DNA from: Patescibacteria group bacterium
Lineage (GTDB): Bacteria; Patescibacteriota; Microgenomatia; UBA8517
Length of the DNA: 64,000 nucleotides
Reading direction: 5' to 3'
Assembly: GCA_035692185.1 (NCBI GenBank)
Contig: DASSIE010000010.1
Coordinates: 2,879 to 66,878, forward strand
Part shown: positions 1 through 64,000 of the stretch, one piece after another
How the letters are laid out: the number at the start of each line of letters is the position of its first letter
Position numbering within the stretch: position 1 is the stretch's first letter
Translations under genes and position numbers: made by a program
Notes under the pieces: model-generated
Told to the model about the DNA's origin: nothing
The model's database searches: none
What the model saw: the letters and a program-made list of their open reading frames with translations, nothing else

Positions 1-1011
1 GTACTTCTTTTTGGCTTGTTTATTTTGGGTATTAAAAAATTGTATTTTGATAAGGACCGAAAGATATTAATAATATTCATATTCTCGCTACTGATCTCTC
101 TCTCAATTTTCATACCCCAAAGTAGGTCCGCATCGCAACTTCTTGAAGTTAACCCAATGTGGTTAGTAAATACCATGATTGATGCAGGGGACAGAGTTGG
201 GATACCTGATTTTACTGCGAAAAGATTTGCTTATCTCGGAGGCCGTGAATGGTTTAAGTTTTCAATCATAGAAATAATTGGTTTAATAATATTTTTTGTT
301 GGCAATCTAGGGACAAGAATTATCGTAATTTTTGCAATAAAGAAAAGCCAGTTAAAAAGTGACCTGTTTATTTTAATATTTTCAATGATGACGATTTCTT
401 TTATACCAATTATAATTTTTACCCAAAAAGGCAACCCTTGGAATATAATTCAATTCTTTTATTATTTTATTTATTTTGCTGGACTAATGGCAGCTTACAG
501 TTTAAGAAGAATGCCTCTAGTACTTGCTATCTTAATTATCGCCGTTACCCCAATTAGCTCTATCTCTACATTTAGAAGCTGGTTATATCCAAATCCACCT
601 GCATATTTATCAATCAAAGAATCTGAGGCTTTAAATTACCTGTCAAAGAAACCAGAGGGAATAGTGCTTAAACATCCATTTGATAATATATTAAGAGATA
701 GGTTTAAAGACCCATTTCCAATTGCTGTGTATGCGGATAGCATATACGTATCAGCGTTTTCCGGCAAAAGTGTTTTTATTGAAGATGTAGAACAGCAAAT
801 AGTGTTAAATACCGATTATAAAAACAGGCTTGCTGACGCAAACAGGTTTTTTATTGAAAAAGATTTAAAATGGTCAAATAAATTCTTAATCGATAACAAT
901 ATTAGATATATTTATCTGCCAAAAATTTACAAGCTACCTATGGCAGAAGCGGAATACTCAATGGTCAAGATTTTTGAGAATGAAGATGCTAATATTTACA
1001 AAGTAATATGA
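1..1011 (+). CDS. Polytopic membrane protein, 5'-partial (C-terminal part; paralog of 2739..4631)
   Basis: Frame is open to position 1 (ORF track starts at a TTG), so the gene begins upstream of the window. Multiple hydrophobic helices. The C-terminal soluble region (ESEALNYLSKKPEGIVLKHP...IYLPKIYKLP...VKIFENEDANIYKVI) parallels the C-terminus of the 2739..4631 minus-strand protein (SKNELEALRFVKEN...VYFPKIQKPN...LIFENSDVEVWKAN). Confidence 0.4.
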   Translation, partial: VLLFGLFILGIKKLYFDKDRKILIIFIFSLLISLSIFIPQSRSASQLLEVNPMWLVNTMIDAGDRVGIPDFTAKRFAYLGGREWFKFSIIEIIGLIIFFVGNLGTRIIVIFAIKKSQLKSDLFILIFSMMTISFIPIIIFTQKGNPWNIIQFFYYFIYFAGLMAAYSLRRMPLVLAILIIAVTPISSISTFRSWLYPNPPAYLSIKESEALNYLSKKPEGIVLKHPFDNILRDRFKDPFPIAVYADSIYVSAFSGKSVFIEDVEQQIVLNTDYKNRLADANRFFIEKDLKWSNKFLIDNNIRYIYLPKIYKLPMAEAEYSMVKIFENEDANIYKVI

Positions 1012-2189
1012 CAACACAAATAAAGAAACTATTAGTGCTGGCAATATTTTTACGCCTATTAGTAGCAGGGTTTTTATTTCACCCTGATATAAAAACGATA
1101 AACTTTCAGACTTCATTTTTAAAACATGGAGTTTTTAATATCTATTCCTATTTAGTCGAAAACAAAAAGACTCTACCGCTTAAAGATAATTTTGTTTACT
1201 TTCCACTTACATATTTTACAGTTGGAGGATACCAGTGGTTAGCATCTCCAATTTTAGGAAAAGGTTTTGATTTATGGCTTTCTGATGCTGGTTCAAATTC
1301 AGTAGTCACAAATTCCAATATTTTTAAATACTTAATTTTGTTAAAATTGCCACTTCTGGCAATGGATATTGCGATTGCGTTTCTTCTAATGAGGTTCTTT
1401 GAAACACGTGAGGATAAAGAGAAGGCGTTTATTTTCTGGCTTTTTAATCCATTTACAATAATTATCATTTATGCGTTCTCAAATATAGATATATTTTCGG
1501 TAAGTTTAACTCTTCTTTCATTTTTAATGATCAAAAAGGAAAAACTAATTTTGGCATCTTTTTTATTGGGAATCGCTGCAGGATTTAAATTATACCCACT
1601 ACTTTTTGTTCCCTTTCTCTTTTTATCAGGTCGTAATTTAAAAGAAAAAATGCTTTTAAGCGTTATTCCCCTAGTTACATTTGGACTAGTAATATTTCCG
1701 TTTGTTTCTCCTGCGTTTTTTCAGTCGGCCTTAGTTTCAGGTCTTACAACTGGGATTTTTATGTCGGATTTTGCGGTATTGGCCTTGTCGCTTCTATTTT
1801 TCTATGCCGTGTTAATTGACAAGAAAATTAATACATTTAATTATTGGATCATACTGTTTCTAATAATTTTTTCGTTTGCATTATTTCATATTCAATGGCT
1901 ACTTTGGATCGCCCCGTTTTTAACTATATTGGCAGTTAAAAATTTAAAGCTTTCCTGGGTTATTATTATTTTAAGTATTTTGGCATTTTTAGTCCCCATG
2001 CTTTATGAAGACAGATATATGACGATTTCTCTATTTAGAGTTTATAGCACTTGGTATGATTTGCTTCCCACTCCGTTTGTTTTTATTCAGAAGGTCTACG
2101 ATCCAAGTAATTTACAAAATGTGATTCATTCTGCTTTTGCCGGAGGAAGTCTGGTTATGATTTACAAACTTTTTAAAGAATCTGTATGA
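1008..2189 (+). CDS. Polytopic integral membrane protein, putative GT-C-like glycosyltransferase (DUF2029/GT87-like)
   Basis: 393 aa, about 10 hydrophobic segments. A conserved-looking loop (KDNFVYFPLTYFTVGGYQW) and FKLYPLLFVPFLFL resemble lipid-linked-sugar-dependent mannosyltransferase families. The start overlaps the upstream stop (ATGA coupling). Confidence 0.3.
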   Translation: MTTQIKKLLVLAIFLRLLVAGFLFHPDIKTINFQTSFLKHGVFNIYSYLVENKKTLPLKDNFVYFPLTYFTVGGYQWLASPILGKGFDLWLSDAGSNSVVTNSNIFKYLILLKLPLLAMDIAIAFLLMRFFETREDKEKAFIFWLFNPFTIIIIYAFSNIDIFSVSLTLLSFLMIKKEKLILASFLLGIAAGFKLYPLLFVPFLFLSGRNLKEKMLLSVIPLVTFGLVIFPFVSPAFFQSALVSGLTTGIFMSDFAVLALSLLFFYAVLIDKKINTFNYWIILFLIIFSFALFHIQWLLWIAPFLTILAVKNLKLSWVIIILSILAFLVPMLYEDRYMTISLFRVYSTWYDLLPTPFVFIQKVYDPSNLQNVIHSAFAGGSLVMIYKLFKESV

Positions 2190-2782
2190 AAAAATTAATT
2201 TGGTTTACAGCAATTTTTGTTCTATTTTTAGTTTTTATTGTTCCAGGAATCCTAGCACTTGGAATTAAGTTAATACCAAACGGAGATCAGCCTGGGTATG
2301 ATTCAAACAGACGATTAAGTATTTATGGGGTTAGAGCAGTAAGCCAAAAATTCGTATCAGATAAAAATAACTTGTCTGCAGTTGGGACCTCGCTAAGAAA
2401 TCCAAATTTAAAAAACAAGAAGAATATAATTTTCAATTTATATGATCTAAATAATAATTTAATTCGAACATCAATTTTAAATGGTCAAAATGTTCAAGAT
2501 GGTGACTTTACGAAGTTTGTATTTGATCCAATTAAAGACTCCAAAGACAAAGTTTATATTTTTAACATTTCCTCCCCCGAAACAGGTCCTGAAGAAACAA
2601 CAGAAGTTTTTTACGGGCAAGACATGCCCGCCTGGATAGTTGAATATATATATGATGAGAAAATTCACACAGGAGGAATACCTATCGTCTTATATACAAA
2701 ACCCAACAGTAAATTTGAAGTAATAAAAGAAATTTATTCTAATTGGCTTTCCAGACTTCTACATCTGAATTCTCAAAGATAA
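2186..2782 (+). CDS. Membrane-anchored protein of unknown function (N-terminal TM, extracytoplasmic domain)
   Basis: 198 aa with a single N-terminal hydrophobic helix (LIWFTAIFVLFLVFIVPGILALGI) followed by a polar N/K/D-rich domain. I recognise no catalytic motif. The start overlaps the upstream stop. Confidence 0.3.
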   Translation: MKKLIWFTAIFVLFLVFIVPGILALGIKLIPNGDQPGYDSNRRLSIYGVRAVSQKFVSDKNNLSAVGTSLRNPNLKNKKNIIFNLYDLNNNLIRTSILNGQNVQDGDFTKFVFDPIKDSKDKVYIFNISSPETGPEETTEVFYGQDMPAWIVEYIYDEKIHTGGIPIVLYTKPNSKFEVIKEIYSNWLSRLLHLNSQR

Positions 2783-4631
2783 GTGATAAACCAATTTCCC
2801 TTGGACTTATATTTGGCTTTTGAATCTTCGGAAAATAAACTATATTTGCGTTTGTTTTAGAAAAAGCCTTATCAACATCGCTCGCCCCTTTGCTTTCGAA
2901 AAATAACCTTTTTATTTCAAGTCTACTTTTGTAATCATATCCCATTATGTCGTTTTGTTCGTAATCGTCCATATAAACTCTTCTTGAACTAAAGGTTGGT
3001 ATATATGAAGTGTCAAACCAATCCCAGATATTTGGGGTAGAATCTTTTAGGTTAAGGTCTGAGTTATATGGCGGGGTTAAGATAACATCGTTTTCATTTG
3101 TATTTTCTTTAACAAACCTTAAAGCTTCTAATTCGTTTTTTGATATTTTTGCAAATGCAGGACGTGAATATAGTTCATGATACAAACCAGCTTGAGTAGG
3201 AACCATCAGAACAACCAATAATGTGGAAAACAAAATCTGATAAACAGGGTACTTGAGTAGTTTTAAAGAATAATTTGTCGAAATTCCAGCTAATATTCCA
3301 AATAGTAATACAAAATACTGTAAGAATTGACTAGTGTTGCCCGCAACTCCCCTTTGTAGAAAAAGTAGTGGGAGAACTATAGATAAAATTATTACGAGCA
3401 TAAAAATTAAAGAAAAGTAATTTTTGAAAGATAATTTTGCTTGTTTTATAAAATCAAATAGCCCTATAAACCTCATACCCAAATTCCCAAAGAAGAAAAT
3501 TGTAAGTCCCAACCCTTCCAAAAAAATTACTCTTTTTAAGTTATGTTCATAAACATATGTCTGACGTTTTAATTCCCAATCTAAAAAGTTCAAGCGAGAC
3601 GGTTCAACAATCATTGTTCTTATGTACCACCATGGCTGAAATATTAAAAATGATGCTCCACCAGAAGAGTTTGGAAAATATAAGATAGCAGCCAGTATTC
3701 CACTCAAAAAAGTAAGTAGAAGTAACTGTGGAGTTTTACGATCACCAGATTGCAAGCTTTGCTTATTTTTAATAAGTTGCCAAATTCCAGTCATCCCGAT
3801 CGCCAAAAGTAGAACAAAGCCGGCATATATCTTAAAAGCAGACAGGGTTCCAAGGAGAAGAACACAAATTGCAAAGTTGAGCTTCCCCTTTTCCCTTAGT
3901 AGTTTTAGAAGAAAATATAGCCCAGTTAAAACCAAAAAGTTAGATATTATTTGTGGTGGGTTTCCGCTTGAACTTTGGGGTTGGGTGGCCCAGAAAATAC
4001 TTTCTCCAGCAATAGTTTTATTTTTAAGGTAGGTAACTATAAAACCAAAACTTCCAGCAAAATACGTAAATACAACAGCCCAAATACTTGCACCGAAACT
4101 ACCTGTCATTCTTTTCGTCAAATAGAATGCAGAAGCACCTAAAAACAGAGAGTAAATTAGCGGAAACACTCTAAAATATAAATCTAAATTAGATATTGGG
4201 GTATATTTGCTAACCATTGCCGGTAAAACATCAGAAAAGAAATGATAATTTACAAGTTTTTGTCCTGCAAAACTTGGATTTTGAAGCGGATATCCCTTTT
4301 TAATTTCTTCCATTAAGGCAATATGCCAAGTAGCGTCATGTCCATGTGCACTCCAAAAAACAAGGTCACCATTTTGATAGGTTCCACTTGGCGAAATCAC
4401 TGCAAGCTGTATGGCAATTCCAACCACAAAAACTAAAATCGTTATAATGGTTTGGAAATCAAACTTTAATCTAATATTTCTAACCTCAGCGATAAAAGGT
4501 TTATATATCCAGATTGTAAGAATTATCGATATAGGAATAATTAGAAAAGGAATGTGTAAAACTATAAAGATGTATGAAAGTAGAGTAAGAGCTACAAAAC
4601 CGACTATTCCACCCATTAGTAATTTCTCCAT
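2739..4631 (-). CDS. Polytopic membrane protein, putative GT-C-like glycosyltransferase (paralog of 1..1011)
   Basis: 630 aa, many TM helices, then a C-terminal soluble domain sharing motifs with ORF 1..1011. Its 3' end overlaps that of the convergent 2186..2782 gene. Confidence 0.4.
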   Translation of the reverse strand: MEKLLMGGIVGFVALTLLSYIFIVLHIPFLIIPISIILTIWIYKPFIAEVRNIRLKFDFQTIITILVFVVGIAIQLAVISPSGTYQNGDLVFWSAHGHDATWHIALMEEIKKGYPLQNPSFAGQKLVNYHFFSDVLPAMVSKYTPISNLDLYFRVFPLIYSLFLGASAFYLTKRMTGSFGASIWAVVFTYFAGSFGFIVTYLKNKTIAGESIFWATQPQSSSGNPPQIISNFLVLTGLYFLLKLLREKGKLNFAICVLLLGTLSAFKIYAGFVLLLAIGMTGIWQLIKNKQSLQSGDRKTPQLLLLTFLSGILAAILYFPNSSGGASFLIFQPWWYIRTMIVEPSRLNFLDWELKRQTYVYEHNLKRVIFLEGLGLTIFFFGNLGMRFIGLFDFIKQAKLSFKNYFSLIFMLVIILSIVLPLLFLQRGVAGNTSQFLQYFVLLFGILAGISTNYSLKLLKYPVYQILFSTLLVVLMVPTQAGLYHELYSRPAFAKISKNELEALRFVKENTNENDVILTPPYNSDLNLKDSTPNIWDWFDTSYIPTFSSRRVYMDDYEQNDIMGYDYKSRLEIKRLFFESKGASDVDKAFSKTNANIVYFPKIQKPNISPREIGLSLIFENSDVEVWKAN

Positions 4632-4658
4632 GGGTAAATTATACTATATATAACTTAT

Positions 4659-6104
4659 ATGATACGCAAAACGACATTAATACTTATTGGGATTGTTTTT
4701 TTTGGCTTTTTGCTGCGAGCTTATAGAATTACATCACTTCCAATGTATGGCGACGAGCTTACGATGGTATATGACACTTATTCTATCCTTAAAACCGGAA
4801 TGGACGCGACAGGTGAGCGTATGCCACTTACATTTAGAATGGGAGCGGGGCGACCTGGAGGATATATTTATGCCTCAATTCCATTTGTGAGCATTTTTGG
4901 CCCAACCGAACTTGGCATAAGATCATTATCTGTTTTGTCTGGTTTAGGAATAATAGTTTTAATGTTCTTTTTGGCTAAAAAGCTGTTTGATAATGAGAAA
5001 ATAGGACTTATTGCTAGCTTTTTGACATCAATTTCGATGTGGGATATCTATCTCTCAAGAGGTGGTTTTGAAGCGCACTTCGCCCTCTTATTAGCCTTAC
5101 TTGGAGTTACAGCCTTTATATATAGTAAATATTTAATTTGGGCGATCGCTTGGGGACTAACAATATTTACATATCCAACATTTAAATTAACCCTCCCAAT
5201 AATTTTTCCATTATTAATTTGGTTTTGGGAACATAAATTTGGAGAACATAAATTTGGAGTACATAAAACAATAGTTAAAAATAAATTATTTGTTGCATCT
5301 TTGATAGTTCTGACGCTTTTTGGAGTGTTGGTAATTCGTGAATCTTTAAAGGGAAGAAGCGAAGAGCGTTTTTTGAGTTCGAATATTTTCTCTGACTCAG
5401 GAATGAAGGAGCAACTAATTCAAAAGATAAATGACGAGCGAAACCTATCTAGTCTTCCAAAATTTATTAAACCAGTCTTTTACAATAGACCTTACGAATA
5501 TTTTAGAATCGTATCAGAAAATTATATTGATAATTTGTCACCCGGATTCCTTTTTCTTAGGGGTGATGGTAATCCAAGACACAATTCGGGAGAGTGGGGA
5601 ATGTTATATTTTATAGAATTCCCGATTTTACTGGTTGGAATATATAAACTTTGGATTGAAAAAAAGAAAGACATAATTTTTCTTGGAGGGTGGATTCTCA
5701 TTACACCCCTGGCGACAATGCTAATGGGTGAACCGCACGCCTTAAGAAGCGATTTTATGCTACCGCCAATACTATTGATAACTTCATATACTTTATCGAA
5801 ATTCACCAGAAAACAATTTTATTTTATTTTCGGACTGATGTTTTTACAACTCATTCTTATACTAAACGCGATTTATTTTTTGTCTCCGAACAAATTTGCA
5901 AGTTTTTGGTCGGCAGATGCAAAAACCGAGTCATTGAAGGCAATTAATAGTTCAAAAAAAGATAAAAAAGTTACACTTTCTACAAAAATAGATAATATCG
6001 AATATGCGTATGAAGTTTATGCAAAAATAGATCCGAACTTGGTTATATCTCAATATGGAAAATTCCCAAAAGTTTTTGGGAGTGTTTTGATAGTGGATAA
6101 GTAA
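4659..6104 (+). CDS. GT39/GT83-like (PMT/ArnT-type) polyprenol-phosphate-sugar dependent membrane glycosyltransferase
   Basis: N-terminus LRAYRITSLPMYGDELTMVYDTYSILKTGMDATGERMPLTFRMG carries the DE motif in the first extracytoplasmic loop, as in PMT/ArnT-type GT-C enzymes. About 10 TM helices. Contains an in-frame 15-bp tandem duplication (EHKFGEHKFG). Confidence 0.55.
   Translation: MIRKTTLILIGIVFFGFLLRAYRITSLPMYGDELTMVYDTYSILKTGMDATGERMPLTFRMGAGRPGGYIYASIPFVSIFGPTELGIRSLSVLSGLGIIVLMFFLAKKLFDNEKIGLIASFLTSISMWDIYLSRGGFEAHFALLLALLGVTAFIYSKYLIWAIAWGLTIFTYPTFKLTLPIIFPLLIWFWEHKFGEHKFGVHKTIVKNKLFVASLIVLTLFGVLVIRESLKGRSEERFLSSNIFSDSGMKEQLIQKINDERNLSSLPKFIKPVFYNRPYEYFRIVSENYIDNLSPGFLFLRGDGNPRHNSGEWGMLYFIEFPILLVGIYKLWIEKKKDIIFLGGWILITPLATMLMGEPHALRSDFMLPPILLITSYTLSKFTRKQFYFIFGLMFLQLILILNAIYFLSPNKFASFWSADAKTESLKAINSSKKDKKVTLSTKIDNIEYAYEVYAKIDPNLVISQYGKFPKVFGSVLIVDK
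5229..5267 (+). repeat. 15-bp perfect tandem duplication (gaacataaatttgga x2 plus partial third copy) inside CDS
   Basis: Read directly: 5229-5243 and 5244-5258 are identical, followed by gtacataaa. Encodes EHKFG-EHKFG-VHK in frame. Confidence 0.9.
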
Positions 6105-6111
6105 ACATGAT

Positions 6112-7788
6112 TTACTGCGGAGAAACAATAAAATAAGCTGCGTTACCGTTTGTTAAATAAATCTTTTTAAGAAGCTCACCTTTCTTGAGATCTTTTTCAG
6201 GCAAGTTCCACGGACTACCAACGAACAAAACCCCCTTTTTGAATTTATCATCTCCCCATTCAATATGTCTAAATGTGTATTTATCAAATTTAAAATACGG
6301 ACTCTCAATATCTGTTCCCAGGGTTTTAGTCTCATCTTGATACCTCTTAGGGTCATATTTTAAATAAAAACGAACATATAGAAATGGATTAGCAACCATG
6401 TTTGGTGCATCAACACCATGTCGTTGGTCAAAAACAATCTCTTTATAATCATCTTGATGCTTTCCGATATAGAGAACTGCTTGTTTTAAACCTTCGTCGT
6501 AATATTCTCCCCTATCTCTTGGAAAATGTACTGAAAAAACCAGAAAAGCATGTATTAGATTTATGATGATAAATAAACCGTATAAAGAACTAATTAAAAA
6601 TTTTAAATATTTGTAGTTAACTGTTTTTATCCATTTAATAAATTCAATAAGTCCCAAAGTTGTTATTAATAATAGAATTGGGCCTATATGAAGAAGCCTA
6701 CCTCCATGCTGCTGATTATTGGTTAATGAGTCAGGAATAATTCCAACCAATAACCAAATAATAAAGATATTCTTATGTGGAATCTGTTTTTTAATAAAGG
6801 AAAATATACCCAGAATAAGCCAGGGTATTTCAAAAATATACAAAAGCCCCAAGCCAAAAATGTCGTATGTTGTCATGTGTAGACCGTTAAAGAAAAGAAA
6901 ATCAAAATCGATATAATTTAGATATCTTTTAAGCCAAAATATAAACAGAAGCGGTAAATCATTTATAGAATCAAAATATTTTACCAAGACATAACGGCTG
7001 AAATCGATATCATTACTTATTAGGACCATTGACAGTCTGGTTCCAGCTCCTTGGAAAAATGTCGAATAAATAAGTGGACTAACCAGTAAGAGACAAGTAA
7101 ATAAAAATAGTGCTAACCATTTGTAATTACCTTTTAATTTTTTGATATTAAAGGCAACTACTATACCTATAAATAACGGTACAAAAAACCTTTGCGCAAA
7201 AGAAGTGTACATTGTTAGTACTAAGAAAAAAGCAGACAGTAAAGAAAACCACCTTTTCCCGTCAAGAAACATCATGTAAAACCAGATGCCGAGGAATGCG
7301 AAAAGACTACCAATCAAAGGTTCATACGCAAACCTTGAGTAAAATATAAACCATGCGGAAACTGCCATTAAAAAAGATCCAACAAATGCAAGTTTTTTGT
7401 CTTTTAATATATATAGTAAAAAAAGATAAAAGATTGGAATAAATATAGTTCCAAAAAAAGCATTTGGAAATCTTACAGCAAAATCGGTTAAGCCAAGTGC
7501 CTTTATGGGTAGTAACATTAAATAAGCTGGTACTGGGTTTTTGTAGTCACCAACAGACTTAAAAACTAAAGGCAAAAATTTTCCAAATTCATCCCTGCCG
7601 GTTTTAAGTATTGAATACGCTGAATAACCAAAAGATATTTCGTCCCCGTTAAGGCTTGGAGGGTTTGCCGCAATTTTGTAGAACCTTAAAAATCCACCCA
7701 AAAAAGTAATTCCAAATAATATTAGTAAAGTTGTTAATATATTTTTCTTCATATTTTTACGGTTCTGTAATTTGGTATTTATCACCAA
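6112..7788 (-). CDS. GT39/GT83-like (PMT/ArnT-type) membrane glycosyltransferase
   Basis: N-terminus FLRFYKIAANPPSLNGDEISFGYSAYSILKTGRDEFGKFLPLVFKSVGDYKNP is the same signature as the + strand paralogs. Polytopic. The C-terminal domain motif (YLKYDPKRY...) is conserved with the paralogs. Confidence 0.55.
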   Translation of the reverse strand: MVINTKLQNRKNMKKNILTTLLILFGITFLGGFLRFYKIAANPPSLNGDEISFGYSAYSILKTGRDEFGKFLPLVFKSVGDYKNPVPAYLMLLPIKALGLTDFAVRFPNAFFGTIFIPIFYLFLLYILKDKKLAFVGSFLMAVSAWFIFYSRFAYEPLIGSLFAFLGIWFYMMFLDGKRWFSLLSAFFLVLTMYTSFAQRFFVPLFIGIVVAFNIKKLKGNYKWLALFLFTCLLLVSPLIYSTFFQGAGTRLSMVLISNDIDFSRYVLVKYFDSINDLPLLFIFWLKRYLNYIDFDFLFFNGLHMTTYDIFGLGLLYIFEIPWLILGIFSFIKKQIPHKNIFIIWLLVGIIPDSLTNNQQHGGRLLHIGPILLLITTLGLIEFIKWIKTVNYKYLKFLISSLYGLFIIINLIHAFLVFSVHFPRDRGEYYDEGLKQAVLYIGKHQDDYKEIVFDQRHGVDAPNMVANPFLYVRFYLKYDPKRYQDETKTLGTDIESPYFKFDKYTFRHIEWGDDKFKKGVLFVGSPWNLPEKDLKKGELLKKIYLTNGNAAYFIVSPQ

Positions 7789-8842
7789 AATATCTTTCGG
7801 CCCTAATTTTTTCTCGATGTTGCAAATCGTTTAATACAGTGAGCGATTGGAATATTATTAAAATAATTGTAAGAGAGAGTAAATACTTTGTTGATCTGTT
7901 TTTAGCTTCAAATAAAATATTAATGCCATGAGAAATGATAAACAGCACTATTGGAAAAAATAAAATTAAACGATTTAACGGAGCAAATTCGTTTGCAAGA
8001 ATAGCAGGAACAACTAAAACAGTTGAGATAAATAATAATTTTACAGTCTCTTTTTTTTGGAGTAACTTATATAAACCAAAGCCAAACGGTATTATAAAAC
8101 CAAATAAAATTGGCGGACTAAATGAGAAACCTAAAAGTTTATATTCGGGTGTAAAAAAGGCGATTGGACTTAAGAGCGTCGTATAGCGCAATACCAGCGA
8201 TTCTGCAAAGAATATATACTTATTTTCAGAAATTCTAGCTAAGTTTTTGAAACCATCTTGGCTTGCATTGCCTTGATAACGATTAGCCGTATTAACGAGT
8301 GAAGGATCTTCAAATATTTTTACTTCGGCACTGAAGCTACTTACATTTATATTTATAAAAATAGGAAATGTTAGTATTGCCAAAAAAATCACAGAGGTTT
8401 TGATTTGATTGAAACTAACCAACTTCGAGATTAATAGTAATAATAAAATTAGAGGAATAAATATCAAGAAGATAGAAGATATGTACATTGCAATTCCTCC
8501 AGCTACAATAATCAAAATGTTTCCCAACTTTACCTTGTCATTATTAGTCAGAATCACTCCGTAAATAACGGCGAAGGTCAAAAAGAGTAAGAACAGGTAT
8601 AATGAATGTGCGTATGCCAGGTACCACCCCCATGGTGAAACAAGGTAGATTAAGGGAGCGATTAATGAAAAAGGTTTTTTAAACAATGTTTTACTAATTG
8701 CCCAAATAAGTAGTGGAATTAAAATTGGGTAAATAATATAAAAAATATCGTTAACATTGACAATCTTATGTATTAGTTCTGCAAAAAGAAAATTTTGGGC
8801 AGTATAATAAGGAATCATATATGACAAGATTATCATACCCAA
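7757..8842 (-). CDS. Polytopic integral membrane protein (unknown; possibly GT-C-like or polymerase-like)
   Basis: 361 aa, almost entirely hydrophobic helices. No recognisable soluble catalytic motif. Overlaps neighbours at both ends. Confidence 0.3.
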   Translation of the reverse strand: MGMIILSYMIPYYTAQNFLFAELIHKIVNVNDIFYIIYPILIPLLIWAISKTLFKKPFSLIAPLIYLVSPWGWYLAYAHSLYLFLLFLTFAVIYGVILTNNDKVKLGNILIIVAGGIAMYISSIFLIFIPLILLLLLISKLVSFNQIKTSVIFLAILTFPIFININVSSFSAEVKIFEDPSLVNTANRYQGNASQDGFKNLARISENKYIFFAESLVLRYTTLLSPIAFFTPEYKLLGFSFSPPILFGFIIPFGFGLYKLLQKKETVKLLFISTVLVVPAILANEFAPLNRLILFFPIVLFIISHGINILFEAKNRSTKYLLSLTIILIIFQSLTVLNDLQHREKIRAERYFGDKYQITEP

Positions 8843-10299
8843 AAGTAATTGTCTTTCTTTTTGTTCTTGTCACAACCTTCATTCTTAGGGCTCATAATTA
8901 CGAAAAAGTCCCAACACCAAACCATCTTGATGAGATGTTGTATGCCTGGTCAGGCCTTAGCCTGATTGAAACTGGAACCCCAGTATCGTGGTCAACTTTG
9001 GATTATCCTAAAAGAGCTGAAGTATTCAAAGGAGTCATAAATTACAAAGGGGGGAAACCCGATGCCTCAGTTACTCTTTATAAACCTTGGTTGGACGAGC
9101 CACCTCTTTTTTCGCTCTTGGTTGGTGAATTTGCTCACTTATACCATGCAGATAGGAATCAGTTTGTTCCATCATCTTACATACGTATGCCAATGGTGAT
9201 TATTAGCACATTAACCTCAGTTTTAGTTTTTTTAATTGCATTTGAGGTTTCAGGGTTTGTAAGCGGAATTCTTGCAATGACCATATACGGGTTTACCCCA
9301 ATTTTTGTATTTGCGTCCCGTAACGCAATGCCTGAAACTTTAATTGCATTCCTTTTTGCAGTGGCGATATTTTTGATAATAAAATTTTGGAAAAATCCAA
9401 GTATTTATTATATTTTACCAATTCCAATTTTAGCTGGAATTGCTGGCCTTTCTAAACCTACCGGTTTTTTCATTATCCCAATCGCGATTTTTATGGTTTT
9501 TTGGCGAAAATATCAAGATAACCAGATTGTGTTAGGGTTAAAATATTGTACATATTTGCTTTTGGCAACTTTGCCGTTCATTGGGTTTTTCTATTGGTAC
9601 GGTTTTCATTTTGACGCTGAGATTTTTAAGATAATTACCACCATTCAGTCCAATAGGCCAGTAGGATTTGCCAGTCTTGCATGGTTTTTTATTAGTCCAG
9701 CATTTGAAACTAAGATACTGATTGATGGTTGGTATATATTTTGTTTAGTTTCAGCAATATTTTTAATGTTCTCTGCCTCTCAGTTTAGTGAGAAAGACAA
9801 ACTACGCAAAATTGTTGTTTTTGCATTTGTCTATTGGGTCAGTGTCGTAATGGTTTCGGGAGGGGAGCGAGATTTACTTCCCTGGTATAGATTTCCAATA
9901 TTCCCATTTATGGCAATTTTAGGCGCTTGGGGAATTGAATATATACTCAAGAATGTTAATTTATTTACTAGTTTTATTGCAGTTGGGCTTCTTCTAGGTA
10001 ATCGGGTGCTTCTTGTTAACGCATTTCACCCTAATATTTCTGCTACGAATTATAGAATTATTTTCGCATTATTAATGGCCCCGTCAATAATAAATACAAT
10101 ATTTCAAAAGAAATGGCTTGCAAAGCTGTCAAAATTTGTTGTTGGGTTGGCAATTATTACCGGCCTTATTATAAACTTGATATATATCTATATGGCCTTT
10201 GAAATTGAATGCCAGAGTAAGACTTGCACTTTTGTTCCAACGACACCGTTATCAGTTGTGCATTTTCCAATAATATCTAAATTTATGCCAAAATATTAA
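8821..10299 (+). CDS. GT-C fold membrane glycosyltransferase, divergent GT39-like
   Basis: N-terminal TM then a loop with HLDEMLYAWSGLSLIETGTPVSW (DE motif), then many TM helices (492 aa). First gene of a co-directional, translationally coupled run to 19895. Confidence 0.4.
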   Translation: MTRLSYPKVIVFLFVLVTTFILRAHNYEKVPTPNHLDEMLYAWSGLSLIETGTPVSWSTLDYPKRAEVFKGVINYKGGKPDASVTLYKPWLDEPPLFSLLVGEFAHLYHADRNQFVPSSYIRMPMVIISTLTSVLVFLIAFEVSGFVSGILAMTIYGFTPIFVFASRNAMPETLIAFLFAVAIFLIIKFWKNPSIYYILPIPILAGIAGLSKPTGFFIIPIAIFMVFWRKYQDNQIVLGLKYCTYLLLATLPFIGFFYWYGFHFDAEIFKIITTIQSNRPVGFASLAWFFISPAFETKILIDGWYIFCLVSAIFLMFSASQFSEKDKLRKIVVFAFVYWVSVVMVSGGERDLLPWYRFPIFPFMAILGAWGIEYILKNVNLFTSFIAVGLLLGNRVLLVNAFHPNISATNYRIIFALLMAPSIINTIFQKKWLAKLSKFVVGLAIITGLIINLIYIYMAFEIECQSKTCTFVPTTPLSVVHFPIISKFMPKY

Positions 10300-10304
10300 C
10301 TTAT

Positions 10305-11927
10305 ATGAGAAAAATGCTTTTAATTTTAATAGTTGGAGTTGCCTTTTTTTTACGTGTTAACAAAATTACTCAAGTTCCACCTTCTTTAAACTGGGATGAA
10401 GTATCAATTGGCTATAATGCTTATTCAATACTAAAAACCGGCAGGGATGAATGGGGTAAATTTTTACCGGTTCACTTTAAGTCGTACGGGGAATATAAAT
10501 TACCCGCTCAGATATACGCTTCAATTCCGGCAATTGCAATATTTGGGCTTAATGAATTTGGCGTACGGATAACGCCGGTTATTTATGGCACTTTGACGAT
10601 ACTATTTATATATTTTTTGGTGCAGGAAATGTTTGGGAATAAGTATGTGTCATTAACTTCAGCATTTCTCCTGGCAATTTCTCCGTGGCATTTACAGCTA
10701 ACCAGGGCATCATTTGAGTCTTCATTTTCAGTTTTCTGGGTAGTTATCGGAGCATGGCTTTTTGTTAAAGGGTTCAGCGACAAAAAGTATTGGCTATGGT
10801 CGATATTGCCGTTCATTATATCAATATATACCTACAACGCCGCAAGAGTTTTTACACCGATCTTTTTATTTACAGTTTTTATTGTTTACAGAAGGGATAT
10901 CTTAAAAAATATAAAAATTGTCATTTTTGGCCTTTTAATTTTTGCGATATCGATGATTCCTCTAGCTAATTTTTTTGTAAGTGGGGAAGCTACGGCAAGA
11001 TTTAAGTTGGTTAGCATCACAAATGACCCAGGTTTTGTTTTAAGAACAAATGAGGCTAGGGGAAATACCAAGCTAGTGGCTCCGATGCCTAAATTAATCC
11101 ATAACAAAGTAACACACTATGTCTATGTATTTGTTGGAAATTATTTAAGTCATTTTTCTCCAGACTTTCTCTTCATTAGCGGCGCTGGGCATAAACAACA
11201 ACATGTGCAAGGAATTGGAGAGCTTTACTGGATTCAAGCACCATTTATACTAATTGGACTTTATTATCTTTTTAAAAATAAAAACAAATGGAGGTGGCTA
11301 ATTGTTTCATGGTTATTGATAGCATTTATTCCAGTTGCAGTTACTGTAGACAGTATTCCAAATGCATTAAGGACGATATTGGCGGTGATTCCTTACGCAA
11401 TACTCACGGCACTTGGCGTTTGGCAGATTTCTAACCATAGAATTATTATATTAGTATCACTATCAATTTTAATTATCAGCTTTTCAGGATATTTAAATAA
11501 TTACTACAACGTTTATCCAAAGAGCTATTCTCGTGACTGGCAATATGGTTACAAACAGGTAGCTTCATATATAAAAGCTAATTATAATAATTACGATTTA
11601 ATAGTTTTTAGTCGTACTTATGGGGAACCCCATATGTTTACTTTATTTTTCCTAAACTGGGATCCAGCAAGTTTCCAGAACAATCCAAATTTAGATAGAT
11701 ATGAGGCATACAGATGGATTTGGGTTTCTAAGTTCGACAAATTTTATTTCCCAGATTTAGGAGACAGTGGCACTAAATTTGAAGATGTTAAGAAGCAAAA
11801 CAAGGGTAAGAAAATACTGTTTATTGGTAAAGATGGCGATTTTCCCGACTCAGTCAAAAAATTATTGACAGTAAATTTTTTGAACGGCAATCCAGCATTT
11901 GAAATTGTTGAAATAAATGAAAAATAA
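10305..11927 (+). CDS. GT39/GT83-like (PMT/ArnT-type) membrane glycosyltransferase
   Basis: FLRVNKITQVPPSLNWDEVSIGYNAYSILKTGRDEWGKFLPVHFKSYGEYKLP. Polytopic. Conserved C-terminal domain (DWQYGYKQV...YGEPHMFTLFFL). Confidence 0.55.
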   Translation: MRKMLLILIVGVAFFLRVNKITQVPPSLNWDEVSIGYNAYSILKTGRDEWGKFLPVHFKSYGEYKLPAQIYASIPAIAIFGLNEFGVRITPVIYGTLTILFIYFLVQEMFGNKYVSLTSAFLLAISPWHLQLTRASFESSFSVFWVVIGAWLFVKGFSDKKYWLWSILPFIISIYTYNAARVFTPIFLFTVFIVYRRDILKNIKIVIFGLLIFAISMIPLANFFVSGEATARFKLVSITNDPGFVLRTNEARGNTKLVAPMPKLIHNKVTHYVYVFVGNYLSHFSPDFLFISGAGHKQQHVQGIGELYWIQAPFILIGLYYLFKNKNKWRWLIVSWLLIAFIPVAVTVDSIPNALRTILAVIPYAILTALGVWQISNHRIIILVSLSILIISFSGYLNNYYNVYPKSYSRDWQYGYKQVASYIKANYNNYDLIVFSRTYGEPHMFTLFFLNWDPASFQNNPNLDRYEAYRWIWVSKFDKFYFPDLGDSGTKFEDVKKQNKGKKILFIGKDGDFPDSVKKLLTVNFLNGNPAFEIVEINEK

Positions 11928-13263
11928 TTTTATTTTCGCCTTTGTTTTATTTTTATTTCTTGTCTCAAGAATTTATGGAATTGCAGAAATTCCAAAGTCT
12001 GTATATTGGGATGAGGCATCAATTGGATATAATGCATTTTCAATTGCAACTGACTTAAAAGATGAATGGGGAGAAAAGTTGCCATTACATTTTCGAGCAT
12101 TTGGAGAATTTAAACTCCCAGTTTATATTTATACGGTAGCGATTTTTGTAAAAGCAATTGGATTAAATGAATATGCAATAAGACTTCCGGCAGTTTTTTA
12201 TTCATTGGGCTCATTGATACTTGTCTATTTATTAACAAAAAAAATTACAGACAATGAACACACTGCAATTTTTGCAAGTTTTATTCTTATTTTTTCCCCT
12301 TGGTTTTTTATATTTTCAAGAACCGGGTATGAGACAACGGCAGGCCTTTTTTTCTTCTTGTTAGGAACCTACCTTTTTCTTGAGCATACCAAAAAGGGTA
12401 TTTATATTCTCTTTGGAATAATGTCTTTCATTTTGTCATTTTATAGCTATAACTCTTTTAGAGTTATTATCCCGATATGGTTAAGTTTAATGCTGATTTA
12501 CACATACAGTAAAAAGAACATCCCTATAATTATTATTTCGATATCAATTTTTTTGGTTAGTTTAATTCCTGTTTATAGACTTTATAAATTTGATTCGGGG
12601 GGTGCTCGCTTCGCCCAAGTTGAAATTACTAGCAAATTTGATTTTATTAAAAATTATGTTGCCCATTTTTCTCCAAACTTTCTTTTTCTAAAAGGGGACA
12701 CAAATCCTCGCAGCCAAATTCCGGGTCATGGTCAACTTTATTTGTTTGAATTACCACTTTTGCTCCTTGGTTTAGTTGCAATCATTAAGAGCAAAAAAGC
12801 ATTATATTACATACCTTTAATAATTCTTATTTTGGCTCCAATTCCGGCCTCTCTCACTCGTGAGTCGCCACATGCATTAAGATCCCTTCTCGCGGCTCCT
12901 GCTTTTGCAATGATGTCCGCATTAGGAATATATTTTCTGGCGGCCCATTTTAAAAAATACTCAAGCCTAATTGTCTTATTTGTAATAATTTGTTATTACC
13001 TATCCTTTGAGTCATACATGACATCTTTTATAACAAAATACCCATCTCTTTCTGCTTCTGATTGGCAATATCAGTATAAAGAGATATTTGCGACGCAAAA
13101 AAGTGGTAATGTTTCAGATAAATATGCTCAGCCATATATTTTTGCCCTTTATTATTTAAAGTACCCTCCTCAAAAGTTTAGAGATGAAGTTAAATTAAAC
13201 CCAATTAACGATTGGGGGTTTTCTAAAGTCTCATCATTTAACGGATTCAAATTTATAAAATGA
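11917..13263 (+). CDS. GT39/GT83-like (PMT/ArnT-type) membrane glycosyltransferase
   Basis: IAEIPKSVYWDEASIGYNAFSIATDLKDEWGEKLPLHFRAFGEFKLP. C-terminus DWQYQYKEI...PYIFALYYLKYPP. Overlaps the upstream gene. Confidence 0.55.
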   Translation: MKNNFIFAFVLFLFLVSRIYGIAEIPKSVYWDEASIGYNAFSIATDLKDEWGEKLPLHFRAFGEFKLPVYIYTVAIFVKAIGLNEYAIRLPAVFYSLGSLILVYLLTKKITDNEHTAIFASFILIFSPWFFIFSRTGYETTAGLFFFLLGTYLFLEHTKKGIYILFGIMSFILSFYSYNSFRVIIPIWLSLMLIYTYSKKNIPIIIISISIFLVSLIPVYRLYKFDSGGARFAQVEITSKFDFIKNYVAHFSPNFLFLKGDTNPRSQIPGHGQLYLFELPLLLLGLVAIIKSKKALYYIPLIILILAPIPASLTRESPHALRSLLAAPAFAMMSALGIYFLAAHFKKYSSLIVLFVIICYYLSFESYMTSFITKYPSLSASDWQYQYKEIFATQKSGNVSDKYAQPYIFALYYLKYPPQKFRDEVKLNPINDWGFSKVSSFNGFKFIK

Positions 13264-14825
13264 ATAAACTGAAACTAGTTGCCTTATTTTTTATTTTTAT
13301 TTTGGCTGCTGTTTTAAGGTTTTATAAAATTGACAAAGTTCCAGCCTCGCTTAATTGGGATGAGGTAGCGGCTGGTTATAATGCTTACACAATTGCCAAT
13401 TGGGGAGCGGATGAGTATGGTAAAAAGTTCCCAATAGTTTTTAAAAATTTTGGAGACGACAAACACCCTGTTCATATCTATATTACCGCGGCAGTTGTGA
13501 AAATATTTGGATTTTCAGATTATTCAACTCGTGCAGGTAGTGCACTTGTCGGCATGCTTATGGTTGTTGCAATTTATTTTCTTGCAAAAGAAATATTTAA
13601 AAGTGAACTCGCGGGAATTTTATCAAGTTTATTTTTTGCGGTTTCTCCATATGCAATACATTTTTCTAGAGGTTTATGGGAAGCAAATTTTGCGCTTTTT
13701 TTTATGGTTGCCGGAGTTACCGCTTTTTACTTAGGACTTAGGAAACAAAATTTTCTTATTCCGTTATCGTTTTTATTTTGGGGATTATCTTTTTTTTCGT
13801 ATCATTCCGCAAAAATTGTTGTTCCTCCATTAGTTTTATTTCTACTAGTAACTCATTTTAAAGAATTTATTATAAATAAAAAAAATTTGCTTTGGGCGAT
13901 ACTAATAACAATATTTTTTGCAGGCCTCATTATAAAGGAGCCTAGAATATTAGGATTTGCCAGAATTAATCAAACAAGATTTCCTGAAGAAGTAACTCAA
14001 AAATATGGTGGTGAGTTTGGAACAATTGCCCACAATTATAAAGACTATTTTACATATTCATATTTATTTGAAAAGGGAGATCAAACCCCAAGAGGTTCGG
14101 TAAAAGTGATTGGCGAATTTTACAGAATAGATTTTATTCTTTCTCTTGTTGGACTTTCTGTTCTTTTTGTCAAAAAGAAATGGGAAGTTTTGACTATTTT
14201 GTTTTCCTGGCTGTTACTCGCCCCAATTCCAGGTGCTGTATCTTCGGTTGACCCAGGTGCAACAAGGGGGATATTTATGCTAGCCCCGATTTTACTCCTT
14301 TCTGCATATGGAGCAACATCAATTGTACAAATGTTAAAACAAAATTGGGCAAAGTATTTATCAATTGTAGTTATATTAATATTTTTGGGATGGGAAGCTT
14401 TAAACTTTATAAATTACTATTTCAATACTTATCCCGTAAAAGATGCCATTGAATGGCAATATGGGATGAAAGACTCAGTTGCCTATGCTCAGAAGCACTC
14501 CGATTATAGCCTTGTATATATGGACAAAATAAGACAACAGCCATATATTTTCTTCCTTTATTACTTAAAAGTCCCACTTCCCGAGCTCTTGCGTTCGGTT
14601 AAATATGACCAAACAATATCTAGTAGTTACAATACAGTCTCTTCTTTTGGAAAGTACAATTTTGGAAATTGGGATCCAATAGAAAGTTATCCTTCTGCTG
14701 ATATTTTATACATTATTACACCCAGTTTTTATTCAGGGCTAAGATATATATCAAGCTTTGTCGTCCGCAAACTGGTAAAATATCCAGACGGCACTGATGC
14801 CTTCTATTTAGTATCTGGAAAATGA
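13260..14825 (+). CDS. GT39/GT83-like (PMT/ArnT-type) membrane glycosyltransferase
   Basis: FYKIDKVPASLNWDEVAAGYNAYTIANWGADEYGKKFPIVFKNFGDDKHP. C-terminus EWQYGMKDS...PYIFFLYYLKVP. ATGA overlap with the upstream gene. Confidence 0.55.
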   Translation: MNKLKLVALFFIFILAAVLRFYKIDKVPASLNWDEVAAGYNAYTIANWGADEYGKKFPIVFKNFGDDKHPVHIYITAAVVKIFGFSDYSTRAGSALVGMLMVVAIYFLAKEIFKSELAGILSSLFFAVSPYAIHFSRGLWEANFALFFMVAGVTAFYLGLRKQNFLIPLSFLFWGLSFFSYHSAKIVVPPLVLFLLVTHFKEFIINKKNLLWAILITIFFAGLIIKEPRILGFARINQTRFPEEVTQKYGGEFGTIAHNYKDYFTYSYLFEKGDQTPRGSVKVIGEFYRIDFILSLVGLSVLFVKKKWEVLTILFSWLLLAPIPGAVSSVDPGATRGIFMLAPILLLSAYGATSIVQMLKQNWAKYLSIVVILIFLGWEALNFINYYFNTYPVKDAIEWQYGMKDSVAYAQKHSDYSLVYMDKIRQQPYIFFLYYLKVPLPELLRSVKYDQTISSSYNTVSSFGKYNFGNWDPIESYPSADILYIITPSFYSGLRYISSFVVRKLVKYPDGTDAFYLVSGK

Positions 14826-15682
14826 AGAAACTCTCAATAGTACTGGCTACAAGAAATGAGCAAGAAAACTTAGCAAGATGTCTGGAGTCTGTTAAGGGGT
14901 TTGCAGATGAAATTATTGTTGTAGATGAATACTCTACAGACAAAACAGTTGAAATTGCCAAAAAATACGGGGCAAAAGTTTTTCTTGAACCACATCATGC
15001 TGTTTTTCATATAACAAAGCAAAAAGCATTAGATAAGGCTACGGGGGAGTGGGTACTCCAACTTGATGCAGACGAAGTGATATCTGATGAGCTTGCAAAA
15101 GAGATTAAATTAGCCATTAGCCATCAGTCATTAGCCATTAGCCCCAAAAAACAAAGACTGTTTAATCGACACCAAAGATTAATAGAAAATAGAGACGGTC
15201 TGATAGGTAAAAAAACTGGGGAGATAGTGGGCTATTTTATTGCACGGCGCAACATGTTTTTAGGTAAACCATTAATTCATGGTGGTGTATACCCCGATGG
15301 TGTTATAAGGCTTGTGAAAAATGGCAAGGCACATTTTCCTCAAAAGTCAGTTCATGAACAGATAGAGCTTGATGGAGAAGTCTATTGGCTTTCAAACGAC
15401 ATGTTGCATTACGACTCTCCAACTTTTGAAAGGTACCTCACCCGTTTAAACAGATATACAGATTTGCAGGCAGTCGAGTTAGAAGAAAATAAAGTCTCAA
15501 AAGGATTTTTCGGTCTTTTTCAATATACAATATACAAACCCCTGTATACCTTTTTAAATTTATACATTCGTCACCTTGGTTTCCTTGACGGTATGCGCGG
15601 TTTTGTGTGGGCATTATTTTCATCACTGCGTTATCCAATAGCATATTTTAAATATTGGGTAGAGAAAGGTAAAGACAAATGA
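14822..15682 (+). CDS. GT2 family glycosyltransferase (paralog of 56513..57238)
   Basis: LSIVLATRNEQENLARCLESVKGFADEIIVVDEYSTDKT...QLDADE, with C-terminal FLDGMRGF motif. Carries an extra in-frame LAISHQSLAIS repeat relative to its paralog. Confidence 0.6.
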   Translation: MKKLSIVLATRNEQENLARCLESVKGFADEIIVVDEYSTDKTVEIAKKYGAKVFLEPHHAVFHITKQKALDKATGEWVLQLDADEVISDELAKEIKLAISHQSLAISPKKQRLFNRHQRLIENRDGLIGKKTGEIVGYFIARRNMFLGKPLIHGGVYPDGVIRLVKNGKAHFPQKSVHEQIELDGEVYWLSNDMLHYDSPTFERYLTRLNRYTDLQAVELEENKVSKGFFGLFQYTIYKPLYTFLNLYIRHLGFLDGMRGFVWALFSSLRYPIAYFKYWVEKGKDK

Positions 15683-16686
15683 AAATAGCAATCGATAGCA
15701 GTCCGCTTACAAGTGGACATAAGATTAGAGGAGTAGGTTTTTATACTAGAAATTTAATAGCAGCGCTTGGAGACAATGTTGAGGCTGTTGATTTTAGTAA
15801 AGCAAATTTGAGTAAATACGATGTTATTCATCTACCATATTTTAATCCATTTTTTATCGACATACCTTTTGTTACTAAGCCAAAGTTAGTAGTAACAATT
15901 CATGACACAATTCCGTTGATCTATCCGGATATTTACAAACCTGGAATAAAGGGAAGAATTAGATTTTTTATTAATAAGTTAATCCTCAAAAGGGTAAGCG
16001 CGGTAATAACTCTTACAGAAACCTCCAAAAAAGATATCGTTAGGTTATTGGGAATTCCCGCTAAAAAAGTTTTTCCAATTTTCTTAGCTCCGGCGGTAAG
16101 GCCGAAAATTGTAAATAACGAGAAAGATAGGATTAGGAGGAAATATAATCTTCCTGAAAAATATGCTTTCTATGTAGGTGATATAAACTATGTAAAAAAC
16201 ATTCCAAGGATGGTGGAAGCTTGTAAAAAGGCGAAAATAGTACTTGTCATGTCTGGTAAACAAGTAAAAGACATAGAAAATCAAGATTTAAATCACCCAG
16301 AATTAGCGCATCTAAAAGGTATCAATTGGTCAGGGGTTATTAGGTTGGGGTATGCCCCAGATGAGGATGTGCCTGTGATATTTAGCATGGCAAGCGTCTT
16401 TGTACACCCCGCTTTGTATGAAGGCTTTGGTATAACAATAATAGAGGCAATGTCGTATGGAGTTCCGGTGGTTGCTGGTAAGGCACAGGCCTTAGTAGAA
16501 ATAGGTCAAGGCGGTTGTCTGTTCGCCAATCCAAAAAGTACCAACGACATCTCTGAAAAAATATCTGAAGTTCTTACAAACAAAACTCTTAGAAACCAAT
16601 TAATTGAAAGTGGAAAAGTGCTTGCTAAAAGTTACTCTTGGGAGAAAACTGCAAAAGAAACTTTAGAAGTTTACCGCCATGTATAA
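15679..16686 (+). CDS. GT4 family glycosyltransferase (GT-B, retaining)
   Basis: C-terminal EGFGITIIEAMSYGVPVV signature of Glycos_transf_1/GT4. Confidence 0.65.
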   Translation: MKIAIDSSPLTSGHKIRGVGFYTRNLIAALGDNVEAVDFSKANLSKYDVIHLPYFNPFFIDIPFVTKPKLVVTIHDTIPLIYPDIYKPGIKGRIRFFINKLILKRVSAVITLTETSKKDIVRLLGIPAKKVFPIFLAPAVRPKIVNNEKDRIRRKYNLPEKYAFYVGDINYVKNIPRMVEACKKAKIVLVMSGKQVKDIENQDLNHPELAHLKGINWSGVIRLGYAPDEDVPVIFSMASVFVHPALYEGFGITIIEAMSYGVPVVAGKAQALVEIGQGGCLFANPKSTNDISEKISEVLTNKTLRNQLIESGKVLAKSYSWEKTAKETLEVYRHV

Positions 16687-17824
16687 AAAAATCACTCTTT
16701 CGTTTTTGATTTGGCGTGTTGCACTTTTTTTAATTGCTTTTTTGGCTATTTATATTATCCCTGTCTATGGTGCTAGATTTCCGTATGTAGATAGGGTATT
16801 GGAAATTACACACCTTCCAAACTGGATTTGGGGATTTGGTGGTTTTGATGGTGTTCATTATCTTCGTATTGCCCAAGATGGTTATTTTGCTCAATTTTCA
16901 CAGGCATTTTTCCCATTATTTCCAATTTTGATTAAGGTTTTTTCATCTATTTTCCCGAGAGTTCCCAATCTTGATACCAATATTTTTACAGACCCTGCAT
17001 ATTTTTATTCAGGATTGATTCTCGCTAATTCATTTTTTCTCGGTTCCCTTTATATTTTATACAAGTTAATACTTATTGATTTCAAGAAGGATGTAGCATT
17101 TTTGACAATTATCCTACTTTTAGTATTTCCAACTTCTTTTTATTTCGGCGCGGTTTACACTGAGTCACTATTTTTGCTTCTCGCAGTGTTATCTGTTTAC
17201 CTTGTTAGGAAGAATAACTTCTTTTGGGCGGCTGTTCTAATTTCACTTGCAACTGCAACAAGAGTTTTTGGTGTGTTACTAATTCCTTTGTATATCATTG
17301 AAGTTGTTAAAAATAAAAATAAACTGAATTATCTTTGGACATTAATCACCCCTCTAGGCATATTGAGCTATATGTATTTTTTAAAAACTGAATTTAATAA
17401 TCCAATTTCTTTTTTAACAAGTCAGCCACTTTTTGGCGCTGGTCGTTCTGGAGGAGAAATAATTCTATTGCCCCAAGTCATATACAGATACTTAAAGATA
17501 TTTGTATCGATTGATCTATCTACATTAGGTTTTTTAAATGCATTTTTAGAATTTACATTTGCGCTCGTTCCATTGACATTTCTGATAGTATTTTTTAAGA
17601 AAATGAGGTTAAGTTACTGGATTTTTTCAGTTGGTACACTTTTGTTGCCAACATTCACTGGAACGTTTTCATCCATGCCAAGATATGTCCTAATCCCTAT
17701 GGTTTTACTTTTCCCAACTCTAATTATCCGATTTAGAAAGTATATTAAACCTGCTATTCTTATTTCTTGTATCCTAGGAGTTATCCTGACAATTTTATTT
17801 ATCAGAGGCTATTGGGTTGCATGA
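16679..17824 (+). CDS. Polytopic mannosyltransferase-like membrane protein (PIG-V/Gpi18-like, GT-C)
   Basis: The first loop motif FGGFDGVHYLRIAQDGYFAQFSQAFFPLFPIL resembles the D..HY..IA..GY...AFFPL signature of the PIG-V family. 381 aa with about 9 TM helices. Confidence 0.4.
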   Translation: MYKKITLSFLIWRVALFLIAFLAIYIIPVYGARFPYVDRVLEITHLPNWIWGFGGFDGVHYLRIAQDGYFAQFSQAFFPLFPILIKVFSSIFPRVPNLDTNIFTDPAYFYSGLILANSFFLGSLYILYKLILIDFKKDVAFLTIILLLVFPTSFYFGAVYTESLFLLLAVLSVYLVRKNNFFWAAVLISLATATRVFGVLLIPLYIIEVVKNKNKLNYLWTLITPLGILSYMYFLKTEFNNPISFLTSQPLFGAGRSGGEIILLPQVIYRYLKIFVSIDLSTLGFLNAFLEFTFALVPLTFLIVFFKKMRLSYWIFSVGTLLLPTFTGTFSSMPRYVLIPMVLLFPTLIIRFRKYIKPAILISCILGVILTILFIRGYWVA

Positions 17825-17828
17825 TTAT

Positions 17829-17862
17829 GAGTGTTTACAAATGATGAGTGTTTACAAATGAT
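17829..17862 (+). repeat. 17-bp perfect tandem duplication (gagtgtttacaaatgat x2) at the 5' end/leader of the flippase gene
   Basis: Read directly: 17829-17845 equals 17846-17862. It lies between the upstream stop (17822-17824) and the probable ATG ATG start at 17858/17861. Confidence 0.9.
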
Positions 17863-19138
17863 GATAAAACGAATTAAATCTATAATCGCTCACCCATTTT
17901 TTACTAGCAGTGCAATTATGGTTTTAGGAAGTAATTTTGCAAATGCACTGGCATTTATCTACCACCTTGTTATTGGAAGACTTTTGGGTCCTGTTCACTA
18001 CGGGGAACTTGCTGCCGTAATTTCACTGGCCACAATGTTTTCTGCCATTTTTACTTTTCTAAGCACTGTCGTAATTAAATTTACATCAAGCGCTAAGAAT
18101 AGAGATGAAGAGAACTATATATTTTCATGGTTTTCTCAAAAAAGTTTTTTTATTGCCTTAACACTTTTTATTTTGACACTAATATTTTCCCCAATATTTT
18201 CAAATTTTCTCCATATTGAATTAAAGGTTGTGTTGTTAGTTCCATTTTTCTTGTTTTTCTCATTGTTATCGATGGTGTTTAAGTCTTTTTTGCAAGGCCT
18301 CCTCAAGTTTTATGAAACAGTAATATCGTTAAATACAGAATTTATTCTAAGATTGTTATTGGGCATACTTTTTGTTTACCTTGGCTTCTCAGTTTATAGC
18401 GCAATATTAGGTATAGCAATCTCTGGAGCAATTGGTTTTTTTATAACCTTTTATTTTCTAAGGGATTACAAAGTATTGTTCAAAGGTAAAAAAATTAATT
18501 TTAATAAATAAATTTTAGCTTATTCATTGCCTGCATTTCTTTTTTCATTGACCTCCACTTCTTTTTTGACAACGGACACACTTTTAGCAAAACACTTTAT
18601 TGGCGCACACGATGCGGGTATTTACGCTTCACTTTCTAATTTAGGAAAAATAATTTTATACGGAACTATCCCCATCGGAGCTGTAATGTTTCCAATGGTT
18701 TCTAAAAGATTCTCAAAGGGACAAGGTTATATGAGAGTATTTTTGCTTAGTCTAATGCTAACATTTTTGGCTTCAGTTGTAGTTTTAGCAGTGTATAAAT
18801 TTTTGCCAGATGTTGCGATTAATATTTTATATGGAACTAGCTTTTTGGAAGGTGATAAATATTTAATCTGGTTTGGCCTTTTTGCATCAATTTATAGTCT
18901 TACAAGTTTAATTTGCTCATTTTATATGTCTATTGGAAAGGTACGAATTGTTATCTTGCCAATAATTTTTGCGATACTCCAGATAATTGGAATTATATTT
19001 GTTCATGATTCCATAATCGATATTATTAAAGTTTCAGTGGTTTCGGCTACACTTCTTCTGGTTTCTTTGTTAATATACCTTGTATATGAAACCAGAGCCA
19101 AAAACAAACTTAATATCGGTAGTGATCCCGGCCTATAA
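17831..19138 (+). pseudogene. wzx: Wzx-type oligosaccharide flippase (MOP superfamily) interrupted by a single in-frame TAA
   Basis: ORFs 17831..18511 and 18527..19138 are in the same frame, separated only by TAA at 18509-18511 (...KINFNK*ILAYSLPAFLF...). Together about 434 aa with Wzx-like N-half (GSNFANALAFIYHLVIGRLLGPVHYGELAAV) and C-half (LAKHFIGAHDAGIYASLSNLGKII). Could be a true pseudogene, a sequencing error or readthrough. Confidence 0.55.
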
Positions 19139-19895
19139 AGCTGAAACCTTTATTGTCAAAACCCTCACGGGTGTTAAAAATACACTCGATCAAATTCGTT
19201 ACCCATACGAAATTATATGTGTCGTTGATGGCAAAATCGACAAAACTTTTGAGAAAGCTACGAAATTTGCCGGTTTATATCCAAGAAAAATAAAGGTTAT
19301 TGGTTACAAAAAGAACATGGGCAAAGGTAACGCTGTTAAATTTGGCATGGCCAGGGCAAAAGGAAATATAATAGGGTTTATTGACGCTGGGGTTGAACTT
19401 AATCCAAACGGCATATCTATGTTACTTGAACATTTTGAATGGTATAGTGCAGACATTGTAGTGGGGTCAAAGAGGCACGCCGCATCAAAAATATATTACC
19501 CTTGGTACAGAAAAGTAATGTCCTTTGGCTATCAGGTCATCGTTGGGATATTGTTTGGTCTTAAGGTGAAAGATACACAAGTTGGCATGAAATTTTTTAA
19601 GAAAGAAGTTGTAAAAAAAGTATTGCCAAGACTTTTGGTTAAAGCATTTGCTTTTGACATAGAAATGCTATCAGTTGCAAATTATTTAGGTTATAAACGG
19701 ATTTATGAAGCCCCGGTTGAGCTCAAAATGAAGTTTTCAAATGCCTCGACAATTATGTCTAAAGGTTTTTTAAAGACTGTTTTATCGGTTTTTATAGATA
19801 CGTTGGCAGTATTCTATCGCTTGCACATCCTTCATTATTACGATTACAAAAACAGAAAGAATTGGATTATCCCAAAATATTTAATTCTGAAATAG
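19080..19895 (+). CDS. Dpm1/Alg5-like GT2 polyprenol-phosphate glycosyltransferase
   Basis: LISVVIPAYKAE...MGKGNAVKFGMARAKGNIIGFIDAG...KDTQVGMKFFKKEV (TQ.G.K motif of Dpm1/Alg5/GtrB type). Overlaps the flippase 3' end. Confidence 0.65.
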   Translation: MYMKPEPKTNLISVVIPAYKAETFIVKTLTGVKNTLDQIRYPYEIICVVDGKIDKTFEKATKFAGLYPRKIKVIGYKKNMGKGNAVKFGMARAKGNIIGFIDAGVELNPNGISMLLEHFEWYSADIVVGSKRHAASKIYYPWYRKVMSFGYQVIVGILFGLKVKDTQVGMKFFKKEVVKKVLPRLLVKAFAFDIEMLSVANYLGYKRIYEAPVELKMKFSNASTIMSKGFLKTVLSVFIDTLAVFYRLHILHYYDYKNRKNWIIPKYLILK

Positions 19896-20621
19896 TCCGA
19901 CTATTAAGTTTCCAAAAGGTAATTTAAGCATCATTTCCAATCTACACAAAATTGCTGAAAGTTTTTTGTTAAAAAATAGGAAAGAGAAAAGATTAAATGA
20001 ACTAAATAAAATTGGCTCAAACCTTTGAATCATAAATATATTTTGTAAATTTTCCTTACAAAATTTGGCAAGATGTTGTTCTCCGTCAAAATGAGGGAAA
20101 ATTGTAAACTTATCTAAGATATTCTCAATTAATAACCAGGGGCTTTTATAATTTGGCGTAATTATACAAACAAAGCCATTTGGCTTAAGAAATTTGTGTA
20201 GTCCGGCAACTAGCTTTTTAGCATCCGTTATTTTTAAATGCTCTATTACATCAATTGAAATAATTAGATCAAATTTTTCTTTAATTTTAATTTTTGAAAT
20301 TTCTCTAAGATCGGCATTTATAAGTTTGACATTTTTAATTCTTTTTTGTTTTAACTTTGTTTTAAGGAACCTTAATGCTTGATCGTTATAATCTAGCCCT
20401 GTAATAGCCTTTAGTTTTTTAGCATAATTCAGTTCAAAATTTCCTGACCCAGTTCCCAAATCTAAGATATTGTTGGGTTTTGTTAATTTTAATATTTCAT
20501 CAATAATAATTAACTTATTGTTGTGCCAATTAGCTTGGAGAAAGTTCTTACTTCTAATCGCCTTATACTGGTAATCTGGTGAAATTCCCAATTTTTTTTC
20601 TACAATAATCTCTTTTTTCAT
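19881..20621 (-). CDS. Class I SAM-dependent methyltransferase
   Basis: Motif I ILDLGTGSGNF, acidic residue after the beta-2 strand (GLDYNDQAL), motif post-II IISIDVIEHL. Confidence 0.6.
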   Translation of the reverse strand: MKKEIIVEKKLGISPDYQYKAIRSKNFLQANWHNNKLIIIDEILKLTKPNNILDLGTGSGNFELNYAKKLKAITGLDYNDQALRFLKTKLKQKRIKNVKLINADLREISKIKIKEKFDLIISIDVIEHLKITDAKKLVAGLHKFLKPNGFVCIITPNYKSPWLLIENILDKFTIFPHFDGEQHLAKFCKENLQNIFMIQRFEPILFSSFNLFSFLFFNKKLSAILCRLEMMLKLPFGNLIVGLFQN

Positions 20622-20650
20622 TTTGATTAAACAATAGTAACATATACAAT

Positions 20651-22069
20651 ATGAGGATGCGCAAATATTTTATTTGGGGACTTTTTGTTATCCTGTTAAT
20701 CTTTACAAGATTTTATAATTTAGACAGAACCGCAAGATTTACGGAAGATGAGTCAAAAGATTTGGTTGGGATACATCAAGTCTTTGTAGATAAAAAGCTT
20801 ACTCTTGTAGGCCCAACAAATGAACAAGGTACAAAAGTTTTTAGCTCCCTAACGTTTTACATGTTGCTTCCATTTACGATAATAGGTAAGTTTGACCCGA
20901 TTAGCCCCCATTATGGAGCTGCCTTTTGGGGTGTAATTGTATCCATACTTCTAATATATTTTGTTAATAAAATAAACTCAAAGTTTACGGTTCCAATAGC
21001 ACTACTCACTCTAGTTTGGTTTCCATTTTTGGAAACTAGTAGGTGGGCTTGGAATCCAAATTTAATTCCACTGTGGGTAATTTCGGGAATTATATTAATT
21101 CAAATTCCCAAAAAGTATGCCCGGCTTTTGGCCGGAATTATATTTGGGTTTGCAGTTCACAGTCATTATTATTCAATTTTTGCTGTCGGAATATTTATGG
21201 CAATGTGGTCTGCATATTTCTTATATAAAAAACAATATTCATCATTTGTATTTTTGGGATTAGGTTTTACAATCTCAATTCTGCCTTTTGTAATTTTTGA
21301 TCTTCGCCATAGTCCTGGAATATTTTTACCAAATTTGTTTTCTCAATCGAAGTCTGTGGGAGGTGGATTGGACATGGGTCTAATTCTCCAAAAATTTACT
21401 TCAAATATATGGAGTTTGATGATTGAATACACCCAAGCAACTTATCTCGCAGTTCCACTAATGATTCTCTCTTTGATGCTTCTGATCCAAGATATTAAGA
21501 GAAAGTCCTTTTCCTTAATTTATTTTACCCCTTGGATATTTCAATCCATTATTATTGCCTGTTTACCTCAGTTCTTTCCACACTATCTGATACCTGGTCT
21601 AATATTTTTTCTAGTTTGGGTGATATATAAAAGAGGATTTTCAGGAAAACTTTTGTCTTATTCAATTTTAATAATTCTGATATTGAGAGGATTTATTTCA
21701 ATTTATTCCCAACTTACAACCCCAACTTCGATTCCAGATATTTCAATAACAAGACAGGTTGAAAAAAATATAAAAAACGAAATTGTGTCACGAAATTTGA
21801 AGAACATAAACATCGCGGTTCTAGCAAGTCCGGACACCACTACGTCGGGTAAAAAATACCGAGATCTGCTACTTGTTGACGGTAATATTCATATTTTGAC
21901 AAAGAATGAGTATCAAATAACTGATCATTTGTTTATAATTTCGACGTCCAGTGAGCAGGTTGTACGGAACGACCCCGCAACCGAAATACAAAGATTTAAA
22001 AAAGGAAAGTTGGCAAGCGTAATGCAGATTGATAATTCTGGCTGGTTTATTTACCATTTTTTAAGATGA
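20651..22069 (+). CDS. Polytopic GT-C-like membrane glycosyltransferase (distant GT39-like)
   Basis: N-terminal TM then FYNLDRTARFTEDESKDLVG (DE-type loop), then about 11 TM helices (472 aa). Confidence 0.35.
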   Translation: MRMRKYFIWGLFVILLIFTRFYNLDRTARFTEDESKDLVGIHQVFVDKKLTLVGPTNEQGTKVFSSLTFYMLLPFTIIGKFDPISPHYGAAFWGVIVSILLIYFVNKINSKFTVPIALLTLVWFPFLETSRWAWNPNLIPLWVISGIILIQIPKKYARLLAGIIFGFAVHSHYYSIFAVGIFMAMWSAYFLYKKQYSSFVFLGLGFTISILPFVIFDLRHSPGIFLPNLFSQSKSVGGGLDMGLILQKFTSNIWSLMIEYTQATYLAVPLMILSLMLLIQDIKRKSFSLIYFTPWIFQSIIIACLPQFFPHYLIPGLIFFLVWVIYKRGFSGKLLSYSILIILILRGFISIYSQLTTPTSIPDISITRQVEKNIKNEIVSRNLKNINIAVLASPDTTTSGKKYRDLLLVDGNIHILTKNEYQITDHLFIISTSSEQVVRNDPATEIQRFKKGKLASVMQIDNSGWFIYHFLR

Positions 22070-23163
22070 ATATATTAATACTTAGCTGGAGAGGTCCAGG
22101 CCATCCACTAGCGGGTGGGGCAGAGCAGGTTACCCGTGAGCATGCAAAAGGGTGGATTATAGCCGGAAATAAGATCACTATGTTTACATCACGTTTCGAG
22201 GGTGGAAAACCAAGTGAAACGGTAGATGGAATACAAATTATTAGGAGGGGAGATCAGTTTTTTGGCGTGAAATTGGCGGCATGTAAATGGTATTGGTTTG
22301 AAAATAAAGAGAAATTTGATTTAATAATTGACGAATTCCATGGCCTACCATTTTTTACACCACTTTGGGCTCCAAATGTAAAAAAAATAGGTTTTATCCA
22401 TGAAGTTGCCCAAAAGGTTTGGTCGCTAAACCCTTGGCCCTGGCCGTTTAATAAAATTGCTGCCATTTTAGGTAAATCTGGTGAGCCTTGGATATTTAAA
22501 CTTTTATACACTAAAGTTTCGTTTATGACGGTTTCAAACTCAACTGCCCACGACTTAAAAGCTTGGGGTATAAAAAAAGTAACAGTGATACCAAATGGTG
22601 TTTTGTTGCCAAAAAAATTACCAAAAGTTAAAAAGGATAAAGATTTTACTTTAATATACTTATCAGCTCTTGCTAAAGACAAAGGGGTAGAGGATGCAAT
22701 TGCAACCTTTAATATCGTCAAAGAGAAAATTCCAAATGCTAAATTTTGGATAGTTGGTAAAAGTTATCCAAAATACACAAACTATTTAAAGAGTATGTGC
22801 CCGGAAGCTAAGTTTTGGGGATATGTAACGGATGAAAATAAATTTGATTTGTTGTCGCGGGCTCATTTATTAATATTTCCATCAGTACATGAAGGTTGGG
22901 GACTTGTAATAATAGAGGCAGCTAGTGTTGGTACGCCGACTATTGCCTACAACGTCTCAGGGGTTAGAGACGCCGTAGTGGAAGGTAAAACAGGTTTAAT
23001 GGCAAATAAAGAGACTCCGGAGGAGTTATACAAACTGATTTTGGAATTATATAAAAGTAAAAATCTTTATTTAAAGTTAAGTAAAAATGCAAAAGAATGG
23101 AGCAAAAACTTTTCTTGGGAGCAAAGTATAAAAGAAAGTACTTCATTAATTAATAAAATATAG
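22066..23163 (+). CDS. GT4 family glycosyltransferase
   Basis: EGWGLVIIEAASVGTPTIAYNVSG; GT-B two-domain length (365 aa). ATGA overlap with the upstream gene. Confidence 0.65.
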   Translation: MNILILSWRGPGHPLAGGAEQVTREHAKGWIIAGNKITMFTSRFEGGKPSETVDGIQIIRRGDQFFGVKLAACKWYWFENKEKFDLIIDEFHGLPFFTPLWAPNVKKIGFIHEVAQKVWSLNPWPWPFNKIAAILGKSGEPWIFKLLYTKVSFMTVSNSTAHDLKAWGIKKVTVIPNGVLLPKKLPKVKKDKDFTLIYLSALAKDKGVEDAIATFNIVKEKIPNAKFWIVGKSYPKYTNYLKSMCPEAKFWGYVTDENKFDLLSRAHLLIFPSVHEGWGLVIIEAASVGTPTIAYNVSGVRDAVVEGKTGLMANKETPEELYKLILELYKSKNLYLKLSKNAKEWSKNFSWEQSIKESTSLINKI

Positions 23164-23178
23164 TAGAATGTACCGACT

Positions 23179-24099
23179 ATGAATAAAAAATTATCAGGTG
23201 TTACCGCAATGATCCCCAGCTTTAACTGTAAAAAAAATCTATTTAGAACTTTAGACTTTTTACTTAAGTCAAATTATCCAAATTTGGAAATAATAGTTAT
23301 AGATAATGGTTCCACTGATGGCACGTGGCAAGAAGGCAAAAAGAAATACAAGAAGGTTAAGTGGATAGACGCGGGAGCAATAAATATTGGCCAAACAGGT
23401 TGTTACAATTTGGGTTTTGCACACGCCAATCCTAAAAATCACGTGATGATGGTTGACTCAGATGTTGTTGTGGATAAAGACATGGTAACAAATTTAGTTA
23501 GTAGACTTGAAAGTAAACCAAAAATTGGAGTTGTCACCCCAATGGTTTTATATTTGAATGATGAAAATTGGGTAAATCAAGCTGGATCAACTGTAAACTT
23601 GTGGACTGGAAAAGTAACAATTGGGTGGGGAGACAGGAAAAATTTTTTAAAGGCAAAAGAAGTTCAAGGTTCAGGAACTGTAATGATATTTAAAAGAAAG
23701 TTAATAGAGACAATTGGTGGATTTGAGGATTGGTTCCTTTGTTATTTTGACCCAGAGTATTCTGTAAGAGGTAAGAAAGCTGGTTTTTCGACTTGGTATG
23801 AGCCAGAGGCAATTTGTTATCACGATCAGGACAAAGATGAGGATTATTGGCGACCAAGGGTAATGTCCCGCGCGTTTTTACTTGGTAAAAACAGAACATT
23901 GTTTATGCGCAAACACGGCAAGAATATTCTGGTTTACATATTATTCACACCTTTGTTATTTGCATATTACCTAAGGGAAGCCATAAGATACAACCTAATG
24001 AATAAATGGTACGAGCTAATTCAAGGCACAATCGCTGGGTTTTTCTATCCGCTTGACCAGCGTGTTAAATTACCTCTTCCGGTAATTGATCCGAGATAA
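23179..24099 (+). CDS. GT2 family glycosyltransferase
   Basis: MIPSFNCKKNL...LEIIVIDNGSTDGT...MMVDSDVVV (DXD). Confidence 0.6.
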   Translation: MNKKLSGVTAMIPSFNCKKNLFRTLDFLLKSNYPNLEIIVIDNGSTDGTWQEGKKKYKKVKWIDAGAINIGQTGCYNLGFAHANPKNHVMMVDSDVVVDKDMVTNLVSRLESKPKIGVVTPMVLYLNDENWVNQAGSTVNLWTGKVTIGWGDRKNFLKAKEVQGSGTVMIFKRKLIETIGGFEDWFLCYFDPEYSVRGKKAGFSTWYEPEAICYHDQDKDEDYWRPRVMSRAFLLGKNRTLFMRKHGKNILVYILFTPLLFAYYLREAIRYNLMNKWYELIQGTIAGFFYPLDQRVKLPLPVIDPR

Positions 24100-24556
24100 T
24101 TTCTATATTACAAAAATGCAAAGACTTAATGACGAGGAATATAAATACGTTTATAGTCGATCTCCCAGATTGTGTGTTGATTTAGCAATTGTTACACCAG
24201 AAGGCCTCCTTCTTTCAAAACGATTAATTGAACCATTCAAAAAGAGTTGGCACTTTCCTGGTGGAAGGGTGATATATAAGGAATCAATTAATGACGCAAT
24301 TTCAAGAATTGCCAAAAAAGAAGTTGGCGTTAAAATTAAAACCGAAGAACTTTTAGGATTTTTGGAAATAATTAATGACGGTGAATATGTTCATAGTGTT
24401 AGTTTAGTATTTATTGTGAAAATTAATTCAGGTGAAGTCAAAGGAGGCGATCAAGCAAAACAATTTAAAGCATTTAAAAAAATCCCAGACAACATGCACT
24501 CTTCGCACAAAAAATTTATTAAAAAATATTGGGCGAAAATATTGCGACTTGCTTAA
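24086..24556 (+). CDS. gmm: Nudix hydrolase, GDP-mannose mannosyl hydrolase (Gmm/NudD/WcaH)-like
   Basis: PRLCVDLAIVTPEGLLLSKRLIEPFKKSWHFPGGRVIYKESINDAISRIAKKEVGV aligns by eye with E. coli Gmm ([49 protein letters not shown]). 156 aa. Confidence 0.6.
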   Translation: MIRDNFYITKMQRLNDEEYKYVYSRSPRLCVDLAIVTPEGLLLSKRLIEPFKKSWHFPGGRVIYKESINDAISRIAKKEVGVKIKTEELLGFLEIINDGEYVHSVSLVFIVKINSGEVKGGDQAKQFKAFKKIPDNMHSSHKKFIKKYWAKILRLA

Positions 24557-24586
24557 TCATTACTTCATATGTTATTTTAATATCCA

Positions 24587-25566
24587 TGACTGAAAAAACT
24601 GCATTAGTCTGTGGAGGTGGAGGTTTTATTGGAAGCCACTTAATGAAATTCCTAAAAGATCGCGGATATTGGGTTAGGGGAGTAGATATAAGGTACCCCG
24701 AATATGGTCCAATCGTCGCTGACGATTTTATTAAAGGCGACTTACGAGATATCAATATTGTTAAGCAAGCTTTAGATATTCCATTCGATGAAGTTTATCA
24801 GTTAGCCGCTGATATGGGAGGCGCTGGCTATATTTTTACAGGTGAACACGACGCCGATGTGATGCATAATTCTGCAACAATTAACCTCAACGTTATGGAG
24901 CAAGCTAAGCAAGTTGGTGCCAAAAAAATATTCTTTTCTTCATCAGCCTGTATTTATCCCGCCCACAATCAAGTAGACCCAGACAATCCGAATTGTGCCG
25001 AAGACTCTGCCTATCCCGCTGCGCCAGATAGTGAATATGGATGGGAAAAATTATTTAGTGAAAGAATGTATTTGGCATATCATAAAAATCACGGTCTGGA
25101 TGTTCGTATTGCACGGTTTCATAATATTTTTGGCCCAGAAAGTGCTTGGAACAATGGTAAAGAAAAAGCTCCATGCGCGATTTGCAGAAAAGTTGCCGAA
25201 ACTCCAGACGGTGGGGAAATGGAGATGTGGGGAGACGGAGAGCAAACCAGATCATTCTTATATATTGATGAGTGTTTGCAAGGCATAAGACGACTTATGG
25301 ACTCAAACTTTATGGGACCAGTTAACATCGGATCAGAAGAAATGGTAACAATCAATGAACTTGCTAAAATGGCTATGAAAATTGCAGGCAAAAAAATTAC
25401 AATTAAACACATCGATGGCCCTCAAGGGGTGAGGGGCCGGAGGTCTGACAACAAATTAATTATGCAAAAACTTAATTGGGCCCCAAACTACCCGTTAGTT
25501 AAAGGTATCGAGAAAACTTACAATTGGATAAAAGGCATGATCGAGAAAGAATCAACCTCACTTTAA
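24587..25566 (+). CDS. GDP-mannose 3,5-epimerase-like extended SDR (start chosen at MTEKTALV)
   Basis: GGGGFIGSHL Rossmann motif. LAADMGG.GYI, FSSSACIYP, YGWEK (YxxxK), RFHNIFGP, EKAPCAICRK, MWGDGEQTRSF.YIDEC and PVNIGSEEMV.INE match the plant/bacterial GDP-mannose 3,5-epimerase (GME) pattern block for block. Confidence 0.65.
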
Positions 25567-26556
25567 AACTTCTTTAATATGATTTTTAAGTTTTTTTGTT
25601 TGTCTGCCATTGAGCAGGAATATCATGTCGTTTGATTTACAATAAATTACATTATCTGTAATAATCCCAGCACGCCATATCAAGTTATAGATTTTTAGAC
25701 TCGTAACAAGCTCAAACATAGGAATAAATAATCTGCCAGTTTTGCAAATACTCCAAAACAATTTGGGAAGGTTTATAGATTTATAATCTACACCTATCTC
25801 TTTATGCATAAATTTACTCATCTGGGCCAAGGTTAGGTGCTCACCATGTAACAGATAAATTTTATTACTATATACTGATGGGGGATTACTTATTGTAGAA
25901 ATTATTGATTGAGCTACGTTGTCTACATGTATCAAACTTGATAATCCTGGCCAATTTAGTCTTGCAAAAATAGATTTCTTTTGAATAAGTCCACTTAGAA
26001 AATCAAACAAACTATCTGGCCTCATGCCAGATCCATAAATAGTGTTTGGTTTTAAAATACTCAATTTAAATCCATCAATTTTTTGTCGTTCAACTAAAAT
26101 ATTTTCGCCTCTTACTTTACTTCTCGTATATTCATTCGTTGGCGACATAGGTGAATATTTACTAAACGGTTTTGAACAATTTATTCTTCCGCTCCATGCA
26201 ACCATGGTTCCAAAATGTACAAAGTGCGTATTGGGTCCTAACTTGCCAAATGTATTTAACAAGTTTTCTACACCAACATCATTACACCTATGGTCTGTAA
26301 CAGCAGTATCGGTAATCGCTGCAAGATTGATTATGACTTCTGGGGATTTGGGTAGATTTTTAAGTCCCTTCTTGGTAACTAAGTTTATGTACTTAGTTTT
26401 AACTTCCATTTCTTTTAACAATTTTCTCCCCTCGATTTCTAACGGGCCGTTGGCATCTTTTATTAAGCATAAAATATTTTTTACACCATATTTTTTAACA
26501 GCCAATTTAATAAATCGCTTTCCAACAAAACCTGTTGCCCCGGTTATTATTATCAT
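25558..26556 (-). CDS. NAD-dependent epimerase/dehydratase family (extended SDR) sugar-nucleotide enzyme
   Basis: MIIITGATGFVGKRF (GxxGxxG), catalytic YTRSK. 332 aa. 3' end overlaps the GME gene. Confidence 0.55.
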   Translation of the reverse strand: MIIITGATGFVGKRFIKLAVKKYGVKNILCLIKDANGPLEIEGRKLLKEMEVKTKYINLVTKKGLKNLPKSPEVIINLAAITDTAVTDHRCNDVGVENLLNTFGKLGPNTHFVHFGTMVAWSGRINCSKPFSKYSPMSPTNEYTRSKVRGENILVERQKIDGFKLSILKPNTIYGSGMRPDSLFDFLSGLIQKKSIFARLNWPGLSSLIHVDNVAQSIISTISNPPSVYSNKIYLLHGEHLTLAQMSKFMHKEIGVDYKSINLPKLFWSICKTGRLFIPMFELVTSLKIYNLIWRAGIITDNVIYCKSNDMIFLLNGRQTKKLKNHIKEVLK

Positions 26557-26578
26557 CCTACGACATCATAATACACAA

Positions 26579-26613
26579 TTGACATATTGCCAATCTGACA
26601 ATATCATTGGCAA
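26579..26613 (+). promoter_or_regulatory. Putative sigma70-like promoter (TTGACA-N17-TATCAT) with overlapping 8-bp inverted repeat (TTGCCAAT-N11-ATTGGCAA)
   Basis: Read directly in the 69-bp divergent intergenic region: TTGACA 26579-26584, TATCAT 26602-26607, ATG at 26626. Inverted repeat arms at 26587-26594 and 26606-26613. Confidence 0.3.
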
Positions 26614-26625
26614 GCAATAACAGAT

Positions 26626-29082
26626 ATGCCTAAAAATAAAAAAAATGTATTAGTAACAGGGTCGGGTGGTTTAATTGGATCTGAGTCAGTGCATTTTTTT
26701 TGCGAAAAAGGATTTAATGTTATAGGAATCGACAATAATATGAGGGAGTATTATTTCGGACAAGAGGCAAGTACGAAAGGTAATGTTAAACAAATAGTTG
26801 ATACATACAAAAATTATAAACATTTTAATTGTGATATAAGGGACTCTGAAAATATTGAAGAAATATTTAAAACTTATAATTTTGATTTAATTATTCATAC
26901 AGCTGCGCAACCATCACATGATTGGGCCGCGAGGGAACCCCAGACTGACTTCAGTGTTAACGCAAACGGGACACTTAACCTGCTCGAGAATTTTAGAAAA
27001 TATTCTCCAAAAGCAGTTTTTATTTATACTTCAACTAATAAAGTTTATGGTGACACACCAAACAAATTGCCACTAATTGAACTAAAAACTAGATATGAGA
27101 TTGAATCAAGTCATAAATATAAAAATGGAATTGATGAATCAATGTCGATCGACAATAGCACTCATTCGTTGTTTGGTGTGTCAAAAGCTTCAGCTGATTT
27201 AATGGTTCAGGAGTACGGGAAATATTTTGGTTTATTTACTGGAGTTTTTAGGGGTGGGTGTCTTACAGGTTCTCGACATGCTGGAACGCAACTCCATGGA
27301 TTTTTGTCGTACTTAATTAAAAGTATTGTTACAGGCAAAAAATATACAATATTTGGTTACAAAGGAAAACAAGTTCGGGATAACATTCATTCACACGACT
27401 TGGTAAACGCTTTTTATCATTTTTATTTAAAACCCAGGATTGGTGAAGTCTATAATATTGGAGGATCAAGATACTCTAACGTCTCGATGTTGGAGGCAAT
27501 TGATAAAATAGAAAAAGTTACAGGCAAAAAAGCCAATGTAGAATATGTTGATGAAAACAGAATAGGAGACCATATTTGGTATGTTTCTTCAGTAAAAAAA
27601 TTTCAATCGCACTATCCAGAATGGAAGTATGAATACGATATAGATGCAACCATTTGGGATATTTGTAAAAATAGTGAATTTGCCAAAGATTTAATTTCAT
27701 TTTCAATTGCAAGGGATTTAGATTATTGGAGAGATAAAAATTGGTATTTTCATAATGCCTTAAAGGATATTTTTAAAACTTTTATTCCAGAGGATTCTAA
27801 AGTGCTTCAAGTTGGGTATGGTTTGGGTGACATATTAGCATCACTTTTTCCAAAAAATGCTTTAAGTGTTGATGACGATCCAAATATAATTATCAGTTCA
27901 ACTAAAAGATATCCCCATATTAGATTTCAGAATTTAGATATCGCCAAAACAAACATAAAAGAAAAATTTGATTATGTGATATTTCCAAACTCAATTGAGC
28001 ACATGTTTGATGTACAAACTGTTTTAGAGAAAGTAAAGAGTAGCCTTCATAAAGATTCAAGAATAATTATCACGTCTGTAAATCCTCGCTGGCAACAGCT
28101 TTTTTCCATATTAGAGAAATTCAAACTTAAAAGACCTGAGGCTCCAAAAAATTGGTTAAGACTTGAAGATCTGGTTAATATTGTTGAAATTTCTGGCTAT
28201 GAAATAGTTAATACAGGCTTTAAAGTTCTTTTACCTACGCATATACCACTTATTAGCAATTGGGTTAATAAGTTTAACTCACGTTTTTGTGTTGAGCAGT
28301 ATTTGGTTGCAAAGTCGAAGATCAAAAGTAAGGCAAAACCACTTACTTGTTCGGTAATAATACCTTGCTTTAACGAGGAGGAAAATATTAAGAAATGTAT
28401 TAATTCCGTGCCGAAGATGGGCAAGAGAACCGAAATAATTGTAGTTGACGACGGGTCAACAGATAAGACTTCAAGTGTTGTTAAAAATTTGATGAAGAAA
28501 AATAAAAATTTAAGATTAATATCATATAAACCAAATAAAGGGAAAGGTTATGCAGTAAAGCAGGGTTTTGATGGTGCCAAAGGGGATGTGGTAATGATTT
28601 TGGATGCTGATATGGCAGTACCTGTATCGGAGTTGCCGAGGTTTTTCAATTTATTAGAGTCTAAAGAAGCTGGTTTTGTAAATGGCACACGTTTAATTTA
28701 TCCAATGGAAGATCAGGCAATGCGGCAATTAAACTTAATTGGAAATCTTGTTTTTGGATGGATATTCTCATGGGTATTAAATCAAAGAATAACAGACACT
28801 TTATGTGGGACCAAAGCATTGCTTAAAAAGGATTATTTAAAAATTAAAATGGGTGGAGAATCATGGGGTGACTTCGACCTATTATTCGGCGCTGCAGAAA
28901 ACAAACTTAAAATCGTAGACATGCCTGTTCACTATATGAGGAGAGTGGCAGGTAAGTCAAAAATGAAAGCATTTCAGCATGGCTTGGTACTAGCTAAAAT
29001 GTGTTTCGTAGGTTGGTGGCGTTTAAAAGCGTCTCCATTATTTCGTAACACGAAAAGAGATGTGAGAAAACGGGTAAAATAA
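26626..29082 (+). CDS. Tri-domain fusion: N-terminal NDP-sugar epimerase-like SDR domain, central class-I-MTase-like domain, C-terminal Dpm1-like GT2 polyprenol-phosphate glycosyltransferase
   Basis: Residues 1-~340: [12 protein letters not shown]...STNKVYGD, resembling CDP-paratose 2-epimerase-type SDRs, but the YxxxK Tyr is replaced ([10 protein letters not shown]). Residues ~380-540: [12 protein letters not shown]...[14 protein letters not shown] (MTase-like fold). Residues ~560-818: [14 protein letters not shown]...[12 protein letters not shown]...[29 protein letters not shown]...[10 protein letters not shown] (Dpm1/ArnC-like). Confidence 0.6.
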
Positions 29083-29592
29083 AGGAGTCTCTACAGGTTC
29101 AACTTCATATTTAAGTTTGTTCTTAACAAATATTTTTTTCCATTGATCAGGACGTCTAAAAGTAAACGGAATGCGCATAAACGGGTTATGAATTTTATTT
29201 AAGATGTAATCAGATATTGTTCCAATTAATGTTGGTTGGACCTCAAAGATTAGAACCTGCTTTGATACTCTTAAGGCGTCAAGGATTAATTTTTCCTGGA
29301 TAGTGTATGGAATATGATGAAGAACATCATTAAACATTGCACTTTTAAACTCATTTCTTTTGAAAGGTAAGGAATCCTCCTTTTTAATTAGTTTAAACGC
29401 GATTTTGTTTGTGAGATATTTTAAGGTATCGCATCCATATATCTTTAAATCGAAATCCTCCGCTATCTGCTTACTCACAACTCCATTTCCGCAACCAACA
29501 TCTACGACCTTTTCGTTTGATTTTAGCCACCTTTGATAAGCCTTAATGATTAACTTACCTCGTATTTTTGATGTGTAATCAGCGAGTGCCAT
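29038..29592 (-). CDS. Class I SAM-dependent methyltransferase
   Basis: [14 protein letters not shown] motif I, FNDVLHHI post-II. 184 aa. 3' end overlaps the convergent tri-domain gene by 45 nt. Confidence 0.55.
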
Positions 29593-31351
29593 ATAGTATT
29601 TCTGATTTTATATCTGTTAGTGAGTTGTCGGGCTCGAGTCTAAAAGCAAAAGTGTTTCTTACATCAATTTTTTTTGCGACACCCCAGTTAAACCCCTTAA
29701 GCTTTTCACCGTCTTTAATGGCTGATTTGAATTGTTCCCTGTTTTCAATTACATATAAACTTCCCGGTCTATCGGGCGACTTTTCATATACGATCATTCT
29801 AGGTATAAAACCAAATGTAATCACATCGCGCACAATACTATCGTTACCGTTTTTGGGCTCAAAATAAAATAAATAATCTTTTTTTGGATCCAGATTGGGT
29901 ATTTTAGTAAGTATGTTTTTCCAAACGGTTTGAGATATATCTTCCGAATGTGTCACGATCAAATTTTTTAAATATGATTGTGTCGAGGAATATTGAATAA
30001 GATAAAGTGGTATAACGAGTAGCGCTAACATAAAATTTTGTAAATTAGATTTTTTAATTGCAAACAATACACCGATTAATATTGCAATTGATATTCCGGG
30101 CGCAATTAAATAACGCATAGCCGATGGGATGTAAGTTAATGGAGTAAAGACAAATGGAACTGCGGCAAATCCGACAAGCCAGAAAAGTCCAATAAATAGA
30201 CTCTTTCTGATATTGTCTTGTTTAGCAAAAAAAATGAGAAGTGTACTCGTTACTATTAATGCGCCACCTACCATTGTCAAAAATACAGTGTTTGGTGACA
30301 TAGTGTTTGTACTTATACGGACAAAGAAATTTATTGTGAATATAAGAATAAGCATTAATAGACATATTGCAATAATAAACTTTTTCCTATTCTTTTTTTC
30401 AATAAGTAAAACACCAAGTGCGGTAAGAACTATCGAAAATAATACCCAAAAAGGTAAAAGGAACGCCCTCAACCAAGACATATTTTGAGCTTTATAGACA
30501 GTACGCGGAATTTGAACATGGTTCATATATTGGTCGGTAAAGATCATATTACCAATTGTCGTTAGTGGGTATAGATATTGTTCATAATGGCCATTTTCCA
30601 TAGCTTCTGAGTTTTCCTTAAGCCCTTTACGGACATATGTATCAAAATTAGAGGATCCCGATCCAAGTACTCCCCAGCTTGAAAGTATAAAGAAGGAAAT
30701 AACCCAAATACTATTTATCAGTATAAATTTTTTAATTGAAACAATACCTTTCCAATTTTTGAAAAGGAAATATGTTTCGATTAAAAACAAAACAATAAAA
30801 GCACCATGCATTCTTACTGGAACAGAAATCACTGAAAGGAGAAATAACGGAACACTTGTTAATAAAAGTATTTTCTTCGATGTTTCGTGATACTTTAAAA
30901 CTAGTGCTACAACTATTAAAAATATCGCTAGTCCTAAATATGAATTCATATTAAAAACCCAATTTGTAGATTCGATACCGATTTCACTAACTGCCCAAAA
31001 TAGACTAGCAACAAAAGCAGATAGTCTATTTTTTGTTATTTGAAAAACTAATATATATAGTGATATCGAAACTAGACTTCGAAAAAATAAAGATGCCGCA
31101 AAATATGGAATAGGGTTTAATCCAAAAAACTTATCGATAATACCCATTATTAAGTATGTTGGGCCATACGGGGAAAGATAGCTTACTAAGTCAAATGGAA
31201 TAGACCCAAAATTACCGTGTTGAACTTGATATTTAAAAATGTAAAGAACTAGCCAGTCATCTCCAAACAAACTGAGGCCAAAACTGAGTCTAAAGGCAAT
31301 TGCTCCGATTATTATTACTAACAAAATTGGCAATATATGTTTTCGAATCAT
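29579..31351 (-). CDS. Polytopic integral membrane protein, putative GT-C-like glycosyltransferase
   Basis: 590 aa with more than 12 hydrophobic helices and short loops. No soluble catalytic motifs recognised. Confidence 0.3.
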   Translation of the reverse strand: MIRKHILPILLVIIIGAIAFRLSFGLSLFGDDWLVLYIFKYQVQHGNFGSIPFDLVSYLSPYGPTYLIMGIIDKFFGLNPIPYFAASLFFRSLVSISLYILVFQITKNRLSAFVASLFWAVSEIGIESTNWVFNMNSYLGLAIFLIVVALVLKYHETSKKILLLTSVPLFLLSVISVPVRMHGAFIVLFLIETYFLFKNWKGIVSIKKFILINSIWVISFFILSSWGVLGSGSSNFDTYVRKGLKENSEAMENGHYEQYLYPLTTIGNMIFTDQYMNHVQIPRTVYKAQNMSWLRAFLLPFWVLFSIVLTALGVLLIEKKNRKKFIIAICLLMLILIFTINFFVRISTNTMSPNTVFLTMVGGALIVTSTLLIFFAKQDNIRKSLFIGLFWLVGFAAVPFVFTPLTYIPSAMRYLIAPGISIAILIGVLFAIKKSNLQNFMLALLVIPLYLIQYSSTQSYLKNLIVTHSEDISQTVWKNILTKIPNLDPKKDYLFYFEPKNGNDSIVRDVITFGFIPRMIVYEKSPDRPGSLYVIENREQFKSAIKDGEKLKGFNWGVAKKIDVRNTFAFRLEPDNSLTDIKSEILYGTR

Positions 31352-31416
31352 TCTTCGGAGATTATACTTTAACCTCTATATTAATTCTAGCAAGAATATC
31401 ATAAAATAGGTTTCAA

Positions 31417-32196
31417 ATGAGCAAAATAATCTTAGTTACTGGCGCATCATCTGGATTGGGTAAGGCAATCGTAACTAATCTATCAAGTCGAGGGTTTACA
31501 GTTTATGCAGGAGCCCGAGACTTAAGTAAATTAGTAAAAGGCAAAAATATAATCCCAGTTATGCTGGATATTACAATTGATGATAGTTGTAAAAAAGTTG
31601 TAGAAAAGATAATAAAAAAAGACGGCAAAATTGACATTCTTATTAATGTGGCAGGGTATTCTCTCTCTGGGCCAACACTTGACTTTAGTTCAAAAGATTT
31701 CTCATTGATTCTTAACACAAATGTTATTGGAGCATTTCGCTTGATTAAGGAAGTAGTTCCCAATATGCAAAAAAGAAAATCGGGAAAAATAATTAACATA
31801 ACCTCTATGAGTGGTCTCATTGCTTTTCCAAATTTTGGGCTTTATTCAGCATCCAAGTTTGCACTAGAGGCTTTAGGAAAATCGTTGGGATACGAACTTG
31901 CTAAAGATCATATTTCAGTTACAAATGTCGCGCCGGGGGCAATAAAAAGTGAAACTGAAGTTAAACCTTTGTTTAAACACAAAACTGCAAGAGAAAAGTT
32001 TAAATTTTTGAATTTCTTAATGCCGATGGTTACTAAAGAACAAATCTCAAATAAAGTTCTAGACATAATCAAAGATCCAAACCCTCCACCATCTGTAATA
32101 TTGGGAGCTGATACCAAAATAATATACTTCATACAAAAAATACTACCAACAGCTTTATGGAATAAACTCCAATATTTTGTATGGAATAGAAAATGA
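31417..32196 (+). CDS. Classical SDR family oxidoreductase (sugar or carrier reductase)
   Basis: ILVTGASSGLGKAIV (TGxxxGxG), NVAGY (NNAG-like), catalytic YSASK. Confidence 0.6.
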   Translation: MSKIILVTGASSGLGKAIVTNLSSRGFTVYAGARDLSKLVKGKNIIPVMLDITIDDSCKKVVEKIIKKDGKIDILINVAGYSLSGPTLDFSSKDFSLILNTNVIGAFRLIKEVVPNMQKRKSGKIINITSMSGLIAFPNFGLYSASKFALEALGKSLGYELAKDHISVTNVAPGAIKSETEVKPLFKHKTAREKFKFLNFLMPMVTKEQISNKVLDIIKDPNPPPSVILGADTKIIYFIQKILPTALWNKLQYFVWNRK

Positions 32197-33212
32197 ATAA
32201 ACAATTTCCCACTATCTCCATTGTTACAGCTACGTTTAACTCAGGCAAAACACTCGAAAAATGTCTTAAAGCAGTTAGAAGTCAGGATTATCCACAAAAA
32301 AATATTGAAATAATTTTGGGTGATGGTGGATCAACCGATGGTACTCTCGATATTGCCAAAAAATATAAAGCCCGAATAATTAACATCCCGCCTAGTATTC
32401 AAAACGCAGAATACAACAGAGGAGTGGCCTACAATTCGGCAAAAAATGAGTTAGCTCTTATTTTGGATCACGATAACTTTATGCCAACAAAGGATTGGTT
32501 AAAACAAATGACAAAGCCGTTTATAGAAAATCCAAAAATAGTTGCAACAAATACTTGTTATTATCATTACGACAAAAAATTTGATTTGATGGACAGGTAC
32601 TTTGCACTCTTTGGTACAAGTGAGCCATTACCTTACTTTTTACACAAGGCCGACCGAATGCCACAAACTTCAACCAAATGGACTTTGGCTGGTCGGGCAA
32701 TAGATAAAGGAGACTATTATCTGGTTACACTTCCAAAAGATCCGAGAAAATTTCTGTCAATTGGTACAAATGGGTGTTTGATGAGAAGAACTATTGTAAA
32801 TAAATATGCAAATACTAAAGCTACGGAGCATTATCCGATTGATATTATGTTTGAGGTTACAAAATCTGGGCATGATCAGTTCGGGTTTGTAAAAAACTCC
32901 TTGATTCACCTTACTCATTCTGGGGGGTTTATAAAATTTGTAAAAAGAAGGAAGAAATTTGTCGAAGAGTATTATTTTAAAGATAATAAAAAAAGAAGAT
33001 GGAGTGTTGTAATGCCAGGGGACACAAAATATGTATTTTTGTTTGTGCTGTATAGTTTGACTTTAGTTGGACCTATTTTTGAGGCAATTAAAGGTTTTAT
33101 CAAAATTCAAGATATTGCATGGTTCGTCTATCCTTTAATGTGTATTGGAACAACTTTTATTTACGGATATGTCACACTCAAATATAAAATGTTAGAACTA
33201 ATCAAAAAATGA
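32193..33212 (+). CDS. GT2 family glycosyltransferase with C-terminal membrane helices
   Basis: ISIVTATFNSGKTLEKCLKAVRSQDYPQKNIEIILGDGGSTDGT, DHDN (DXD-like). Two C-terminal hydrophobic segments, as in GtrB-type enzymes. Confidence 0.55.
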   Translation: MNKQFPTISIVTATFNSGKTLEKCLKAVRSQDYPQKNIEIILGDGGSTDGTLDIAKKYKARIINIPPSIQNAEYNRGVAYNSAKNELALILDHDNFMPTKDWLKQMTKPFIENPKIVATNTCYYHYDKKFDLMDRYFALFGTSEPLPYFLHKADRMPQTSTKWTLAGRAIDKGDYYLVTLPKDPRKFLSIGTNGCLMRRTIVNKYANTKATEHYPIDIMFEVTKSGHDQFGFVKNSLIHLTHSGGFIKFVKRRKKFVEEYYFKDNKKRRWSVVMPGDTKYVFLFVLYSLTLVGPIFEAIKGFIKIQDIAWFVYPLMCIGTTFIYGYVTLKYKMLELIKK

Positions 33213-34339
33213 AAGAAATTCTTGTTGTTTCAATTGGTTTTTCTCCAAACTTGGGGGGTATTGAAACCCACTTTGACGATTTGGTAAAGGCCCTTGACGA
33301 TAGAGGTTGGAAAACATGGGTTTTAACTTATATGCCGATTACAACAAAAGTAAAAGCCAAATTATATGAAAAGCGCGGAAACAATATCAAAATATTAAGA
33401 GTACCTTGGTTTGGAAATTTATTTTACAAATTAGTGGGGAACCCGATATTGGAGTTTATCTATTTAGTTCCAGGTCTTTTTTTTGCACTGCCATTTTTTT
33501 TGTTAGTTAAAGGCAAGAACATAAAAGTAATTGATTCACATGGTTTAATCGCCGGCTTTATTTCAGTTTTCTGGGGAAAAATATTTAGTAAAAGAATAAT
33601 AACAACAACCCATTCCATTTATAATTTTCCGAAAAGAGGTTTTTATAGAAATTTCTCTTTTTGGATTTTTAATAATTCAAATAAAGTTCTTACACTTTCA
33701 AAACAATCAAGAAAAGAAATTCTGGAATTGGGAATACCAGAAAATAAAATAAATGTTTTTAAATATTGGATCGATCTTAATAAATTTCAAGAAATTAAAA
33801 ATGCAAAGAAAATTTTAAGTTGGGATGATAATTTTACAGTTTTGTTTGTTGGTCGTCTGGTTCCAGAAAAGGGGATAATAGAGTTGTTATCTGCAGCTTC
33901 TATGTGGAATAAAAAAATAGAATTAAGGCTTGCTGGTGGCGGGCCACTCGAAAACGAAATTAGAAAAATGGCAAAAAAATATAGAAATATATTTTACCTT
34001 GGGGCCATTAGTCAGCATGAATTACCAAAATATTATTCTGCTGCCGATCTTTTAATCGTTCCATCTGTTTCAGAAGAAGGTTTCGGTAGGGTAATATTGG
34101 AATCCCTTGCTTGTGAAACCCCGGTTTTGGGTTCCAACCGAGGAGCTATCCCTGAAGCAATGGATTCTACAGTTGGGAAGTTAATAGATATTTCACCTGA
34201 CACAATTAAAGAAAGTGTTGAATATTTTTACAGTAACCCTCGAGAATTAAATAAACTTTCCAAAAACGCGAGAAAATATGCACTCAAGAATTTTTCTGAA
34301 AATAATATAAGGCAAATTATGGACTCTTTTGATAAATGA
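33209..34339 (+). CDS. GT4 family glycosyltransferase
   Basis: EEGFGRVILESLACETPVLGSNRGAIPE. 376 aa. ATGA overlap with the upstream gene. Confidence 0.65.
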   Translation: MKEILVVSIGFSPNLGGIETHFDDLVKALDDRGWKTWVLTYMPITTKVKAKLYEKRGNNIKILRVPWFGNLFYKLVGNPILEFIYLVPGLFFALPFFLLVKGKNIKVIDSHGLIAGFISVFWGKIFSKRIITTTHSIYNFPKRGFYRNFSFWIFNNSNKVLTLSKQSRKEILELGIPENKINVFKYWIDLNKFQEIKNAKKILSWDDNFTVLFVGRLVPEKGIIELLSAASMWNKKIELRLAGGGPLENEIRKMAKKYRNIFYLGAISQHELPKYYSAADLLIVPSVSEEGFGRVILESLACETPVLGSNRGAIPEAMDSTVGKLIDISPDTIKESVEYFYSNPRELNKLSKNARKYALKNFSENNIRQIMDSFDK

Positions 34340-34890
34340 TTGAAATATTAACTTTAATTGCTTCAGACTGGAAAAGGTACACCGGTCTTCATAAAAAAAT
34401 GAATCCGTTATTGTTTTTAGTGGTGTTGTTCAGGAATCCCGGAATGCACTTCTCAGTTCTTTATCGACTTGAATTCTACCTTTTTAATAGTAAGAATCTA
34501 ATTTTAAAGATAATCTCAGCAATTTTTTATCCTTTCTATTTTATTATTACTTATTATATTTTTGATATCGATATCTCCCCAAGAGTAAAAATTGGAAGCG
34601 GCTTATATATTCACAACAAGGGAATTATATTTACTGACCTTGTTGTTGCTGGAAAAAACTTAACTTTAATTGCCCCATTAACTTTAGGTGTAAAAGGGTG
34701 GGGATATGATTTAAGTTATGCTCCGACATTGGGAAACAATGTAGTTGTATATACTGGAGCCAGGATTATTGGAAAAGTTAAAATAGGTAACAACGTTTCA
34801 ATTGGTGCAAATGCCGTTGTTATAAAAAATATACCCAATAACTGTATAGTTGGTGGAATACCGGCTAAAATTTTAAGAAGACTTAAATAA
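34336..34890 (+). CDS. Hexapeptide-repeat O-acetyltransferase (CysE/WcaB-like)
   Basis: N-terminal CysE/WcaB-like helical region, then left-handed beta-helix repeats (IGNNVSIGANAVVIKNIPNNCIVGGIPAKIL). Confidence 0.55.
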   Translation: MIEILTLIASDWKRYTGLHKKMNPLLFLVVLFRNPGMHFSVLYRLEFYLFNSKNLILKIISAIFYPFYFIITYYIFDIDISPRVKIGSGLYIHNKGIIFTDLVVAGKNLTLIAPLTLGVKGWGYDLSYAPTLGNNVVVYTGARIIGKVKIGNNVSIGANAVVIKNIPNNCIVGGIPAKILRRLK

Positions 34891-35715
34891 AAGAGAATAA
34901 GCGATACCCAAAGCTCCTCCTGTGTATTCAACAACCCTAGCAATTATTAGAAAAAACGTGTCTTTTGGTCTTTGGACAAATAACTTCCAATTCCTTACGT
35001 AACCTGGTCTAATGGGGAAATAGCTTTGGAAAGCTTTTTTAGGTCTTTTTTTAATATATTTTAGCGCGTCTTGACCGTACATGAATGATTTTTTGAAAAG
35101 TTTGCTTATTTTTATCTCACCCTCCATATGTTGTACAACAGTTTTTGTTCTGCCAACTTTATAATTTTTATCCAACAATTTTTGATATAAATCCCAATCG
35201 TCGCCTCCACCACCCAGGCTTTCGTCAAGTCCACCTACAGCAACCCAGGCGCTTTTTCTAAAAAATCTTGGTGACTCTACAGTATCGTCGCCAAAATAAG
35301 CCCTTCGTTCTAATTGTTTTGCCATTGTCCAAACGCCAGTTCCGATCGTATCAAATGGGTATATCACCGCGTCAAATCCTTTCTCGCAAAGGGCCACCGC
35401 GTTCTCAATAAACTTTTTTGCGGGTTTAAAATCAGCATCTGCATACCAAACGTATTTGCCACTCGATTTCTTAACACCATAGTTTCGTCTATAAGGAGCA
35501 TCCATTTTTCCAATAGCTATTTTTGGATCGTATTGAAAAACTTTGGCATGATATTTTTTGGCAACTGGAAGAGTGTTGTCTGTTGAGTTTCCGTCAACTA
35601 TTATCATTTCGATATTCTTGTAAGTTTGATCTCTCATACTTTTTAAACATGCATCCAAAAATGCACCGGTATTTTTTGTAGGTATGACAATTGAAACAAG
35701 TGGTTTAGATTTCAT
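34873..35715 (-). CDS. GT2 family glycosyltransferase
   Basis: VSIVIPTKNTGAFLDACLKSMRDQTYKNIEMIIVDGNSTDNT...YADADF. Confidence 0.6.
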   Translation of the reverse strand: MKSKPLVSIVIPTKNTGAFLDACLKSMRDQTYKNIEMIIVDGNSTDNTLPVAKKYHAKVFQYDPKIAIGKMDAPYRRNYGVKKSSGKYVWYADADFKPAKKFIENAVALCEKGFDAVIYPFDTIGTGVWTMAKQLERRAYFGDDTVESPRFFRKSAWVAVGGLDESLGGGGDDWDLYQKLLDKNYKVGRTKTVVQHMEGEIKISKLFKKSFMYGQDALKYIKKRPKKAFQSYFPIRPGYVRNWKLFVQRPKDTFFLIIARVVEYTGGALGIAYSLLFKSS

Positions 35716-35735
35716 GAGATTGATTTTACTACTTA

Positions 35736-36494
35736 TTGTATAATAATCGAAATCATATGCTATCTAAGTTATTTACAAAAATGTTTAATGAAGCCACGGA
35801 GAGAAATATTCATAATATTTTGTCGCTTCTTGAAGAAAACAAAGATGCAAAAGTTATTGATATTGGTTGCGGAGATGGCCAGTCAACCATCCGATATAAA
35901 AGTAAAATAAAATGTAAACAAATTGTAGGCACAGATGGCGTGCAAAGAAGACTTAAAATTGCAAAAAAAAGTGGAATTAAAACAGTTTTTGTTAACTTGG
36001 AAGATAAATGGCCAATCAAGAGTAATAATTTTGATATTGTTATCTCAAATCAAGTAATTGAACATATTTTAAATATAGACAACTTTATTCAAGAAATTTA
36101 TAGAATATTAAAACCGGGAGGATATTGTGTCGTCTCTACAGAAAATTTAGCAAGTTGGCACAACATTTTTGCACTTTTTCTTGGATTGCAAGATTTTTCG
36201 CATACACTTCTCAAAAGAAAGCATCTTGGTAACCCGTTATCAATTTATTATGGTCAAAAAACAAGTACCTGGATATTGGATGGACACGGTGATGGTGATG
36301 ACTCTGCTTATCCCCATATTAAAATACTAACTTATAAAAGTTTGAAAGATGTATTTTTAGAATTTGGATTTCAGTTTGTTAAAGGTAAAGGGAGTGGCTA
36401 TTATCCACTCTTTGGTTTTTTAAGCCGTATTGCAAACAAAATTGATCCTTATCATTCTCATTTTATTACTATTAAAATTAGGAAGCCGATTTAA
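35736..36494 (+). CDS. Class I SAM-dependent methyltransferase
   Basis: VIDIGCGDGQS motif I, FDIVISNQVIEHI post-II, LKPGGYCVVS. Confidence 0.55.
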   Translation: MYNNRNHMLSKLFTKMFNEATERNIHNILSLLEENKDAKVIDIGCGDGQSTIRYKSKIKCKQIVGTDGVQRRLKIAKKSGIKTVFVNLEDKWPIKSNNFDIVISNQVIEHILNIDNFIQEIYRILKPGGYCVVSTENLASWHNIFALFLGLQDFSHTLLKRKHLGNPLSIYYGQKTSTWILDGHGDGDDSAYPHIKILTYKSLKDVFLEFGFQFVKGKGSGYYPLFGFLSRIANKIDPYHSHFITIKIRKPI

Positions 36495-37588
36495 TATCTA
36501 TTTATTAGATAGTCAACAACAATTTTTGATGGTTTTCTATTGGTTTTAATTCTAATCTTTTTATACTTTTTATAACTCCCTAGAAACTTTTCCATAGTCT
36601 TATTGTTTCCTTTACTAATTACGACATTCTTATTTAATCCCTCAACTCTTTCAGTCAAATTTCTTAGTCCTAAGTACGGAACACCTAAATAGTAGGCTTC
36701 TTCCTGGCTTGTGCAGCTGTCCGTAGCAATAAATTCGGAATTGTGTATTAAATTTACAAAATCAACATAAGGTAGTTTGGGTAAAATTATCAAATTTTTA
36801 TTTGTTTGACTTAATTCATCCAATTTTGTTGGAGACAATATTTTGGAAGTTAATGCATGCATGACTAGTACACAGTTAAGTTTTTTTGGAGCATTATTCA
36901 TTATTGTTTGAATCATATTCCAAGTTTGATCTTTATTAAAATAAATATGCTCTTGTCTGTGTATAAACAATATATAGTAGTTCTTTAGACTTTTTATATA
37001 ATCTGAATTGTTATTTTTACCAATTGCCCAAGAACAACTTTCTATTAGTGTATTTTCGCCTGTGCTGATTTTTTCGCCTTTATATTTTTTGAGATTATTA
37101 AGTGCCCAAGCATTTGGGGCAAAGAAGATACTCCCAATGCGAGATATTACAAGGCGGCACATTTCCTCTGGAATTGGCTCGAAAATATTAAAGGACCTTA
37201 ATCCTGATTCAATTTGCACAATTTTGACTCTTACCATTTTTCCGACTAGCGCACCAATTAAGGATGAAATCGTATCACCGTGGATAATCAAGTAAAAATC
37301 TTCCCGCTTCGTTTTTTTCAACTCCTTAATAAATAATCTAAGACTTAGGAAAAACGTCTTCATAGTCCAAATAAAGAACCCAAAGAGTGATGATTTACTA
37401 ATTTTCTTTGGTAACTCAATATTGGGGACTAATTTCCCAGTGAAGCTCTTAAACTCGTCAAAATTTATGGCGTTCTGTCCTGAGGTAATAATTTTGAATT
37501 TTGTGTTCCTCCTTTTGAACTCTTTTATAACTGGAGCTAATTTTATAAATTCTGCGGACGTGCCGATAAAGAAGTAAAACCCTTTCAT
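36491..37588 (-). CDS. UDP-N-acetylglucosamine 2-epimerase (WecB/Epimerase_2)-like
   Basis: GTSAEFIKLAPV (cf. GTRPEAIKMAPL), IHGDTISSLIGAL, QIESGLRS...PIPEEMCR (cf. HVEAGLRT...PWPEEANR of WecB). The conserved His is Gln here. Confidence 0.55.
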   Translation of the reverse strand: MKGFYFFIGTSAEFIKLAPVIKEFKRRNTKFKIITSGQNAINFDEFKSFTGKLVPNIELPKKISKSSLFGFFIWTMKTFFLSLRLFIKELKKTKREDFYLIIHGDTISSLIGALVGKMVRVKIVQIESGLRSFNIFEPIPEEMCRLVISRIGSIFFAPNAWALNNLKKYKGEKISTGENTLIESCSWAIGKNNNSDYIKSLKNYYILFIHRQEHIYFNKDQTWNMIQTIMNNAPKKLNCVLVMHALTSKILSPTKLDELSQTNKNLIILPKLPYVDFVNLIHNSEFIATDSCTSQEEAYYLGVPYLGLRNLTERVEGLNKNVVISKGNNKTMEKFLGSYKKYKKIRIKTNRKPSKIVVDYLINRY

Positions 37589-37601
37589 ATTTATAATCGG
37601 T

Positions 37602-39818
37602 TTGATTGTAACATTAAAGCCAGTGTATTTGTATTTTGGATATAATATACTTGCACAAGTGAAAAAATTAATATTTCGTTTTAAAGACCAACTTTTCCTA
37701 ATTTGTTTATCATCCTCCCTAGTTTTTATATGGTTTTATAAAGGATTGATATTCGCTGGTGGAGAAGAGGGAATACCATTTTATAACCTTAACAATGCGT
37801 TTTACCTTTTTGCATATTCTTGGAGAGATTTTTCAGGTGGAATTCCAATGTCAACTGATTTAGCTAGAATTCCATTTTTTTGGATTCTTAAACTTCTAAG
37901 TAACTATTCAATACCTTCTTACTTTCTCCAAGCCGCCACCTTTTTAACGTTAATTATCGTTGGAGTTGTATCAGTATACTATTTGTTAAAAATAACTTTG
38001 GGCAACAGATTAAAATCAGGTTCACTTTTAGAACAAAGGTTATACAGTAAAGTCTCGCTTATTGGAGCTATTTTTTACCTATTAAATCCCTATTCAATGG
38101 TTCAGGTCTGGGGAAGAGGTTTGTATAACCAGTTTTTCCCCTTTGCGTTACTTCCTTTGTTTCTGGTTTTATTTATTCAGGGTGTTAAAAAGAAAAGATT
38201 TATATATGGTTTGTTGGCAGTTATTTCTTCCCTACTACTATCAGTATCGTTTGGTCAGCCTAGTTATGTTATTTCAATTTGGTTAACAATTTTTATCTAT
38301 ATAGTTTTTGAAGTATTTAAAACAAAAGATTTTGCACAGCGAAAATTTATAATTTTATACTCCTTAACAGTTTTTACGTCATGGATATTGGTGCATTCAT
38401 GGTGGATTTGGCCACTGTTTAAAACAATTAATGAAACGGTTGATAAGTTGGGTGATTTGCAATCTAATATTGGAAGTTTAAAGGGGATTAGTAAGGACTC
38501 TCCAATCTGGGTCATTATGACACTCACCCACAAATTCTTATTTGCAGGAGCTTACGGAAATATATATTCAGGACTTCCCTTTAAATTGATAAGTTTATTG
38601 GTACCAATATCTTTTTTTGTTTCATTACCACTTTTTAAAAGATTTAGTTACTTCAAATTTTATTTATGTTTATTTTTGGTATCAATTTTTATTGTTTCGG
38701 GTACAAATTTTCCATTTGGTTGGCTATTTCTTTGGTTTTTCAAGAATATTTCAATTTTTCAAGTCTTTAGGAATCCCTATGAAAAAATGGGAATTGTGTT
38801 AATGCTTGCTTGTATTCCCTTCATTTCCATTGGTCTTGTAAAAACAAGTATTTTAATACACAAATTTTATAAAAAAATTTCTGCAAAAGTATTTTTATTG
38901 ATTCTTATGTTTTTAATGTGCGGAATTTATGTTTGGCCGATGTGGACAGGTCAATTTGCAGGAGGGGTTGTTATGAGTCCATGGGCTAGTGTGCCAGTTG
39001 ATTACAAACTAGCCAATGATTGGATTAAAAGCCAGGACACAAATTCTCGAATAATTCAATTCCCATTAAACCCCGGGGACGGTGTTTTCTATACATGGCA
39101 AAATGCATATAGGGGAATTGAACCTAGCGAATTTATTTTTGATAATTCATCGATCGGAAGGAATGTGGCTATAAATAAAGTTTACTACAATGTTTTACTG
39201 GAAAGGTTTGGCGTCTTACAGAAAAACGCTTTTGGCCCAGACCCCGATATTTCTTCCTCTGAATTTCGTTCAGAAAATTTATATCAGGAATTAAACAAAC
39301 TTGATGTTAGATATATTGTTTTACATAACGATATTAATGAGAAATTAAGTGGCTTACAAAACTCAAAAGAGGTCTCCCAATATTTATCAAAGCAAAAAAA
39401 TATACAAAAGGTTAATACATTTGGTTTATTAGATATCTACGAAGTTAAAGTTCGCGATGGGGTAGATCGTATATATTCGCCAAATGTAAAGACAAATTAT
39501 CAAAAAGTTAATCCAACTTTTTACAGATTCAATGTTGAAAATTCAACTTCTAAAGCCCAGCTTAATTTTTTGGAAACATATAGCCCAAATTGGGAGTTAT
39601 TTATTGATGGTAAAGAAATCGAAACACATTCAATAGTTTTTTCTTATGCCAATTCATGGACTATCAACAGAACTGGTACCTATTCAGGGTACATTAAATA
39701 CAAAACTCAAGATTATGTTACTGAGGGTGGAAAAATTAGCATTGTAACTTTAATCGTGTTAATAATAATGATTGTGGTTTTAGTTTTGAAAAAGAGAATA
39801 AAAAAAGAACAATGGTAA
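37602..39818 (+). CDS. Large GT-C-like membrane protein with extracytoplasmic C-terminal domain and C-terminal TM anchor (YfhO/AftD-like architecture), paralog 1 of 3
   Basis: 738 aa. N-terminal motif GGEEGIPFYNL and FRNPYEKMGIVL are shared with 44170..47715. C-terminal NWELFIDGKEI...YSGYIKYK beta-rich domain, then the final TM LIVLIIMIVVLVL. Confidence 0.4.
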   Translation: MIVTLKPVYLYFGYNILAQVKKLIFRFKDQLFLICLSSSLVFIWFYKGLIFAGGEEGIPFYNLNNAFYLFAYSWRDFSGGIPMSTDLARIPFFWILKLLSNYSIPSYFLQAATFLTLIIVGVVSVYYLLKITLGNRLKSGSLLEQRLYSKVSLIGAIFYLLNPYSMVQVWGRGLYNQFFPFALLPLFLVLFIQGVKKKRFIYGLLAVISSLLLSVSFGQPSYVISIWLTIFIYIVFEVFKTKDFAQRKFIILYSLTVFTSWILVHSWWIWPLFKTINETVDKLGDLQSNIGSLKGISKDSPIWVIMTLTHKFLFAGAYGNIYSGLPFKLISLLVPISFFVSLPLFKRFSYFKFYLCLFLVSIFIVSGTNFPFGWLFLWFFKNISIFQVFRNPYEKMGIVLMLACIPFISIGLVKTSILIHKFYKKISAKVFLLILMFLMCGIYVWPMWTGQFAGGVVMSPWASVPVDYKLANDWIKSQDTNSRIIQFPLNPGDGVFYTWQNAYRGIEPSEFIFDNSSIGRNVAINKVYYNVLLERFGVLQKNAFGPDPDISSSEFRSENLYQELNKLDVRYIVLHNDINEKLSGLQNSKEVSQYLSKQKNIQKVNTFGLLDIYEVKVRDGVDRIYSPNVKTNYQKVNPTFYRFNVENSTSKAQLNFLETYSPNWELFIDGKEIETHSIVFSYANSWTINRTGTYSGYIKYKTQDYVTEGGKISIVTLIVLIIMIVVLVLKKRIKKEQW

Positions 39819-41002
39819 ATATAAAAATTTTCGCATTAGCGGCATTGGGAAAAGGACTATCAGGAAGTGACAGAATCTTTATAGAATTTGCTAGACGTTG
39901 GCAAAAGAATGGGAACATAATTATTTACGTTAATGAAGAAGGCAGGGAGATGTGTAGAAGACAAAATCTTCAAGAAAGTCAGGGTTTAAAATATGTTATA
40001 TGGAAAACACCAAAGAAGGCAAAATCACAGTTTTTAATTACCTATTTTTATAGAGTTTTTCGCTCGATCTTTGAGTCATTTAAAACTAAATTAGTAAATA
40101 GTCCAGAGACTATTCTCTATTCAGCTTCTGAGTTTTGGATGGATAGCTTGCCAGCTTTTATTTTGAAAATTCGTTACCCTAAAGTTATTTGGGCAGCTTC
40201 ATGGTATCAAACTGCTCCGAATCCATTAGTTGGGTTTGCTGAAGGTAAGAGGGAGAAAGCATATAATTTTAGTGCCTTTTTGTATTTTTTTGCTCAACTT
40301 CCAGTAAAGCCATTAGTAGCTAATTTTTCTGATTGTGTTCTAGTCAATAACGAAGAAGAAAGAAAAAAACAATTCCCAAGGTTAAATAAACTTGGAAGGG
40401 CAATAGTTGTTATCGGTGCAATCGATTTAGAGGGCATAAGAAAGTGGATAAAGTCTCATGGTAAAAGTAAAAAAACTTATGACGCGGTTTTTCAAGGAAG
40501 GTTTCATCCTCAAAAAGGAGTTGTTGAATTAATTGAAATATGGAAAAAAGTAGTCACAATAAAACCAAATTCTAAATTAGCCATGATTGGAGATGGGCCA
40601 TTAATGGGTGATGTCAAAGAGAAAATTCGAAATCTAAAATTAAGCAAAAATATAAAACTATTCGGATATGTTTTTGATGGAGATGAAAAGTACAATATTT
40701 TTTCAAAAAGTAAAATTGTAGTCCACCCTGCCTTTTATGATAGTGGTGGAATGGCTTCGGCTGAAGCCATGGCTTTTGAACTGCCATGTATAGGTTTTGA
40801 TTTAGAATCGTATCGCTCCTACTACCCAAAAGGAATGATAAAAGTTAAAATTGGTGACTTAAAAAAATTTGCGGAGACAATTTTAGACACTTTAGATAAT
40901 AGTCAAAAAAGGAATCGTGTTGGAAAAGAAGCCCTCACAATGATTAGGAAAAATTGGTCTTGGGACAAAAGAGCGAGCGAGGTTTTAGAATTAATAAAAT
41001 AG
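39812..41002 (+). CDS. GT4 family glycosyltransferase
   Basis: HPAFYDSGGMASAEAMAFELPCIGFD. 396 aa GT-B length. Confidence 0.6.
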   Translation: MVNIKIFALAALGKGLSGSDRIFIEFARRWQKNGNIIIYVNEEGREMCRRQNLQESQGLKYVIWKTPKKAKSQFLITYFYRVFRSIFESFKTKLVNSPETILYSASEFWMDSLPAFILKIRYPKVIWAASWYQTAPNPLVGFAEGKREKAYNFSAFLYFFAQLPVKPLVANFSDCVLVNNEEERKKQFPRLNKLGRAIVVIGAIDLEGIRKWIKSHGKSKKTYDAVFQGRFHPQKGVVELIEIWKKVVTIKPNSKLAMIGDGPLMGDVKEKIRNLKLSKNIKLFGYVFDGDEKYNIFSKSKIVVHPAFYDSGGMASAEAMAFELPCIGFDLESYRSYYPKGMIKVKIGDLKKFAETILDTLDNSQKRNRVGKEALTMIRKNWSWDKRASEVLELIK

Positions 41003-41005
41003 ATT

Positions 41006-41884
41006 ATGAATAAATCAAAATTTTTAAGATCGGCAATAGTTAGCAAAAAGCCATTGTTGGCTCAAATTTTATTAAACCCTGTTGTTTCTTTCGTCTACTT
41101 CGTCATTTCTAGGTCTGCAAGATTGTTGAGTGTGCCAGTTTACAAAAAAGCAAAAACTTTTTGGGGCCAAAGTATGGAAGGAATTATAACCGACCCCAAC
41201 TTCTCCTTTATTTATCTTTTTGGTTTTTCGGATGAAGGCTTAACCCAGATGATTATGAAGTACCTCAAAACTGGTATGACATTTGTGGATATTGGAGCAC
41301 ATATTGGTTATGAAACTTTGTTGTCGTCTAAAATAGTTGGCAGTGAAGGTAAAGTTTTTTCTTTTGAACCAACTCCAAATACGTATAATTTGCTTTACAA
41401 GAATACTAGAGAGTTAAAAAACGTTGTAATTAATAATATGGCCGTTTGGTCAAAAAATAGCATTTTAAAACTTTTTGATTTTGGGCTTTCATATTCGGGA
41501 CTAAATAGTTTTTTTAAACCTCGTGTTTCAAAAAAAATATCACAGAGTTTAAAACCGGAAAGTATTAGTGTTCCGGCAATTTCTATTGATGATTACGCCA
41601 AACTTTACAGTGTAAAACCAGACTTTATAAAGATTGATGCTGAGTCTGCAGAATATGATATTATTGTCGGTATGACAAAAACTATCACTGATTTAAAACC
41701 AATTATCGTCCTTGAAATAGGAGATGTTTCAGAAGAGTTTGGTAAAACAAAAAAATGTGTTAAATATTTAAAGAATTTTGGTTATAAAGTTCTTGAATAT
41801 AATGCCGGAATAATTCAGGAGCACATAATTCGTGATAGCTATCTTGGTGTTTATGACAATCTTCTATTTTTACCACTAAAATGA
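41006..41884 (+). CDS. FkbM-family SAM-dependent methyltransferase
   Basis: MTFVDIGAHIGYETL, FSFEPTPNTY, ISIDDY, PDFIKIDAESAEYDII are typical of the FkbM (Methyltransf_21) fold. Confidence 0.6.
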   Translation: MNKSKFLRSAIVSKKPLLAQILLNPVVSFVYFVISRSARLLSVPVYKKAKTFWGQSMEGIITDPNFSFIYLFGFSDEGLTQMIMKYLKTGMTFVDIGAHIGYETLLSSKIVGSEGKVFSFEPTPNTYNLLYKNTRELKNVVINNMAVWSKNSILKLFDFGLSYSGLNSFFKPRVSKKISQSLKPESISVPAISIDDYAKLYSVKPDFIKIDAESAEYDIIVGMTKTITDLKPIIVLEIGDVSEEFGKTKKCVKYLKNFGYKVLEYNAGIIQEHIIRDSYLGVYDNLLFLPLK

Positions 41885-43479
41885 AAAAGGAAAAACTTGT
41901 TTCTGTAATTATTGTTACTAGAGATAGAAAAAAAGATTTGTTAGAGTGCCTTAATTCCTACGTTAAATCTTCATACAAAAATATTGAAATAATTGTAATT
42001 GACAATGCAAGTCGGCCACCGGTTCTTACTTGGTTACCAAAGAAATTTAAAAATGTAAATTTGATTACCAGGGATACAAATGTTGGAGCCGCCGAAGGAA
42101 GAAATATTGGAATTGAAAATGCCAAAGGTGAATATCTAATTTTTACAGATGATGACGCATATGCAGGCCGTGATATGGTTAAAAATTTGATTGATGTGTT
42201 TGCTAAGCAAAAAAAAGCAGGAATTGTTCAGCCTTTAATATACGACAAAAACAAAAAGAATTTTCTTCAGGGTGCAGGTCACGATGTAAATTTATTGACT
42301 GGAAGAATTAGAGCTTGGGGAGTTCAGGAGAAAGATATGGGCCAATATGATGGAATTCGCGAGGTCCCGCTTTGCGGATGCGTTTGGATGGTTAAAAGAA
42401 ATGTAATTGAAAAAATCGGCAACTATGATGAAGATTATTTTATACCATATGAAGATTCAGATTTTTCGATGAGGGCAAGAGAAGCCGGGTTTAAATTGTA
42501 TTGTTATTCAAAAGCTAAAAGTTGGCATCAAGGAATTAAAAAAACATTTGTTCACCCTAGAATTGAGTGGTTGGGTATTACTTCAAAAGAAAGAGCATTC
42601 AGAGTAGCAAAAAATAAAATGATCTTTATGCGAAAACATTCCCCTTTTCCTCAAAATATATTTTTCTTTTTAATCATGTTACCTGCATATATCCTAGTTC
42701 ACTCCGCCATAATAATATCCTCAGGAAGATTTGATGTTTTGTGGCAGTACTTTTTAGGGATATTGTCTGGAATCTTATATATATTATTTTACCCATTTTT
42801 TGGACTCCGGAAGGTTTATAAAGACATTGACAAAAAACTAACATCATCAAAATTGTTTCTGATGGCTTGGACCGAACCAATAGGATGGCTTATCAATAAA
42901 AATGCAAAAACAATACTTGATGTTGGTTGTGGAGAAGGACTTCCAATGCGTTTTATTAAAATTAGAATGAAACCAAAGCACACAGTTGGGGTAGATTTAT
43001 TCGAGCCATATATAGAAGAGTCTCGAAAGAAGAAAATCCACAATGAATACGTCCTTTCGGATATAAGAAAGCTTCCATTTAAAAATAAGTCTTTTGATGT
43101 CGTGATATCTTTACAAGTTTTAGAACACCTTACCAAGAAAGAAGCCTGGTCAGTGCTCGAAAAAATGGAAAAAATTGCAAAGAAACAAGTGATTGTTGCG
43201 ACTCCGGTCGGTGAGATGTATCATCCTGCAGTGGACAGTAATCCACTCCAGATGCATCAATCGGATTTCCAGGCAAAGGATTTTGAGGATCGAGGTTACA
43301 AGACTTTGCAATTCGGCAGAAAAAGTCTTTTTGGTGAAGAAGGCATTGTTCATAAAGTGAAGAATGACTTTTTGAGAAAATTAATATATTTTGTTAATAT
43401 TCTTTTGACACCATTTTTTTATGCAATACCATCTATAAATGATTACCATATTTACGCTGTAAAAGATTTAACTAAATAA
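41881..43479 (+). CDS. Bifunctional fusion: N-terminal GT2 glycosyltransferase, C-terminal class I SAM methyltransferase
   Basis: VSVIIVTRDRKKDLLECLNS...IEIIVIDNAS...FTDDDA (GT2), then membrane helices, then ILDVGCGEGLP...FDVVISLQVLEHL (MTase motifs I and post-II). 532 aa. Confidence 0.6.
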   Translation: MKKEKLVSVIIVTRDRKKDLLECLNSYVKSSYKNIEIIVIDNASRPPVLTWLPKKFKNVNLITRDTNVGAAEGRNIGIENAKGEYLIFTDDDAYAGRDMVKNLIDVFAKQKKAGIVQPLIYDKNKKNFLQGAGHDVNLLTGRIRAWGVQEKDMGQYDGIREVPLCGCVWMVKRNVIEKIGNYDEDYFIPYEDSDFSMRAREAGFKLYCYSKAKSWHQGIKKTFVHPRIEWLGITSKERAFRVAKNKMIFMRKHSPFPQNIFFFLIMLPAYILVHSAIIISSGRFDVLWQYFLGILSGILYILFYPFFGLRKVYKDIDKKLTSSKLFLMAWTEPIGWLINKNAKTILDVGCGEGLPMRFIKIRMKPKHTVGVDLFEPYIEESRKKKIHNEYVLSDIRKLPFKNKSFDVVISLQVLEHLTKKEAWSVLEKMEKIAKKQVIVATPVGEMYHPAVDSNPLQMHQSDFQAKDFEDRGYKTLQFGRKSLFGEEGIVHKVKNDFLRKLIYFVNILLTPFFYAIPSINDYHIYAVKDLTK

Positions 43480-43480
43480 T

Positions 43481-44194
43481 ATGTTTAAAAAATTTGTTAG
43501 GAACGTTGTCAAGGTTGTTTATCATGCAATGCAAAAGACATCGATTGGAAGAGTAATCGAGGAAGAATTTGAAATGTTTGCCTATTCTGGTACAGGGTCC
43601 AGGCATTTTGAATACCCGTTTGCCATATCTGAGGTTCTTAAAAAGAAAAGCAAAATAAAAACAATTCTTGATGCTGGAAGTTATGGTTCACTTTTACCAC
43701 TTATCCTTGCCAGTATGGGATTTAAAGTTACAGGTGCTGATATCAATTTTTGGGAAGTTAAATTTCCGAACTTTTCTGCAGCAAAGGTTGACTTAAAAAA
43801 GATCCAATATAAAACTAGATCCTTTGATTGTGTAACCGCAGTATCCACTATTGAGCATGTAGGACTACCACGTTTTCGTGAAGAGATTGATGAGAATGGA
43901 GACATTGATGCAATGACAGAGCTTGTCCGAGTTTTAAAAAAGGGTGGGCCTCTTGTTTTAACTGTGCCATATGCACCAAAATACAGGGTGTGGTCTAATA
44001 AAGGACGTTTTTATGATTCAAAAAGATTGGCACTTCTAACTGAAGGGATAAAGATTACAAAGAAGGAATTTTTTGGACCATTGGGTTCAGGTGGGCACAA
44101 TTTTGGATCTTGGACCGAAAAACAAGCAAATACAAAGAAATTTAAGCGAGAAGGTGATCACTGTGTAGTTTGTTTAGTCGGTGTAAAGATATGA
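43481..44194 (+). CDS. Class I methyltransferase-like protein
   Basis: ILDAGSYGSLLPLILASMGFKVTGADI (motif I-like), FDCVTAVSTIEHV, LKKGGPLVLTVP. Confidence 0.45.
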   Translation: MFKKFVRNVVKVVYHAMQKTSIGRVIEEEFEMFAYSGTGSRHFEYPFAISEVLKKKSKIKTILDAGSYGSLLPLILASMGFKVTGADINFWEVKFPNFSAAKVDLKKIQYKTRSFDCVTAVSTIEHVGLPRFREEIDENGDIDAMTELVRVLKKGGPLVLTVPYAPKYRVWSNKGRFYDSKRLALLTEGIKITKKEFFGPLGSGGHNFGSWTEKQANTKKFKREGDHCVVCLVGVKI

Positions 44195-47100
44195 TTAATG
44201 AAAAGAGAAACTTTTTTTTTAATCCCTTCATAATTTTTGTTGTAATATCTACAATTTTGACGCTAATTTGGTTTAAAGATGGGTCTATCCTTGGTGGTGG
44301 TGAGGTAGGGGCCCCTTTTTATAATTTGACCAGAATGTATGAAATGAGCAATATGGCGTGGTCTGATAGGGGTTTAGGCAAGTCCACTGGTTTTAGTGTT
44401 GGCGGGGCAGCATATTATGCCTTTTTTAATTTCTTCCAAAATATTGGAGTTCAAGGCTATATTCTTCAGGCATCCTTCTTTTTTATCTGTTTGCTTTTAA
44501 CACTTATCTCTTCTTATTTATTAATGAGGGAAGTTTTGCCCAAATTAGGAAAAGCAAGTTACTTGTATGCTTCTTTGTTTTATCTTGTTAATCCATATTC
44601 GCTCGTTAACATCTGGAACAGATTTCTTCCGAATCAAATAATATTTTATGCATTTTTACCACTCGGTATTTGGCTTTTTATTTATGGATTAAGGACAAAA
44701 AAATATTATTTCGCGATTTTAAATATGATTTTAACCGCAGTGTTTTCAGTTGCTTTTATAGGTCCTGCGCAGACTCTAATTTTTTGGGGATTAATGTTTT
44801 TAGTTGGTCTCTATTATTTTATATTTGAAAAGAAGGATAAATTTGTGTTTCTTTATTTTATATTAAACGTATTATTGTGGCTTATTTTTAATTCATTTTG
44901 GGTTATACAACAAATTTCTTTCAGATTTTCTCAAACTTATACAACAGTAAGTAATTTGTTTTTTACATCAGTTGGAAATTTTGAAACTTTTAACTCATTA
45001 AGTAGGCAATTGGGAAAATTATCAAATCTTTTTTTACTGCAACACGGACCATTTTTTGAAGATACTTTTGGGTTTCAATATAATTGGCCAGCTGTTTACA
45101 ACCATCCAATATTCCTTATTTGCCAATGGGCATTCATAATATATGTATTATCCATTGCGATCAAAAATATTAAGTCGTATTGGATTAACTTTTTCTTCTT
45201 AGTATTCCTAATAGGTATTTTTATTTCGAAAGGAAATTCTCAACCTCTCGGGGAAGTTGTTGATTTTTTATTCAAAAGAATATCATTCTTAGAGTTTTTT
45301 AGAAATCCATTCGAAAAAGCTGGAGTTCTGATTGCATTTGGATTAACACCTCTGGTTGGTCTTGGATATTCTAAAATATCTCAGTATGCAAACAGTTTAA
45401 GACGATCAGCAAAGTTATTTATTTTGTATATTCCTTGGGTTTATATAACCATTTTAGGTTTTCCGTTTTGGACTGGATTTGTCTTTACTAACGGCTATTC
45501 TCCAAGTAACAATATAAATATTGGATACCAAGTTGTCCCGCCGGATTATTATTTATCAGCAGACAACTATCTTTCTGAGCAACCTGGGTTATTTAGATTT
45601 ATGTCATTGCCTATTGGTGGGGAAGGAATTTACAATAATTGGCTTAAAGGTTATGTTGGCGTCGAGCAGTCTGGGGTTTTGTTTTCAACTCCCAGTTTGT
45701 CATACGACACCACAATACCATTGTATAGTGGAGTAGTTTCCAAAATTGAAGAATTGTTTATACGCTACCCAGATTTTTACAGGTTAGCAGGAATGCTAAA
45801 CCTTAAATATCTTGTTTTTAGATCAGATTTTGATTATGTTCGTTCGGGTATGCGGGATCCGAATGTTATAGAACAACTTTTGGCAAAAAGAATTTTGGAT
45901 CCCAATTCGAAAATATCATTTGATTCAAATTTTTTACCACTTAAAATTTTTAAATTTGCCCAAGATATAACACTGCCTAAAATATATGCTGCAAACAAGA
46001 ATATAAATAGCGATCTTGCGGGATCATTAGAAGATGCACTAATTGTTCAAAATGAACCAAGAGATGTAATCAGCAATTACAATAATCCAAATTTGGATGA
46101 TAGAACTTATGCAAACATTTCCCATAGTCAGACCTTTTTTAATTTGGGAGAAAAATATCCGACGTACTCCGAGGATTATTATATTTTTCCATACGTAAGC
46201 GTTCTACCTAGTTCATATAAATATAAGTTAGTTTTGATAAAAGAAAAACTTCAAAGAATATTGATGCTAAATAATACAGACAGAGTTTCATTCGATATTC
46301 TTTTATTGGGCAAAAGACTTAAAGAGGCTGAATTGTCGTTAAGCACAAATGATTTTAAGTCCGCCCATATCTCTTTGGACGGTTACAATTCAACCATGCC
46401 GCAGGTTGTAAAAGAAATAAGTCAGATGTCCGGACTTAAACAACCAGATGAGAGAACTTGGAAAGAAGGTGAGATGTTTACTATATTTAGTAGCCACATA
46501 TTTTTACTTAATAAATTTGAAACCAACGAAATTAACAAAGATGGATATGTTAGTAAAATTAAATCAAACTTGGTTGAAGAGACTTCACTGGCGAAGATTT
46601 TGCCAAGATTTAGTCCTATCGGGGATAACAATTTTTCAACTTCAAACAGATTAGTTTATCAATGGAAAACAGATAAAGAAGGAATTTATGAGATGTTAAT
46701 TCCTAAAACTACTTTATTTCCAAGTAAGTTTAACATCCCAAAGATGTTGGAAATTCAGTTAGATGACCATATAAAGAGTGTTTACGTCCAAGACACAAAG
46801 GAAGGTATATCACTTGGTGTTCAAATATTAACTAAGGGATTACATGAAATTCAGATTGTCTCTCCAGCGTCGAGCAATATGCTCAGTGACAACTTTGGTT
46901 ATTCACTAGATGTTTCATCTGGATCAACTGAGCAAAAACTGTTGTTTCCTAAGTTTGACCCATACTCGCAATATGTCATTAACTTTGATTATAAAATATT
47001 TTATGGGGCTGGTTTAAATTTCGCGATAAAGGCAAATACAGATCAAGTCGATCGAAAAACAAACGAACAGCGGTATTCATTCAGTAAAGGTTTATCGTCA

Positions 47101-47715
47101 GATGGATACTGGTACGACAATAAACATTTCTCCGGCATTTTTAAACCTTCGTCAAAGTCTGATTCCGCAGAAGTTATATTTTCAACCTCAGTCTGGAATA
47201 ATTGTAACGAGGTTTATTTAAATATTTCAAAAAAATGTTTAGACCCAGAAACAAGAAAAAAGTTTGATAGGCCTACCAAAATCGAAATCAAAGATATAAA
47301 TATTTCTCCACTTATTCCACAACAATTATTTCTGATATCTAAAAATGATACAAATAAAAAAGTAGAGATACCCGAAATTGAATTTAATAGACTTAACTTT
47401 ACGAAGTATCGTGTAACGGTTAAAGGAGCAAAATCCCCCTACTTATTAGTTTTATCTGATCTTTATGACTCCGGATGGGCGGTGTATTCTGATAACATAG
47501 AGTTAGATACTAAAAATCATTTTTTGGTTAATGGTTATGCAAATGCCTGGTGGATAGATAAAAATGGTGACTACAATTTAGATATTGTTTATAAGCCTCA
47601 ACAAGTGCTTAGCATTGGATATAAAATATCGTTTATTGCCATTTCACTATCGTCAGTATTTTTGATCCTTGTTACTATTAAAAATTATCTAAAGCGATTC
47701 AAAAACAAGATATGA
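44170..47715 (+). CDS. Giant GT-C-like membrane protein (YfhO/AftD-like architecture), paralog 2 of 3
   Basis: 1181 aa: about 430-aa polytopic N-domain (GGGEVGAPFYNL; FRNPFEKAGVL), about 700-aa soluble domain, C-terminal SGWAVYSDN...NGYANAWWIDKNGDY, then the final TM ISFIAISLSSVFLILV. A T9 homopolymer sits at codons ~14-17. Confidence 0.4.
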   Translation: MFSRCKDMINEKRNFFFNPFIIFVVISTILTLIWFKDGSILGGGEVGAPFYNLTRMYEMSNMAWSDRGLGKSTGFSVGGAAYYAFFNFFQNIGVQGYILQASFFFICLLLTLISSYLLMREVLPKLGKASYLYASLFYLVNPYSLVNIWNRFLPNQIIFYAFLPLGIWLFIYGLRTKKYYFAILNMILTAVFSVAFIGPAQTLIFWGLMFLVGLYYFIFEKKDKFVFLYFILNVLLWLIFNSFWVIQQISFRFSQTYTTVSNLFFTSVGNFETFNSLSRQLGKLSNLFLLQHGPFFEDTFGFQYNWPAVYNHPIFLICQWAFIIYVLSIAIKNIKSYWINFFFLVFLIGIFISKGNSQPLGEVVDFLFKRISFLEFFRNPFEKAGVLIAFGLTPLVGLGYSKISQYANSLRRSAKLFILYIPWVYITILGFPFWTGFVFTNGYSPSNNINIGYQVVPPDYYLSADNYLSEQPGLFRFMSLPIGGEGIYNNWLKGYVGVEQSGVLFSTPSLSYDTTIPLYSGVVSKIEELFIRYPDFYRLAGMLNLKYLVFRSDFDYVRSGMRDPNVIEQLLAKRILDPNSKISFDSNFLPLKIFKFAQDITLPKIYAANKNINSDLAGSLEDALIVQNEPRDVISNYNNPNLDDRTYANISHSQTFFNLGEKYPTYSEDYYIFPYVSVLPSSYKYKLVLIKEKLQRILMLNNTDRVSFDILLLGKRLKEAELSLSTNDFKSAHISLDGYNSTMPQVVKEISQMSGLKQPDERTWKEGEMFTIFSSHIFLLNKFETNEINKDGYVSKIKSNLVEETSLAKILPRFSPIGDNNFSTSNRLVYQWKTDKEGIYEMLIPKTTLFPSKFNIPKMLEIQLDDHIKSVYVQDTKEGISLGVQILTKGLHEIQIVSPASSNMLSDNFGYSLDVSSGSTEQKLLFPKFDPYSQYVINFDYKIFYGAGLNFAIKANTDQVDRKTNEQRYSFSKGLSSDGYWYDNKHFSGIFKPSSKSDSAEVIFSTSVWNNCNEVYLNISKKCLDPETRKKFDRPTKIEIKDINISPLIPQQLFLISKNDTNKKVEIPEIEFNRLNFTKYRVTVKGAKSPYLLVLSDLYDSGWAVYSDNIELDTKNHFLVNGYANAWWIDKNGDYNLDIVYKPQQVLSIGYKISFIAISLSSVFLILVTIKNYLKRFKNKI

Positions 47716-47933
47716 TTTATTGGATTTTATTAATAATTATTATTATTTTTACAAAATATAAAGTTGCTAGTGGGACTCTCTTTCAAGCAGGTTTAATAAT
47801 GATGCTAGTTGGAGCTTTTTTTGATATTTTTAAACTAACTGATATTTCAGAAATGTTGTTAAGTGCGGCATTAATTCTTTGGGTTGTTGGAATTGTCGGA
47901 ACCTGTATAGATCTATATAAACATAAATTATGA
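47712..47933 (+). CDS. Small hydrophobic membrane protein (73 aa), unknown
   Basis: Two to three predicted TM helices. Translationally coupled (ATGA) between two giant paralogs. Confidence 0.3.
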   Translation: MIYWILLIIIIIFTKYKVASGTLFQAGLIMMLVGAFFDIFKLTDISEMLLSAALILWVVGIVGTCIDLYKHKL

Positions 47934-50683
47934 TTAAGCGTGATACTGTTTTTCTGATGTTGATTTTGATCTTTGTCTTTTTTAATTTATTTTTGCCATT
48001 TCCACATATTGCATCCGATCTTCACCTTAGTTTTAAAGATCAACTTTTATCCCAATTTTCCATTCCTTCAGCTTGGACATCTAGTGGTTCTTCTGGTCTT
48101 GGACAATCTGCTTCTCTTTTACTTTGGAATTGGCCAATAACATTTTTGTTTGGGGCTTTTGGAAAATTAGGAATGTCCCACCAATTTCTGCTTAAAATTT
48201 TTGGTTTCCTTCCGATTATTTTACTTGGTATTTTTTCACTTAATAAATTTTTTGAAAAAATAAAAATTTCTGAAAATTCAAAACTTGTCGCGAAAGTGTT
48301 TTATATGACAACTACATATTTTCTACTTTTAGTTGATGGTGGACAATTATCAATCGCCCTTTGTTATGCATGGTTTCCTTTTTGCTACATTAAGTTTATT
48401 GAATGTGTTGATGGTAATATATCTGACAAAATCGTCGCTGCTTTGTCTATAACCATTTTAGGATTTTTGGATATTAGATTTATATATGTACTATTAATAC
48501 TAATATTCCTTCATTTTATATTTAACTTAGTTTTTTTGTCATTCAAGGAATGGAGTTCACATATTGGTAAATGGTTCAATGCCATTTTTGCAATTGGAAT
48601 AATCGGTATCACCATTAATTTTTATTGGATTTTGCCGATTATTTTATCAAGGTCAACAGACGCTTCGTTGTTAAATATTCGTGAGTCTCAAACCCATTTT
48701 TTAAATTTTACTCAGTTTAAAAATGCAATCTCCCTCCTTCAGCCACATTGGTATAGAAATATTTTTGGAGTGATATCTGCATTTAAAAAAGAGTTTTTAT
48801 TTATACCACTTCTGGCCTTTATGTCACTATTTATGTATAGGAAAAACAAAAGAGTGTGGTTTTGGACCCTGATAGCAATAATTTCAGTTTTTTTAACAAA
48901 AGGAGATAACCCTCCATTTTCAGGAATTTATCCGTGGTTATTTACACATATACCTGGATTTTTCCTATTCCGCGATTCAACAAAGTTTTTCTTTTTAGTT
49001 TCCCTTTCGTATGCAGTTTTAATTTCGTATACAGTTGATAGTTTAATAAAAAGATTACCAAAAATTAAAATTATTTTTCCTGTTTTATTAATTTTATTTT
49101 TCCTTTTTTTAACGAGACCTATTTTCCTTGGTCAGATGACAGGAATATTTTCAAAGCCTTCATATACGGATGAGTATTTATCTCTTGGAAATAAACTTGA
49201 GAAGGACACATCATTTGGAAGAGTATTGTGGCTACCTCTCAAAGCCCCAATGGGTTTTGCATCGTTAACGCATTCAGGAATTGAAGCTAATAGATTGGAA
49301 TCAATTCGCCCATTTGCTATTGGTACGGTTGGGGCATATGAAACGCAAAACTTTATTAGGGAAGCAGACTACATGGGTGAGCTTTTTAGTATTGCTGGGA
49401 TAAAATATATTACATATCCATATCTAGATCCAAAGCGTGACGATATGTTAAAAGAAAAAGTAGATTATTATGGTACATTCTCAAATCAAATTAAAAGTTT
49501 ACTTTGGGTTGGCGACACAGTTTCCGATTTTCCAATATCAGTTTTTAAAACAAAAGAAAATGAGGGAAAAATTTTCCTTTCCAAAAATACGTACTATGTG
49601 GTCGGTTCTGATAGATTGTATTCAGATATTGTAAAATTAGGCGCGAAATTTAAAGATAACGCTTTAGTATTTGTTGAAGAAGGCAAAAATTTAATAAATA
49701 AAATTGTAGAAACACCAGGTGCAAATATAATTGTTTATGATAAAAATCTTACAGATTTAGCACTATCCTTCACCCAAACCAGCAACTTTATTTCACCAAG
49801 TTCAATTCTAGGATTTTCGCCAGGCAAAACTGGCTGGTGGAAAAGGGAAGCAATCGACTTGGTATGGACTCGCGATTTTTTGCAACAAAAATATGGCATT
49901 GATAATTTAGATTTTGATTACGGGGAAGGGTGGGCGATTGCTGAAGGAGATAGGGAATTAACAATTACCAATAACCAATTTACAAAAGGGAAAATACTTT
50001 ACGCAAGAGTTATGGAAAGCAGTAGAGGCGGGAACATTGAATTTTGGCAGGGGAACAATAAACTTGGGGAAGTAAATACAAAAATTGAAACTCCCGAGAA
50101 AGTTGTAATAAAACTAACAGGAAACGTTACCTTGCCAGATAAATTTTATAGATATGATAAAGCAAACTTTCATTGGGTGAAAATTGGAGAATTGTTGAAT
50201 AATTCTAATTTAACAATAAACACAAAAGGTGACATAAACATACTTAACACTTTAGCTGTAATTTCAAAAGAACAGGAAAACAATATTTTCCAAAGTGTTG
50301 ATAAATTAGTAAACGACAAAAAAATAGTAGAATGGGATAGTCTAACAATTAGCGATAAGAAAAAATTGCTGTTTGGCGCAGACACACCAATCGTTTCATA
50401 CACAACACTTTCACAAACGCATTACAAAATTAAGGTCGAAGGATTAAAAAATCCGACCACTTTATTTTTTTCAGAGACCTTTGATAGTAATTGGGAGTTG
50501 AATAATCAAAAAGGATACAAACTGTACAGTTTTATAAATGGTTTTTGGATTGACCATAATGGGGAATACGATCTTTATTTTTCCCCGCAAAAATATGTGC
50601 TTCCAGGGCTCATTGTAAGCATGATAACTCTAGCTTCTTGTATAATGTTTCTTATATGGAAAAGATCAAAGAAATCTTCCTAA
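47930..50683 (+). CDS. Giant GT-C-like membrane protein (YfhO/AftD-like architecture), paralog 3 of 3
   Basis: 917 aa. Polytopic N-domain, large soluble domain, C-terminal SNWELNNQKGYKLYSFINGFWIDHNGEYDLYF, then the final TM LIVSMITLASCIMFLIW. Same C-terminal module as the other two. Confidence 0.4.
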   Translation: MIKRDTVFLMLILIFVFFNLFLPFPHIASDLHLSFKDQLLSQFSIPSAWTSSGSSGLGQSASLLLWNWPITFLFGAFGKLGMSHQFLLKIFGFLPIILLGIFSLNKFFEKIKISENSKLVAKVFYMTTTYFLLLVDGGQLSIALCYAWFPFCYIKFIECVDGNISDKIVAALSITILGFLDIRFIYVLLILIFLHFIFNLVFLSFKEWSSHIGKWFNAIFAIGIIGITINFYWILPIILSRSTDASLLNIRESQTHFLNFTQFKNAISLLQPHWYRNIFGVISAFKKEFLFIPLLAFMSLFMYRKNKRVWFWTLIAIISVFLTKGDNPPFSGIYPWLFTHIPGFFLFRDSTKFFFLVSLSYAVLISYTVDSLIKRLPKIKIIFPVLLILFFLFLTRPIFLGQMTGIFSKPSYTDEYLSLGNKLEKDTSFGRVLWLPLKAPMGFASLTHSGIEANRLESIRPFAIGTVGAYETQNFIREADYMGELFSIAGIKYITYPYLDPKRDDMLKEKVDYYGTFSNQIKSLLWVGDTVSDFPISVFKTKENEGKIFLSKNTYYVVGSDRLYSDIVKLGAKFKDNALVFVEEGKNLINKIVETPGANIIVYDKNLTDLALSFTQTSNFISPSSILGFSPGKTGWWKREAIDLVWTRDFLQQKYGIDNLDFDYGEGWAIAEGDRELTITNNQFTKGKILYARVMESSRGGNIEFWQGNNKLGEVNTKIETPEKVVIKLTGNVTLPDKFYRYDKANFHWVKIGELLNNSNLTINTKGDINILNTLAVISKEQENNIFQSVDKLVNDKKIVEWDSLTISDKKKLLFGADTPIVSYTTLSQTHYKIKVEGLKNPTTLFFSETFDSNWELNNQKGYKLYSFINGFWIDHNGEYDLYFSPQKYVLPGLIVSMITLASCIMFLIWKRSKKSS

Positions 50684-51921
50684 CAGCTACTTTTAGACAG
50701 TCAAGCCTAACGACTTTTGGAACAATTGCCAATGGCTTCCTAGGTGCAATTTTTTACATTCTTGTTGCAAGAATGTTGGGGCCAGCACAATTTGGACTTT
50801 TTAGTATAGCTACACTTGTTTTAAACATGGTGGCAGATATTGGGGATTTGGGAACAAATACTGGACTTGTTAGGTTTGTAGGTGGAAATAGAGTTAACAA
50901 CCCGGAAAAAGCAAATAGATTTTTAAAACTTGGGTTAGAGGTAAAAATATTGGCATCTATAGTTATTGGAGTAGTTGGGGTCTTGGCGTCTTCCTGGATT
51001 GCAGTTTTCTTATTTAAAAAACCCGAACTTACTAATCTTTTACAGTTTGCATTTATCGGTGTTTCTGGTTCGTTACTTTTTTCTTTTATTTTGACAACAC
51101 TGCAAGCATATGAACGTTTTTGGTCGTGGAGTTTAATTCAAGTAATATCCAATAGCGGAAGAGTGATATTAATAATATTTTTTTATAATTTTTTAACGGT
51201 TTCACCAATTACTTCAATGGGGATTTATATAGTTATACCACTATTAAGTTTTATAGCGGGTCTTTTCGTGACTTCAACACGATTTTTTAAGGTAAGAGGG
51301 GAGACTTCAGAAATTAAAGAATTTTTTCATTACAACAAATGGGTGGCCCTATTTACCTTGATTGCAGCTTTCTCTGCACGTCTAGATAGTTTTCTAACTG
51401 CAAGATACTTAACTTTTTTTGAGATTGGAATTTATGCGGCTGCCACACGTGTTACACAAATAGTTCCTCAGATTGTTGGAGCAATTTCAACAGTTGTGGC
51501 ACCAAAAATGGCAGGAATTGGTACAAAAAGTGAATTCATAGAATATATGAAAAAGACTCAACTTTTTGTTTTTTCAATCGCACTTCTTGGGATACTGTCA
51601 ATTCCAGTAATCTCCTATTTAATTCCAATCATTTTTGGCAGTGCTTATTCGGCTTCAATACCGATATTTATAGTATTACTTTTTGCAATGTTATTTTTAT
51701 TAATCTCAATACCAGTACACACTGCAGTTTTTTATTATTTTTCCTATCCTAAACTTTTTGTCTGGATAAGCACCGCCCATTTAATTATAGTGGCTCTAAG
51801 TGGGTATTTCTTTATCCCCACATATGGGGTTATGGCGATAGCATACAGCGTATTGTTTGCTGGTATAGTTGATTTTGTGGTTCCTGGTATTTGGGTACTT
51901 AACAAATTACGAAAGGCATAG
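50638..51921 (+). CDS. wzx: Wzx-type oligosaccharide/polysaccharide flippase (MOP superfamily), intact
   Basis: FGTIANGFLGAIFYILVARMLGPAQFGLFSIATLVLNMVADIGDLGTNTGLVRF. About 12 TM helices. The true start is possibly MEKIKEIF at 50656. Confidence 0.6.
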   Translation: MYNVSYMEKIKEIFLTATFRQSSLTTFGTIANGFLGAIFYILVARMLGPAQFGLFSIATLVLNMVADIGDLGTNTGLVRFVGGNRVNNPEKANRFLKLGLEVKILASIVIGVVGVLASSWIAVFLFKKPELTNLLQFAFIGVSGSLLFSFILTTLQAYERFWSWSLIQVISNSGRVILIIFFYNFLTVSPITSMGIYIVIPLLSFIAGLFVTSTRFFKVRGETSEIKEFFHYNKWVALFTLIAAFSARLDSFLTARYLTFFEIGIYAAATRVTQIVPQIVGAISTVVAPKMAGIGTKSEFIEYMKKTQLFVFSIALLGILSIPVISYLIPIIFGSAYSASIPIFIVLLFAMLFLLISIPVHTAVFYYFSYPKLFVWISTAHLIIVALSGYFFIPTYGVMAIAYSVLFAGIVDFVVPGIWVLNKLRKA

Positions 51922-51931
51922 ATTTCAAAAA

Positions 51932-52639
51932 ATGAGTATATATGCACATTGTCTGGTTAAAAACGAGGAAAACTTCATATGGTATTCTGTTGCCTCAGTA
52001 GTTGAATATGTCGATAAAGTTATGATTTGGGACAACGGGAGCTCAGACAACACAATCAAAGTAATTGAGGCATTAAAAAACAGATGGCCATCAAAGATTG
52101 ATTTTAAAAAGTTTTCAGGAGAGGTATCTGAAGCAAGGCAGCAAATGATTGGTGTTACAGATGCAGATTGGTTTATCATTTTGGACGGCGATGAAGTATG
52201 GTGGAATGAATCGATTAAAAAACTTGTTGCGGTTATAAACGAGGATGGTAAAAATCTTGATTCGATTGTTGTTCCATTCAAGAATTTGACACGAGACATG
52301 TTTCATTTTCAAGATGAAGGTAAAGGCAAATACAAAATCGATGAAAAAGAAGGTTTTTTGACAATAAAAGCAATAAATATGAAGATTGAAAATCTTCATA
52401 TAGGCAACGAATATCCATTTGAGGGTTATTTTGGTAAAAACAATATCCCTATACAGAACTTAATTTCAAAAAGAAGGGTTTTTTTAGAAACTCCTTATCT
52501 ACATCTAACGCATTTAAGGAGGTCAAGCAAAAAGTCTGAAAAAATCAAAAAACGAAATGGTCTTAGTTTTCCGCTAGATTTTTATTATCCGGAAGTTTTT
52601 TTTAGGCCCCGCCCAGATTTTATATTAACTCCATGGTAG
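51932..52639 (+). CDS. GT-A fold (GT2-like) glycosyltransferase
   Basis: MSIYAHCLVKNEENFIW...VMIWDNGSSDNT...ILDGDE (DXD). Start moved to the ATG after the flippase stop. Confidence 0.45.
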   Translation: MSIYAHCLVKNEENFIWYSVASVVEYVDKVMIWDNGSSDNTIKVIEALKNRWPSKIDFKKFSGEVSEARQQMIGVTDADWFIILDGDEVWWNESIKKLVAVINEDGKNLDSIVVPFKNLTRDMFHFQDEGKGKYKIDEKEGFLTIKAINMKIENLHIGNEYPFEGYFGKNNIPIQNLISKRRVFLETPYLHLTHLRRSSKKSEKIKKRNGLSFPLDFYYPEVFFRPRPDFILTPW

Positions 52640-53403
52640 AAAAACAGAAAGTTTGGGAGACTAATAATTATTATGATAAGGCTCATATTAGTAGTTTGGA
52701 TCTAAACAATCCCGGGATAAGACTTCTTTTAAATTTATCAAAAAAAAGTCGTAAAATTCTTGATTTAGGCTGTGGTGACGGATCAAGGTTGTCATTGCTT
52801 TCAAATGTGGGAACGGGCGTTGATGTGAGTGTGAAAGCCATTAGTATTGCAAAGAAAAGATACCCTAAATGTAAATTCATAATTGGAAATTTAGAAAACC
52901 TTACTTTTCCAAACGATTCATTTGATTTACTGTATTCTGCGTATGTTTTTGAACATATAGACAATGTTGAAAAGGTTATAAATGAAATAAAACGAGTATT
53001 AACACCATCTGGAAATTTAGTAATAATATGTCCGAATTATGGTGCTCCCAATAGAGCGTCCCCACCTTTTACAGGATCTAGAATTAATAAATTTATTTCA
53101 GGATTTTTGAATGATTTACTTAATGTTTTTAGACACGTCAAGACTTTGAACTGGGTAAAAGTAACTCCAATAAAAGGTGAATACAAATCAGATTTTGATG
53201 TAACAATTGAGCCGTATTCATTGAGTCTGTCTAAATATTTAGAAAGTAATGGATTTTTGGTGGAAAAGAATTTTCAAACCTGGGAGTATGAATTAGAAGC
53301 TGCCAACATTCTTCAAAAAATATTTAGATTTTTGGGACTAGTTGGCATTTATCCATTCTATTACTGGTCTCCACATATCGTTATTCAAGCTAAAAAGATA
53401 TAA
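52633..53403 (+). CDS. Class I SAM-dependent methyltransferase
   Basis: ILDLGCGDGSRLS motif I, FDLLYSAYVFEHI post-II, LTPSGNLVIICP. Confidence 0.55.
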   Translation: MVEKQKVWETNNYYDKAHISSLDLNNPGIRLLLNLSKKSRKILDLGCGDGSRLSLLSNVGTGVDVSVKAISIAKKRYPKCKFIIGNLENLTFPNDSFDLLYSAYVFEHIDNVEKVINEIKRVLTPSGNLVIICPNYGAPNRASPPFTGSRINKFISGFLNDLLNVFRHVKTLNWVKVTPIKGEYKSDFDVTIEPYSLSLSKYLESNGFLVEKNFQTWEYELEAANILQKIFRFLGLVGIYPFYYWSPHIVIQAKKI

Positions 53404-53429
53404 TAACCTAGAAACTGTTTATTTTTAAA

Positions 53430-54086
53430 ATGCACATAGGAGAAACTACACTTGAAATTATGAGTAAGGCTAGTTGGTATAACAACTGGTTAATGCGTCA
53501 GATATCCGGATATCTAAATGGGGACATTTTGGAAGTCGGAGCTGGTATGGGCAACTTCACTTCAAAGCTATCAATTTATGGAAAAGTTACTGCTATTGAC
53601 TATGACGCAACTTACAAAAACGCAAATTATGGAGATATTGAAAACGGAAAGTATTATTTTGGCAAAAACAAATTGTTTGACACTATTGTTTGTATGAACG
53701 TTTTGGAACATATTAACAATGATAAAAAAGCATTAGAAAACATGTTTTCACTTCTAAATAAAGATGGCAAATTAATTTTGTTAGTTCCCGCACATCAGTG
53801 GGCATATGGCGAAATGGATAAAGGCCTTGGGCACTTCCGCAGGTATTCTAGAGGCGAAGTAGTTAGCAAACTTCAAGATTCCAAATTCGAGATTCTGAAT
53901 TCTCGTTATCTCAATTGGCTTGGTTTAATTGGATGGTTCTTTAATGCAAAAATTTTAAGAAGCGAGATTATTCCAGAAGGACAGCTTGGATTGTTTGATA
54001 AATTGGCTAGACCATTTTTATTATTGGAAGAATTTATTAACCCCCCATTTGGATTATCAGTTTTGGCAATCGGAGTAAAGAAATAA
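53430..54086 (+). CDS. Class I SAM-dependent methyltransferase
   Basis: ILEVGAGMGNFTSKL motif I, FDTIVCMNVLEHI, LNKDGKLILLVP. Confidence 0.55.
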   Translation: MHIGETTLEIMSKASWYNNWLMRQISGYLNGDILEVGAGMGNFTSKLSIYGKVTAIDYDATYKNANYGDIENGKYYFGKNKLFDTIVCMNVLEHINNDKKALENMFSLLNKDGKLILLVPAHQWAYGEMDKGLGHFRRYSRGEVVSKLQDSKFEILNSRYLNWLGLIGWFFNAKILRSEIIPEGQLGLFDKLARPFLLLEEFINPPFGLSVLAIGVKK

Positions 54087-54087
54087 T

Positions 54088-54792
54088 ATGTTACTTTCAA
54101 TAATTATCCCCGTTTTTAATGAAGAAGATACTGTAAGTGAAATACTAGAAAAAGTTATGAAGGTAAAACTTCCAAAGAAATTGCAAAGGGAAGTGATAGT
54201 AGTTAATGACCGCTCAACTGATAATAGTTTAAAGAAATTAAATGGAATTAGAGGCATAAAGGTTTTAAATCATAAAACTAATCAAGGTAAAGGTGCGGCG
54301 ATTAGAACAGGTATCCAAAATTCAACCGGTGACATTTTATTAATTCAGGATGCAGATCTTGAATATGACCCAAACGACTATCCAAGGCTTTTGAAGCCAA
54401 TTTTAGATGGTAAAACTAAAGTAGTATACGGGACCAGACTTAAAAATTATCCGATAAAGATTTTTGGCAGAAAACATACGCCTTTCTTAACTCATTTTTT
54501 AGGAAATAAATTTCTCTCTCTTATCACAAGAATACTTTATAGAAGTAAGGTTACCGATATGGAAACATGCTATAAGGTTTTTAATAAAGAATTAGTTAAA
54601 AATATTGTAATTAAATCCAATAGATTTGAGTTTGAGCCGGAAATAACTGCAAAAATTTTAAAAGCTGGTCATAAAATTCACGAAGTATCGATTAATGTAA
54701 TTCCAAGAGGTTATGATGATGGAAAGAAAATTACCTGGAGAGATGGATTTATAGCAATTTGGACTTTGGTTAAGTATAGATTCACAGATTAG
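54088..54792 (+). CDS. Dpm1/ArnC-like GT2 polyprenol-phosphate glycosyltransferase
   Basis: LSIIIPVFNEEDTVSEILEKV...VIVVNDRSTDNS...NQGKGAAIRTGIQNSTGDILLIQDADLEYDP...TDMETCYKVF. Confidence 0.65.
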   Translation: MLLSIIIPVFNEEDTVSEILEKVMKVKLPKKLQREVIVVNDRSTDNSLKKLNGIRGIKVLNHKTNQGKGAAIRTGIQNSTGDILLIQDADLEYDPNDYPRLLKPILDGKTKVVYGTRLKNYPIKIFGRKHTPFLTHFLGNKFLSLITRILYRSKVTDMETCYKVFNKELVKNIVIKSNRFEFEPEITAKILKAGHKIHEVSINVIPRGYDDGKKITWRDGFIAIWTLVKYRFTD

Positions 54793-54795
54793 AAA

Positions 54796-55740
54796 ATGAA
54801 AAAAATTGCAATTCTTAGTTTTTATAATAATCTTCTTGATCGCGGAGTTGAAAGCTGGTCAAAATTGGTTAAAGAGAAACTGAGGGAGTCGTTTGATGTA
54901 GAAATATTTAGTGGCAAAAGCTTTGGAAATAAAATTGATTGGGAAAATAAAAATTATCTATATTGGAGATTTTTACTATTAAAACACTCACTCCAGACTC
55001 TTTCAAAATGGAACAAATACGATATTATCATTCCAGCTAATGGTACAGTCCAAACCTTAATTTGTAGATTGATTACTTGGTTTAAGAGAAAACCAATGAT
55101 TGTTTTTGGGCACTCTGGTCCTGGAGCTGACGACAAATGGAACTTACTTTGTTCCCCTAATGTTTTTGTCGCATTTTCGTCTCATCAAAAAGAGTGGGCA
55201 GAAAAATTTAAACTTCCGTGGACAAAAATAGTTCTTATTCCACATGCAATTGACTTGAAAAGATTTACTCCAGCCAAGGTAAAACCAAATCAGAAAATTG
55301 TACTTTGTGTGGCGGCAAATGAACCAAGTAAAAGAGTGGATCTAGTCAAAGAAGCAGTAGATTTAATACCTGGAGCAAAATTTATGGCGGTCGGAAAAGG
55401 AAACGAAATTGAAACCTCATTTGGCAAAATGCCTGAGGTTTACAAAAAAGCTGATGTTTTTTGTTTTGTACCCCAACCCTGGGAAGCATTTGGCTTGGTT
55501 TTTTTGGAGGCAATGGCAACCAACCTTCCAATTGTGACAATTAATGATCCCGTGCGTAGAGAAATAGTGGGAGATGCAGGAATTTTTGTTGATCATCCTG
55601 AGGATCAACAGGAACTTTCTAGTGCAATTGAAAAAGCGCTAAATTCAGATTGGCGCAATATCCCCAGAAAACAAGCTGAAATGTTTTCTTGGGACACTGT
55701 AAAATCAAAGTACGAGAATCTCTTTAATAATGTAAAGTAG
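54796..55740 (+). CDS. GT4 family glycosyltransferase (short)
   Basis: FCFVPQPWEAFGLVFLEAMATNLPIVTINDP. 314 aa. Confidence 0.55.
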   Translation: MKKIAILSFYNNLLDRGVESWSKLVKEKLRESFDVEIFSGKSFGNKIDWENKNYLYWRFLLLKHSLQTLSKWNKYDIIIPANGTVQTLICRLITWFKRKPMIVFGHSGPGADDKWNLLCSPNVFVAFSSHQKEWAEKFKLPWTKIVLIPHAIDLKRFTPAKVKPNQKIVLCVAANEPSKRVDLVKEAVDLIPGAKFMAVGKGNEIETSFGKMPEVYKKADVFCFVPQPWEAFGLVFLEAMATNLPIVTINDPVRREIVGDAGIFVDHPEDQQELSSAIEKALNSDWRNIPRKQAEMFSWDTVKSKYENLFNNVK

Positions 55741-55750
55741 TAAATAAATT

Positions 55751-56509
55751 ATGAATTTATCAAAGTTTTATAACGACAAAATTAGATTGGGATATCATCC
55801 AATCGCCTCAGTAAATTTAAAAAGAGGTTTTTTAAAATCTCTAGTTTCTTATGATGATAGATTTGTAACAGTTATAAAATATCTTGAGAAGTTAATTGCT
55901 GGTCTTTATAAAAAAGAAAAAATAAAAGTTTTAGATATTGGAATCGGTGACGGGGTTTACGAAAGACTGTTGTCTGCTGAATCTTTGCATAAAGTTGATC
56001 TTTATGGGATTGATATCAGTAAAAATCAGATTAAGAGAGCAGAAAAATTTATTAAAGAAGGTAAAGTGGTAGATCTTGATAACCAAAATATTCCATATAA
56101 ATCGAATACTTTCGATTTGATAATAATATCCGAGATTTTGGAGCATGTATTTTATCCTGAAAATATATTGAATGAAGCTTACAGAGTTTTAAGAAGTGGT
56201 GGAAAAATGCTAATCACTTTCCCAAATTCAGGAGCATTGCAGTTAAGACTTTCTTTATTTTTAACCGGCAGGTCGCCACTTCTAAATTATACAAAAAATA
56301 AGGAACATATTAGGTTTTTTGATAAAGGAGATGTTTTGACAGCTTTTATAACAAAACCAAAAGTCTTATATCATCAAGGATTAAGTTCATTTGTTTTTGA
56401 TAAGTGGGATTTTCCAGTTAAAATTATAACGCCAAGAATTGCAGAAATTATCGGTAACATTTGGATGCCAAGATTGGCACTTGGAAACCTTTTAATACTT
56501 AAAAAATAG
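55751..56509 (+). CDS. Class I SAM-dependent methyltransferase
   Basis: VLDIGIGDGVYE motif I, FDLIIISEILEHV, LRSGGKMLITFP. Confidence 0.55.
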   Translation: MNLSKFYNDKIRLGYHPIASVNLKRGFLKSLVSYDDRFVTVIKYLEKLIAGLYKKEKIKVLDIGIGDGVYERLLSAESLHKVDLYGIDISKNQIKRAEKFIKEGKVVDLDNQNIPYKSNTFDLIIISEILEHVFYPENILNEAYRVLRSGGKMLITFPNSGALQLRLSLFLTGRSPLLNYTKNKEHIRFFDKGDVLTAFITKPKVLYHQGLSSFVFDKWDFPVKIITPRIAEIIGNIWMPRLALGNLLILKK

Positions 56510-56512
56510 AAT

Positions 56513-57238
56513 ATGAAATTATCTGTAACAATAATTACTTTAAATGAAGAGAAAGATTTATCAAGATGTTTAGAATCAGTAAAAAATTTTGCTGACGAAA
56601 TTATATTGGTTGATTCCGGAAGTAGTGACAAAACTCTCGAAATTGCAAAGAAGTTTGGTTGCAAAGTTTATACTCGTAAATTTGATAATTTTGCGAGTCA
56701 AAAAAACTTTGCAGCAGAAAAGGCAACTGGAGAATGGATTTTATCAATTGATGCCGATGAGCAGATAACGCCAGGACTTTTAGAAGAAATTAAGATTGCT
56801 ATCATTGATGAGAATTATAGTGGCTATTCCATTCCCAGAAAAAATATAATTTTAGGAAAATTTATAAAACACACACGTTGGCAACCAGAACTCGATCGCC
56901 ATATCTGGCTTTGGCAAAAGGGAAAAGGCAAATGGGCTGGAAATGTGCATGAGGAACTTTTAGTTGATGGAAAAATTGGAAAACTTAAAAATCCTAAAAT
57001 TCATTATCAATACGAGTCTGTTACAGAATTTTTGCAAATGATGAATAAATACTCGAGGTTAGAAGTTCGAAAGAGGTTTTCATTTGCAAGACTTATATGG
57101 GATCCATTCTATAATTTCGTAGTCAGGTATTTTTACAGACTTGGATTTTTAGATGGGCGAGAGGGGTTTGTTTTGTCTTACCTTATGGCAATATATCATT
57201 TGGAAGTTTGGGTTAAAGCTTGGGAGAAAAATAGATGA
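56513..57238 (+). CDS. GT2 family glycosyltransferase (paralog of 14822..15682)
   Basis: LSVTIITLNEEKDLSRCLESVKNFADEIILVDSGSSDKT...IDADE. C-terminal FLDGREGF. Confidence 0.6.
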   Translation: MKLSVTIITLNEEKDLSRCLESVKNFADEIILVDSGSSDKTLEIAKKFGCKVYTRKFDNFASQKNFAAEKATGEWILSIDADEQITPGLLEEIKIAIIDENYSGYSIPRKNIILGKFIKHTRWQPELDRHIWLWQKGKGKWAGNVHEELLVDGKIGKLKNPKIHYQYESVTEFLQMMNKYSRLEVRKRFSFARLIWDPFYNFVVRYFYRLGFLDGREGFVLSYLMAIYHLEVWVKAWEKNR

Positions 57239-58563
57239 TCACAATTTTAATAATAATAATTCTAATTAACGTTTTTGTATTGTCAAAGCTTGTATTTTTT
57301 CCGTATCCTGAACTTTTTATTTATCCATATCTAACTAACCATGGTCTTATTCCTTACACCGACATACTCGACCAACATTTTCCAGGTCTTATTTTTTTTC
57401 CTGTTAACCTTGGAACATTGGGAATGCATTCCCCAGAAATTGCTCGCTATTGGCAGTATGGGGCGGTCGTAATTATCCACCTAATTTTGTATTTAGTTGC
57501 AAAAAAGATACTAGGGCCAAAAAAAGCATTACTCGCAAATTTAATATTTTTAATTTGGCAGCCATATTTTGAAGGATGGGTTCTTTGGATTGATTCGTTT
57601 TTGCCAATTCTAATTCTATCTTCGCTTTATTTTCTAATATCTAAGAAAAACTTTTGGTCAGGATTTTTTCTTGGCGTAGCACTTCTTTTTAAACAAGTAA
57701 TAGCGCCACTTATTGCACTCGTTGGACTTTACATACTTTTTAAAGAAAGAAAATTCAAACCAGCCTTCATATTTAGTCTGGGTGTACTAATACCAACCTT
57801 ATTTTTAATTAAATATGTAAACGATTTAGGCATTTGGAAGGATTTTATTTTTTGGACTGTCACTTTTAATACCGGTGTTTTTGCCGAAATGGGTAGGAAA
57901 TATGGAACAATAAGTGAGATTGCAAGGGTGGTGGGTGTATACGGGTTTGCAGCTTTTTCTTTTTTTGACGAAAAATTTAGAGAGAATACACTTCTGATTG
58001 GAATATTTTTAATAGGATCGCTGGCGAGTGTTTATGCCAGGTTTGATTTTGTACACCTCCAACCGAGTTTGCCATTTGTAGCACTACTAAGCGCGATATC
58101 GATTAATTGGCTTTTAAAAAAGAAATATTTAAAGGTTTTGATTGCAATATACATATTGGTGGCTATTTATTTACTCTCACAATTTTATAAGGGTCTTGTT
58201 GGATCAAAAATTTTTTTCCAGGGAGAAACAGAAAGACGTGTAACACAAGTGGTCCAAAGATTATCAAAAAAGGAAGACAAAATATTTTCTCTTGGAACAA
58301 TGCCGATAGTTTACGAAATGGCAGATAGGCTCCCCCCAGGGAACGTTTTTGTTTTTCAATTCCCTTGGTTTATGACTGTAGCAGAAAACCGTATTTTATC
58401 GGGTATAATTAGTGATCCACCAAAGGTTGTGGTGAGAGACGTCAACGCGGTTGTTGAGGGTAAAAAGCTGATTTTATATATGCCCAAAATTAACGACTAT
58501 ATAAATGAGCATTATAAAGTTATCGATAAAATTGATGAAATTGAAATAATGGTTAGAAAATAA
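57235..58563 (+). CDS. Polytopic integral membrane protein, putative GT-C-like glycosyltransferase (DUF2029/GT87-like)
   Basis: 442 aa. First loop LIPYTDILDQHFPGLIFFPV, about 10 TM helices. GVALLFKQVIAPLIALVGLYIL resembles a motif in 1008..2189. Confidence 0.35.
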   Translation: MITILIIIILINVFVLSKLVFFPYPELFIYPYLTNHGLIPYTDILDQHFPGLIFFPVNLGTLGMHSPEIARYWQYGAVVIIHLILYLVAKKILGPKKALLANLIFLIWQPYFEGWVLWIDSFLPILILSSLYFLISKKNFWSGFFLGVALLFKQVIAPLIALVGLYILFKERKFKPAFIFSLGVLIPTLFLIKYVNDLGIWKDFIFWTVTFNTGVFAEMGRKYGTISEIARVVGVYGFAAFSFFDEKFRENTLLIGIFLIGSLASVYARFDFVHLQPSLPFVALLSAISINWLLKKKYLKVLIAIYILVAIYLLSQFYKGLVGSKIFFQGETERRVTQVVQRLSKKEDKIFSLGTMPIVYEMADRLPPGNVFVFQFPWFMTVAENRILSGIISDPPKVVVRDVNAVVEGKKLILYMPKINDYINEHYKVIDKIDEIEIMVRK

Positions 58564-58566
58564 TAT

Positions 58567-59622
58567 ATGAAAATAGGAATAGATATAAGCCAAATTGTTT
58601 ACGGAACAGGAGTGTCGCTTTACACCAAACAACTGGTGGAAAATTTGCTAAAAATTGATACCCAAAACCAATATGTTTTGTTTGGAGGATCGCTGCGTAG
58701 AAAGCAGGATATTTTAAATTTGTTTCCACAATCAAAGGTATTTCCAATCCCTCCCACACTGGCAGACCTTGTTTGGAATAGATTACATGTAATGCCAGTT
58801 GAGAAGTTGATTGGGGAGATAGATGTTTTGCATACTTCCGACTGGACAGAACCGCCATCTAAAGCTTTTAAAGTAGCTACAGTACACGATCTTTACTCTT
58901 TAAAGTTTCCTAGAATGATAGATCCGTTAATCCGTGAAGTTCACAAAAGAAAGCTAGCATGGGTTTTTAAAGAATCCAGCAGAGTAATAGTTCCTTCAAA
59001 AGCAACAAAAGATGACCTAATAGGTTTTGGGATGGATGAAAATAAAATTAGAGTTATTCAAGAGGCTCCGAATTTAGAAAAAGCCACGAGTGCGGAAGTC
59101 GAGAAAACAAAACAAAAATATGGAATAACAGGGGATTACGTTATTGCTATTGGTATTACAAAACTTAAAAACACAGAAAACATAATTAAAGCCTTTGACT
59201 TAGCCAGACATGGCCAGGATATTAAGTTGTTATTGGTAGGTAGACCAGTAGGAGTAAAGCTCGAAGTGGTACGAAACGTGCGTAATTTGGGGTATATTGA
59301 GTCAGATGAGTTGTCACCCTTATTGACAGGATCAAGAGGGCTTATTTTCCCATCTATATACGAAGGGTTTGGAGTACCAATACTTGAAGCATTTAATTGT
59401 GGAGTTCCTGTTGTTACGTCGAATATCGGTAGCATGCTTGAGGTGGCCGGGGACGCGGCTGTACTTGTTGACCCATATAATGTTAATTCTATCGCTGAAG
59501 GAATAATTAAAGCCCTTAAGGGGCCTAAGGGACTAATTGAGAAGGGTACCTCTCGTGTTAAGCAATTTTCTTGGGAGGACACAGCTAGAAAAACATTGGA
59601 AGTATATATGGAAGCAAAATAA
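58567..59622 (+). CDS. GT4 family glycosyltransferase
   Basis: PSIYEGFGVPILEAFNCGVPVVTSNIGS. Confidence 0.65.
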   Translation: MKIGIDISQIVYGTGVSLYTKQLVENLLKIDTQNQYVLFGGSLRRKQDILNLFPQSKVFPIPPTLADLVWNRLHVMPVEKLIGEIDVLHTSDWTEPPSKAFKVATVHDLYSLKFPRMIDPLIREVHKRKLAWVFKESSRVIVPSKATKDDLIGFGMDENKIRVIQEAPNLEKATSAEVEKTKQKYGITGDYVIAIGITKLKNTENIIKAFDLARHGQDIKLLLVGRPVGVKLEVVRNVRNLGYIESDELSPLLTGSRGLIFPSIYEGFGVPILEAFNCGVPVVTSNIGSMLEVAGDAAVLVDPYNVNSIAEGIIKALKGPKGLIEKGTSRVKQFSWEDTARKTLEVYMEAK

Positions 59623-59627
59623 AAAAT

Positions 59628-60758
59628 ATGATTATTGGTATTGATGGCAACGAAGCTAATGTTAAGAATAGAGTAGGGGTAAACATGTATGCCTTCAAGC
59701 TCATTTGGAATTTGTGGAAACTACAGGGGGAATGGGAATCTCGTCATAGACTTATAGTTTACTTAAAAAATGAACCACTCCCCGACCTTCCGAAAGAAAC
59801 GCAAAACTTCAAGTATAAAATTGTTTCTGGGGGCGGACTTTGGATAGTTACTAAATTAATTCCAAATCTATTTTTTAGTCGGCCCATGCCTGATATTTTT
59901 TTCTCTCCGAGCCATTACGTTCCGTTTTTATCTCCGACACCGACGATTTGTTCAATTATGGACCTGGGTTACCTCGAATATACGGGACAATTTACTAAAA
60001 AAGACTTTTGGCAGTTAAAACTGTGGACTGCTATTTCAATTTTTGTATCAAAGTCTATCATTGCTATATCAAATAGTACGAAAAATGAGATTGTACGACA
60101 CTACCCATTTTCGAATAATAAAATTTATATTACGCACCTCGCATCTGACATAAGCGAACGAGATATGAATATCTCACCAGCCGATGTGCGACGCATCAAA
60201 AATAGGTACTCCATAGTTGATGACTATGTGCTGTACATCGGAACCTTAAAACCAAGCAAGAACATTGAGGGTTTGATCGAAGCGTTCTCTAAAATTAATA
60301 TTCCAAGTTCAAAAATACAGCTAGTTATTGCCGGCAAGAAAGGTTGGCTCTACGAAACGATTATTGAAAAGGTAAAAAGTTTGAAATTGGAAGATAAGGT
60401 TATTTTTACAGATTATATTAGTGAAGAAGACAAATCGATACTCAGAAAGGGTGCAAAAGTGTTTGTACAACCATCATTTTGGGAGGGTTTTGGAATAGAC
60501 ACCCTATCAGCCATGGCCGTTGGGGTACCGGTTGTTGCATCAAACGCTGGGAGTTTGCCGGAAGTAGTAGGGAACGCGGGAATTTTAGTTGACCCCTATA
60601 ACACGGATAGTATCGCAGGTGGCATTAAAGAGGTGCTTTTAGCTAGTACTTCGAAGTATAATAGTATGGTCAAGGCAGGTGAAGCCCAGGCTAACAAGTT
60701 TTCTTGGGAAAAGTGTGCCCGGGAAACATTAAAAATACTCGAGGCCAGCCAGAGATAA
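59628..60758 (+). CDS. GT4 family glycosyltransferase
   Basis: PSFWEGFGIDTLSAMAVGVPVVASNAGS. Confidence 0.65.
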   Translation: MIIGIDGNEANVKNRVGVNMYAFKLIWNLWKLQGEWESRHRLIVYLKNEPLPDLPKETQNFKYKIVSGGGLWIVTKLIPNLFFSRPMPDIFFSPSHYVPFLSPTPTICSIMDLGYLEYTGQFTKKDFWQLKLWTAISIFVSKSIIAISNSTKNEIVRHYPFSNNKIYITHLASDISERDMNISPADVRRIKNRYSIVDDYVLYIGTLKPSKNIEGLIEAFSKINIPSSKIQLVIAGKKGWLYETIIEKVKSLKLEDKVIFTDYISEEDKSILRKGAKVFVQPSFWEGFGIDTLSAMAVGVPVVASNAGSLPEVVGNAGILVDPYNTDSIAGGIKEVLLASTSKYNSMVKAGEAQANKFSWEKCARETLKILEASQR

Positions 60759-60765
60759 TTAAATT

Positions 60766-61362
60766 ATGTTAAAAGACAAAAACGGGAAATCATTATCAAA
60801 TTCTCAAGTTTTACAAAAGGCGGGTAGCCGTATTTATAACTACATACTTGATGTTGAACTTATGGTCTTAAGGTGGGTTGGGTATATACCATCTCATTTT
60901 ATTCGAAAATTTTTCTATCGCCTGGCGGGAATCAAAATTGGAAAAGGTTCAGCAGTCCACATGTGGGCAAATTTCTTTGAACCAAATAATATAAACATCG
61001 GCAACGATACAATTATCGGTGACCGTGTTTTTCTTGATGGTAGGTCAATGCTAACAATTGGAAATCATGTAGATATAGCTTCACAGGTTTTGATCTACAA
61101 TTCAGAACACGATTTAGAAAAAGAGGATTTTTCTGCGCGTACCGAGCCCGTGCAAATCGGTGACTATGTATTTATTGGTCCAAGAGCAATAATTTTGCCG
61201 GGAGTAAAAATTGGGAAAGGTGCAATTATTGCTGCAGGGGCGGTTGTAACAAAAGATGTACAAGATTTTGCAATTGTTGGTGGTGTACCAGCAAAGGAAA
61301 TTGGCGAGCGCACTAATAAAAATCCAAATTACAAACTCGGTCGTCCCCGTCTTTTTCAATAG
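60766..61362 (+). CDS. Hexapeptide-repeat sugar O-acetyltransferase (WcaF/WbbJ/maltose O-acetyltransferase-like)
   Basis: NINIGNDTIIGDRVFLDG...IGNHVDIASQVLIY...VQIGDYVFIGPRAIILPGVKIGKGAIIAAGAVV, typical left-handed beta-helix. Confidence 0.6.
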   Translation: MLKDKNGKSLSNSQVLQKAGSRIYNYILDVELMVLRWVGYIPSHFIRKFFYRLAGIKIGKGSAVHMWANFFEPNNINIGNDTIIGDRVFLDGRSMLTIGNHVDIASQVLIYNSEHDLEKEDFSARTEPVQIGDYVFIGPRAIILPGVKIGKGAIIAAGAVVTKDVQDFAIVGGVPAKEIGERTNKNPNYKLGRPRLFQ

Positions 61363-61367
61363 TCCTT

Positions 61368-61889
61368 ATGAAAAAAGTTGCAAAAATTTTATTTGTTTTG
61401 TTTGGAATTGGGCTATTTGTATATTTAGCTTGGCCTGCACCACTTTTCCCAAAAACATTGTGGGATTTTGAGTCTTCAACCGAACCTGCGGATAAGGAAT
61501 CTCCATTAAGACGTGGATATTACACAAATTTAACTCGAGAGCAATTAATGGACCATTATTCAAAAGAATTTAATTGGGGTCTAAGGCTTAATTACCCACC
61601 TGAGGAAGCAAAAACTATAATAAGAGATCAAACCAAGGCTACATTCCTGGAAGAAATAGTTCACCCAATGCGGGAATCATTGTTTATTGCTGGTAATGAG
61701 CAAAAACCCGGTAAGGGGCTATTCGAGATTAATGGTAATAAGTTTAAGCAAAAAGTAATTGTAAAATATGTTGACTCGAATATTTTTGTTAGAATCGCGA
61801 TTGGAGCTTCTATTATGATCCTGATATGGATACTAGTAATGGAATGGGCAACAACTATAGAAAAAAACAAAAAATGGATCTCTCGATAA
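61368..61889 (+). CDS. Membrane protein of unknown function (N- and C-terminal TM helices flanking a soluble domain)
   Basis: 173 aa. N-terminal ILFVLFGIGLFVYLAW, C-terminal IAIGASIMILIWILVM. No motif recognised. Confidence 0.3.
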   Translation: MKKVAKILFVLFGIGLFVYLAWPAPLFPKTLWDFESSTEPADKESPLRRGYYTNLTREQLMDHYSKEFNWGLRLNYPPEEAKTIIRDQTKATFLEEIVHPMRESLFIAGNEQKPGKGLFEINGNKFKQKVIVKYVDSNIFVRIAIGASIMILIWILVMEWATTIEKNKKWISR

Positions 61890-62779
61890 TAATCACTAGT
61901 TTTAATACAAAAGACCTTTTAACAACTTGTATTAAATCTATTTTCAAATTTACAAAAAATATTAATTTTGAAGTTATAGTCGTAGACAACAATTCTACCG
62001 ATGGGTCAGCCGAAGCAGCCAAGGCTTTAGGTTCAGTCATAATCAAAAATAAAGAAAACCTTGGGTTTGCAACTGCAAACAATCAAGGATTTAAAATTTC
62101 TCGGGGTAAATACATCCTTTTCTTAAACTCTGACACTGAAATTAATGATAATGTTCTTGGGGAAATGATTTCTTGGATGAAAGATAACACAACAGTTGGA
62201 GTTTCTTCGAGTGCACTAAGGAATAAAGACGGAAGTATGCAGGCAACAGGTGGCTATTTTCCAACACTTCCTAGAGTTTTTTCTTGGATGACAATTCAAG
62301 ATCTGCCTTTTGTTGACAATATAATCAAGCCTTTTCACCCATACCACGCCAAATCATTTTTTTCCAAGGGCGACAGTTTTTATAGATCTAAAAAAGAACT
62401 TGATTGGGTAACAGGTGCATTTTTGCTTTGTAGACGGGAGGCTTTAGAAAAAATAAAGGGTTGGGATGAAACATTCTTTATGTATGTCGAGGAAGTTGAT
62501 TTGTGTTTTAGAGTAAAGCAAATGGGGTATTCAATTTGGTACTTACCAAAATGGAATATAACCCACCTTGGAGGGGCAAGTAGTAAAACTAGTGAGTTCT
62601 CTTTAATATCTGAATATAAAGGTGTAATAAAGTTTTACGCAAAACATTACCCCTCGTGGCAACTTCCAATATTAAGGCTAATTCTAAAAATTGGCGCTCT
62701 GGGCAGAATAATACTATTTGGTATACTGGAAGGACCAAGTTCAGCAAAAATATATGCAAAAGCTTTCAGCACTGTTTAA
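61826..62779 (+). CDS. GT2 family glycosyltransferase
   Basis: LSIIITSFNTKDLL...FEVIVVDNNSTDGS...FLNSDTE. Confidence 0.6.
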   Translation: MDTSNGMGNNYRKKQKMDLSIIITSFNTKDLLTTCIKSIFKFTKNINFEVIVVDNNSTDGSAEAAKALGSVIIKNKENLGFATANNQGFKISRGKYILFLNSDTEINDNVLGEMISWMKDNTTVGVSSSALRNKDGSMQATGGYFPTLPRVFSWMTIQDLPFVDNIIKPFHPYHAKSFFSKGDSFYRSKKELDWVTGAFLLCRREALEKIKGWDETFFMYVEEVDLCFRVKQMGYSIWYLPKWNITHLGGASSKTSEFSLISEYKGVIKFYAKHYPSWQLPILRLILKIGALGRIILFGILEGPSSAKIYAKAFSTV

Positions 62780-64000
62780 CAAAACATTCAAATATTTAAT
62801 TGCTGCACTATTAATTATCGTTCCACTTTATCCTAAATTTCCATTTATCCAGATTCCAGGTACTTACGTGGCTATACGAGCAGAAGATTTTTTGCTTGCC
62901 ACAATGGCGATATTTATTTTAGTTAAATTTACTCCAACTATTAAAAAATTTTTGACAGACGATATTGTACGAGCAATGATATTATTCTTAAGTGTTGGGC
63001 TTGTGTCTTTTATTTCTGGAGTATTGTTAACAAAAACGGTAGTTTTTAACATCGGTATTCTCCACTTTTTTCGTCGTATTGAATATTTTATACCTTTTTT
63101 TGCGGCCTTCGCTGTTCTTTATGATAAAAAAGAAAAGAACCTAGAATTTTACTTAAAGGTTTTAATGATTGTTATTTTTGGTGCGTTTATCTATGGATTT
63201 GGCCAGCGTTATTTTAACTTTCCAGTAATAATTACTCAGGACTCTGAATCCTCAAAGGGACTGGCTTTAAGGTGGACTGCTGGGAGCCAAATAACCTCAA
63301 CTTTTGCCGGTCACTATGATCTTGCTGCATTTATGGTTTTGGTTTTACCAATTATTATAAGTTTATATTTTGTTCTTGAGAATAAACTAACAAAATCATT
63401 ACTGTTAATTGTCGCGCTCTCCGGTTTTTGGCTTTTGGTGAGCACTGCTTCAAGGATTTCATTAGCTTCTTATTTGATATCAGCCTGTTTTTCTCTATTT
63501 TTACTTAAAAAATATAAAGGAATTGTTTTTGTGGTTCTAATAAGCATCGTGTTAAGTGGATTTTCATCAAATCTATTCGCAAGGTATAAAAGTTTAATTG
63601 ATGTTTATTCACAAAAAATCATGAATTTAAAGATTGTTGACAATAATCCATTTAGATTTGTTGTTTCAGCCCAGGAGACTACTTTGAATAAGCGTGAAGC
63701 TACTCCAATTCCAGCCCCATCAATACCTGTAGTTGAAGATAGGTCAACTTCAATTAGATTAAATGTTGAGTGGCCACGGGCAATCCGTTCGTTTACAAAG
63801 AATCCCCTGATCGGAACCGGTTATTCATCAATCGGTTTAGCAACAGATAACGACTATTTAAGACTACTGGCAGAAGTTGGTCTATTGGGATTTTTAGCAT
63901 TCATGCTTATAATGGTTAGAATAATGTTTGTTTTTATTTCAGCTTTACCATTAACCCAAAAATTTTCGGGTATTGAACTTGGTTTTATAGCAGGGACAAT
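62754..64000 (+). CDS. O-antigen ligase/polymerase (Wzy_C domain)-like polytopic membrane protein, 3'-partial (runs off window)
   Basis: I translated this frame by hand from ATG 62754. It stays open to the window end, so it is absent from the ORF track. About 10 hydrophobic helices plus a periplasmic loop ...RLNVEWPRAIRSFTKNPLIGTGYSSIGLATDNDYLRLLAEVGLLGF, which resembles the Wzy_C/WaaL loop motif. Confidence 0.5.
   Translation, partial: MQKLSALFNKTFKYLIAALLIIVPLYPKFPFIQIPGTYVAIRAEDFLLATMAIFILVKFTPTIKKFLTDDIVRAMILFLSVGLVSFISGVLLTKTVVFNIGILHFFRRIEYFIPFFAAFAVLYDKKEKNLEFYLKVLMIVIFGAFIYGFGQRYFNFPVIITQDSESSKGLALRWTAGSQITSTFAGHYDLAAFMVLVLPIIISLYFVLENKLTKSLLLIVALSGFWLLVSTASRISLASYLISACFSLFLLKKYKGIVFVVLISIVLSGFSSNLFARYKSLIDVYSQKIMNLKIVDNNPFRFVVSAQETTLNKREATPIPAPSIPVVEDRSTSIRLNVEWPRAIRSFTKNPLIGTGYSSIGLATDNDYLRLLAEVGLLGFLAFMLIMVRIMFVFISALPLTQKFSGIELGFIAGT

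Follow-up and report, generated by a model that had tools for sequence, protein, structure and literature searches.

The 64-kb stretch of DNA analysed here (the window) is, with a probability of about 80%, the central part of a conserved ~92-kb envelope-glycan supercluster in which a glycan would be built in two stages. The data show its gene families, predicted folds, synteny, boundaries in relatives and host lineage. The host belongs to the Microgenomates (CPR/Patescibacteria) and is Woesebacteria-like, with Ca. Woesebacteria and Daviesbacteria as its nearest relatives. Complete chromosomes of relatives measure 982,852 and 1,078,985 bp (0.98-1.08 Mb) and put the host genome at about 1 Mb. 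The ~92-kb composite would represent some 8-9% of a ~1-Mb chromosome (8.5-9.4% by the relatives' genome sizes). Since that share of the chromosome would lie in one glycan cluster, a complex glycan on the surface probably has a central role in the life of these cells. A first-pass annotation, made from the sequence alone, had suggested a small CPR-like genome with a very large share of its coding capacity in this locus; both suggestions hold, and the locus is larger than had been supposed.

The 56 ORFs called span 99.9% of the window and were all scanned against Pfam; NCBIfam was also used for family assignment, hhalign for profile-profile comparison and Foldseek for structural models. The Pfam scan identified the ORFs as glycan-biosynthesis genes and placed none of the 56 in an unrelated functional class, in agreement with the earlier claim of essentially no other gene classes. 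Only g03 (2186..2782; 198 aa with an N-terminal TM segment), g54 (61368..61889; a 173-aa membrane protein) and a small 73-aa membrane ORF (47712..47933) between the giant genes g40 and g41 lack an assignment, and g03 and g54 keep their positions in relatives. No NCBIfam match among the window ORFs reaches an equivalog cut-off. Glycosyltransferases account for 35 of the 56 ORFs, a density far beyond chance; whole CPR genomes are reported in the literature to hold 20 and 29 in total. Together, these results confirm the first-pass observation almost gene for gene and support its interpretation, each testable part of which held. Genes described here lie on the plus strand unless marked (−).

Eleven genes carry a GT2 domain (PF00535) and seven a GT4 domain (PF00534), exactly as first estimated. 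The GT2 genes are g12 (14822..15682), g17 (19080..19895), g21 (23179..24099), g25 (26626..29082), g29 (32193..33212), g32 (34873..35715, −), g38 (41881..43479), g43 (51869..52639), g46 (54088..54792), g49 (56513..57238) and g55 (61826..62779, true start probably 61874). Two of these are fusions: g25 combines SDR 4,6-dehydratase-like, methyltransferase and Dpm1/AglJ-like GT2 domains, and g38 joins a GT2 to a methyltransferase. The GT4 genes are g13 (15679..16686), g20 (22066..23163), g30 (33209..34339), g36 (39812..41002), g47 (54796..55740), g51 (58567..59622) and g52 (59628..60758). Three GT2 proteins had been described as Dpm1-like. At the level of the family this stands for g46 and for the C-terminal region of g25; support is weaker for g17, which weakly resembles polyprenyl-phosphate glycosyltransferases. 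The 234-aa g46 is a candidate Dpm1/GtrB/ArnC-like polyprenyl-phosphate sugar synthase; its best matches among sequences of solved structures are GtrB (5EKP, 3e-14), DPMS (5MLZ, 2.5e-13) and ArnC, and it is AglJ/PpgS-like by NCBIfam. Among the window ORFs, none was recognised as a GtrA-type flippase for polyprenyl-phosphate sugars. The two expected Wzx-type flippases were found, g42 (50638..51921; PF13440/PF01943) and a single frame comprising g15 and g16 (17831..19138; PF01943). The latter is interrupted by an in-frame TAA stop at 18509-18511. The Wzy/ligase-like gene g56 (62712..64000; Wzy_C, PF04932; polymerase, ligase or O-OTase type) runs past the 3' end of the window, and its full length of 464 aa was read from sequence L002.

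Polytopic GT-C-like membrane proteins number 17 in the window. Six exceed the Pfam cut-off for PMT/PMT_2, the number of GT39/PMT/ArnT-like proteins initially counted: g06 (6112..7788, −; PMT/PMT_2), g08 (8821..10299; PMT_2), g09 (10305..11927), g10 (11917..13263) and g11 (13260..14825), all three PMT_2/PMT, and g50 (57235..58563; PMT_2). Eight others were counted where at least eight had been proposed. Among them g05 (4659..6104) and g07 (7757..8842, −; weak Pfam match) are PMT_2-like below the cut-off, with hhalign probabilities to g09 of 100% and 99.2%. The GT87-like (MptA/B/PimE-type) g02 (1008..2189; ~8 TM) scores 30.2 bits against PF09594, above the cut-off, with a weak MptA_B_family match, and g14 (16679..17824) is PIG-V-like (Mannosyl_trans2; PF04188, 43.3 bits). 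Neither g19 (20651..22069) nor g27 (29579..31351, −; ~10 TM) has a Pfam match; hhalign joins them to g09 (96%) and to g40 (80%), respectively. The remaining two, g01 and g04, are described below. The three giant proteins, earlier called YfhO/AftD-like, are g35 (37602..39818; 738 aa; PF11847), g40 (44170..47715; 1181 aa) and g41 (47930..50683; 917 aa, with a C-terminal TM anchor); g35 and g41 align to g40 at 100% and 99.9%, the latter relationship being seen in blastp as well. An hhalign network joins g05-g11 (including g08), g19, g27, g50, u2, d2 and g35/g40/g41, and D/E first-loop motifs follow TM1 in its proteins (YGDE in g05, NWDE in g09, TEDE in g19 and FGDD in g27).

The AF2 model of g40 (pLDDT 91) matches mycobacterial AftD (6W98) over its full length (Foldseek E 1.2e-17), and the predicted fold of this 1181-aa protein is AftD-like, with an N-terminal TM catalytic module, a ~700-aa outside domain containing beta-sandwiches that resemble CBMs, and a TM helix at the C-terminus. 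Models also suggest that g04 (2739..4631, −; 630 aa, without a sequence family) and its paralogue g01 (1..1011) fold like the STT3/AglB oligosaccharyltransferases. The window holds the C-terminal 336 aa of g01, a 530-aa polytopic protein whose full length was taken from sequence L001; it has no match in Pfam or NCBIfam and aligns to g04 with an hhalign probability of 100%. The g04 model matches AglB, STT3, Pmt4, AftA and ArnT and has an AglB-S-like C-terminal globular domain. Furthermore, acidic residues of the first outside loops (D99, D134 and E210) are conserved.

Genes for sugar supply and decoration also occur in the numbers first reported. Ten SAM-methyltransferase domains lie in g18 (19881..20621, −), g26 (29038..29592, −), g33 (35736..36494), the FkbM-type g37 (41006..41884), g39 (43481..44194; DUF268/Methyltransf_23), g44 (52633..53403), g45 (53430..54086), g48 (55751..56509) and the two fusions, and two hexapeptide acetyltransferases are encoded by g31 (34336..34890; EpsC/CysE-like) and g53 (60766..61362; WcaF-like). 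From these domains it is reasonable to suppose, as had been proposed, that the product is methylated and acetylated. Three of the four SDR domains are extended, namely g23 (24529..25566; epimerase/dehydratase, with GDP-L-fucose synthase as its top NCBIfam match, below the cut-off), g24 (25558..26556, −) and the N-terminal part of g25; g28 (31417..32196) is a classical SDR oxidoreductase. Additionally, g34 (36491..37588, −) is a WecB-like UDP-GlcNAc 2-epimerase (PF02350, 139.8 bits; TIGR00236, 158 bits, below the cut-off of 210), and g22 (24086..24556) is a Nudix hydrolase that weakly resembles GDP-mannose mannosyl hydrolase (Gmm; 41.7 bits, below the cut-off).

The window derives from a metagenome-assembled genome, and an assembler might in principle be misled by its many paralogues, through the joining of unrelated contigs or the collapse of repeats. 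Such an artefact is nevertheless highly improbable. Window positions 1-12189, 38967-49354 and 55767-64000 are matched at 100.000% identity by three independent Logan contigs from run SRR25158199. The tetranucleotide profiles of 8-kb segments correlate with one another at 0.967 or more, and composition is uniform, with GC of 0.31-0.37 throughout. Paralogues are at most 37% identical (blastp) and thus too diverged for collapse. Furthermore, the left, middle and right synteny of the window is kept in relatives, complete chromosomes included. The assembly is therefore sound and not chimeric.

Both ends of the window lie inside the cluster. The cluster edges, the priming phosphoglycosyltransferase (PGT) and the ManC-like gene were read only in relatives, at 50-80% identity. 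On the left the cluster extends ~18 kb to an MFS transporter gene, followed inward by PMT, Wzx, GT2s, YfhO, PTPS_related and GT87. On the right it extends ~9.5 kb and ends at RecO; in L061 the order is PMT_2, GT4, GT2, GT4, GT4, ManC-like, PF02397 PGT and DUF4012, then RecO, and the block from the ManC-like gene to RecO recurs in more than 20 further loci.

For the working of this supercluster we infer a two-stage division, the sugars involved and the nature of the product, which may be, as first suggested, a glycan of an S-layer or pilin, a lipoglycan or an attachment structure. Unusual sugars, probably of GDP-mannose-derived 6-deoxyhexose and ManNAc type, would be supplied by the ManC-like enzyme encoded beyond the window, the Nudix protein, the three extended SDR domains, the classical SDR and the WecB-like epimerase. 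Polyprenyl phosphate would be primed by the small PF02397 PGT at the right edge, and cytoplasmic GT4 and GT2 enzymes would make one or more lipid-linked oligosaccharides, decorated by the methyltransferase and acetyltransferase domains, flipped by Wzx proteins and polymerised or ligated by the Wzy_C protein. In parallel, g46, the C-terminal domain of g25 and perhaps g17 would make polyprenyl-phosphate monosaccharides. With these, about 20 GT-C enzymes (PMT_2/ArnT-like, GT87-like, PIG-V-like, AftD-like and STT3-fold) may extend and branch the glycan on the external face of the membrane or load an acceptor with sugars, a logic akin to that of LM/LAM/arabinogalactan synthesis in mycobacteria and of GtrB/YfhO decoration in Gram-positive bacteria.

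The locus may comprise several pathways instead of one, given its nine strand switches, with nine minus-strand genes, and three Wzx-type genes in the full cluster (g15/g16, g42 and a third to the left of the window). In such a glycan island, independent pathways, for example one for a Wzx/Wzy heteropolymer, one resembling protein O-mannosylation and one for teichoic-acid-like decoration, would lie side by side. We consider this a serious contender at somewhat below even odds. The PMT_2 array g05-g11, the SDR block g22-g25 and the giant-GT-C block g35-g41 form separate modules, and the set of PMT_2 paralogues differs among relatives. However, gene order and both boundaries are kept across Woesebacteria and Daviesbacteria, the readable parts of the cluster hold only one priming PGT, and genes are tightly packed, with the ATGA-type overlaps noted earlier at 11 of 41 same-strand junctions.

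A system serving mainly protein glycosylation is less likely still. Here g01/g04, the Wzy_C protein (PglL-like) or both would move a flipped oligosaccharide en bloc to S-layer, pilin or adhesin proteins, and PMT_2-type enzymes would then put single sugars on Ser/Thr. AglJ-like GT2s and PMT-family matches are consistent with this, and Wzy_C is also the domain of the PglL/PilO O-OTases. The resemblance of g04 and g01 to STT3/AglB/PglB extends to the overall fold, the AglB-S-like domain and the acidic loop residues. In contrast, the two families share no conserved WWDYG-type motif, sequence comparison gave no match to any solved OST or to Pfam STT3, and Pmt4, AftA and ArnT match the g04 model nearly as well as OSTs do. 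No acceptor protein gene was found within or adjoining the locus.

The preferred two-stage supercluster combines features of several known systems. Like Wzx/Wzy O-antigen, capsule and EPS loci, it combines a priming transferase of the PF02397 family (seen in relatives) with GT4, GT2, Wzx and Wzy_C proteins, sugar-nucleotide enzymes and acetyltransferases of WcaF/WcaB-like type. However, it exceeds the typical size of such loci three- to fivefold, has ~24 GT-C genes and ten methyltransferase domains, and lacks a recognised Wzz/PCP or Wza; a DUF4012 protein lies where one might expect a co-polymerase. Similarly, the Dpm1/GtrB-like g46 is encoded alongside PMT_2-, YfhO- and AftD-type GT-C proteins, as in three-component systems (a GtrB/CsbB-type GT2, a GtrA/GtcA flippase and a GT-C such as GtrC, YfhO or ArnT), but a GtrA-family flippase was not found in the window and the number of GT-C proteins is an order of magnitude higher. 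The proposed use of many GT-C enzymes outside the membrane with polyprenyl-phosphate sugar donors recalls the mycobacterial and corynebacterial envelope machinery (LM/LAM and arabinogalactan: Emb, AftA-D, MptA/B/C, PimE, Pmt, Ppm1), as do the Ppm1/Dpm1-like GT2, the GT87-like g02, the PMT-like members and the AftD-like g40 with its predicted GT-C module and carbohydrate-binding-module-like domains. In contrast to that machinery, the sequence identity of g40 to AftD is only ~10%, a DprE1/UbiA-type pathway for the arabinose donor was not seen, and nothing points to arabinan, mycolates or a PI anchor. Furthermore, the mycobacterial genes are scattered over 4.4 Mb, whereas here a single ~92-kb locus lies in a ~1-Mb genome.

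Pfam models were applied to all 56 ORFs of the window (g01 to g56, numbered from left to right), and the gene inventory claimed in the first-pass annotation was reproduced almost exactly. The window encodes 11 GT2 glycosyltransferases, including the fusion proteins g25 (SDR-methyltransferase-GT2) and g38 (GT2-methyltransferase), seven GT4 enzymes, six PMT/PMT_2 proteins above the Pfam cut-off with two more below it, and a single match each of the GT87-like, PIG-V-like and AftD-like types. Additionally, there are ten SAM-methyltransferase domains, two hexapeptide acetyltransferases, four SDR domains, one WecB-like epimerase, one Nudix protein, two Wzx flippases and a Wzy_C protein (g56) that extends beyond the 3' end of the window. 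Glycosyltransferases make up 35 of the 56 ORFs; two whole CPR genomes have been reported in the literature with 20 and 29 such enzymes. Nine ORFs lack a Pfam match, and five of these (g01, g04, g19, g27 and g41) encode polytopic membrane proteins, as does g40. Pfam placed none of the 56 ORFs in an unrelated functional class, and the statement that the window holds essentially no other gene classes therefore stands.

The ORFs occupy 99.9% of the sequence, 47 of them lie on the + strand, no tRNA was found in the window, and GC content stays between 0.31 and 0.37 along its whole length. The close packing by overlapping start and stop codons noted previously takes the form of ATGA overlaps at 11 of 41 same-strand junctions. 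The sole sizeable gap (214 bp), between the giant GT-C genes g40 and g41, is occupied by a 73-aa hydrophobic ORF (47712-47933); at this position a relative has two small ORFs, 106 and 50 aa long. Two further small membrane-anchored proteins without a family match keep their places in relatives: g03 (2186-2782) between g02 and g04, and g54 (61368-61889) between the acetyltransferase g53 and the GT2 g55.

It is very improbable that the window is an assembly artefact. Positions 1-12189, 38967-49354 and 55767-64000 are matched at 100.000% identity by three Logan contigs that were assembled independently from run SRR25158199, the tetranucleotide profiles of 8-kb segments correlate pairwise at r of at least 0.967, and the gene order recurs in relatives; together with the GC content, these results rule out a chimeric assembly. 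Recent tandem duplication is likewise rejected as the source of the gene counts. Paralogue pairs within the window are at most 37% identical, and thus the counts are not due to recent duplication or collapsed repeats. The g40 protein is identical to VFI61_01490 at NCBI, encoded on a 74,525 bp contig of a TPA MAG named 'Patescibacteria group bacterium'.

In order to place the host, full-length g01 was searched against GTDB representative genomes. The best matches were Patescibacteria MAGs (68-72% identity), followed by Ca. Woesebacteria (60-64%; among them the complete chromosomes of 1,078,985 and 982,852 bp), Ca. Daviesbacteria (38-44%) and Collierbacteria (29%). These matches identify the host as a Woesebacteria-like member of the Microgenomates, a CPR lineage as had been suspected from the CPR-like style of the proteins. 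Its genome is presumably about 1 Mb; this size is taken from the relatives because the source genome is absent from the GTDB representatives, and it agrees with the small genome proposed earlier. UGA recoding of the kind found in Gracilibacteria and Absconditabacteria was rejected in favour of the standard code, since table 11 leaves each of the 56 ORFs intact and many of them terminate in TGA, the ATGA overlaps included. This Microgenomates locus also occurs in many TPA MAG records (L007, L008, L011, L013 and others) whose titles read 'uncultured Gammaproteobacteria' or 'Pseudomonadales bacterium'; these records are evidently mislabelled.

The cluster extends beyond both ends of the window. 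To the left, the source DNA encodes a further pair of large membrane proteins (u1 and u2), whose homologues give PTPS_related and PMT_2 matches. In the complete chromosome CP066686.1 the cluster starts beside a divergently oriented MFS transporter gene, some 18 kb upstream of where the g01 homologue lies, and this left flank contains genes for a PMT, a Wzx, five GT2 enzymes, a GT4, a YfhO protein, two PTPS_related/PMT_2 proteins and a GT87. A left edge of the same type was found in three other records. To the right, the source DNA holds the remainder of the Wzy_C gene, a PMT_2 gene (d2) and the beginning of a GT4 gene. The closest metagenomic relative (78% identity) continues with GT4, GT2, GT4, GT4, a ManC-like nucleotidyltransferase, a 216-aa PF02397 phosphoglycosyltransferase and a DUF4012 protein, followed by RecO and an ABC ATPase; the edge running from the ManC-like gene through the phosphoglycosyltransferase and DUF4012 genes to RecO is present in more than 20 other loci. 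Gene order is kept in relatives on the left, in the middle and on the right, with variation in the set of PMT_2 paralogues and in some methyltransferases.

Added together (17,956 + 64,726 + 9,505 bp), these segments form a composite locus approximately 92 kb long, which would correspond to 8.5-9.4% of the relatives' chromosomes, a value derived from the composite and not from one genome. The large share of coding capacity suggested for this single conserved locus would thus be roughly 8-9% of the chromosome. Two Woesebacteria loci, L012 and L098, lie on contigs of equal length (93,130 bp) and orientation. If these are one contig, the distance from g01 to d2 is 66.6 kb there and 66.2 kb in the source, and the contig would be nearly all cluster. 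Within the left flank of CP066686.1, a 277-aa GT2 (L142:10001-10834) shows 80-95% identity across more than 1,600 database proteins and its cluster neighbours diverge to 30-70%, which indicates unusually strong constraint on one glycosyltransferase of the locus. A 118-aa 23S_rRNA_IVP (PF05635) gene also lies in this left part (L142:7616-7972) and is absent from three equivalent loci, L144-L146.

Most of the membrane proteins appear to be GT-C glycosyltransferases. Members of this set (g02, g05-g11, g14, g19, g27, g35, g40, g41 and g50) are polytopic, with 8-13 predicted TM segments, and their assignment is based on Pfam matches to PMT/PMT_2, GT87, PIG-V and AftD in combination with profile-profile links. 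The profile-profile comparison joins g05-g11, g19, g27, g50, u2, d2 and g35/g40/g41 in one PMT_2/GT-C network, with link probabilities of 96% for g19 and 80% for g27. Structure models were built for g40 and g04 only, and the other GT-C folds are assigned from sequence and profiles. Read from the N-termini, a D/E motif follows TM1 in the first loop: YGDE in g05, NGDE in g06, HLDE in g08, NWDE in g09 and g11, YWDE in g10, TEDE in g19, FGDD in g27, GGEEG in g35 and GGGEVG in g40. E45 is nearly invariant across the g40 family. These acidic residues are probably extracytoplasmic, and the presence of Dpm1/GtrB-like GT2s in the same locus suggests indirectly that the GT-C enzymes may use polyprenyl-phosphate-linked sugar donors.

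The g40 model (pLDDT 91) finds its best structural match over the whole length in mycobacterial AftD (6W98, E 1.2e-17, Foldseek), with STT3 and PglB next. Its outside domain consists of CBM-like beta-sandwiches matching CBM16, CBM4 and CBM22, and a C-terminal TM helix is modelled at 1142-1180. PF11847 is found in g35 and in many g40 homologues. The giants g40, g35 and g41 are therefore best described as having a predicted AftD-like layout, with an N-terminal GT-C module, a large CBM-bearing outside domain and a C-terminal TM anchor; an arabinofuranosyl specificity need not be presumed. Neither g40 nor the g04 family gave matches in sequence searches against PDB entries; for both, fold comparison alone was informative. 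The sole NCBIfam match of g41, a weak MmpA-like stretch (35 bits), was disregarded.

Enzymes that could supply lipid-linked donors are encoded in the same window. Among solved structures g46 is closest to GtrB (3e-14), DPMS (2.5e-13) and ArnC (1.5e-10). Both g46 and g25 match AglJ in NCBIfam (102 and 94 bits, under the equivalog cut-offs), with further resemblance to Dol-P-hexose transferase and PpgS in g46 and in the C-terminal domain of g25. A GT-A domain nearest to DPMS/GtrB/ArnC/AglJ/PpgS was thus found in g46, in the C-terminal domain of g25 and, more weakly (41-51 bits), in g17. Neither g46 nor g17 has a predicted TM segment; some polyprenyl-phosphate glycosyltransferases, such as PpgS and human DPM1, likewise have none. 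Among the soluble enzymes, g22 and g23 show weak NCBIfam likeness to Gmm and Fcl, and g34, g31 and g53 are WecB-like, EpsC-like and WcaF-like, respectively. No enzyme of the window reached an equivalog-level NCBIfam assignment, and thus the specific sugars can be proposed only provisionally.

Components of a Wzx/Wzy-type pathway are also present. The flippases g42 and g15/g16 match PF01943/PF13440, and g56 matches PF04932, a family that does not discriminate among polymerase, ligase and O-OTase. The g15/g16 flippase is one frame (17831-19138) cut by an in-frame TAA at 18509-18511 into pieces of 226 and 203 aa. The stop could mark a pseudogene or a split gene, or stem from an error in sequencing, and this region lies outside the independent Logan contigs. 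Pfam detected no priming phosphoglycosyltransferase among the ORFs of the window. In a relative's locus, L061, a PF02397 protein (206 bits) is encoded some 7 kb beyond the point that corresponds to the end of the window, and similar proteins occur in more than 20 other relatives' loci. A Wzz/PCP chain-length or export component gave no Pfam match in the window or its flanks. The DUF4012 protein of about 660 aa (L061:17517-19505) always follows the priming enzyme, just before RecO, at the equivalent site in more than 20 loci, and is a candidate chain-length, export or attachment component.

With the gene families, folds, synteny and boundaries of the locus established, we infer a two-stage order of synthesis, as we do the sugars and the acceptor of the glycan. 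In the cytoplasm, the PF02397 enzyme would prime polyprenyl phosphate, GT4 and GT2 enzymes would extend the chain, and methyltransferases and acetyltransferases would decorate it, after which Wzx would flip the chain and the Wzy_C protein would polymerise or ligate it. In the second stage, Dpm1/GtrB-like GT2s would load single sugars onto polyprenyl phosphate, and approximately 20 GT-C enzymes would extend, branch or attach the glycan on the external face of the membrane. It is quite possible, at somewhat under even odds, that the locus houses several co-located pathways and not one, an arrangement compatible with the general two-stage model. Rather unlikely is a system directed mainly at proteins, in which the Wzy_C protein and the STT3-fold proteins g01 and g04 would carry out the glycosylation.

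The g01/g04 family bears on this question. These proteins have a GT-C fold with a C-terminal globular 'core' domain (g04 modelled), a feature of OSTs, and residues D99, H103, D134, E210 and K267 are conserved across 95 aligned homologues of g01 and g04. No WWDYG-type motif is conserved in these 95 members; in the corresponding region only P533, Y543 and A546 reach at least 90% conservation, and the 'IWDWFD' stretch of g04 is not kept in the g01 branch. Furthermore, Pfam STT3 (PF02516) did not match any of 45 family members at E up to 1, and a g04 family profile found no OST among PDB sequences. Lacking both the motif and sequence homology to STT3/OSTs, g01 and g04 are ruled out as canonical OSTs, and we describe them as STT3-fold GT-C proteins without filing them as oligosaccharyltransferases. 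More doubtful still than a mainly protein-directed system is the proposal that they form an unrecognised STT3/AglB-like Microgenomates lineage and act as the en-bloc transferase of a two-tier glycosylation system on a 1-Mb genome. If this were true, a Wzx-flipped oligosaccharide would be moved onto surface proteins or another acceptor by a WWDYG-less OST-fold enzyme and then remodelled stepwise outside the cell by approximately 20 GT-C enzymes, and the resulting polymer would dominate the envelope and serve as the contact surface in an episymbiotic lifestyle.

For the two-stage model, the closest logic is that of mycobacterial LM/LAM/arabinogalactan synthesis, with a Wzx/Wzy locus and decoration of the GtrB/YfhO type added to it. 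None of the defining features of arabinan synthesis was found in the locus, nor were the defining sequence features of canonical OSTs. The enzyme families themselves are known, and it is their concentration that is unusual: a single conserved locus of some 92 kb, in a genome near 1 Mb, that also contains the uncharacterised STT3-fold family. The full cluster has about 24 GT-C genes, alongside some 28 glycosyltransferases of the Leloir type. This number of GT-C enzymes is above the one known from Mycobacterium tuberculosis, which has a genome four times the size. Members of the CPR/Patescibacteria combine minimal genomes with a presumed life in attachment to other cells, and to our knowledge their envelope chemistry is essentially unknown. 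Taken together, the estimated 8-9% share of the chromosome and the approximately 24 GT-C enzymes indicate that Woesebacteria and Daviesbacteria make a core investment in an elaborate surface glycan, presumably methylated and acetylated.

In the searched literature on CPR, Patescibacteria, Woesebacteria and Microgenomates, we found no account of this locus and none linking these groups to GT-C enzymes or oligosaccharyltransferases. The papers retrieved note no more than that CPR genomes have 'many glycosyltransferases' (PMC3812714, PMC5220378, PMC7143001), and the words glycosyl, glycan, polysaccharide and S-layer are all absent from a 2024 perspective on Patescibacteria (PMC11665869). EPS genes score as essential or fitness-relevant in cultivated Saccharibacteria (PMC10633639). 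Targets for further study are g46, the candidate maker of lipid-linked single-sugar donors, the AftD-like giants g35/g40/g41, the STT3-fold family and the highly conserved 277-aa GT2 of the left flank. They could serve glycochemistry, cryo-ET and the lectin-based sorting or enrichment of such uncultured cells, and they bear on how an OST-like fold serves bacteria outside the PglB lineage. The STT3-fold family comprises 1,569 representatives at 50% identity, has no match among Pfam and NCBIfam models, and its named database members are all 'hypothetical'. Many members of the family are 1,020-1,160 aa long (P0323, P0326, P0331, P0332 and others) and one reaches 1,639 aa; in these long members the family domain occupies the C-terminal half, fused to another module of about 500 aa that is possibly a second GT-C.

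Follow-up and report, generated by a model that had tools for sequence, protein, structure and literature searches.

Seven related membrane sugar-transferase genes in a row, with an order kept across Microgenomates (Patescibacteria)

Why should several related membrane sugar transferases stand side by side in one genome, and what might they build together? The question is raised by a glycan locus in a 64,000-nucleotide stretch of DNA (the window), in which six similar open reading frames had been noted in the first-pass annotation. All six were present at their given coordinates in our ORF check. One further gene brings the row to seven related membrane sugar-transferase genes, arranged in an order that is kept across Microgenomates (Patescibacteria). 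The genes of the array and its surroundings are listed in Table 1 and are named below by their first coordinate.

Table 1. Genes of the array and its surroundings in the 64-kb window.
Feature	Position	Strand	Remarks
GT87-type (PimE/mannosyltransferase-like) GT-C	1008..2189	+	PF09594 30.2 bits, cut-off 25; upstream of array
Polytopic membrane protein	2739..4631	-	630 aa; divergently transcribed, flanks array
GT-C paralog A	4659..6104	+	481 aa; GDE motif; most divergent of five close paralogs
GT-C paralog B	6112..7788	-	558 aa ORF; full C-terminal domain
Truncated GT-C-like paralog	7757..8842	-	361 aa; TM2-TM11 only
Distant PMT_2-type GT-C	8821..10299	+	492 aa; LDE motif in loop 1
GT-C paralog D	10305..11927	+	540 aa; best-conserved member; C-terminal alpha/beta domain 404-540
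GT-C paralog E	11917..13263	+	448 aa; C-terminal domain only half present
GT-C paralog F	13260..14825	+	521 aa; full C-terminal domain
GT2, cytoplasmic	14822..15682	+	Glycos_transf_2 70.7 bits; immediately downstream of GT-C array
GT4	15679..16686	+	Glycos_transf_1 96.5 bits; conserved core by synteny
PIG-V-like (Mannosyl_trans2) GT-C-type membrane enzyme	16679..17824	+	PF04188 43.3 bits; conserved core
Wzx-type flippase	17831..19138	+	Polysacc_synt 43 bits on first half; conserved core
GT2	19080..19895	+	Glycos_transf_2 92.3 bits; candidate polyprenyl-phosphate sugar synthase for donor

The six open reading frames had been described as paralogs, which holds for five of them. Genes 4659, 6112(-), 10305, 11917 and 13260 were found to be mutual paralogs with 26-33% identity and BLASTP E-values from 1.5e-18 to 6.9e-74, the latter between 11917 and 10305 (4659 against the other four, 1.5e-18 to 3e-48; 6112 against its close paralogs, 1e-18 to 2e-53; 13260 against its own, 1e-31 to 1e-59). 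The proposed common N-terminal signature is visible in the alignment of these five, where a TM helix is followed by P-x-S-L-N-W/G-D-E ... G-Y-N/S-A-Y-S-I ... G-x-D-E-x-G-K-x-L-P. The sixth, 8821, is only a distant relative, with no BLASTP match to the five close paralogs at E<=1e-3 and only a distant hhalign alignment to the family profile (E 0.0019, probability 14.5%, residues 10-231). Its LDE is nevertheless placed under the family WDE in that alignment, in agreement with its earlier description as divergent yet keeping the DE loop. A truncated seventh relative inside the interval, 7757-8842(-), had been overlooked. Its homology to the family covers TM2-TM11, with residues 35-340 aligned by hhalign to profile positions 99-416 (probability 95.3%, E 2.3e-8). 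It reaches 21.2 bits with PMT_2 and has neither the DE loop nor the C-terminal domain. The window copy also lacks TM1, which is present in its homologs, and an in-frame TGA lies upstream of its start at 8872-8870.

Pfam models PMT_2 and/or PMT match above cut-off in five of the six noted reading frames. PMT (PF02366) is above its cut-off in 6112 (24.2 bits, cut-off 22.7), 10305, 11917 and 13260 (31.3 bits), PMT_2 scores 30.2 bits in 11917 and 62.9 bits in 13260, and 8821 is clearly a PMT_2 protein (43.3 bits, cut-off 26.1). Gene 4659 falls below both Pfam cut-offs, with only 19.6 bits for PMT_2; it scores 562 bits against the family HMM, a model of which it is itself a part. Four array genes carry the NCBI name "glycosyltransferase family 39", a membership that we regard as putative, and 4659 is named "hypothetical protein".

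The placement of the DE motif in an extracytoplasmic first loop was borne out by the AF2 helices and the positive-inside rule, which give 10305 eleven predicted TM helices with D31-E32 in outer loop 1. On this model the array enzymes have 11 TM helices, the N-terminus in and the C-terminus out. The predicted topology also puts the invariant charged residues of 10305 (R88, R134, E138 and R356) on the outer face. As the predicted cytoplasmic loops are rich in K/R (GNK, KGFSDKK, YRRDILKNIK, KNKNKWR and NHR), D31-E32, R88, R134/E138, R356 and the C-terminal domain would all lie outside. D31, D48, R88 and E138 are conserved at all six array positions across genomes. A DE motif in loop 1 has been described as a hallmark of Pmt and ArnT (PMC8698208). 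Very probably the array members are GT-C enzymes whose active site faces outward.

The paralogs diverge most strongly in two regions, the large outer loop and their C-terminal domain, with a between-group agreement of 0.35 in outer loop 4 and 0.30, the lowest value, in the C-terminal domain, compared with 0.59 in loop 1. The C-terminal domain had been assigned to all six proteins and was detected with an HMM of the domain in only four. This model of 135 positions was built from sequences that include 10305, 6112 and 13260, so that the matches of these three arise by construction (E 9e-39 for 6112), and 11917 matches the first 79 of the 135 positions (E 5e-12). No match to the domain was obtained for 4659 and 8821 even at E<=10. 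In the alignment, 10305, 11917 and 13260 carry a (D/E)WQY(G) motif directly behind their last TM helix; the motif is not kept in 6112 or 4659.

How old is the row? Positional orthology was studied in 48 related species genomes with 176 array members, using the GT2 at 14822..15682 as the anchor. The best cross-genome match stands at the same array position for 172 of the 176 members, with a median identity of 60% to that same-position match, whereas the nearest paralog within a member's own array reaches 34%. Across species, orthologs of the D type (10305) share 37-74% identity with the protein of the window. In one related locus, L001, the one-to-one orthologs stand in the same order, with identities of 61% for 4659, 57% for 8821 (same position), 70% for 11917 and 64% for 13260. 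The number of GT-Cs per array varies from three to eight across genomes in a fixed order, and the conserved core runs GT-C three times (or more), GT2, GT4, PIG-V-like GT-C, Wzx and GT2. The array is therefore neither a recent expansion nor particular to this genome, and the earlier term "tandem expansion" is misleading for copies that are old and that all have separate positional orthologs elsewhere.

The inverted gene 6112(-) is one half of a conserved two-gene module, together with 7757-8842, that is flipped in place. The two genes are co-directional with the array in L012, L015, L018, L024, L028 and L034 and inverted in L020, and by synteny the module is absent from L001-L004. Full-length homologs of 7757-8842 (378-404 aa) adjoin the B-type gene in L012, L015, L018, L020, L024 and L028. 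The true start of 6112(-) is likely the ATG at 7752. From 10305 to 17824 the genes overlap by 4-11 nt; the start of paralog E overlaps the end of paralog D by 11 nt, and paralog F shares 4-nt overlaps (ATGA) with both the upstream and the downstream gene.

The surroundings are conserved as well. A 14822-type GT2 follows the array directly in nearly all of about 60 loci, and a 19080-type GT2 is conserved after the Wzx gene in most loci. An in-frame TAA at 18509-18511, the single internal stop in the translation, divides the Wzx gene of the window into two halves; the ortholog of this gene in L001 is intact (401 aa) and matches both. Upstream, the GT87-type gene is syntenic in many loci, and so is the divergently transcribed gene 2739..4631(-), in L001-L004 and many others. 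No Pfam match was found in the latter's window protein or among the 120 homologs listed; its weak hhalign match to the GT-C family (E 0.003, probability 11%) suggests that it may be another divergent GT-C. The window further contains AftD-like GT-Cs, another PMT_2 gene and additional GT2 and GT4 genes. Sugar-nucleotide epimerases or dehydratases are present too, as are about ten methyltransferase genes or domains. Beside the Wzx flippases and cytoplasmic glycosyltransferases, no recognised polymerase or ligase was found in the locus.

The GT2 genes 19080 and 54088, together with the C-terminal part of 26626, had been read as polyprenol-P-sugar synthases. The resemblance stands, with all NCBIfam synthase matches far below the curated cut-offs; the closest include AglJ, PpgS, ArnC, PgfS and a Dol-P-hexose transferase. 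The sub-threshold matches of 19080 are led by PgfS, with PpgS, ArnC and non-synthase GT2 families such as PgaC beside it. In many genomes the GT-C array encloses a 54088-like GT2.

The explanation that we favour, and that as a whole we consider somewhat more probable than not, is that an ancient operon, with a gene order conserved in Microgenomates, has its upstream part in this interval, and that the array encodes a set of membrane glycosyltransferases of the GT-C fold (PMT_2/ArnT/Pmt-like), none of them redundant. By analogy with known pathways, GT2s of the 19080 and 54088 types and the C-terminal part of 26626 would put single sugars on polyprenyl phosphate at the cytoplasmic face, and a Wzx-type or other flippase would carry these lipid-linked sugars across the membrane, probably along with an oligosaccharide that the GT4 and GT2 enzymes would assemble on a lipid. 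The GT-C paralogs, every one distinct in its outer loop 4 and C-terminal domain, would then successively attach different sugars or linkages to one extracytoplasmic acceptor, most likely a cell-envelope glycan or lipoglycan. We infer the donor sugar, lipid carrier and acceptor for every member, and the chances that the acceptor is a non-protein glycan appear about evenly balanced. The GT87, PIG-V-like and AftD-like GT-Cs, Wzx and the many cytoplasmic glycosyltransferases suggest stepwise glycan or lipoglycan assembly at least equally well, so that a line of enzymes building a glycan outside the membrane has no lower probability than a protein acceptor. Four observations count against the favoured explanation, namely the synthase matches of the GT2s far below the NCBIfam cut-offs, the in-frame stop of Wzx in the window, the Pfam scores of 4659 and the missing catalytic loop of 7757-8842. 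The fixed gene order would fit equally well with parallel action on several acceptors, or with hetero-oligomers, in place of sequential action.

An expanded protein O-glycosylation system, in which Pmt-like O-mannosyl or hexosyl transferases differ in protein or site specificity, is the strongest rival and nevertheless seems unlikely. The paralogs might then work as hetero-oligomers like yeast Pmt1-Pmt2, and the tightly overlapping genes would suit subunit co-assembly. The PMT (PF02366) matches of four members agree with such a system, as do the spacing from D31 to K65, similar to that of ArnT K85 and S. coelicolor H159, and the spacing from D31 to R88, similar to that of ScPmt1 R138 and S. 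coelicolor R182. The DE in loop 1 combined with 11 TM helices is likewise found in Streptomyces Pmt (PMC8698208). However, no result here favours this reading. In structure, Pmt matches no more closely than ALG12, AglB, ArnT or STT3 do, the PDB sequence search returned only ArnT at a marginal E of 0.0015 and no Pmt, and Pfam detects PMT and PMT_2 only. The C-terminus is a soluble alpha/beta domain resembling those of ArnT, ALG12 and AglB, and polysaccharide-type genes (Wzx, GT4, GT87, PIG-V-like, AftD-like) dominate the locus. To our knowledge, moreover, a single Pmt suffices for protein O-mannosylation in characterised bacteria.

We consider it improbable that at least one paralog is an en-bloc transferase of the oligosaccharyltransferase or ligase type, which would move a flipped polyprenyl-PP-oligosaccharide to protein or cell wall and leave trimming or decoration to the other paralogs. 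Wzx flippases and cytoplasmic glycosyltransferases in a locus with no recognised polymerase or ligase would suit this, and so would the (D/E)WQY(G) motif of 10305, 11917 and 13260, whose likeness to WWDYG we take to be superficial. WWDYG itself is absent, the (D/E)WQY(G) motif is not kept in 6112 or 4659, no STT3 Pfam match was found in any window protein, and the sequence profiles indicate PMT_2 and ArnT. Redundant or decaying duplicates, a neutral by-product of tandem duplication with no distinct roles, are the least credible reading, for although 7757-8842 lacks the catalytic loop and here also TM1, 11917 keeps only half of its C-terminal domain and 4659 is weakly conserved, the positional orthology (each position has its own ortholog in other species, with a median identity of 60%) already largely refutes it, the catalytic residues are conserved at all positions, and the reading frames are intact and translationally coupled.

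The enzyme class is already known, and the conserved multi-GT-C operon appears to be undescribed. The only structure found by sequence was ArnT (GT83, undecaprenyl-phosphate-L-Ara4N:lipid A transferase; PDB 5ezm/5f15), at E 0.0015 over TM2-TM7. In both, outer loop 1 carries an acidic residue and the C-terminus forms a soluble extracytoplasmic alpha/beta domain, and the K-x-P motif before TM2 in the array aligns with K-P-P of ArnT. ArnT has 13 TM helices, whereas the array enzymes have 11 in the model, and there are five to seven paralogs here against one gene; we know of no lipid A production in the host lineage. With Pmt (GT39; yeast Pmt1/2/4 and actinobacterial Pmt) the array shares the loop-1 DE and 11 TM helices of S. 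coelicolor Pmt, the Pfam PMT matches and, as in yeast, the presence of several paralogs. It differs in having no sequence match to any Pmt structure, Pfam matches in the N-terminal half only, and a soluble C-terminal domain, with neither MIR nor any other PMT-associated domain detected by Pfam.

Multi-component transmembrane glycosylation combines a GT-A C55-P-sugar synthase, a GtrA- or Wzx-type flippase and a GT-C, including PMT_2-type enzymes (PMC8035078). The Gram-positive three-component systems CsbB/GtcA/YfhO, GtlA/GtlB, GacI/J/K/L and L. lactis CsdAB/CD/EF resemble the locus in its candidate GT2 polyprenyl-P-sugar synthase, Wzx-type flippase and PMT_2-type GT-C with an outward acidic motif (PMC8035078). 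These systems use one GT-A and one GT-C per modification, whereas here three to eight ordered GT-Cs stand beside one or two candidate synthases in a 64-kb glycan locus. The logic of the proposed line would parallel the ER-luminal ALG3/9/12/6/8/10 steps or the mycobacterial GT-C enzymes of LM, LAM and arabinogalactan (PimE/Mpt/Emb/Aft), where several distinct and non-redundant GT-Cs likewise occur. The likeness extends to the DPM1-like GT2s, MOP/Wzx-type flippase and cytoplasmic GT4s beside the GT-Cs, and to the GT87, PIG-V-like and AftD-like genes of the window. In contrast to the ALG and Emb/Aft enzymes, to whose families they do not belong at the sequence level, the array enzymes are mutual paralogs of one PMT_2-type family.

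All six ORFs described in the first-pass annotation as GT39/PMT/ArnT-like paralogs, named here by their start positions, were found in the window at the coordinates stated there, and the quoted N-terminal signature was seen in the alignment. Five of them (4659, 6112, 10305, 11917 and 13260) are mutual paralogs far above chance, with 26-33% identity over nearly the full length and E-values of 1.5e-18 to 6.9e-74 in an all-against-all BLASTP of the window ORFs. The sixth, 8821, has no BLASTP match to these five at E<=1e-3 and aligns weakly with the family profile (hhalign E 0.0019, probability 14.5%, residues 10-231); its L-D-E is placed under the W-D-E of the family in this alignment, so that it does keep the DE motif as had been claimed. 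The count of six also overlooked a seventh relative, 7757, in which hhalign detects homology to TM2-TM11 of the family (probability 95.3%, E 2.3e-8) and which contains neither the DE loop nor the C-terminal domain. A C-terminal domain common to all six was not borne out, as the domain HMM has no match in 4659 and 8821 even at E<=10. This HMM matches 10305, 6112 and 13260 by construction because all three sequences are in the model, and in 11917 the match covers the first 79 of its 135 positions (E 5e-12).

The curated cut-offs of PMT_2 (PF13231; gathering cut-off 26.1 bits) and/or PMT (PF02366; 22.7 bits) were exceeded or reached by 6112, 8821, 10305, 11917 and 13260. PMT_2 was passed by 8821 (43.3 bits), 10305 (43.4), 11917 (30.2) and 13260 (62.9), while 4659 (19.6), 6112 (22.7) and 7757 (21.2) fall below its cut-off. 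The PMT scores are all marginal (6112, 24.2 bits; 10305, 29.7; 11917, 22.7, exactly at the cut-off; 13260, 31.3), with no match for 4659 or 8821, and no Pfam family besides these two was matched at E<=0.01 in any of the seven proteins. Typical GT39 enzymes have further parts beyond the N-terminal module, namely the MIR domain in eukaryotes and the C-terminal PMT 4-TM region. This full architecture was not found in the seven proteins, whose Pfam matches are to PMT and PMT_2 only, and the chain after TM11 forms a soluble alpha/beta domain instead of the PMT C-terminal region. The layout of a TM domain followed by an extracytoplasmic soluble C-terminal domain is ArnT-like, and the family profiles match ArnT (5ezm) over TM2-TM7 only (E 0.0034 with five sequences, E 0.0015 with 69). 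Among all PDB sequences nothing besides this match, itself marginal, was found with the family profiles, and no match was found for 8821, for the neighbouring membrane protein 2739 or for the 2739 family profile. The NCBIfam family Agl23 was considered and ruled out, as the scores of 6112 and 13260 (36-44 bits) stay far below its cut-off (126). Membership of the array proteins in GT39 or GT83 is not established, because the PMT matches are marginal, no PMT-associated domains lie past the N-terminal module, and the ArnT similarity is of E ~1e-3 with 11 TM helices in the array proteins compared to 13 in ArnT. NCBI HET7098858.1, from a Patescibacteria MAG, has the same sequence as the 10305 protein and is automatically labelled 'glycosyltransferase family 39 protein' as are 8821, 11917 and 13260, and the enzyme class was thus already present in the automatic annotation. 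This blanket 'GT39' is too specific, and the 'hypothetical protein' given to 4659 and 2739 too vague.

The highest values in the structure comparison of the predicted model were found for ALG12 (25.7), AglB (24.8), Pmt4 (23.5), ArnT (23.4, with 421 residues aligned, the most of any match) and STT3B (23.2), followed by Pmt2, ALG9, AftA, PglB, GPI-MT-I, AftD, PIG-U, ALG3, AftB, ALG6, DPY19, PimE and EmbA (19.1 down to 10), with the next, unrelated fold at 7. Foldseek returned the same set of GT-C structures. A GT-C fold shared with the solved GT-C enzymes is therefore established, with no single GT-C family standing out.

Eleven TM helices are present in the model, and their orientation was predicted from its secondary structure and the positive-inside rule (residues are numbered as in 10305). 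The predicted cytoplasmic loops are all K/R-rich (N-terminal MRK, GNK, KGFSDKK, YRRDILKNIK, KNKNKWR and NHR), which puts loop 1 after TM1 (residues 19-83, with D31-E32), R88, R134/E138, R356, the long loop 217-310 and the C-terminal domain (404-540) on the predicted outer face. The extracytoplasmic location proposed for the DE motif agrees with this topology. A DE motif in loop 1 is a hallmark of Pmt and ArnT, and Streptomyces Pmt has 11 TM helices (PMC8698208). The model hence presents a GT-C fold with a conserved acidic and basic site that would face outward, and by analogy the array proteins may work like ArnT and Pmt.

Across genomes, all six array positions keep ten residues (D31, D48, G51, P55, Y71, R88, P127, E138, G305 and G371). 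Consensus residues compared among the positional groups agree best in TM1 (0.68) and loop 1 (0.59) and least in the C-terminal domain (0.30) and the large outer loop (0.35), which is where the paralogs differ most. This pattern indicates a constant catalytic face and variability in the outer loop and the C-terminal domain, the parts on which, as we infer from background, acceptor recognition depends in other GT-C enzymes. A (D/E)WQY(G) motif was observed directly after the last TM helix in 10305 (11535-11549, residues 411-415) and at the equivalent sites in 11917 and 13260, where it opens the extracytoplasmic C-terminal domain. The motif is nearly invariant among 10305 orthologs, absent in 6112 and 4659, and superficially like the WWDYG motif of STT3/PglB/AglB.

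The array was found to be widely conserved in Microgenomates. A Woesebacteria contig (L001 among the related loci) has one-to-one orthologs in the same order as in the window, and downstream of them the GT2, GT4, PIG-V-like, Wzx and GT2 genes recur as well. Relatives of 10305, the best-conserved gene, occur in at least 571 species genomes (one genome per species), and the array itself was seen in about 60 loci, those examined; a search with the five-paralog profile returned mostly the same 10305 orthologs and added no diversity. The informatively named relatives are nearly all Woese-, Davies-, Shapiro- or Gottesmanbacteria, Microgenomates or Microgenomatus, with the exception of one Parcubacteria and one Saccharibacteria. 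Many MAG records with a Microgenomates-type locus are named 'uncultured Gammaproteobacteria' (L004, L006, L008-L011, L013 and others); we take this name as a mislabel because these loci share the same synteny, and it looks like systematic mislabelling of one assembly batch.

Among the 49 loci with full flanks, two to eight family members occur within +-10 kb, most commonly four and then six. The recurring core consists of three or more GT-C genes, which are co-directional and in fixed order, and then GT2, GT4, PIG-V-like GT-C, Wzx and GT2. With array positions numbered from the downstream GT2 as anchor, the best cross-genome match lies at the same position for 172 of the 176 members (48 loci), and the median identity is 60% to the positional ortholog versus 34% to the closest paralog of the same array. 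The duplications are therefore older than the split of these lineages and every copy has been retained, which argues for distinct functions and rules out a recent lineage-specific expansion. From 10305 to 17824 neighbouring genes share 4-11 nt, as would be expected of a single operon; a promoter and terminator scan of 2.5-20 kb gave counts equal to those of shuffled sequence. The array members are non-redundant positional orthologs, in a probable operon common to candidate synthases and a flippase.

One gene of the array, 6112, had been described as inverted. It does lie on the reverse strand, but not alone, as it forms a two-gene module with 7757. The module is co-directional with the array in six other loci (L012, L015, L018, L024, L028 and L034), inverted in the window and L020, and absent from L001-L004. 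In L018 it sits between the 4659-type and 8821-type genes, the same place as in the window. The full-length 7757-type homologs (L012, L015, L018, L020, L024 and L028) have 378-404 aa with an extra N-terminal TM helix, which the window copy has lost to an in-frame TGA further upstream (8872-8870), where the gene abuts 8821; an inversion breakpoint at this junction fits the arrangement. A spurious antisense ORF was ruled out for 7757 by its conserved homologs, which in other genomes are without exception the immediate upstream neighbours of the 6112-type gene. In the window, 7757 may encode a non-catalytic partner subunit or may have been damaged by the inversion, and the DE-less partners in general could be non-catalytic acceptor-binding subunits.

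The entire 64-kb window, with a G+C content of ~33% throughout, is a glycan locus (see the table). At least 12 putative GT-C enzymes were counted, including 57235 and 29579, the latter giving chance-level pMMO matches only among PDB sequences. Of the three large membrane proteins, 37602 matches the N-terminal GT-C domain of the arabinofuranosyltransferase AftD (28.6 bits), and 44170 and 47930 have no Pfam match. The window also encodes about ten GT2 and seven GT4 enzymes, five NAD-dependent sugar epimerase/dehydratase-type proteins, one UDP-GlcNAc 2-epimerase, about ten methyltransferase genes or domains, two hexapeptide acyltransferases, one NUDIX protein and two Wzx-type flippases. The core Wzx is split by a single in-frame TAA (18509-18511) in an A/T-rich run, which could reflect a pseudogene, a sequencing error or readthrough; its L001 ortholog is intact (401 aa).

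Features of the glycan locus, with identity to the L001 ortholog for array genes
Start or span	Strand	Feature	Remarks
16-1011	+	polytopic membrane protein	30% identity to 2739-4631
1008		GT87
2739-4631	-	polytopic membrane protein	paralog of 16-1011
4659	+	array GT-C	61%
6112	-	array GT-C
7757-8842	-	truncated array relative	361 aa
8821		array GT-C, distant PMT_2 type	57%
10305	+	array GT-C	72%
11917	+	array GT-C	70%
13260	+	array GT-C	64%
14822		GT2
15679		GT4
16679		PIG-V-like GT-C
17831-19138	+	core Wzx	two same-frame ORFs
19080		GT2
26626-29082	+	three-domain fusion, 818 aa	NAD-dependent sugar 4,6-dehydratase/epimerase, SAM methyltransferase, GT2
29579-31351	-	PMT_2-like membrane protein	~12 hydrophobic segments; weak BLASTP to 13260, E 4e-4
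37602-39818, 44170-47715, 47930-50683	+	large paralogous membrane proteins, 738-1181 aa	~9-11 hydrophobic segments each
50638-51921		second Wzx
54088		GT2
57235-58563	+	PMT_2 gene	29 bits, above cut-off
~62715-64000	+	ORF, at least 429 aa	hydrophobic N-terminus; continues past the 3' end of the window

The GT2 enzymes reported as polyprenol-P-sugar synthases of the locus are candidates for this role. Such synthases are among the closest NCBIfam matches of 54088, 19080 and the C-terminal part of 26626 (AglJ, PpgS, Dol-P-hexose transferase, ArnC and PgfS, nearly end to end), but far below the cut-offs. A 54088-like GT2 is contained in the GT-C array of many related genomes. The GT2 part of 26626 resembles Dol-P-hexose transferase/AglJ, and this fusion would couple sugar modification directly to lipid-carrier loading. 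Among the related Microgenomates loci examined, many have a 2739-type gene next to the array. No Pfam domain was found in 2739 nor in its 120 homologs among the matches listed. The 2739 type carries an invariant HGHD..WH..MEE in outer loop 1 and aligns weakly with the GT-C family in hhalign (E 0.003, probability 11%); it may be one more GT-C that has diverged very far, or a ligase.

By analogy with the systems of PMC8035078, ArnT and Pmt, GT2 enzymes would load sugars onto polyprenyl phosphate inside the cell, the flippase would export the polyprenyl-P-sugars and each GT-C would attach one sugar or linkage outside. We favour, on the same principle as in the ALG-luminal or mycobacterial LAM/AG pathways, a stepwise extension of a glycan or lipoglycan, because the enzymes are many, stand in a fixed order and have GT4, Wzx, PIG-V-like, GT87 and AftD-like neighbours. 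In its full form we offer this tentatively: Microgenomates may possess a lineage-defining extracytoplasmic assembly line, in which five to eight position-fixed GT-Cs of one family extend a flipped lipid-linked oligosaccharide stepwise to a surface glycoconjugate, and in which the PIG-V-like, GT87 and AftD-like GT-Cs and the adjoining Pfam-less membrane proteins would act jointly.

The interpretation of the first-pass annotation, a protein O-glycosylation system with multiple specificities, is a rival that has the DE motif in loop 1 in its favour; given the glycan-assembly neighbours we consider it doubtful. The observations of that annotation are confirmed in part and its interpretation is supported in part. 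It is improbable that one array member is an OST- or ligase-type en-bloc transferase: the fold similarity to STT3/PglB/AglB is high, yet not above that to ArnT, Pmt or ALG12, no STT3 Pfam match was found among the window proteins, and the WWDYG motif of oligosaccharyltransferases is absent, with (D/E)WQY(G) in three members only. Neutral redundancy of the copies is very hard to credit, being largely excluded by positional orthology.

To our knowledge hardly any characterisation exists of the cell envelopes of Patescibacteria (CPR), and few of these organisms are in culture. The array enzymes belong to an ordinary, previously annotated class, and it is the conserved multi-GT-C operon that gives the finding its value, together with what it implies for the Microgenomates envelope. 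The locus is a concrete candidate for the pathway that builds their main surface glycoconjugate. If stepwise extension holds, its product would have a central place in the biology of cells that are ultra-small and probably episymbiotic. The array is also a natural series of closely comparable GT-Cs, with a constant catalytic loop and a variable outer loop 4 and C-terminal domain, useful for learning how GT-C enzymes select acceptors. No description of GT-C/PMT arrays in Microgenomates or Patescibacteria was found in the open-access literature, which does not by itself prove novelty; PIM-like glycolipids were the subject of speculation in a Saccharibacteria paper.

Multi-component transmembrane glycosylation systems consist of a GT-A synthase, a flippase and a GT-C (PMC8035078). 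The window has the GT-C proteins, GT-A synthase candidates that match below cut-offs only, and Wzx-type flippases, of which the one in the core is split by a stop. Whereas the known three-component systems have one GT-C per modification, a fixed series of three to eight paralogous GT-Cs is found here, kept across the whole candidate superphylum, and we regard this as a new variant of the three-component theme. Read as stepwise extension, the array would correspond in these bacteria to the ER-luminal ALG pathway or to LAM/AG synthesis in mycobacteria.

Follow-up and report, generated by a model that had tools for sequence, protein, structure and literature searches.

The 64-kb stretch of DNA that was analysed, hereafter called the window, carries on its forward strand a gene for a Wzx-like flippase that is interrupted by one in-frame TAA and preceded by a perfect tandem duplication of 17 nt. 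The flippase gene lies between genes coding for a membrane mannosyltransferase and a GT2 glycosyltransferase, and a second, intact flippase gene is found further downstream in the same window (Table 1). The deposited annotation of this region is present in NCBI only, as a third-party MAG with locus tags VFI61_ and a contig of 74,525 nt. In it the two halves of the first flippase gene are given as separate CDSs, HET7098864.1 and HET7098865.1, which share one product name and were identified by exact-sequence look-up. The ATT start given to HET7098865.1 seems to have been chosen on the basis of homology and not of a start signal.

Table 1. Location of the flippase genes, their flanking genes and the features examined in the window
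Feature	Position	Strand	Description
Upstream gene, PIG-V-like membrane mannosyltransferase (PF04188)	16679..17824	+	HET7098863.1
Perfect tandem duplication	17827..17864	+	17-nt unit ATGAGTGTTTACAAATG, 2.2 copies; TRF, 100% identity
Wzx-like MOP/PST flippase gene, as one unit	17861..19138	+	425 codons including the TAA at codon 217; terminal TAA 19136-19138
N-terminal half of the flippase	17861..18511	+	216-aa CDS HET7098864.1, 'oligosaccharide flippase family protein'
In-frame TAA	18509..18511	+	T at 18509 in the window, G in Logan contig L004 (codon GAA, Glu)
C-terminal half of the flippase	18512..19138	+	208-aa CDS HET7098865.1, ATT start directly after the TAA
Downstream gene, GT2 glycosyltransferase	19086..19895	+	269 aa, HET7098866.1; overlaps the 3' end of the flippase gene by 53 nt
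Second, intact MOP/PST flippase paralogue	50656..51921	+	421 aa, HET7098892.1; in its own GT2/glycosyltransferase and methyltransferase module

Flippase gene and glycan-synthesis neighbourhood

The flippase belongs to a conserved block consisting of GT4, PIG-V-like mannosyltransferase, flippase and GT2 genes. This gene order was conserved in the relatives L001, L003, L051 and L052, and the 53-nt overlap between the flippase and GT2 genes was also observed in L003 and L052. Four consecutive PMT_2-type GT-C glycosyltransferase paralogues are located at 8821-14825, and GT2 and GT4 genes, methyltransferases and epimerases are found as well, the whole window being one glycan-synthesis island of a Patescibacteria (Microgenomates-type) genome. 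The host is an uncultured groundwater-type bacterium.

Several further features of this neighbourhood were recorded. An ORF of 738 aa (37602-39818) gave a weak AftD-like GT-C match, and two very large ORFs located directly upstream of the second flippase (44170-47715 and 47930-50683; 1181 and 917 aa, respectively) gave no Pfam match. The GT4 gene at 15679-16686 codes for 335 aa in the window, versus 408 aa in L001-L003 and 361 aa in L052. In the closest relatives, L001 and L002, which are from Hainich groundwater assemblies, the GT2 and GT4 genes of the block are separated by an oppositely oriented Y1 transposase gene of the IS200/IS605 type (L001 2883-3563, L002 3-680); the window has no transposase at that place. 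The GTDB records of L007, L010, L011, L013, L016 and others are titled 'uncultured Gammaproteobacteria bacterium' (binchicken or SRP co-assembly TPA MAGs), and such titles on Patescibacteria-type loci look like placeholders or mislabels.

The TAA at 18509-18511 is in frame both with the sequence running from 17831, 17858 or 17861 to 18508 and with 18512..19138. ORF and domain analysis confirmed what an earlier note on this DNA had described, namely two ORFs of the same frame parted only by this codon. The same note had proposed that the joined ORFs specify a complete Wzx-like product of about 434 aa; the completeness of the product held, while its length is 425 aa (216 + 1 + 208 codons), homology placing the start at the second ATG, 17861, and not at GTG 17831.

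Search of the joined product against Pfam gave matches to PF01943 with 72.9 bits (cut-off 28.2) and to PF13440 with 49.5 bits (cut-off 23), both above the gathering scores. The PF01943 match crosses the stop without indel (residues 20-283 against profile positions 7-272, E = 3.7e-20), and each half of the flippase alone passes one Pfam model. A profile search of the PDB sequences and the comparison with NCBIfam models gave no match to the flippase. Intact homologues of 425 aa aligned end to end with the joined product, and no indels were found near the stop or elsewhere, the best homologues being 80-69% identical. Among the matches listed, all 120 homologues were full-length, single proteins of 375-447 aa, and those carrying a name were assigned to Woesebacteria or to the Patescibacteria group.

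The AF2 model of the joined product, built on the homologue alignment, was all-helical, with a pLDDT of 83.9 and a pTM of 0.84. Its sole long non-helical loop comprises residues 201-219 and lies between two six-helix lobes; the stop, which is residue 218 in the 426-residue numbering of the model, falls inside this loop. Foldseek comparison against the PDB retrieved MATE, MurJ and WzxE at probability 1.00, with TM 0.70-0.76 over ~420-440 aligned columns. Three features by which a PST/Wzx-like flippase is recognised were found: matches to the Polysacc_synt family profiles PF01943 and PF13440, the two-lobe, roughly 12-helix MOP fold in both the AF2 and the Foldseek analyses, and a location in a glycan cluster with GT2, GT4, PIG-V-like and four PMT_2 GT-C neighbours. 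The region 17861..19138 is predicted, from sequence and model, to be an ordinary, conserved and complete Wzx-like MOP flippase gene.

The tandem duplication ahead of the start codon

The 17-mer gagtgtttacaaatgat is present twice, back to back, at 17829-17845 and 17846-17862. The array that it forms is the best-scoring tandem array of the window (TRF, period 17), and no further copies of the 17-mer with up to 2 mismatches were found in the window; two matches occurred in 0 of 100 shuffles. The duplication occupies the 36-nt spacer from the upstream TGA (17822-17824) to the flippase ATG and leaves the coding frame, the start codon and the start-proximal 17 nt unchanged.

A 17-bp tandem duplication upstream of the gene, possibly the outcome of recent slippage and possibly an assembly error, had been reported in the earlier note. 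The duplication itself was recovered by TRF at 17827-17864, and an identical two-copy duplication is carried by contig L004 of the Logan assembly described in the next section. The two-copy state is not an assembly ambiguity because the 38-nt period-17 array holds no repeated 31-mer, and with two copies in both assemblies the explanation by assembly error fails. In the relative L006 (72% identical) only one homologous copy, ATGCGTTTTTACATATG, stands between the TGA of the upstream gene and ATGATG, and the spacers of the other relatives, 0-20 nt long, are unrelated; the state of the window is therefore a derived tandem duplication. The 17-nt unit is bounded by ATGA microhomology which, together with the single copy of L006, supports a recent slippage event. 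The duplication would thus be a separate and real event, in which recent slippage between ATGA microhomologies took place in the untranslated leader, and it is most likely neutral. Promoter and terminator signals in the duplicated leader were at chance level only, and no RNA-structure signal above chance was detected there (fold z-score +1.0).

Each 17-nt unit also forms a five-codon mini-ORF (ATG AGT GTT TAC AAA TGA), and the following ATG overlaps its stop codon (TGATG). The resulting chain extends over 17822-17863 and consists of the upstream stop, mini-ORF 1 (17827-17844), mini-ORF 2 (17844-17861) and the flippase ATG (17861), and L006 has one homologous mini-ORF (ATG CGT TTT TAC ATA TGA) in the same place. 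Judging from the sequence, this chain may act as a translational-coupling relay.

The in-frame TAA in a second assembly and in relatives

Exact-protein look-ups with the neighbouring genes retrieved the same strain from a single Logan run, SRR25158199, in which three contigs correspond to the window: L004 (window 10679-18511), L005 (18527-23060) and L055 (23047-34099). Alignment of these contigs with the window over 23,420 nt revealed one mismatch only, G versus T at 18509. The contigs cover all the bases of the flippase gene except 18512-18526, and the 1,263 gene bases that they contain (17861-18511 and 18527-19138) are identical to those of the window except at 18509. The stop results from one substitution, G to T, in Glu codon 217 (GAA to TAA). 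Since the Logan contigs differ only by the G at 18509, the same strain exists with GAA at codon 217, and since the covered gene bases are otherwise identical there is no sign of decay. No T-bearing path at 18509 was found in the Logan assembly, scanning of genome and metagenome contig collections with a 38-mer across the SNP (N at 18509) gave no further copies of the strain, and a literature search for run SRR25158199 found no paper.

Comparison with orthologous loci, which the earlier note had recommended, indicated that the homologues are uninterrupted at the position of the stop. The stop column is occupied by Glu in 9 of 13 close homologues and by Asp, Lys, Thr or Ala in the rest, and codon 217 is GAA in L052, L054 and L006, GAG in L001 and L051 and GAT in L003. 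About 50 orthologues are without interruption at this position. No mid-gene stop was present in 44 of the 45 GTDB loci; only L046 is disrupted mid-gene, by frameshifts. This last locus (L046 1805-2820), the flippase orthologue of a Woesebacteria MAG (LacPavin_0920_WC90_MAG_37_8), is another damaged draft-MAG copy.

Simple assembly errors would, according to the earlier note, show themselves by a sense codon at 18509-18511 together with a single 17-bp copy. The sense codon, GAA, was found in the near-identical, independent assembly, while the single copy was not, both assemblies holding two. For the stop, the suggested sequencing or assembly error, or the closely related possibility of a population variant of very recent origin, fits the GAA of the near-identical assembly.

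The coding sequence just past the stop contains an imperfect tandem repeat with a 22-nt unit (18523-18567; 2.1 copies, 87%). Its translation, SLPAFLF/SLTSTSFL, is conserved in relatives, and the repeat looks like a coding coincidence. A frameshift or an assembly break brought about by this repeat was considered and rejected, the relatives aligning without indel and the amino acids being conserved.

Origin of the TAA and comparison with known systems

The Logan contig L004 ends at 18511, 2 nt past the variant, and L005 starts at 18527, leaving a gap of 15 nt, while a second Logan break, at 23047/23060, has a 14-nt overlap. Both breaks are located in stretches with a GC of ~0.2, among the lowest 4-6% of the window. 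A graph branch would be expected to leave an overlap of 30 nt, which is found at neither break. As the Logan assemblies are built with k = 31 from k-mers that occur more than once (PMC12424806), the G-bearing 31-mers were seen at least 2 times. All 31-mers touching 18512-18526 are absent from the reported Logan contigs, including the variant-free ones starting at 18510-18526. The simplest reading of the break is thin coverage in AT-rich sequence, and the two breaks suggest that the strain has low coverage in SRR25158199. If the MAG was built from SRR25158199 alone, then the gap would be crossed by 1 read at most, necessarily one with the T. The GAA at the end of L004 is not explained by read-through into a TruSeq adapter, which would give GAT instead.

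Our verdict is that the TAA stems either from an error in the consensus or from a nonsense mutation of very recent date, and is ordinary in either case. Of the two, a consensus artefact at 18509 is the likelier, with chances that appear to be about even. The course of events would then be that read support was thin in the very AT-rich stretch around 18509, that the MAG assembler probably bridged the site by means of one or very few reads with a G-to-T miscall, that the T in the deposited contig turned Glu codon 217 from GAA into TAA, and that automatic annotation then split one gene into two CDSs. G-to-T changes are a familiar type of damage or sequencing error. Against an artefact, the MAG may come from another run of the same site, in which case the T is perhaps well supported and the allele real; many assemblers accept a k-mer only when it has been observed at least 2 times, a requirement that would speak for real T reads; and the Logan break could be a variant bubble at 18512-18526 with unreported branches shorter than 150 bp, pointing to real heterogeneity. 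A real, very recent nonsense allele (Glu217 to stop), present beside the intact GAA within one population or at one site, is nearly as likely as the artefact, although by itself it falls somewhat short of an even chance. Cells with this allele would have the N-terminal lobe only and would lose the flippase, and the overlapping downstream GT2 gene would probably be expressed less. That the two assemblies differ at 18509 and nowhere else in 23.4 kb agrees with such an allele, as does the break 2 nt away, which a polymorphism would help to explain by halving the k-mer counts per allele; loss-of-function variants in surface-glycan genes are, moreover, common in bacterial populations. On the contrary, the allele would be the sole polymorphism in 23.4 kb and would happen to be nonsense, thin coverage is needed anyway since the SNP-free 31-mers starting at 18510-18526 are missing too, and the T has no path in the Logan assembly. 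If the nonsense allele is real, it would mean the loss or change of one surface glycan, as in an ordinary loss-of-function variant. It is improbable that it is, beyond being real, maintained beside the intact allele as a population on/off polymorphism of one surface glycan, for instance under phage or host-attachment pressure, with the duplicated mini-ORF leader additionally tuning the translational coupling of the flippase; were that polymorphism true, its carrier would be an ultra-small, probably episymbiotic lineage of Patescibacteria.

The presence of a second MOP flippase in the same window led the earlier note to consider decay permitted by redundancy. The second gene is real, with its start at ATG 50656 instead of 50638, but an established pseudogene made dispensable by it is very unlikely. 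The several lesions or the divergence of an established pseudogene were not observed, the only lesion in 23.4 kb being one substitution and the other covered bases of the gene being identical to those of the assembly with GAA. The two flippases share 23% identity over 332 residues and each is located in its own glycosyltransferase module. Their orthologues occur together on relatives' contigs of 839,992 nt (P0006 and P0123 for the first and second flippase, respectively) and 57,873 nt (P0002 and P0129), the first being intact on both; the retention of both flippases is thus the normal state and speaks against simple redundancy. Equally hard to credit is a programmed interruption, whether by two half-transporters, by readthrough or reassignment of TAA, or by an on/off switch based on the 17-bp repeat, even though the stop lies exactly in the inter-lobe loop of the model, where a split would do least structural harm, and the repeat immediately precedes the start codon. 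A split at the position of the stop was found in none of the 120 listed homologues and none of the 45 GTDB loci, and the Logan contig has GAA there. Near the stop, no ATG, GTG or TTG codon preceded by a ribosome-binding site is available to start the second half: no Shine-Dalgarno-like sequence precedes ATT 18512 or TTG 18527, and the first usable start after the stop is ATG 18686, which would lose a helix. Reassignment or readthrough of TAA was rejected, as TAA is the commonest genuine stop (27 of the 53 long ORFs of the window, with TGA in 16 and TAG in 10), no other gene has an in-frame TAA, the stop at 18509-18511 is the only domain-interrupting one in 64 kb, and no tRNA genes were found in the window; where other neighbouring ORFs share a frame, they are separate genes that begin with their own ATG one codon past the stop. 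The on/off switch entertained by the earlier note does not agree with a stop that is a substitution without a repeat tract, nor with a 17-nt repeat that is located outside the coding frame and numbers two copies only, in one assembly as in the other.

The significance of the TAA mainly concerns data quality: HET7098864.1 and HET7098865.1 should be read as one protein of 425 aa. Neither a new mechanism nor a new family is involved.

Three groups of known systems were compared with the locus. The flippase resembles the Wzx/PST flippases (E. coli WzxE, PDB 9g9m, with MurJ and MATE as relatives) in its Pfam families, in the two-lobe helical fold and in the glycosyltransferase neighbourhood, while it is only 13-19% identical in sequence to the solved MOP structures and its deposited copy carries the stop at codon 217. 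Phase-variable (contingency) genes for surface glycans are alike in that a surface-glycan gene has a tandem repeat beside the start codon. The repeat of the window, in contrast, consists of two copies of 17 nt and is not a hypermutable short tract; it is intergenic and outside the frame, is without copy-number variation between the two assemblies and is unrelated to the substitution that created the stop, and the simple-sequence repeats of phase variation were thus not found, promoter-like matches also being at chance. A further parallel is to genes split by point nonsense in draft and MAG genomes, which arise as annotation artefacts of a consensus error or as recent loss-of-function alleles and where likewise a single substitution in an intact, conserved ORF is accompanied by adjacent CDSs of the same name and by an intact allele elsewhere; all that sets the present site apart is that an assembly breaks there, in AT-rich sequence.

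Follow-up and report, generated by a model that had tools for sequence, protein, structure and literature searches.

Three polyprenyl-phosphate glycosyltransferase-like GT2 enzymes linked with Wzx and GT-C genes in a conserved glycosylation locus of Microgenomates

The window analysed here, a stretch of 64,000 nt (contig DASSIE010000010.1 of GCA_035692185.1, positions 2,879 to 66,878) from an uncultured member of the Patescibacteria (Microgenomates), encodes three GT2 enzymes resembling polyprenyl-phosphate glycosyltransferases, each no more than four genes away from a GT-C gene; two of the three lie downstream of a Wzx-type flippase gene. Their most likely function is to attach single sugars to a lipid carrier in the membrane, and in the favoured model, for which a probability of about 0.6 is estimated, they make polyprenyl-phosphate-monosaccharides that Wzx flips and that GT-C enzymes use as donors. 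Direct observation covers the family resemblance, the fold, the phosphate-binding residues, the gene order with its conservation and the absence of an initiating phosphoglycosyltransferase from the locus.

All 57 open reading frames (ORFs) of at least 150 aa, together with those cut by the window ends, were examined (coding coverage 99.1% of the window), and Logan contigs L084 and L085 supplied 2.9 kb of flank upstream and 1.9 kb downstream. The comparison set comprised 87 other loci, 85 of them from related genomes. Eleven GT2 domains are present, the three mentioned above and eight others, accompanied by seven GT4 transferases as further enzymes of cytoplasmic type. In addition, Pfam identified two Wzx genes, one of which is interrupted, and one Wzy_C gene, and the tailoring genes include at least ten methyltransferase domains and two acetyltransferases. 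The three GT2 enzymes are as follows:

19086-19895, + strand: focal GT2, polyprenyl-phosphate glycosyltransferase-like, 269 aa, TM-less; PF00535, E = 4e-26
26626-29082, + strand: tri-domain protein with an SDR epimerase/dehydratase (residues 8-330), a SAM methyltransferase (382-528) and a GT2 domain (residues ~570-818)
54088-54792, + strand: second stand-alone polyprenyl-phosphate glycosyltransferase-like GT2, 234 aa, TM-less; PF00535, E = 4e-32

The preliminary description assigned these three to the Dpm1/Alg5 type. In sequence, profile and fold, only they among the 11 GT2 domains resemble the dolichol-phosphate-mannose synthase (DPMS) of Pyrococcus furiosus, GtrB, ArnC and AglJ. Their best solved relatives are P. 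furiosus DPMS, GtrB and ArnC, their NCBIfam matches to AglJ, PpgS, ArnC and PgfS span the full length, and they are mutual best long matches within the window, while the GT2 paralog 56513, taken as negative control, matches GmaR and SunS best. AglJ is the best NCBIfam match of both 54088 (TIGR04182, 102 bits, full length) and the C-terminal domain of 26626 (98 bits), against a cut-off of 325 bits, and PDB sequence searches with both return GtrB, DPMS and ArnC. The profile matches of the focal GT2 are weaker, at about 50 bits (51 against a PgfS cut-off of 500), and its closest PDB sequence matches are DPMS (5mlz) and GtrB (5ekp). None of the GT2s reaches the curated cut-off of AglJ, PpgS, ArnC, PgfS or Dol-P-hexose transferase; because the scores lie far below every named-equivalog cut-off, the three would, judged by sequence, belong at most to the broad polyisoprenyl-phosphate glycosyltransferase group and to no named subfamily. 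Five further GT2s were considered as additional lipid-phosphate-sugar synthases, namely 41881, 32193 and 61826, which carry C-terminal hydrophobic segments, as well as 14822 and 56513, and were rejected on NCBIfam and PDB matches of the rhamnosyltransferase, PgaC, SunS and GmaR types.

Regarding the catalytic motifs, a DXD followed by TD[TM][EL].[CG].K had been ascribed to all three enzymes. The combination is found in 54088 (D88-A-D90, TDMETCYK), whose orthologs are 60-79% identical across Microgenomates, and in the GT2 domain of 26626 (nt ~28333-29082, PF00535; D660-A-D662, TDTLCGTK), which occurs in related loci as a stand-alone protein (26), fused to a methyltransferase (4) or in tri-domain form (5). 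It does not hold for the focal enzyme, where the metal-site motif reads F-I-D-A-G-V-E (D100-A-G102-V-E104) in place of DXD, and the second motif is KDTQVGMK, its DTQVGMK part being apparently similar to the Alg5 motif DTQCGFK. The variant D-x-G-x-[D/E] is present in 73 of 73 scorable orthologs. Compared to the DXD of P. furiosus DPMS (89-DADLQH-94; D94 and D96 in GtrB), Asp91 is replaced by Gly, and an acidic residue that could take over metal binding occupies the position of Gln93. The ORF of the focal gene stands as first described except for its start, which had been set at 19080 and is the ATG at 19086 according to the deposited 269-aa protein (P0001).

The ligands of the Dol-P phosphate in P. 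furiosus DPMS are R117, R131 and S135 (PMC5526996). Their equivalents in the focal family (K129/R130, R142 and S146) are invariant in a 15-sequence alignment, with a residue mapping that recovers the published GtrB numbering. By the same mapping, 54088 and 26626 have arginines (R117 and R689, respectively) at the R117 position of DPMS, which is R122 of GtrB, and equivalents of R131 and S135 are not evident in either protein. The AF2 model of the focal GT2 (pLDDT 75) has the GT-A core of P. furiosus DPMS, human DPM1 and Alg5, and its top 17 Foldseek matches in the PDB are all ArnC, GtrB or DPMS (TM 0.55-0.70), followed closely by generic GT2s (GpgS, RmlT and WrtF, TM 0.55-0.63). Helices 139-157 and 228-248, the most hydrophobic of the model, sit where the interface (juxtamembrane) helices of DPMS and GtrB sit, in a part with model confidence of 57-73. 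A hydropathy scan found no TM helix in the focal GT2, 54088 or the 26626 domain, and no DPM2/DPM3-like or GacJ-like partner subunit was identified for them. Human DPM1 also lacks a TM segment (PMC4728340) and, like GacI, relies on partners, so the missing TM leaves membership in this group possible.

The focal gene belongs to a first conserved cassette, listed here with two further GT-C-type genes, 20651 and 29579, the second of which is located two genes from the tri-domain gene:

8821-10299, 10305-11927, 11917-13263 and 13260-14825, + strand: four tandem PMT_2-type GT-C genes; PF13231, PF02366
14822-16686, + strand: GT2 (GmaR/SunS-like, as is its paralog 56513) and GT4, cytoplasmic cassette members identified by Pfam and NCBIfam
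16679-17824, + strand: PIG-V-like GT-C membrane glycosyltransferase, immediately upstream of Wzx; PF04188 (Mannosyl_trans2), E = 4e-11
17858-19138, + strand: gene for a Wzx-type flippase, sharing 53 nt with the focal GT2; its N-terminal half matches PF01943
20651-22069, + strand: Pfam-less polytopic GT-C-fold protein; AF2 pLDDT 89, pTM 0.88
22066-23163, + strand: GT4 transferase; PF00534, E = 1e-31
29579-31351, - strand: polytopic protein of 590 aa, GT-C-like; related by hhalign to the PMT paralog 6112 (96.3%, E = 2e-9)

The order of three to four PMT_2 genes, GT2, GT4, PIG-V-like GT-C, Wzx, focal GT2 and GT4 is conserved. In 71 of 80 Microgenomates genomes, the focal-GT2 ortholog directly follows a Wzx gene on the same strand, mostly with an overlap; the PIG-V-like gene accompanies them in 54 of the 80, at position -2 in 49 loci and -1 in five. 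Upstream of these, a GT4 occupies position -3 in 50 loci and the first GT2 position -4 in 36, and most related loci have three to four PMT_2-type genes ahead of the cassette. On the downstream side, the immediate neighbour of the focal GT2 is most often a homolog of the GT4 22066-23163 (GT4 at +1 in 41 loci). In this genome the Wzx gene is broken by an in-frame TAA at 18509-18511; the ortholog in L002 is intact (425 aa), with Glu at the position of the stop. The protein 20651 can be placed by structure, as the top 33 Foldseek PDB matches of its model are all GT-C enzymes (foremost ALG12, AftB, ArnT, PglB, STT3, ALG9, PimE and Pmt4), and hhalign relates it to the PMT_2 paralog 13260 at 96.9%. 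Its family is confined to Patescibacteria and has an invariant D31-E32 in the first loop. Moreover, the pairing of 29579 with the 26626-type GT2 recurs in related loci.

At 50.6-64 kb, the second cassette resembles a gene cluster of O-antigen type, with the order Wzx, GT2, methyltransferase, 54088, GT4, GT2, GT-C, GT4, GT4, acetyltransferase, GT2 and Wzy_C, and is conserved in three further genomes (L086-L088). The remaining GT-C genes lie between the two cassettes and upstream of the first one:

50638-51921, + strand: further Wzx-type flippase, opening the second cassette and in the same place in L086-L088; PF13440, PF01943
57235-58563, + strand: PMT_2-type GT-C, position kept in L086-L088; PF13231, E = 1.5e-6
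62754-64000, + strand: Wzy_C (O-antigen ligase/polymerase-like), cut by the window end; PF04932, E = 8e-11
37602-39818, 44170-47715 and 47930-50683, + strand: three large AftD-like GT-C-type membrane proteins; weak match to PF11847
1008-2189, + strand: GT-C gene, GT87-like
4659-6104, + strand: GT-C gene
6112-7788, - strand: GT-C gene
7757-8842, - strand: GT-C gene, with the weakest support
2739-4631, - strand: polytopic protein without family

The L085 extension completes the Wzy_C protein at 464 aa and shows another PMT_2 gene after it. Among the AftD-like proteins (region 37602-50683), GT4, FkbM, GT2-methyltransferase and methyltransferase genes are interspersed; orthologs of 44170 carry PF11847, 37602 aligns with 44170 by blastp (27% over 627 aa) and 47930 with 37602 by hhalign (98.6%). 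The protein 2739-4631, in the region 1008-8842, and its paralog gave no significant Pfam (best DUF6798, E = 0.008), PDB or hhalign match. The "about 17" GT-C-like membrane proteins counted previously fit with 15 supported ones and two polytopic proteins without assignment.

Two linked sets of a GT-A enzyme, a flippase candidate and GT-C genes can be recognised: 16679, Wzx 17858-19138, 19086 and 20651 as the first set, and Wzx 50638, 54088 (four genes downstream) and 57235 as the second, the latter kept in L086-L088. Adjacency to GT-C genes and conservation of the paralogs had been raised earlier as points for comparison with related genomes; the GT-C/Wzx/focal GT2 arrangement is seen across Microgenomates and the cassette of 54088 in L086-L088. 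As no GtrA-type flippase gene was found by Pfam on the ORFs of the window (99.1% coverage), Wzx is the sole flippase candidate.

In the favoured model, each TM-less peripheral GT2 would take one sugar off its nucleotide donor and place it on the monophosphate of a polyprenyl, probably undecaprenyl, carrier at the cytoplasmic face, and the Wzx-type flippases encoded next to two of the GT2s would carry the lipid-phosphate-sugar to the outer face. There, the GT-C enzymes (PMT_2-like, PIG-V-like, AftD-like, 20651 and 29579) would take it as donor, attaching sugars singly to extracytoplasmic acceptors, maybe proteins of the cell surface or glycopolymers anchored in the membrane or wall. In 26626, the fused SDR and methyltransferase domains presumably modify the sugar of its GT2 domain, as is known from the Arn pathway. 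What the lipid acceptor, the sugars and the final acceptors are, that Wzx acts as a flippase and which synthase serves which GT-C enzymes are all inferences. The model is weakened because the first-cassette Wzx has a premature stop in this genome and the focal GT2 is without the canonical second Asp of DXD; because no membrane anchor was identified, the profile scores are below cut-off and generic GT2s follow closely in the fold ranking; and because 54088 and 26626 show no evident counterparts of R131 and S135.

In a very unlikely alternative, the three proteins are ordinary cytoplasmic GT2s that extend an Und-PP-oligosaccharide or a soluble or lipid acceptor within a classical Wzx/Wzy cluster whose initiator lies elsewhere, the GT-C enzymes receiving donors from another source or serving as polymerases, ligases or oligosaccharyltransferases. 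Family scores that all fall under the curated cut-offs, the closeness of soluble GT2s such as GpgS and WrtF in the fold ranking, the absence of TM helices and of a canonical focal DXD, and the plentiful Wzx, Wzy_C, GT4 and GT2 genes would fit it. However, the top matches by sequence and structure are consistently polyprenyl-phosphate glycosyltransferases, the DPMS phosphate-binding triad is kept in the focal family, and in 71 of 80 genomes Wzx and GT-C genes closely accompany the focal gene; moreover, the 15 GT-C enzymes need lipid-linked donors, for which there is no other candidate synthase in the 64 kb.

The absence of a WbaP/WecA-type initiating transferase from the window, as previously described, was borne out, as neither PF02397 nor PF00953 was found in the 57 ORFs that reach 150 aa, nor in the end-cut ORFs, with family-less ORFs scanned by Pfam up to E = 5. 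The same tool detects WecA and PglC probes at 106 and 212 bits, and phmmer --max with both probes against the six-frame window returned nothing (best E = 0.91 and 5.1). Likewise, neither domain occurs in the flanks (-2.9 kb and +1.9 kb), a motif scan, phmmer and Pfam searches with recurrent families of unknown kind turned up no initiator within about 10 kb of the focal ortholog in 80 genomes, and none of WbaP/PglC or WecA/MraY type appeared across the 87 other loci. Three kinds of candidates were discarded: the best PglC-probe match, in L025 (E = 0.038, 11.6 bits), was taken as noise among 4766 targets; regex signature matches were due to chance or of CapD type only, phmmer being the more sensitive method; and a 379-aa, 10-TM Levybacteria-type family, WecA-like by size, had no Pfam match and no DGxDG, and carries a GT-C-like YDIFNY ... 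GHND. An initiator missing from a cluster is ordinary: E. coli O-antigen clusters depend on a wecA encoded elsewhere.

From this absence and the many GT-C genes, the preliminary description had concluded that lipid-linked oligosaccharide block assembly was less likely and that the locus was built on stepwise extracytoplasmic glycosylation. The former conclusion finds no support, as the seven GT4, eight other GT2, two Wzx and Wzy_C genes argue for lipid-linked oligosaccharide assembly, in line with the O-antigen-type second cassette; the initiator of such an oligosaccharide is either encoded elsewhere or an AglJ-like GT2. The latter holds in part: the GT2/Wzx/GT-C linkage is conserved, but stepwise glycosylation outside the membrane cannot be the whole story, because cytoplasmic GT4 and GT2 genes are many and a Wzy_C gene is present.

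An AglJ-like start would make a phosphoglycosyltransferase unnecessary. In this archaeal style of initiation, which is unlikely, at least one of the GT2s, with 54088 as the foremost candidate, would prime polyprenyl monophosphate as AglJ of Haloferax does. The adjacent GT4 and GT2 enzymes would lengthen the chain on the cytoplasmic side, and the lipid-phosphate-oligosaccharide, once flipped by Wzx, would be transferred or polymerised by GT-C or Wzy_C proteins. Besides the AglJ matches of 54088 and 26626, this is consistent with the Dol-P tetrasaccharide begun by AglJ and extended by AglG, AglI and AglE (PMC3871713), the second cassette without a phosphoglycosyltransferase in four genomes, and the lack of an initiator in the neighbourhood (about 10 kb) of the focal gene across 80 genomes. 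However, AglJ and AglD types are inseparable by sequence, with scores here far under the AglJ cut-off, oligosaccharide carriers with a monophosphate link have yet to be established in bacteria, and a housekeeping WecA/TagO-type enzyme elsewhere accounts for the same data. To our knowledge, moreover, the Wzy_C-family enzymes characterised so far all use diphosphate-linked glycans. More doubtful still than any other reading is the broader proposal that Microgenomates build a major surface glycan without any phosphoglycosyltransferase, by AglJ-like priming (54088 or the focal GT2), cytoplasmic extension, Wzx and GT-C/Wzy_C; if true, an archaeal-type monophosphate-linked pathway would be fixed in a bacterial class, with D-x-G-x-[D/E] as a lineage-specific catalytic variant.

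The missing initiator would also be explained by a lipoglycan variant of the favoured model, similar to LM/LAM or GPI, which appears distinctly unlikely: the GT4s would prime a membrane glycerolipid in the cytoplasm, and after flipping, the PIG-V-like and PMT_2-like GT-C enzymes would elongate it outside from the polyprenyl-phosphate-sugar of the focal GT2, with no phosphoglycosyltransferase. The conserved core of GT4, PIG-V-like (GT76-type) GT-C, GT87-like GT-C and Dpm1-like GT2 agrees with it, as mycobacterial PIM/LM/LAM and eukaryotic GPI synthesis employ the GT4, GT-C and Dpm1-like enzyme classes. Its basis is this resemblance of classes, and against it, PDB sequence searches with the cassette GT4s gave generic GT4 matches with no specific PimA/PimB, and no lipid-anchor synthesis genes were seen in the window.

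Among the known systems close to the favoured model is GacI/GacJ/GacK/GacL of Streptococcus pyogenes, for the addition of GlcNAc side chains to the group A carbohydrate, where a TM-less GT-A makes a C55-P-sugar that passes by a Wzx-type flippase to an outside GT-C (PMC8035078). The architecture is alike, with adjacent genes here too; the differences are the lack of a GacJ-like small partner beside the GT2, many GT-C genes instead of one, and D-x-G-x-[D/E] instead of DXD in the focal enzyme. The backbone of the group A carbohydrate itself is begun by a WecA-type enzyme. In Haloferax volcanii, AglD makes Dol-P-mannose, the Wzx homolog AglR helps its crossing and AglS transfers the sugar outside, with AglJ as the related GT2 that starts a monophosphate-linked oligosaccharide (PMC3871713). 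The set of GT2, Wzx homolog and outside transferase is shared, as is the AglJ-type match; however, that system is archaeal and dolichol-based, the match reaches 102 of 325 bits, and Pfam revealed no gene of STT3/AglB type in the window. The same logic of a GT2 lipid-phosphate-sugar synthase, a flippase and a GT-C is known from GtrA/GtrB/GtrC, ArnC/ArnE-F/ArnT and CsbB/GtcA/YfhO; the fold of the focal protein is matched best by ArnC and GtrB, and the tailoring fusion of 26626 recalls the Arn pathway. Those synthases, in contrast to the three TM-less GT2s, have C-terminal TM helices and form tetramers (PMC4728340), and their flippases are the small GtrA or ArnE/F, absent here.

A literature search for published work joining CPR/Patescibacteria with GT-C or phosphoglycosyl transferases returned nothing. 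The decoration of cell surfaces from lipid-phosphate-sugars is known, from Gram-positive bacteria and haloarchaea, so the advance would be one of scope and lineage and not of principle; what is unusual here is the scale and the conservation of two cassettes across Microgenomates. The window is not a one-genome oddity, as the cassettes, which couple lipid-phosphate-sugar synthase-like enzymes to Wzx and an exceptional number of GT-C transferases, extend across Woese-, Davies-, Levy-, Ames- and Roizmanbacteria. They raise the question of whether a bacterial lineage is able to manage without an initiating phosphoglycosyltransferase. Most Patescibacteria (CPR), which are ultra-small, have not been cultured, and many live as episymbionts; their surfaces mediate attachment to the host, and their envelope glycans are barely known. 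For the building of these surfaces, the locus offers testable candidates, with three small, soluble and easily expressed enzymes and a defined motif variant to mutate.

With a G+C content of about 33% and 99.1% of its length covered by ORFs of at least 150 aa, the window encodes, according to a Pfam scan of all these ORFs and of both ORFs cut at the window ends, eleven GT2 and seven GT4 domains, at least ten methyltransferase domains, two hexapeptide acetyltransferases, several SDR epimerases/dehydratases, one UDP-GlcNAc 2-epimerase and one NUDIX protein, besides numerous polytopic membrane proteins. Three of the GT2s (PF00535), namely the focal protein of ORF 19080-19895, 54088-54792 and the C-terminal domain of 26626-29082, had been singled out in the preliminary description as Dpm1/Alg5/GtrB-type, a choice that proved sound. 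Their top solved relatives by sequence are the P. furiosus Dol-P-Man synthase (5mlz), GtrB (5ekp) and ArnC, their best long hits in an all-against-all blastp are one another, and the remaining eight GT2s fall into other types (rhamnosyltransferase, PgaC, SunS and GmaR). None of the three carries a TM helix. In NCBIfam, 54088 and the 26626 domain align over their full length with AglJ (102 and 98 bits, respectively), as well as with PpgS, a haloarchaeal Dol-P-hexose transferase, ArnC and PgfS, the focal GT2 being weaker at about 40-50 bits (PgfS, PpgS, ArnC); none of the three reaches a curated cut-off, all scores being far lower. The proteins of 19080-19895, 54088-54792 and 20651-22069 are exact matches to deposited proteins, with their nearest relatives in Woesebacteria and Daviesbacteria, which places the organism within the Microgenomates (CPR).

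Regarding the fold, the AlphaFold model of the focal GT2 (pLDDT 75, pTM 0.77) has ArnC, GtrB and DPMS as its top 17 PDB matches (TM 0.55-0.70), followed by generic GT2 enzymes (TM 0.55-0.63), and its most hydrophobic helices, 139-157 and 228-248, match the DPMS/GtrB interface helices in position. The modelled fold supports the assignment as a polyprenyl-phosphate GT, short of proof, since the lead over generic GT2s is modest.

The three GT2s were aligned with PfDPMS and GtrB segments, and the alignment is considered valid, as the published GtrB numbering (D94, D96, R122, R125, K132, A136, Y140, D157) was recovered. In PfDPMS, the Dol-P phosphate is held by R117, R131 and S135 (PMC5526996); their focal counterparts, K129/R130, R142 and S146, are invariant in a 15-sequence alignment, the R117/R122 position is occupied by R117 in 54088 and R689 in 26626, and a basic residue at the A-loop R202 position is kept in all three. 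The motif TD[TM][EL].[CG].K, attributed earlier to all of them, is present in 54088 and 26626 but not in the focal ORF, which reads KDTQVGMK, and the expected DXD site of the latter holds D-A-G-V-E. The PfDPMS metal ligand D91 is replaced there by Gly and Q93 by Glu, shifting the acidic residue of the focal family from the D91 position to the Q93 position. This D-x-G-x-[D/E] pattern (D100-E104, codons at 19383-19397) occurs in 73 of the 73 scorable orthologs, out of 81, and is a fixed trait of the family and no error. Since PfDPMS D91A keeps residual activity, credited to Q93 and R202 (PMC5526996), it is plausible that a carboxylate in place of Q93 could bind the metal instead.

The preliminary description had also found no WbaP/WecA-type initiating transferase in the 64 kb, which the searches bear out. 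Pfam, which scores WecA and PglC probes at 106 and 212 bits, detects neither PF02397 nor PF00953 in any part of the window, ORFs without assignment having been scanned up to E = 5. A phmmer --max search with the WecA/PglC probes, run on all six-frame translations of 60 aa or longer from the window and 88 loci (1.5 Mb), was likewise negative, the best match having an E of 0.038 and 11.6 bits. The transferase is absent from both flanks too, where Logan contigs add 2.9 kb upstream, with two Pfam-less membrane proteins, and 1.9 kb downstream, with the remainder of Wzy_C and another PMT_2 gene. That block assembly is less likely, as was argued earlier, does not follow: everything for cytoplasmic oligosaccharide assembly is present except the initiating enzyme. 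Either a housekeeping initiating enzyme sits elsewhere in the genome or, a rather improbable alternative, a monophosphate-linked glycan would be primed by an AglJ-like GT2. The location of such an enzyme outside the glycan cluster is common. A further variant would be a lipoglycan (LM/LAM- or GPI-like) route, with a GT4 priming on a membrane lipid.

GT-C, Wzx and Wzy_C genes of the window, named by lower coordinate, with their support in brackets
1008, 6112, 7757 (weak), 8821, 10305, 11917, 13260: GT-C (direct Pfam support)
16679: GT-C, PIG-V type (direct Pfam support)
37602: GT-C, AftD type (Pfam, weak)
57235: GT-C (direct Pfam support)
4659: GT-C (clear paralog of the PMT_2 group)
44170: GT-C (paralog of 37602; PF11847 in 44170 orthologs)
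47930: GT-C (hhalign to 37602, probability 98.6%)
29579: GT-C (hhalign to 6112, probability 96.3%)
20651: GT-C, Pfam-less (model pLDDT 89; top 33 PDB matches all GT-C)
17858-19138 and 50638-51921: Wzx genes (Pfam)
62754 to window end: Wzy_C gene (Pfam)

The leading PDB matches of the 20651 model are ALG12, AftB, ArnT, PglB, STT3, ALG9, PimE and Pmt4, and its first loop has an invariant Asp-Glu. Of the about 17 GT-C-like proteins proposed earlier, 15 are supported by Pfam, paralogy, hhalign or modelling, whereas two polytopic proteins lack such a link. The polytopic proteins of 2739-4631 (minus strand; 630 aa) and 1-1011 (the C-terminus of a 530-aa protein) are paralogs, 30% identical over 359 aa, and have a 522-aa Pfam-less neighbour just beyond the window (the group extends into the flanking contig L084, 660-3889); for these three, neither Pfam nor PDB gave a detectable relative, and hhalign did not connect them with the GT-C paralogs. 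The sole sizeable intergenic gap, 47716-47929, lies between two giant AftD-like membrane proteins and encodes a peptide of some 72 aa that has three hydrophobic helices and matches nothing in Pfam; loci L086-L088 also have a small gene called at this position.

Orthologs of the focal protein in Woese-, Davies-, Levy-, Ames- and Roizmanbacteria share 53-85% identity with it. Among the 80 genomes having an ORF upstream of its gene, a Wzx homolog lies immediately 5' on the same strand in 71, usually overlapping; a PIG-V-like GT-C is at -2 in 49 and at -1 in 5, a GT4 at -3 in 50 and a GmaR/SunS-like GT2 at -4 in 36. Three to four PMT_2 genes come before these, and in 41 genomes position +1 is taken by a GT4. 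The Wzx gene of the window is split by an in-frame TAA at 18509-18511 into ORFs of 226 and 203 aa, where the intact 425-aa ortholog of the related locus L002 has a Glu (GAA-type codon); the stop could reflect a true nonsense mutation, a gene that is split or a fault of the assembly.

Directly after the focal GT2, about 17 related loci (e.g., L073 10801-12822 and L059 10802-12610) encode a protein of 600-675 aa that carries a signal peptide and lacks any Pfam match; in the window, this place is taken by a methyltransferase and the 20651 GT-C. In Levybacteria-type loci (L067 4919-6058; L056, L068, L079), a 379-aa, 10-TM Pfam-less protein, WecA-like in size and GT-C-like in motifs (YDIFNY, GHND), replaces the PMT_2 block. 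Many cassette-bearing GTDB records (L004-L083) are titled "uncultured Gammaproteobacteria bacterium", which is probably the submitter's placeholder taxonomy, because their proteins are 55-78% identical to those of Woesebacteria/Daviesbacteria.

The 54088 region constitutes a second conserved cassette, beginning with an AftD-like GT-C, the small ORF, a protein of about 910-930 aa, Wzx, GT2, methyltransferase and 54088, and continuing with GT4, GT2, PMT_2, GT4, GT4, acetyltransferase, a 175-aa protein, GT2, Wzy_C and PMT_2. Three more genomes share it, and in one of these both cassettes are on a single 493-kb contig, 13 kb apart. Each cassette has one of the GT2 paralogs 14822-15682 and 56513-57238, which are 37% identical, overlap a PMT_2 GT-C gene by 4 nt and best match GmaR and SunS, GT2s that glycosylate protein or peptide. 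In relatives, GT-C genes lie near the focal gene (PIG-V-like in 54 of 80) and 54088 (PMT_2 in three), and the 26626-type GT2 is often next to a 29579-type GT-C. ORF 26626-29082 runs from an SDR similar to CDP-tyvelose 2-epimerase (1orr, E 5e-37) through a SAM methyltransferase to the GT2 that resembles lipid-P-sugar synthases; in relatives, this GT2 type stands alone in 26 cases, in a methyltransferase-GT2 fusion in four and in the full SDR-methyltransferase-GT2 form in five, a series that links sugar tailoring to the presumed lipid charging.

In GacI/GacK/GacL, a variant of multi-component transmembrane glycosylation, a GT-A that is cytoplasmic and lacks TM helices works with a Wzx-type flippase and a GT-C (PMC8035078). 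The TM-less GT2, Wzx and GT-C genes of the window show the same arrangement, which also matches haloarchaeal AglD/AglR/AglS (PMC3871713). Neither a GtrA-type flippase nor a clear GacJ/DPM3-like tether was found in the window; speculatively, the small three-helix ORF at 47716-47929 is a tether candidate. The logic of the system is already known; in the searchable literature, no report was found of its being fixed in two cassettes across a class of CPR bacteria, of a TM-less synthase that is coupled to Wzx and has a D-x-G-x-[D/E] site, of an SDR-methyltransferase-GT2 tri-domain fusion or of so many GT-C genes. From the match to both known arrangements, a scheme is proposed, with a probability of about 0.6, where each of the three GT2s would load one sugar onto polyprenyl phosphate, Wzx would flip the lipid-P-sugar, and the GT-C enzymes would then use it outside the membrane.
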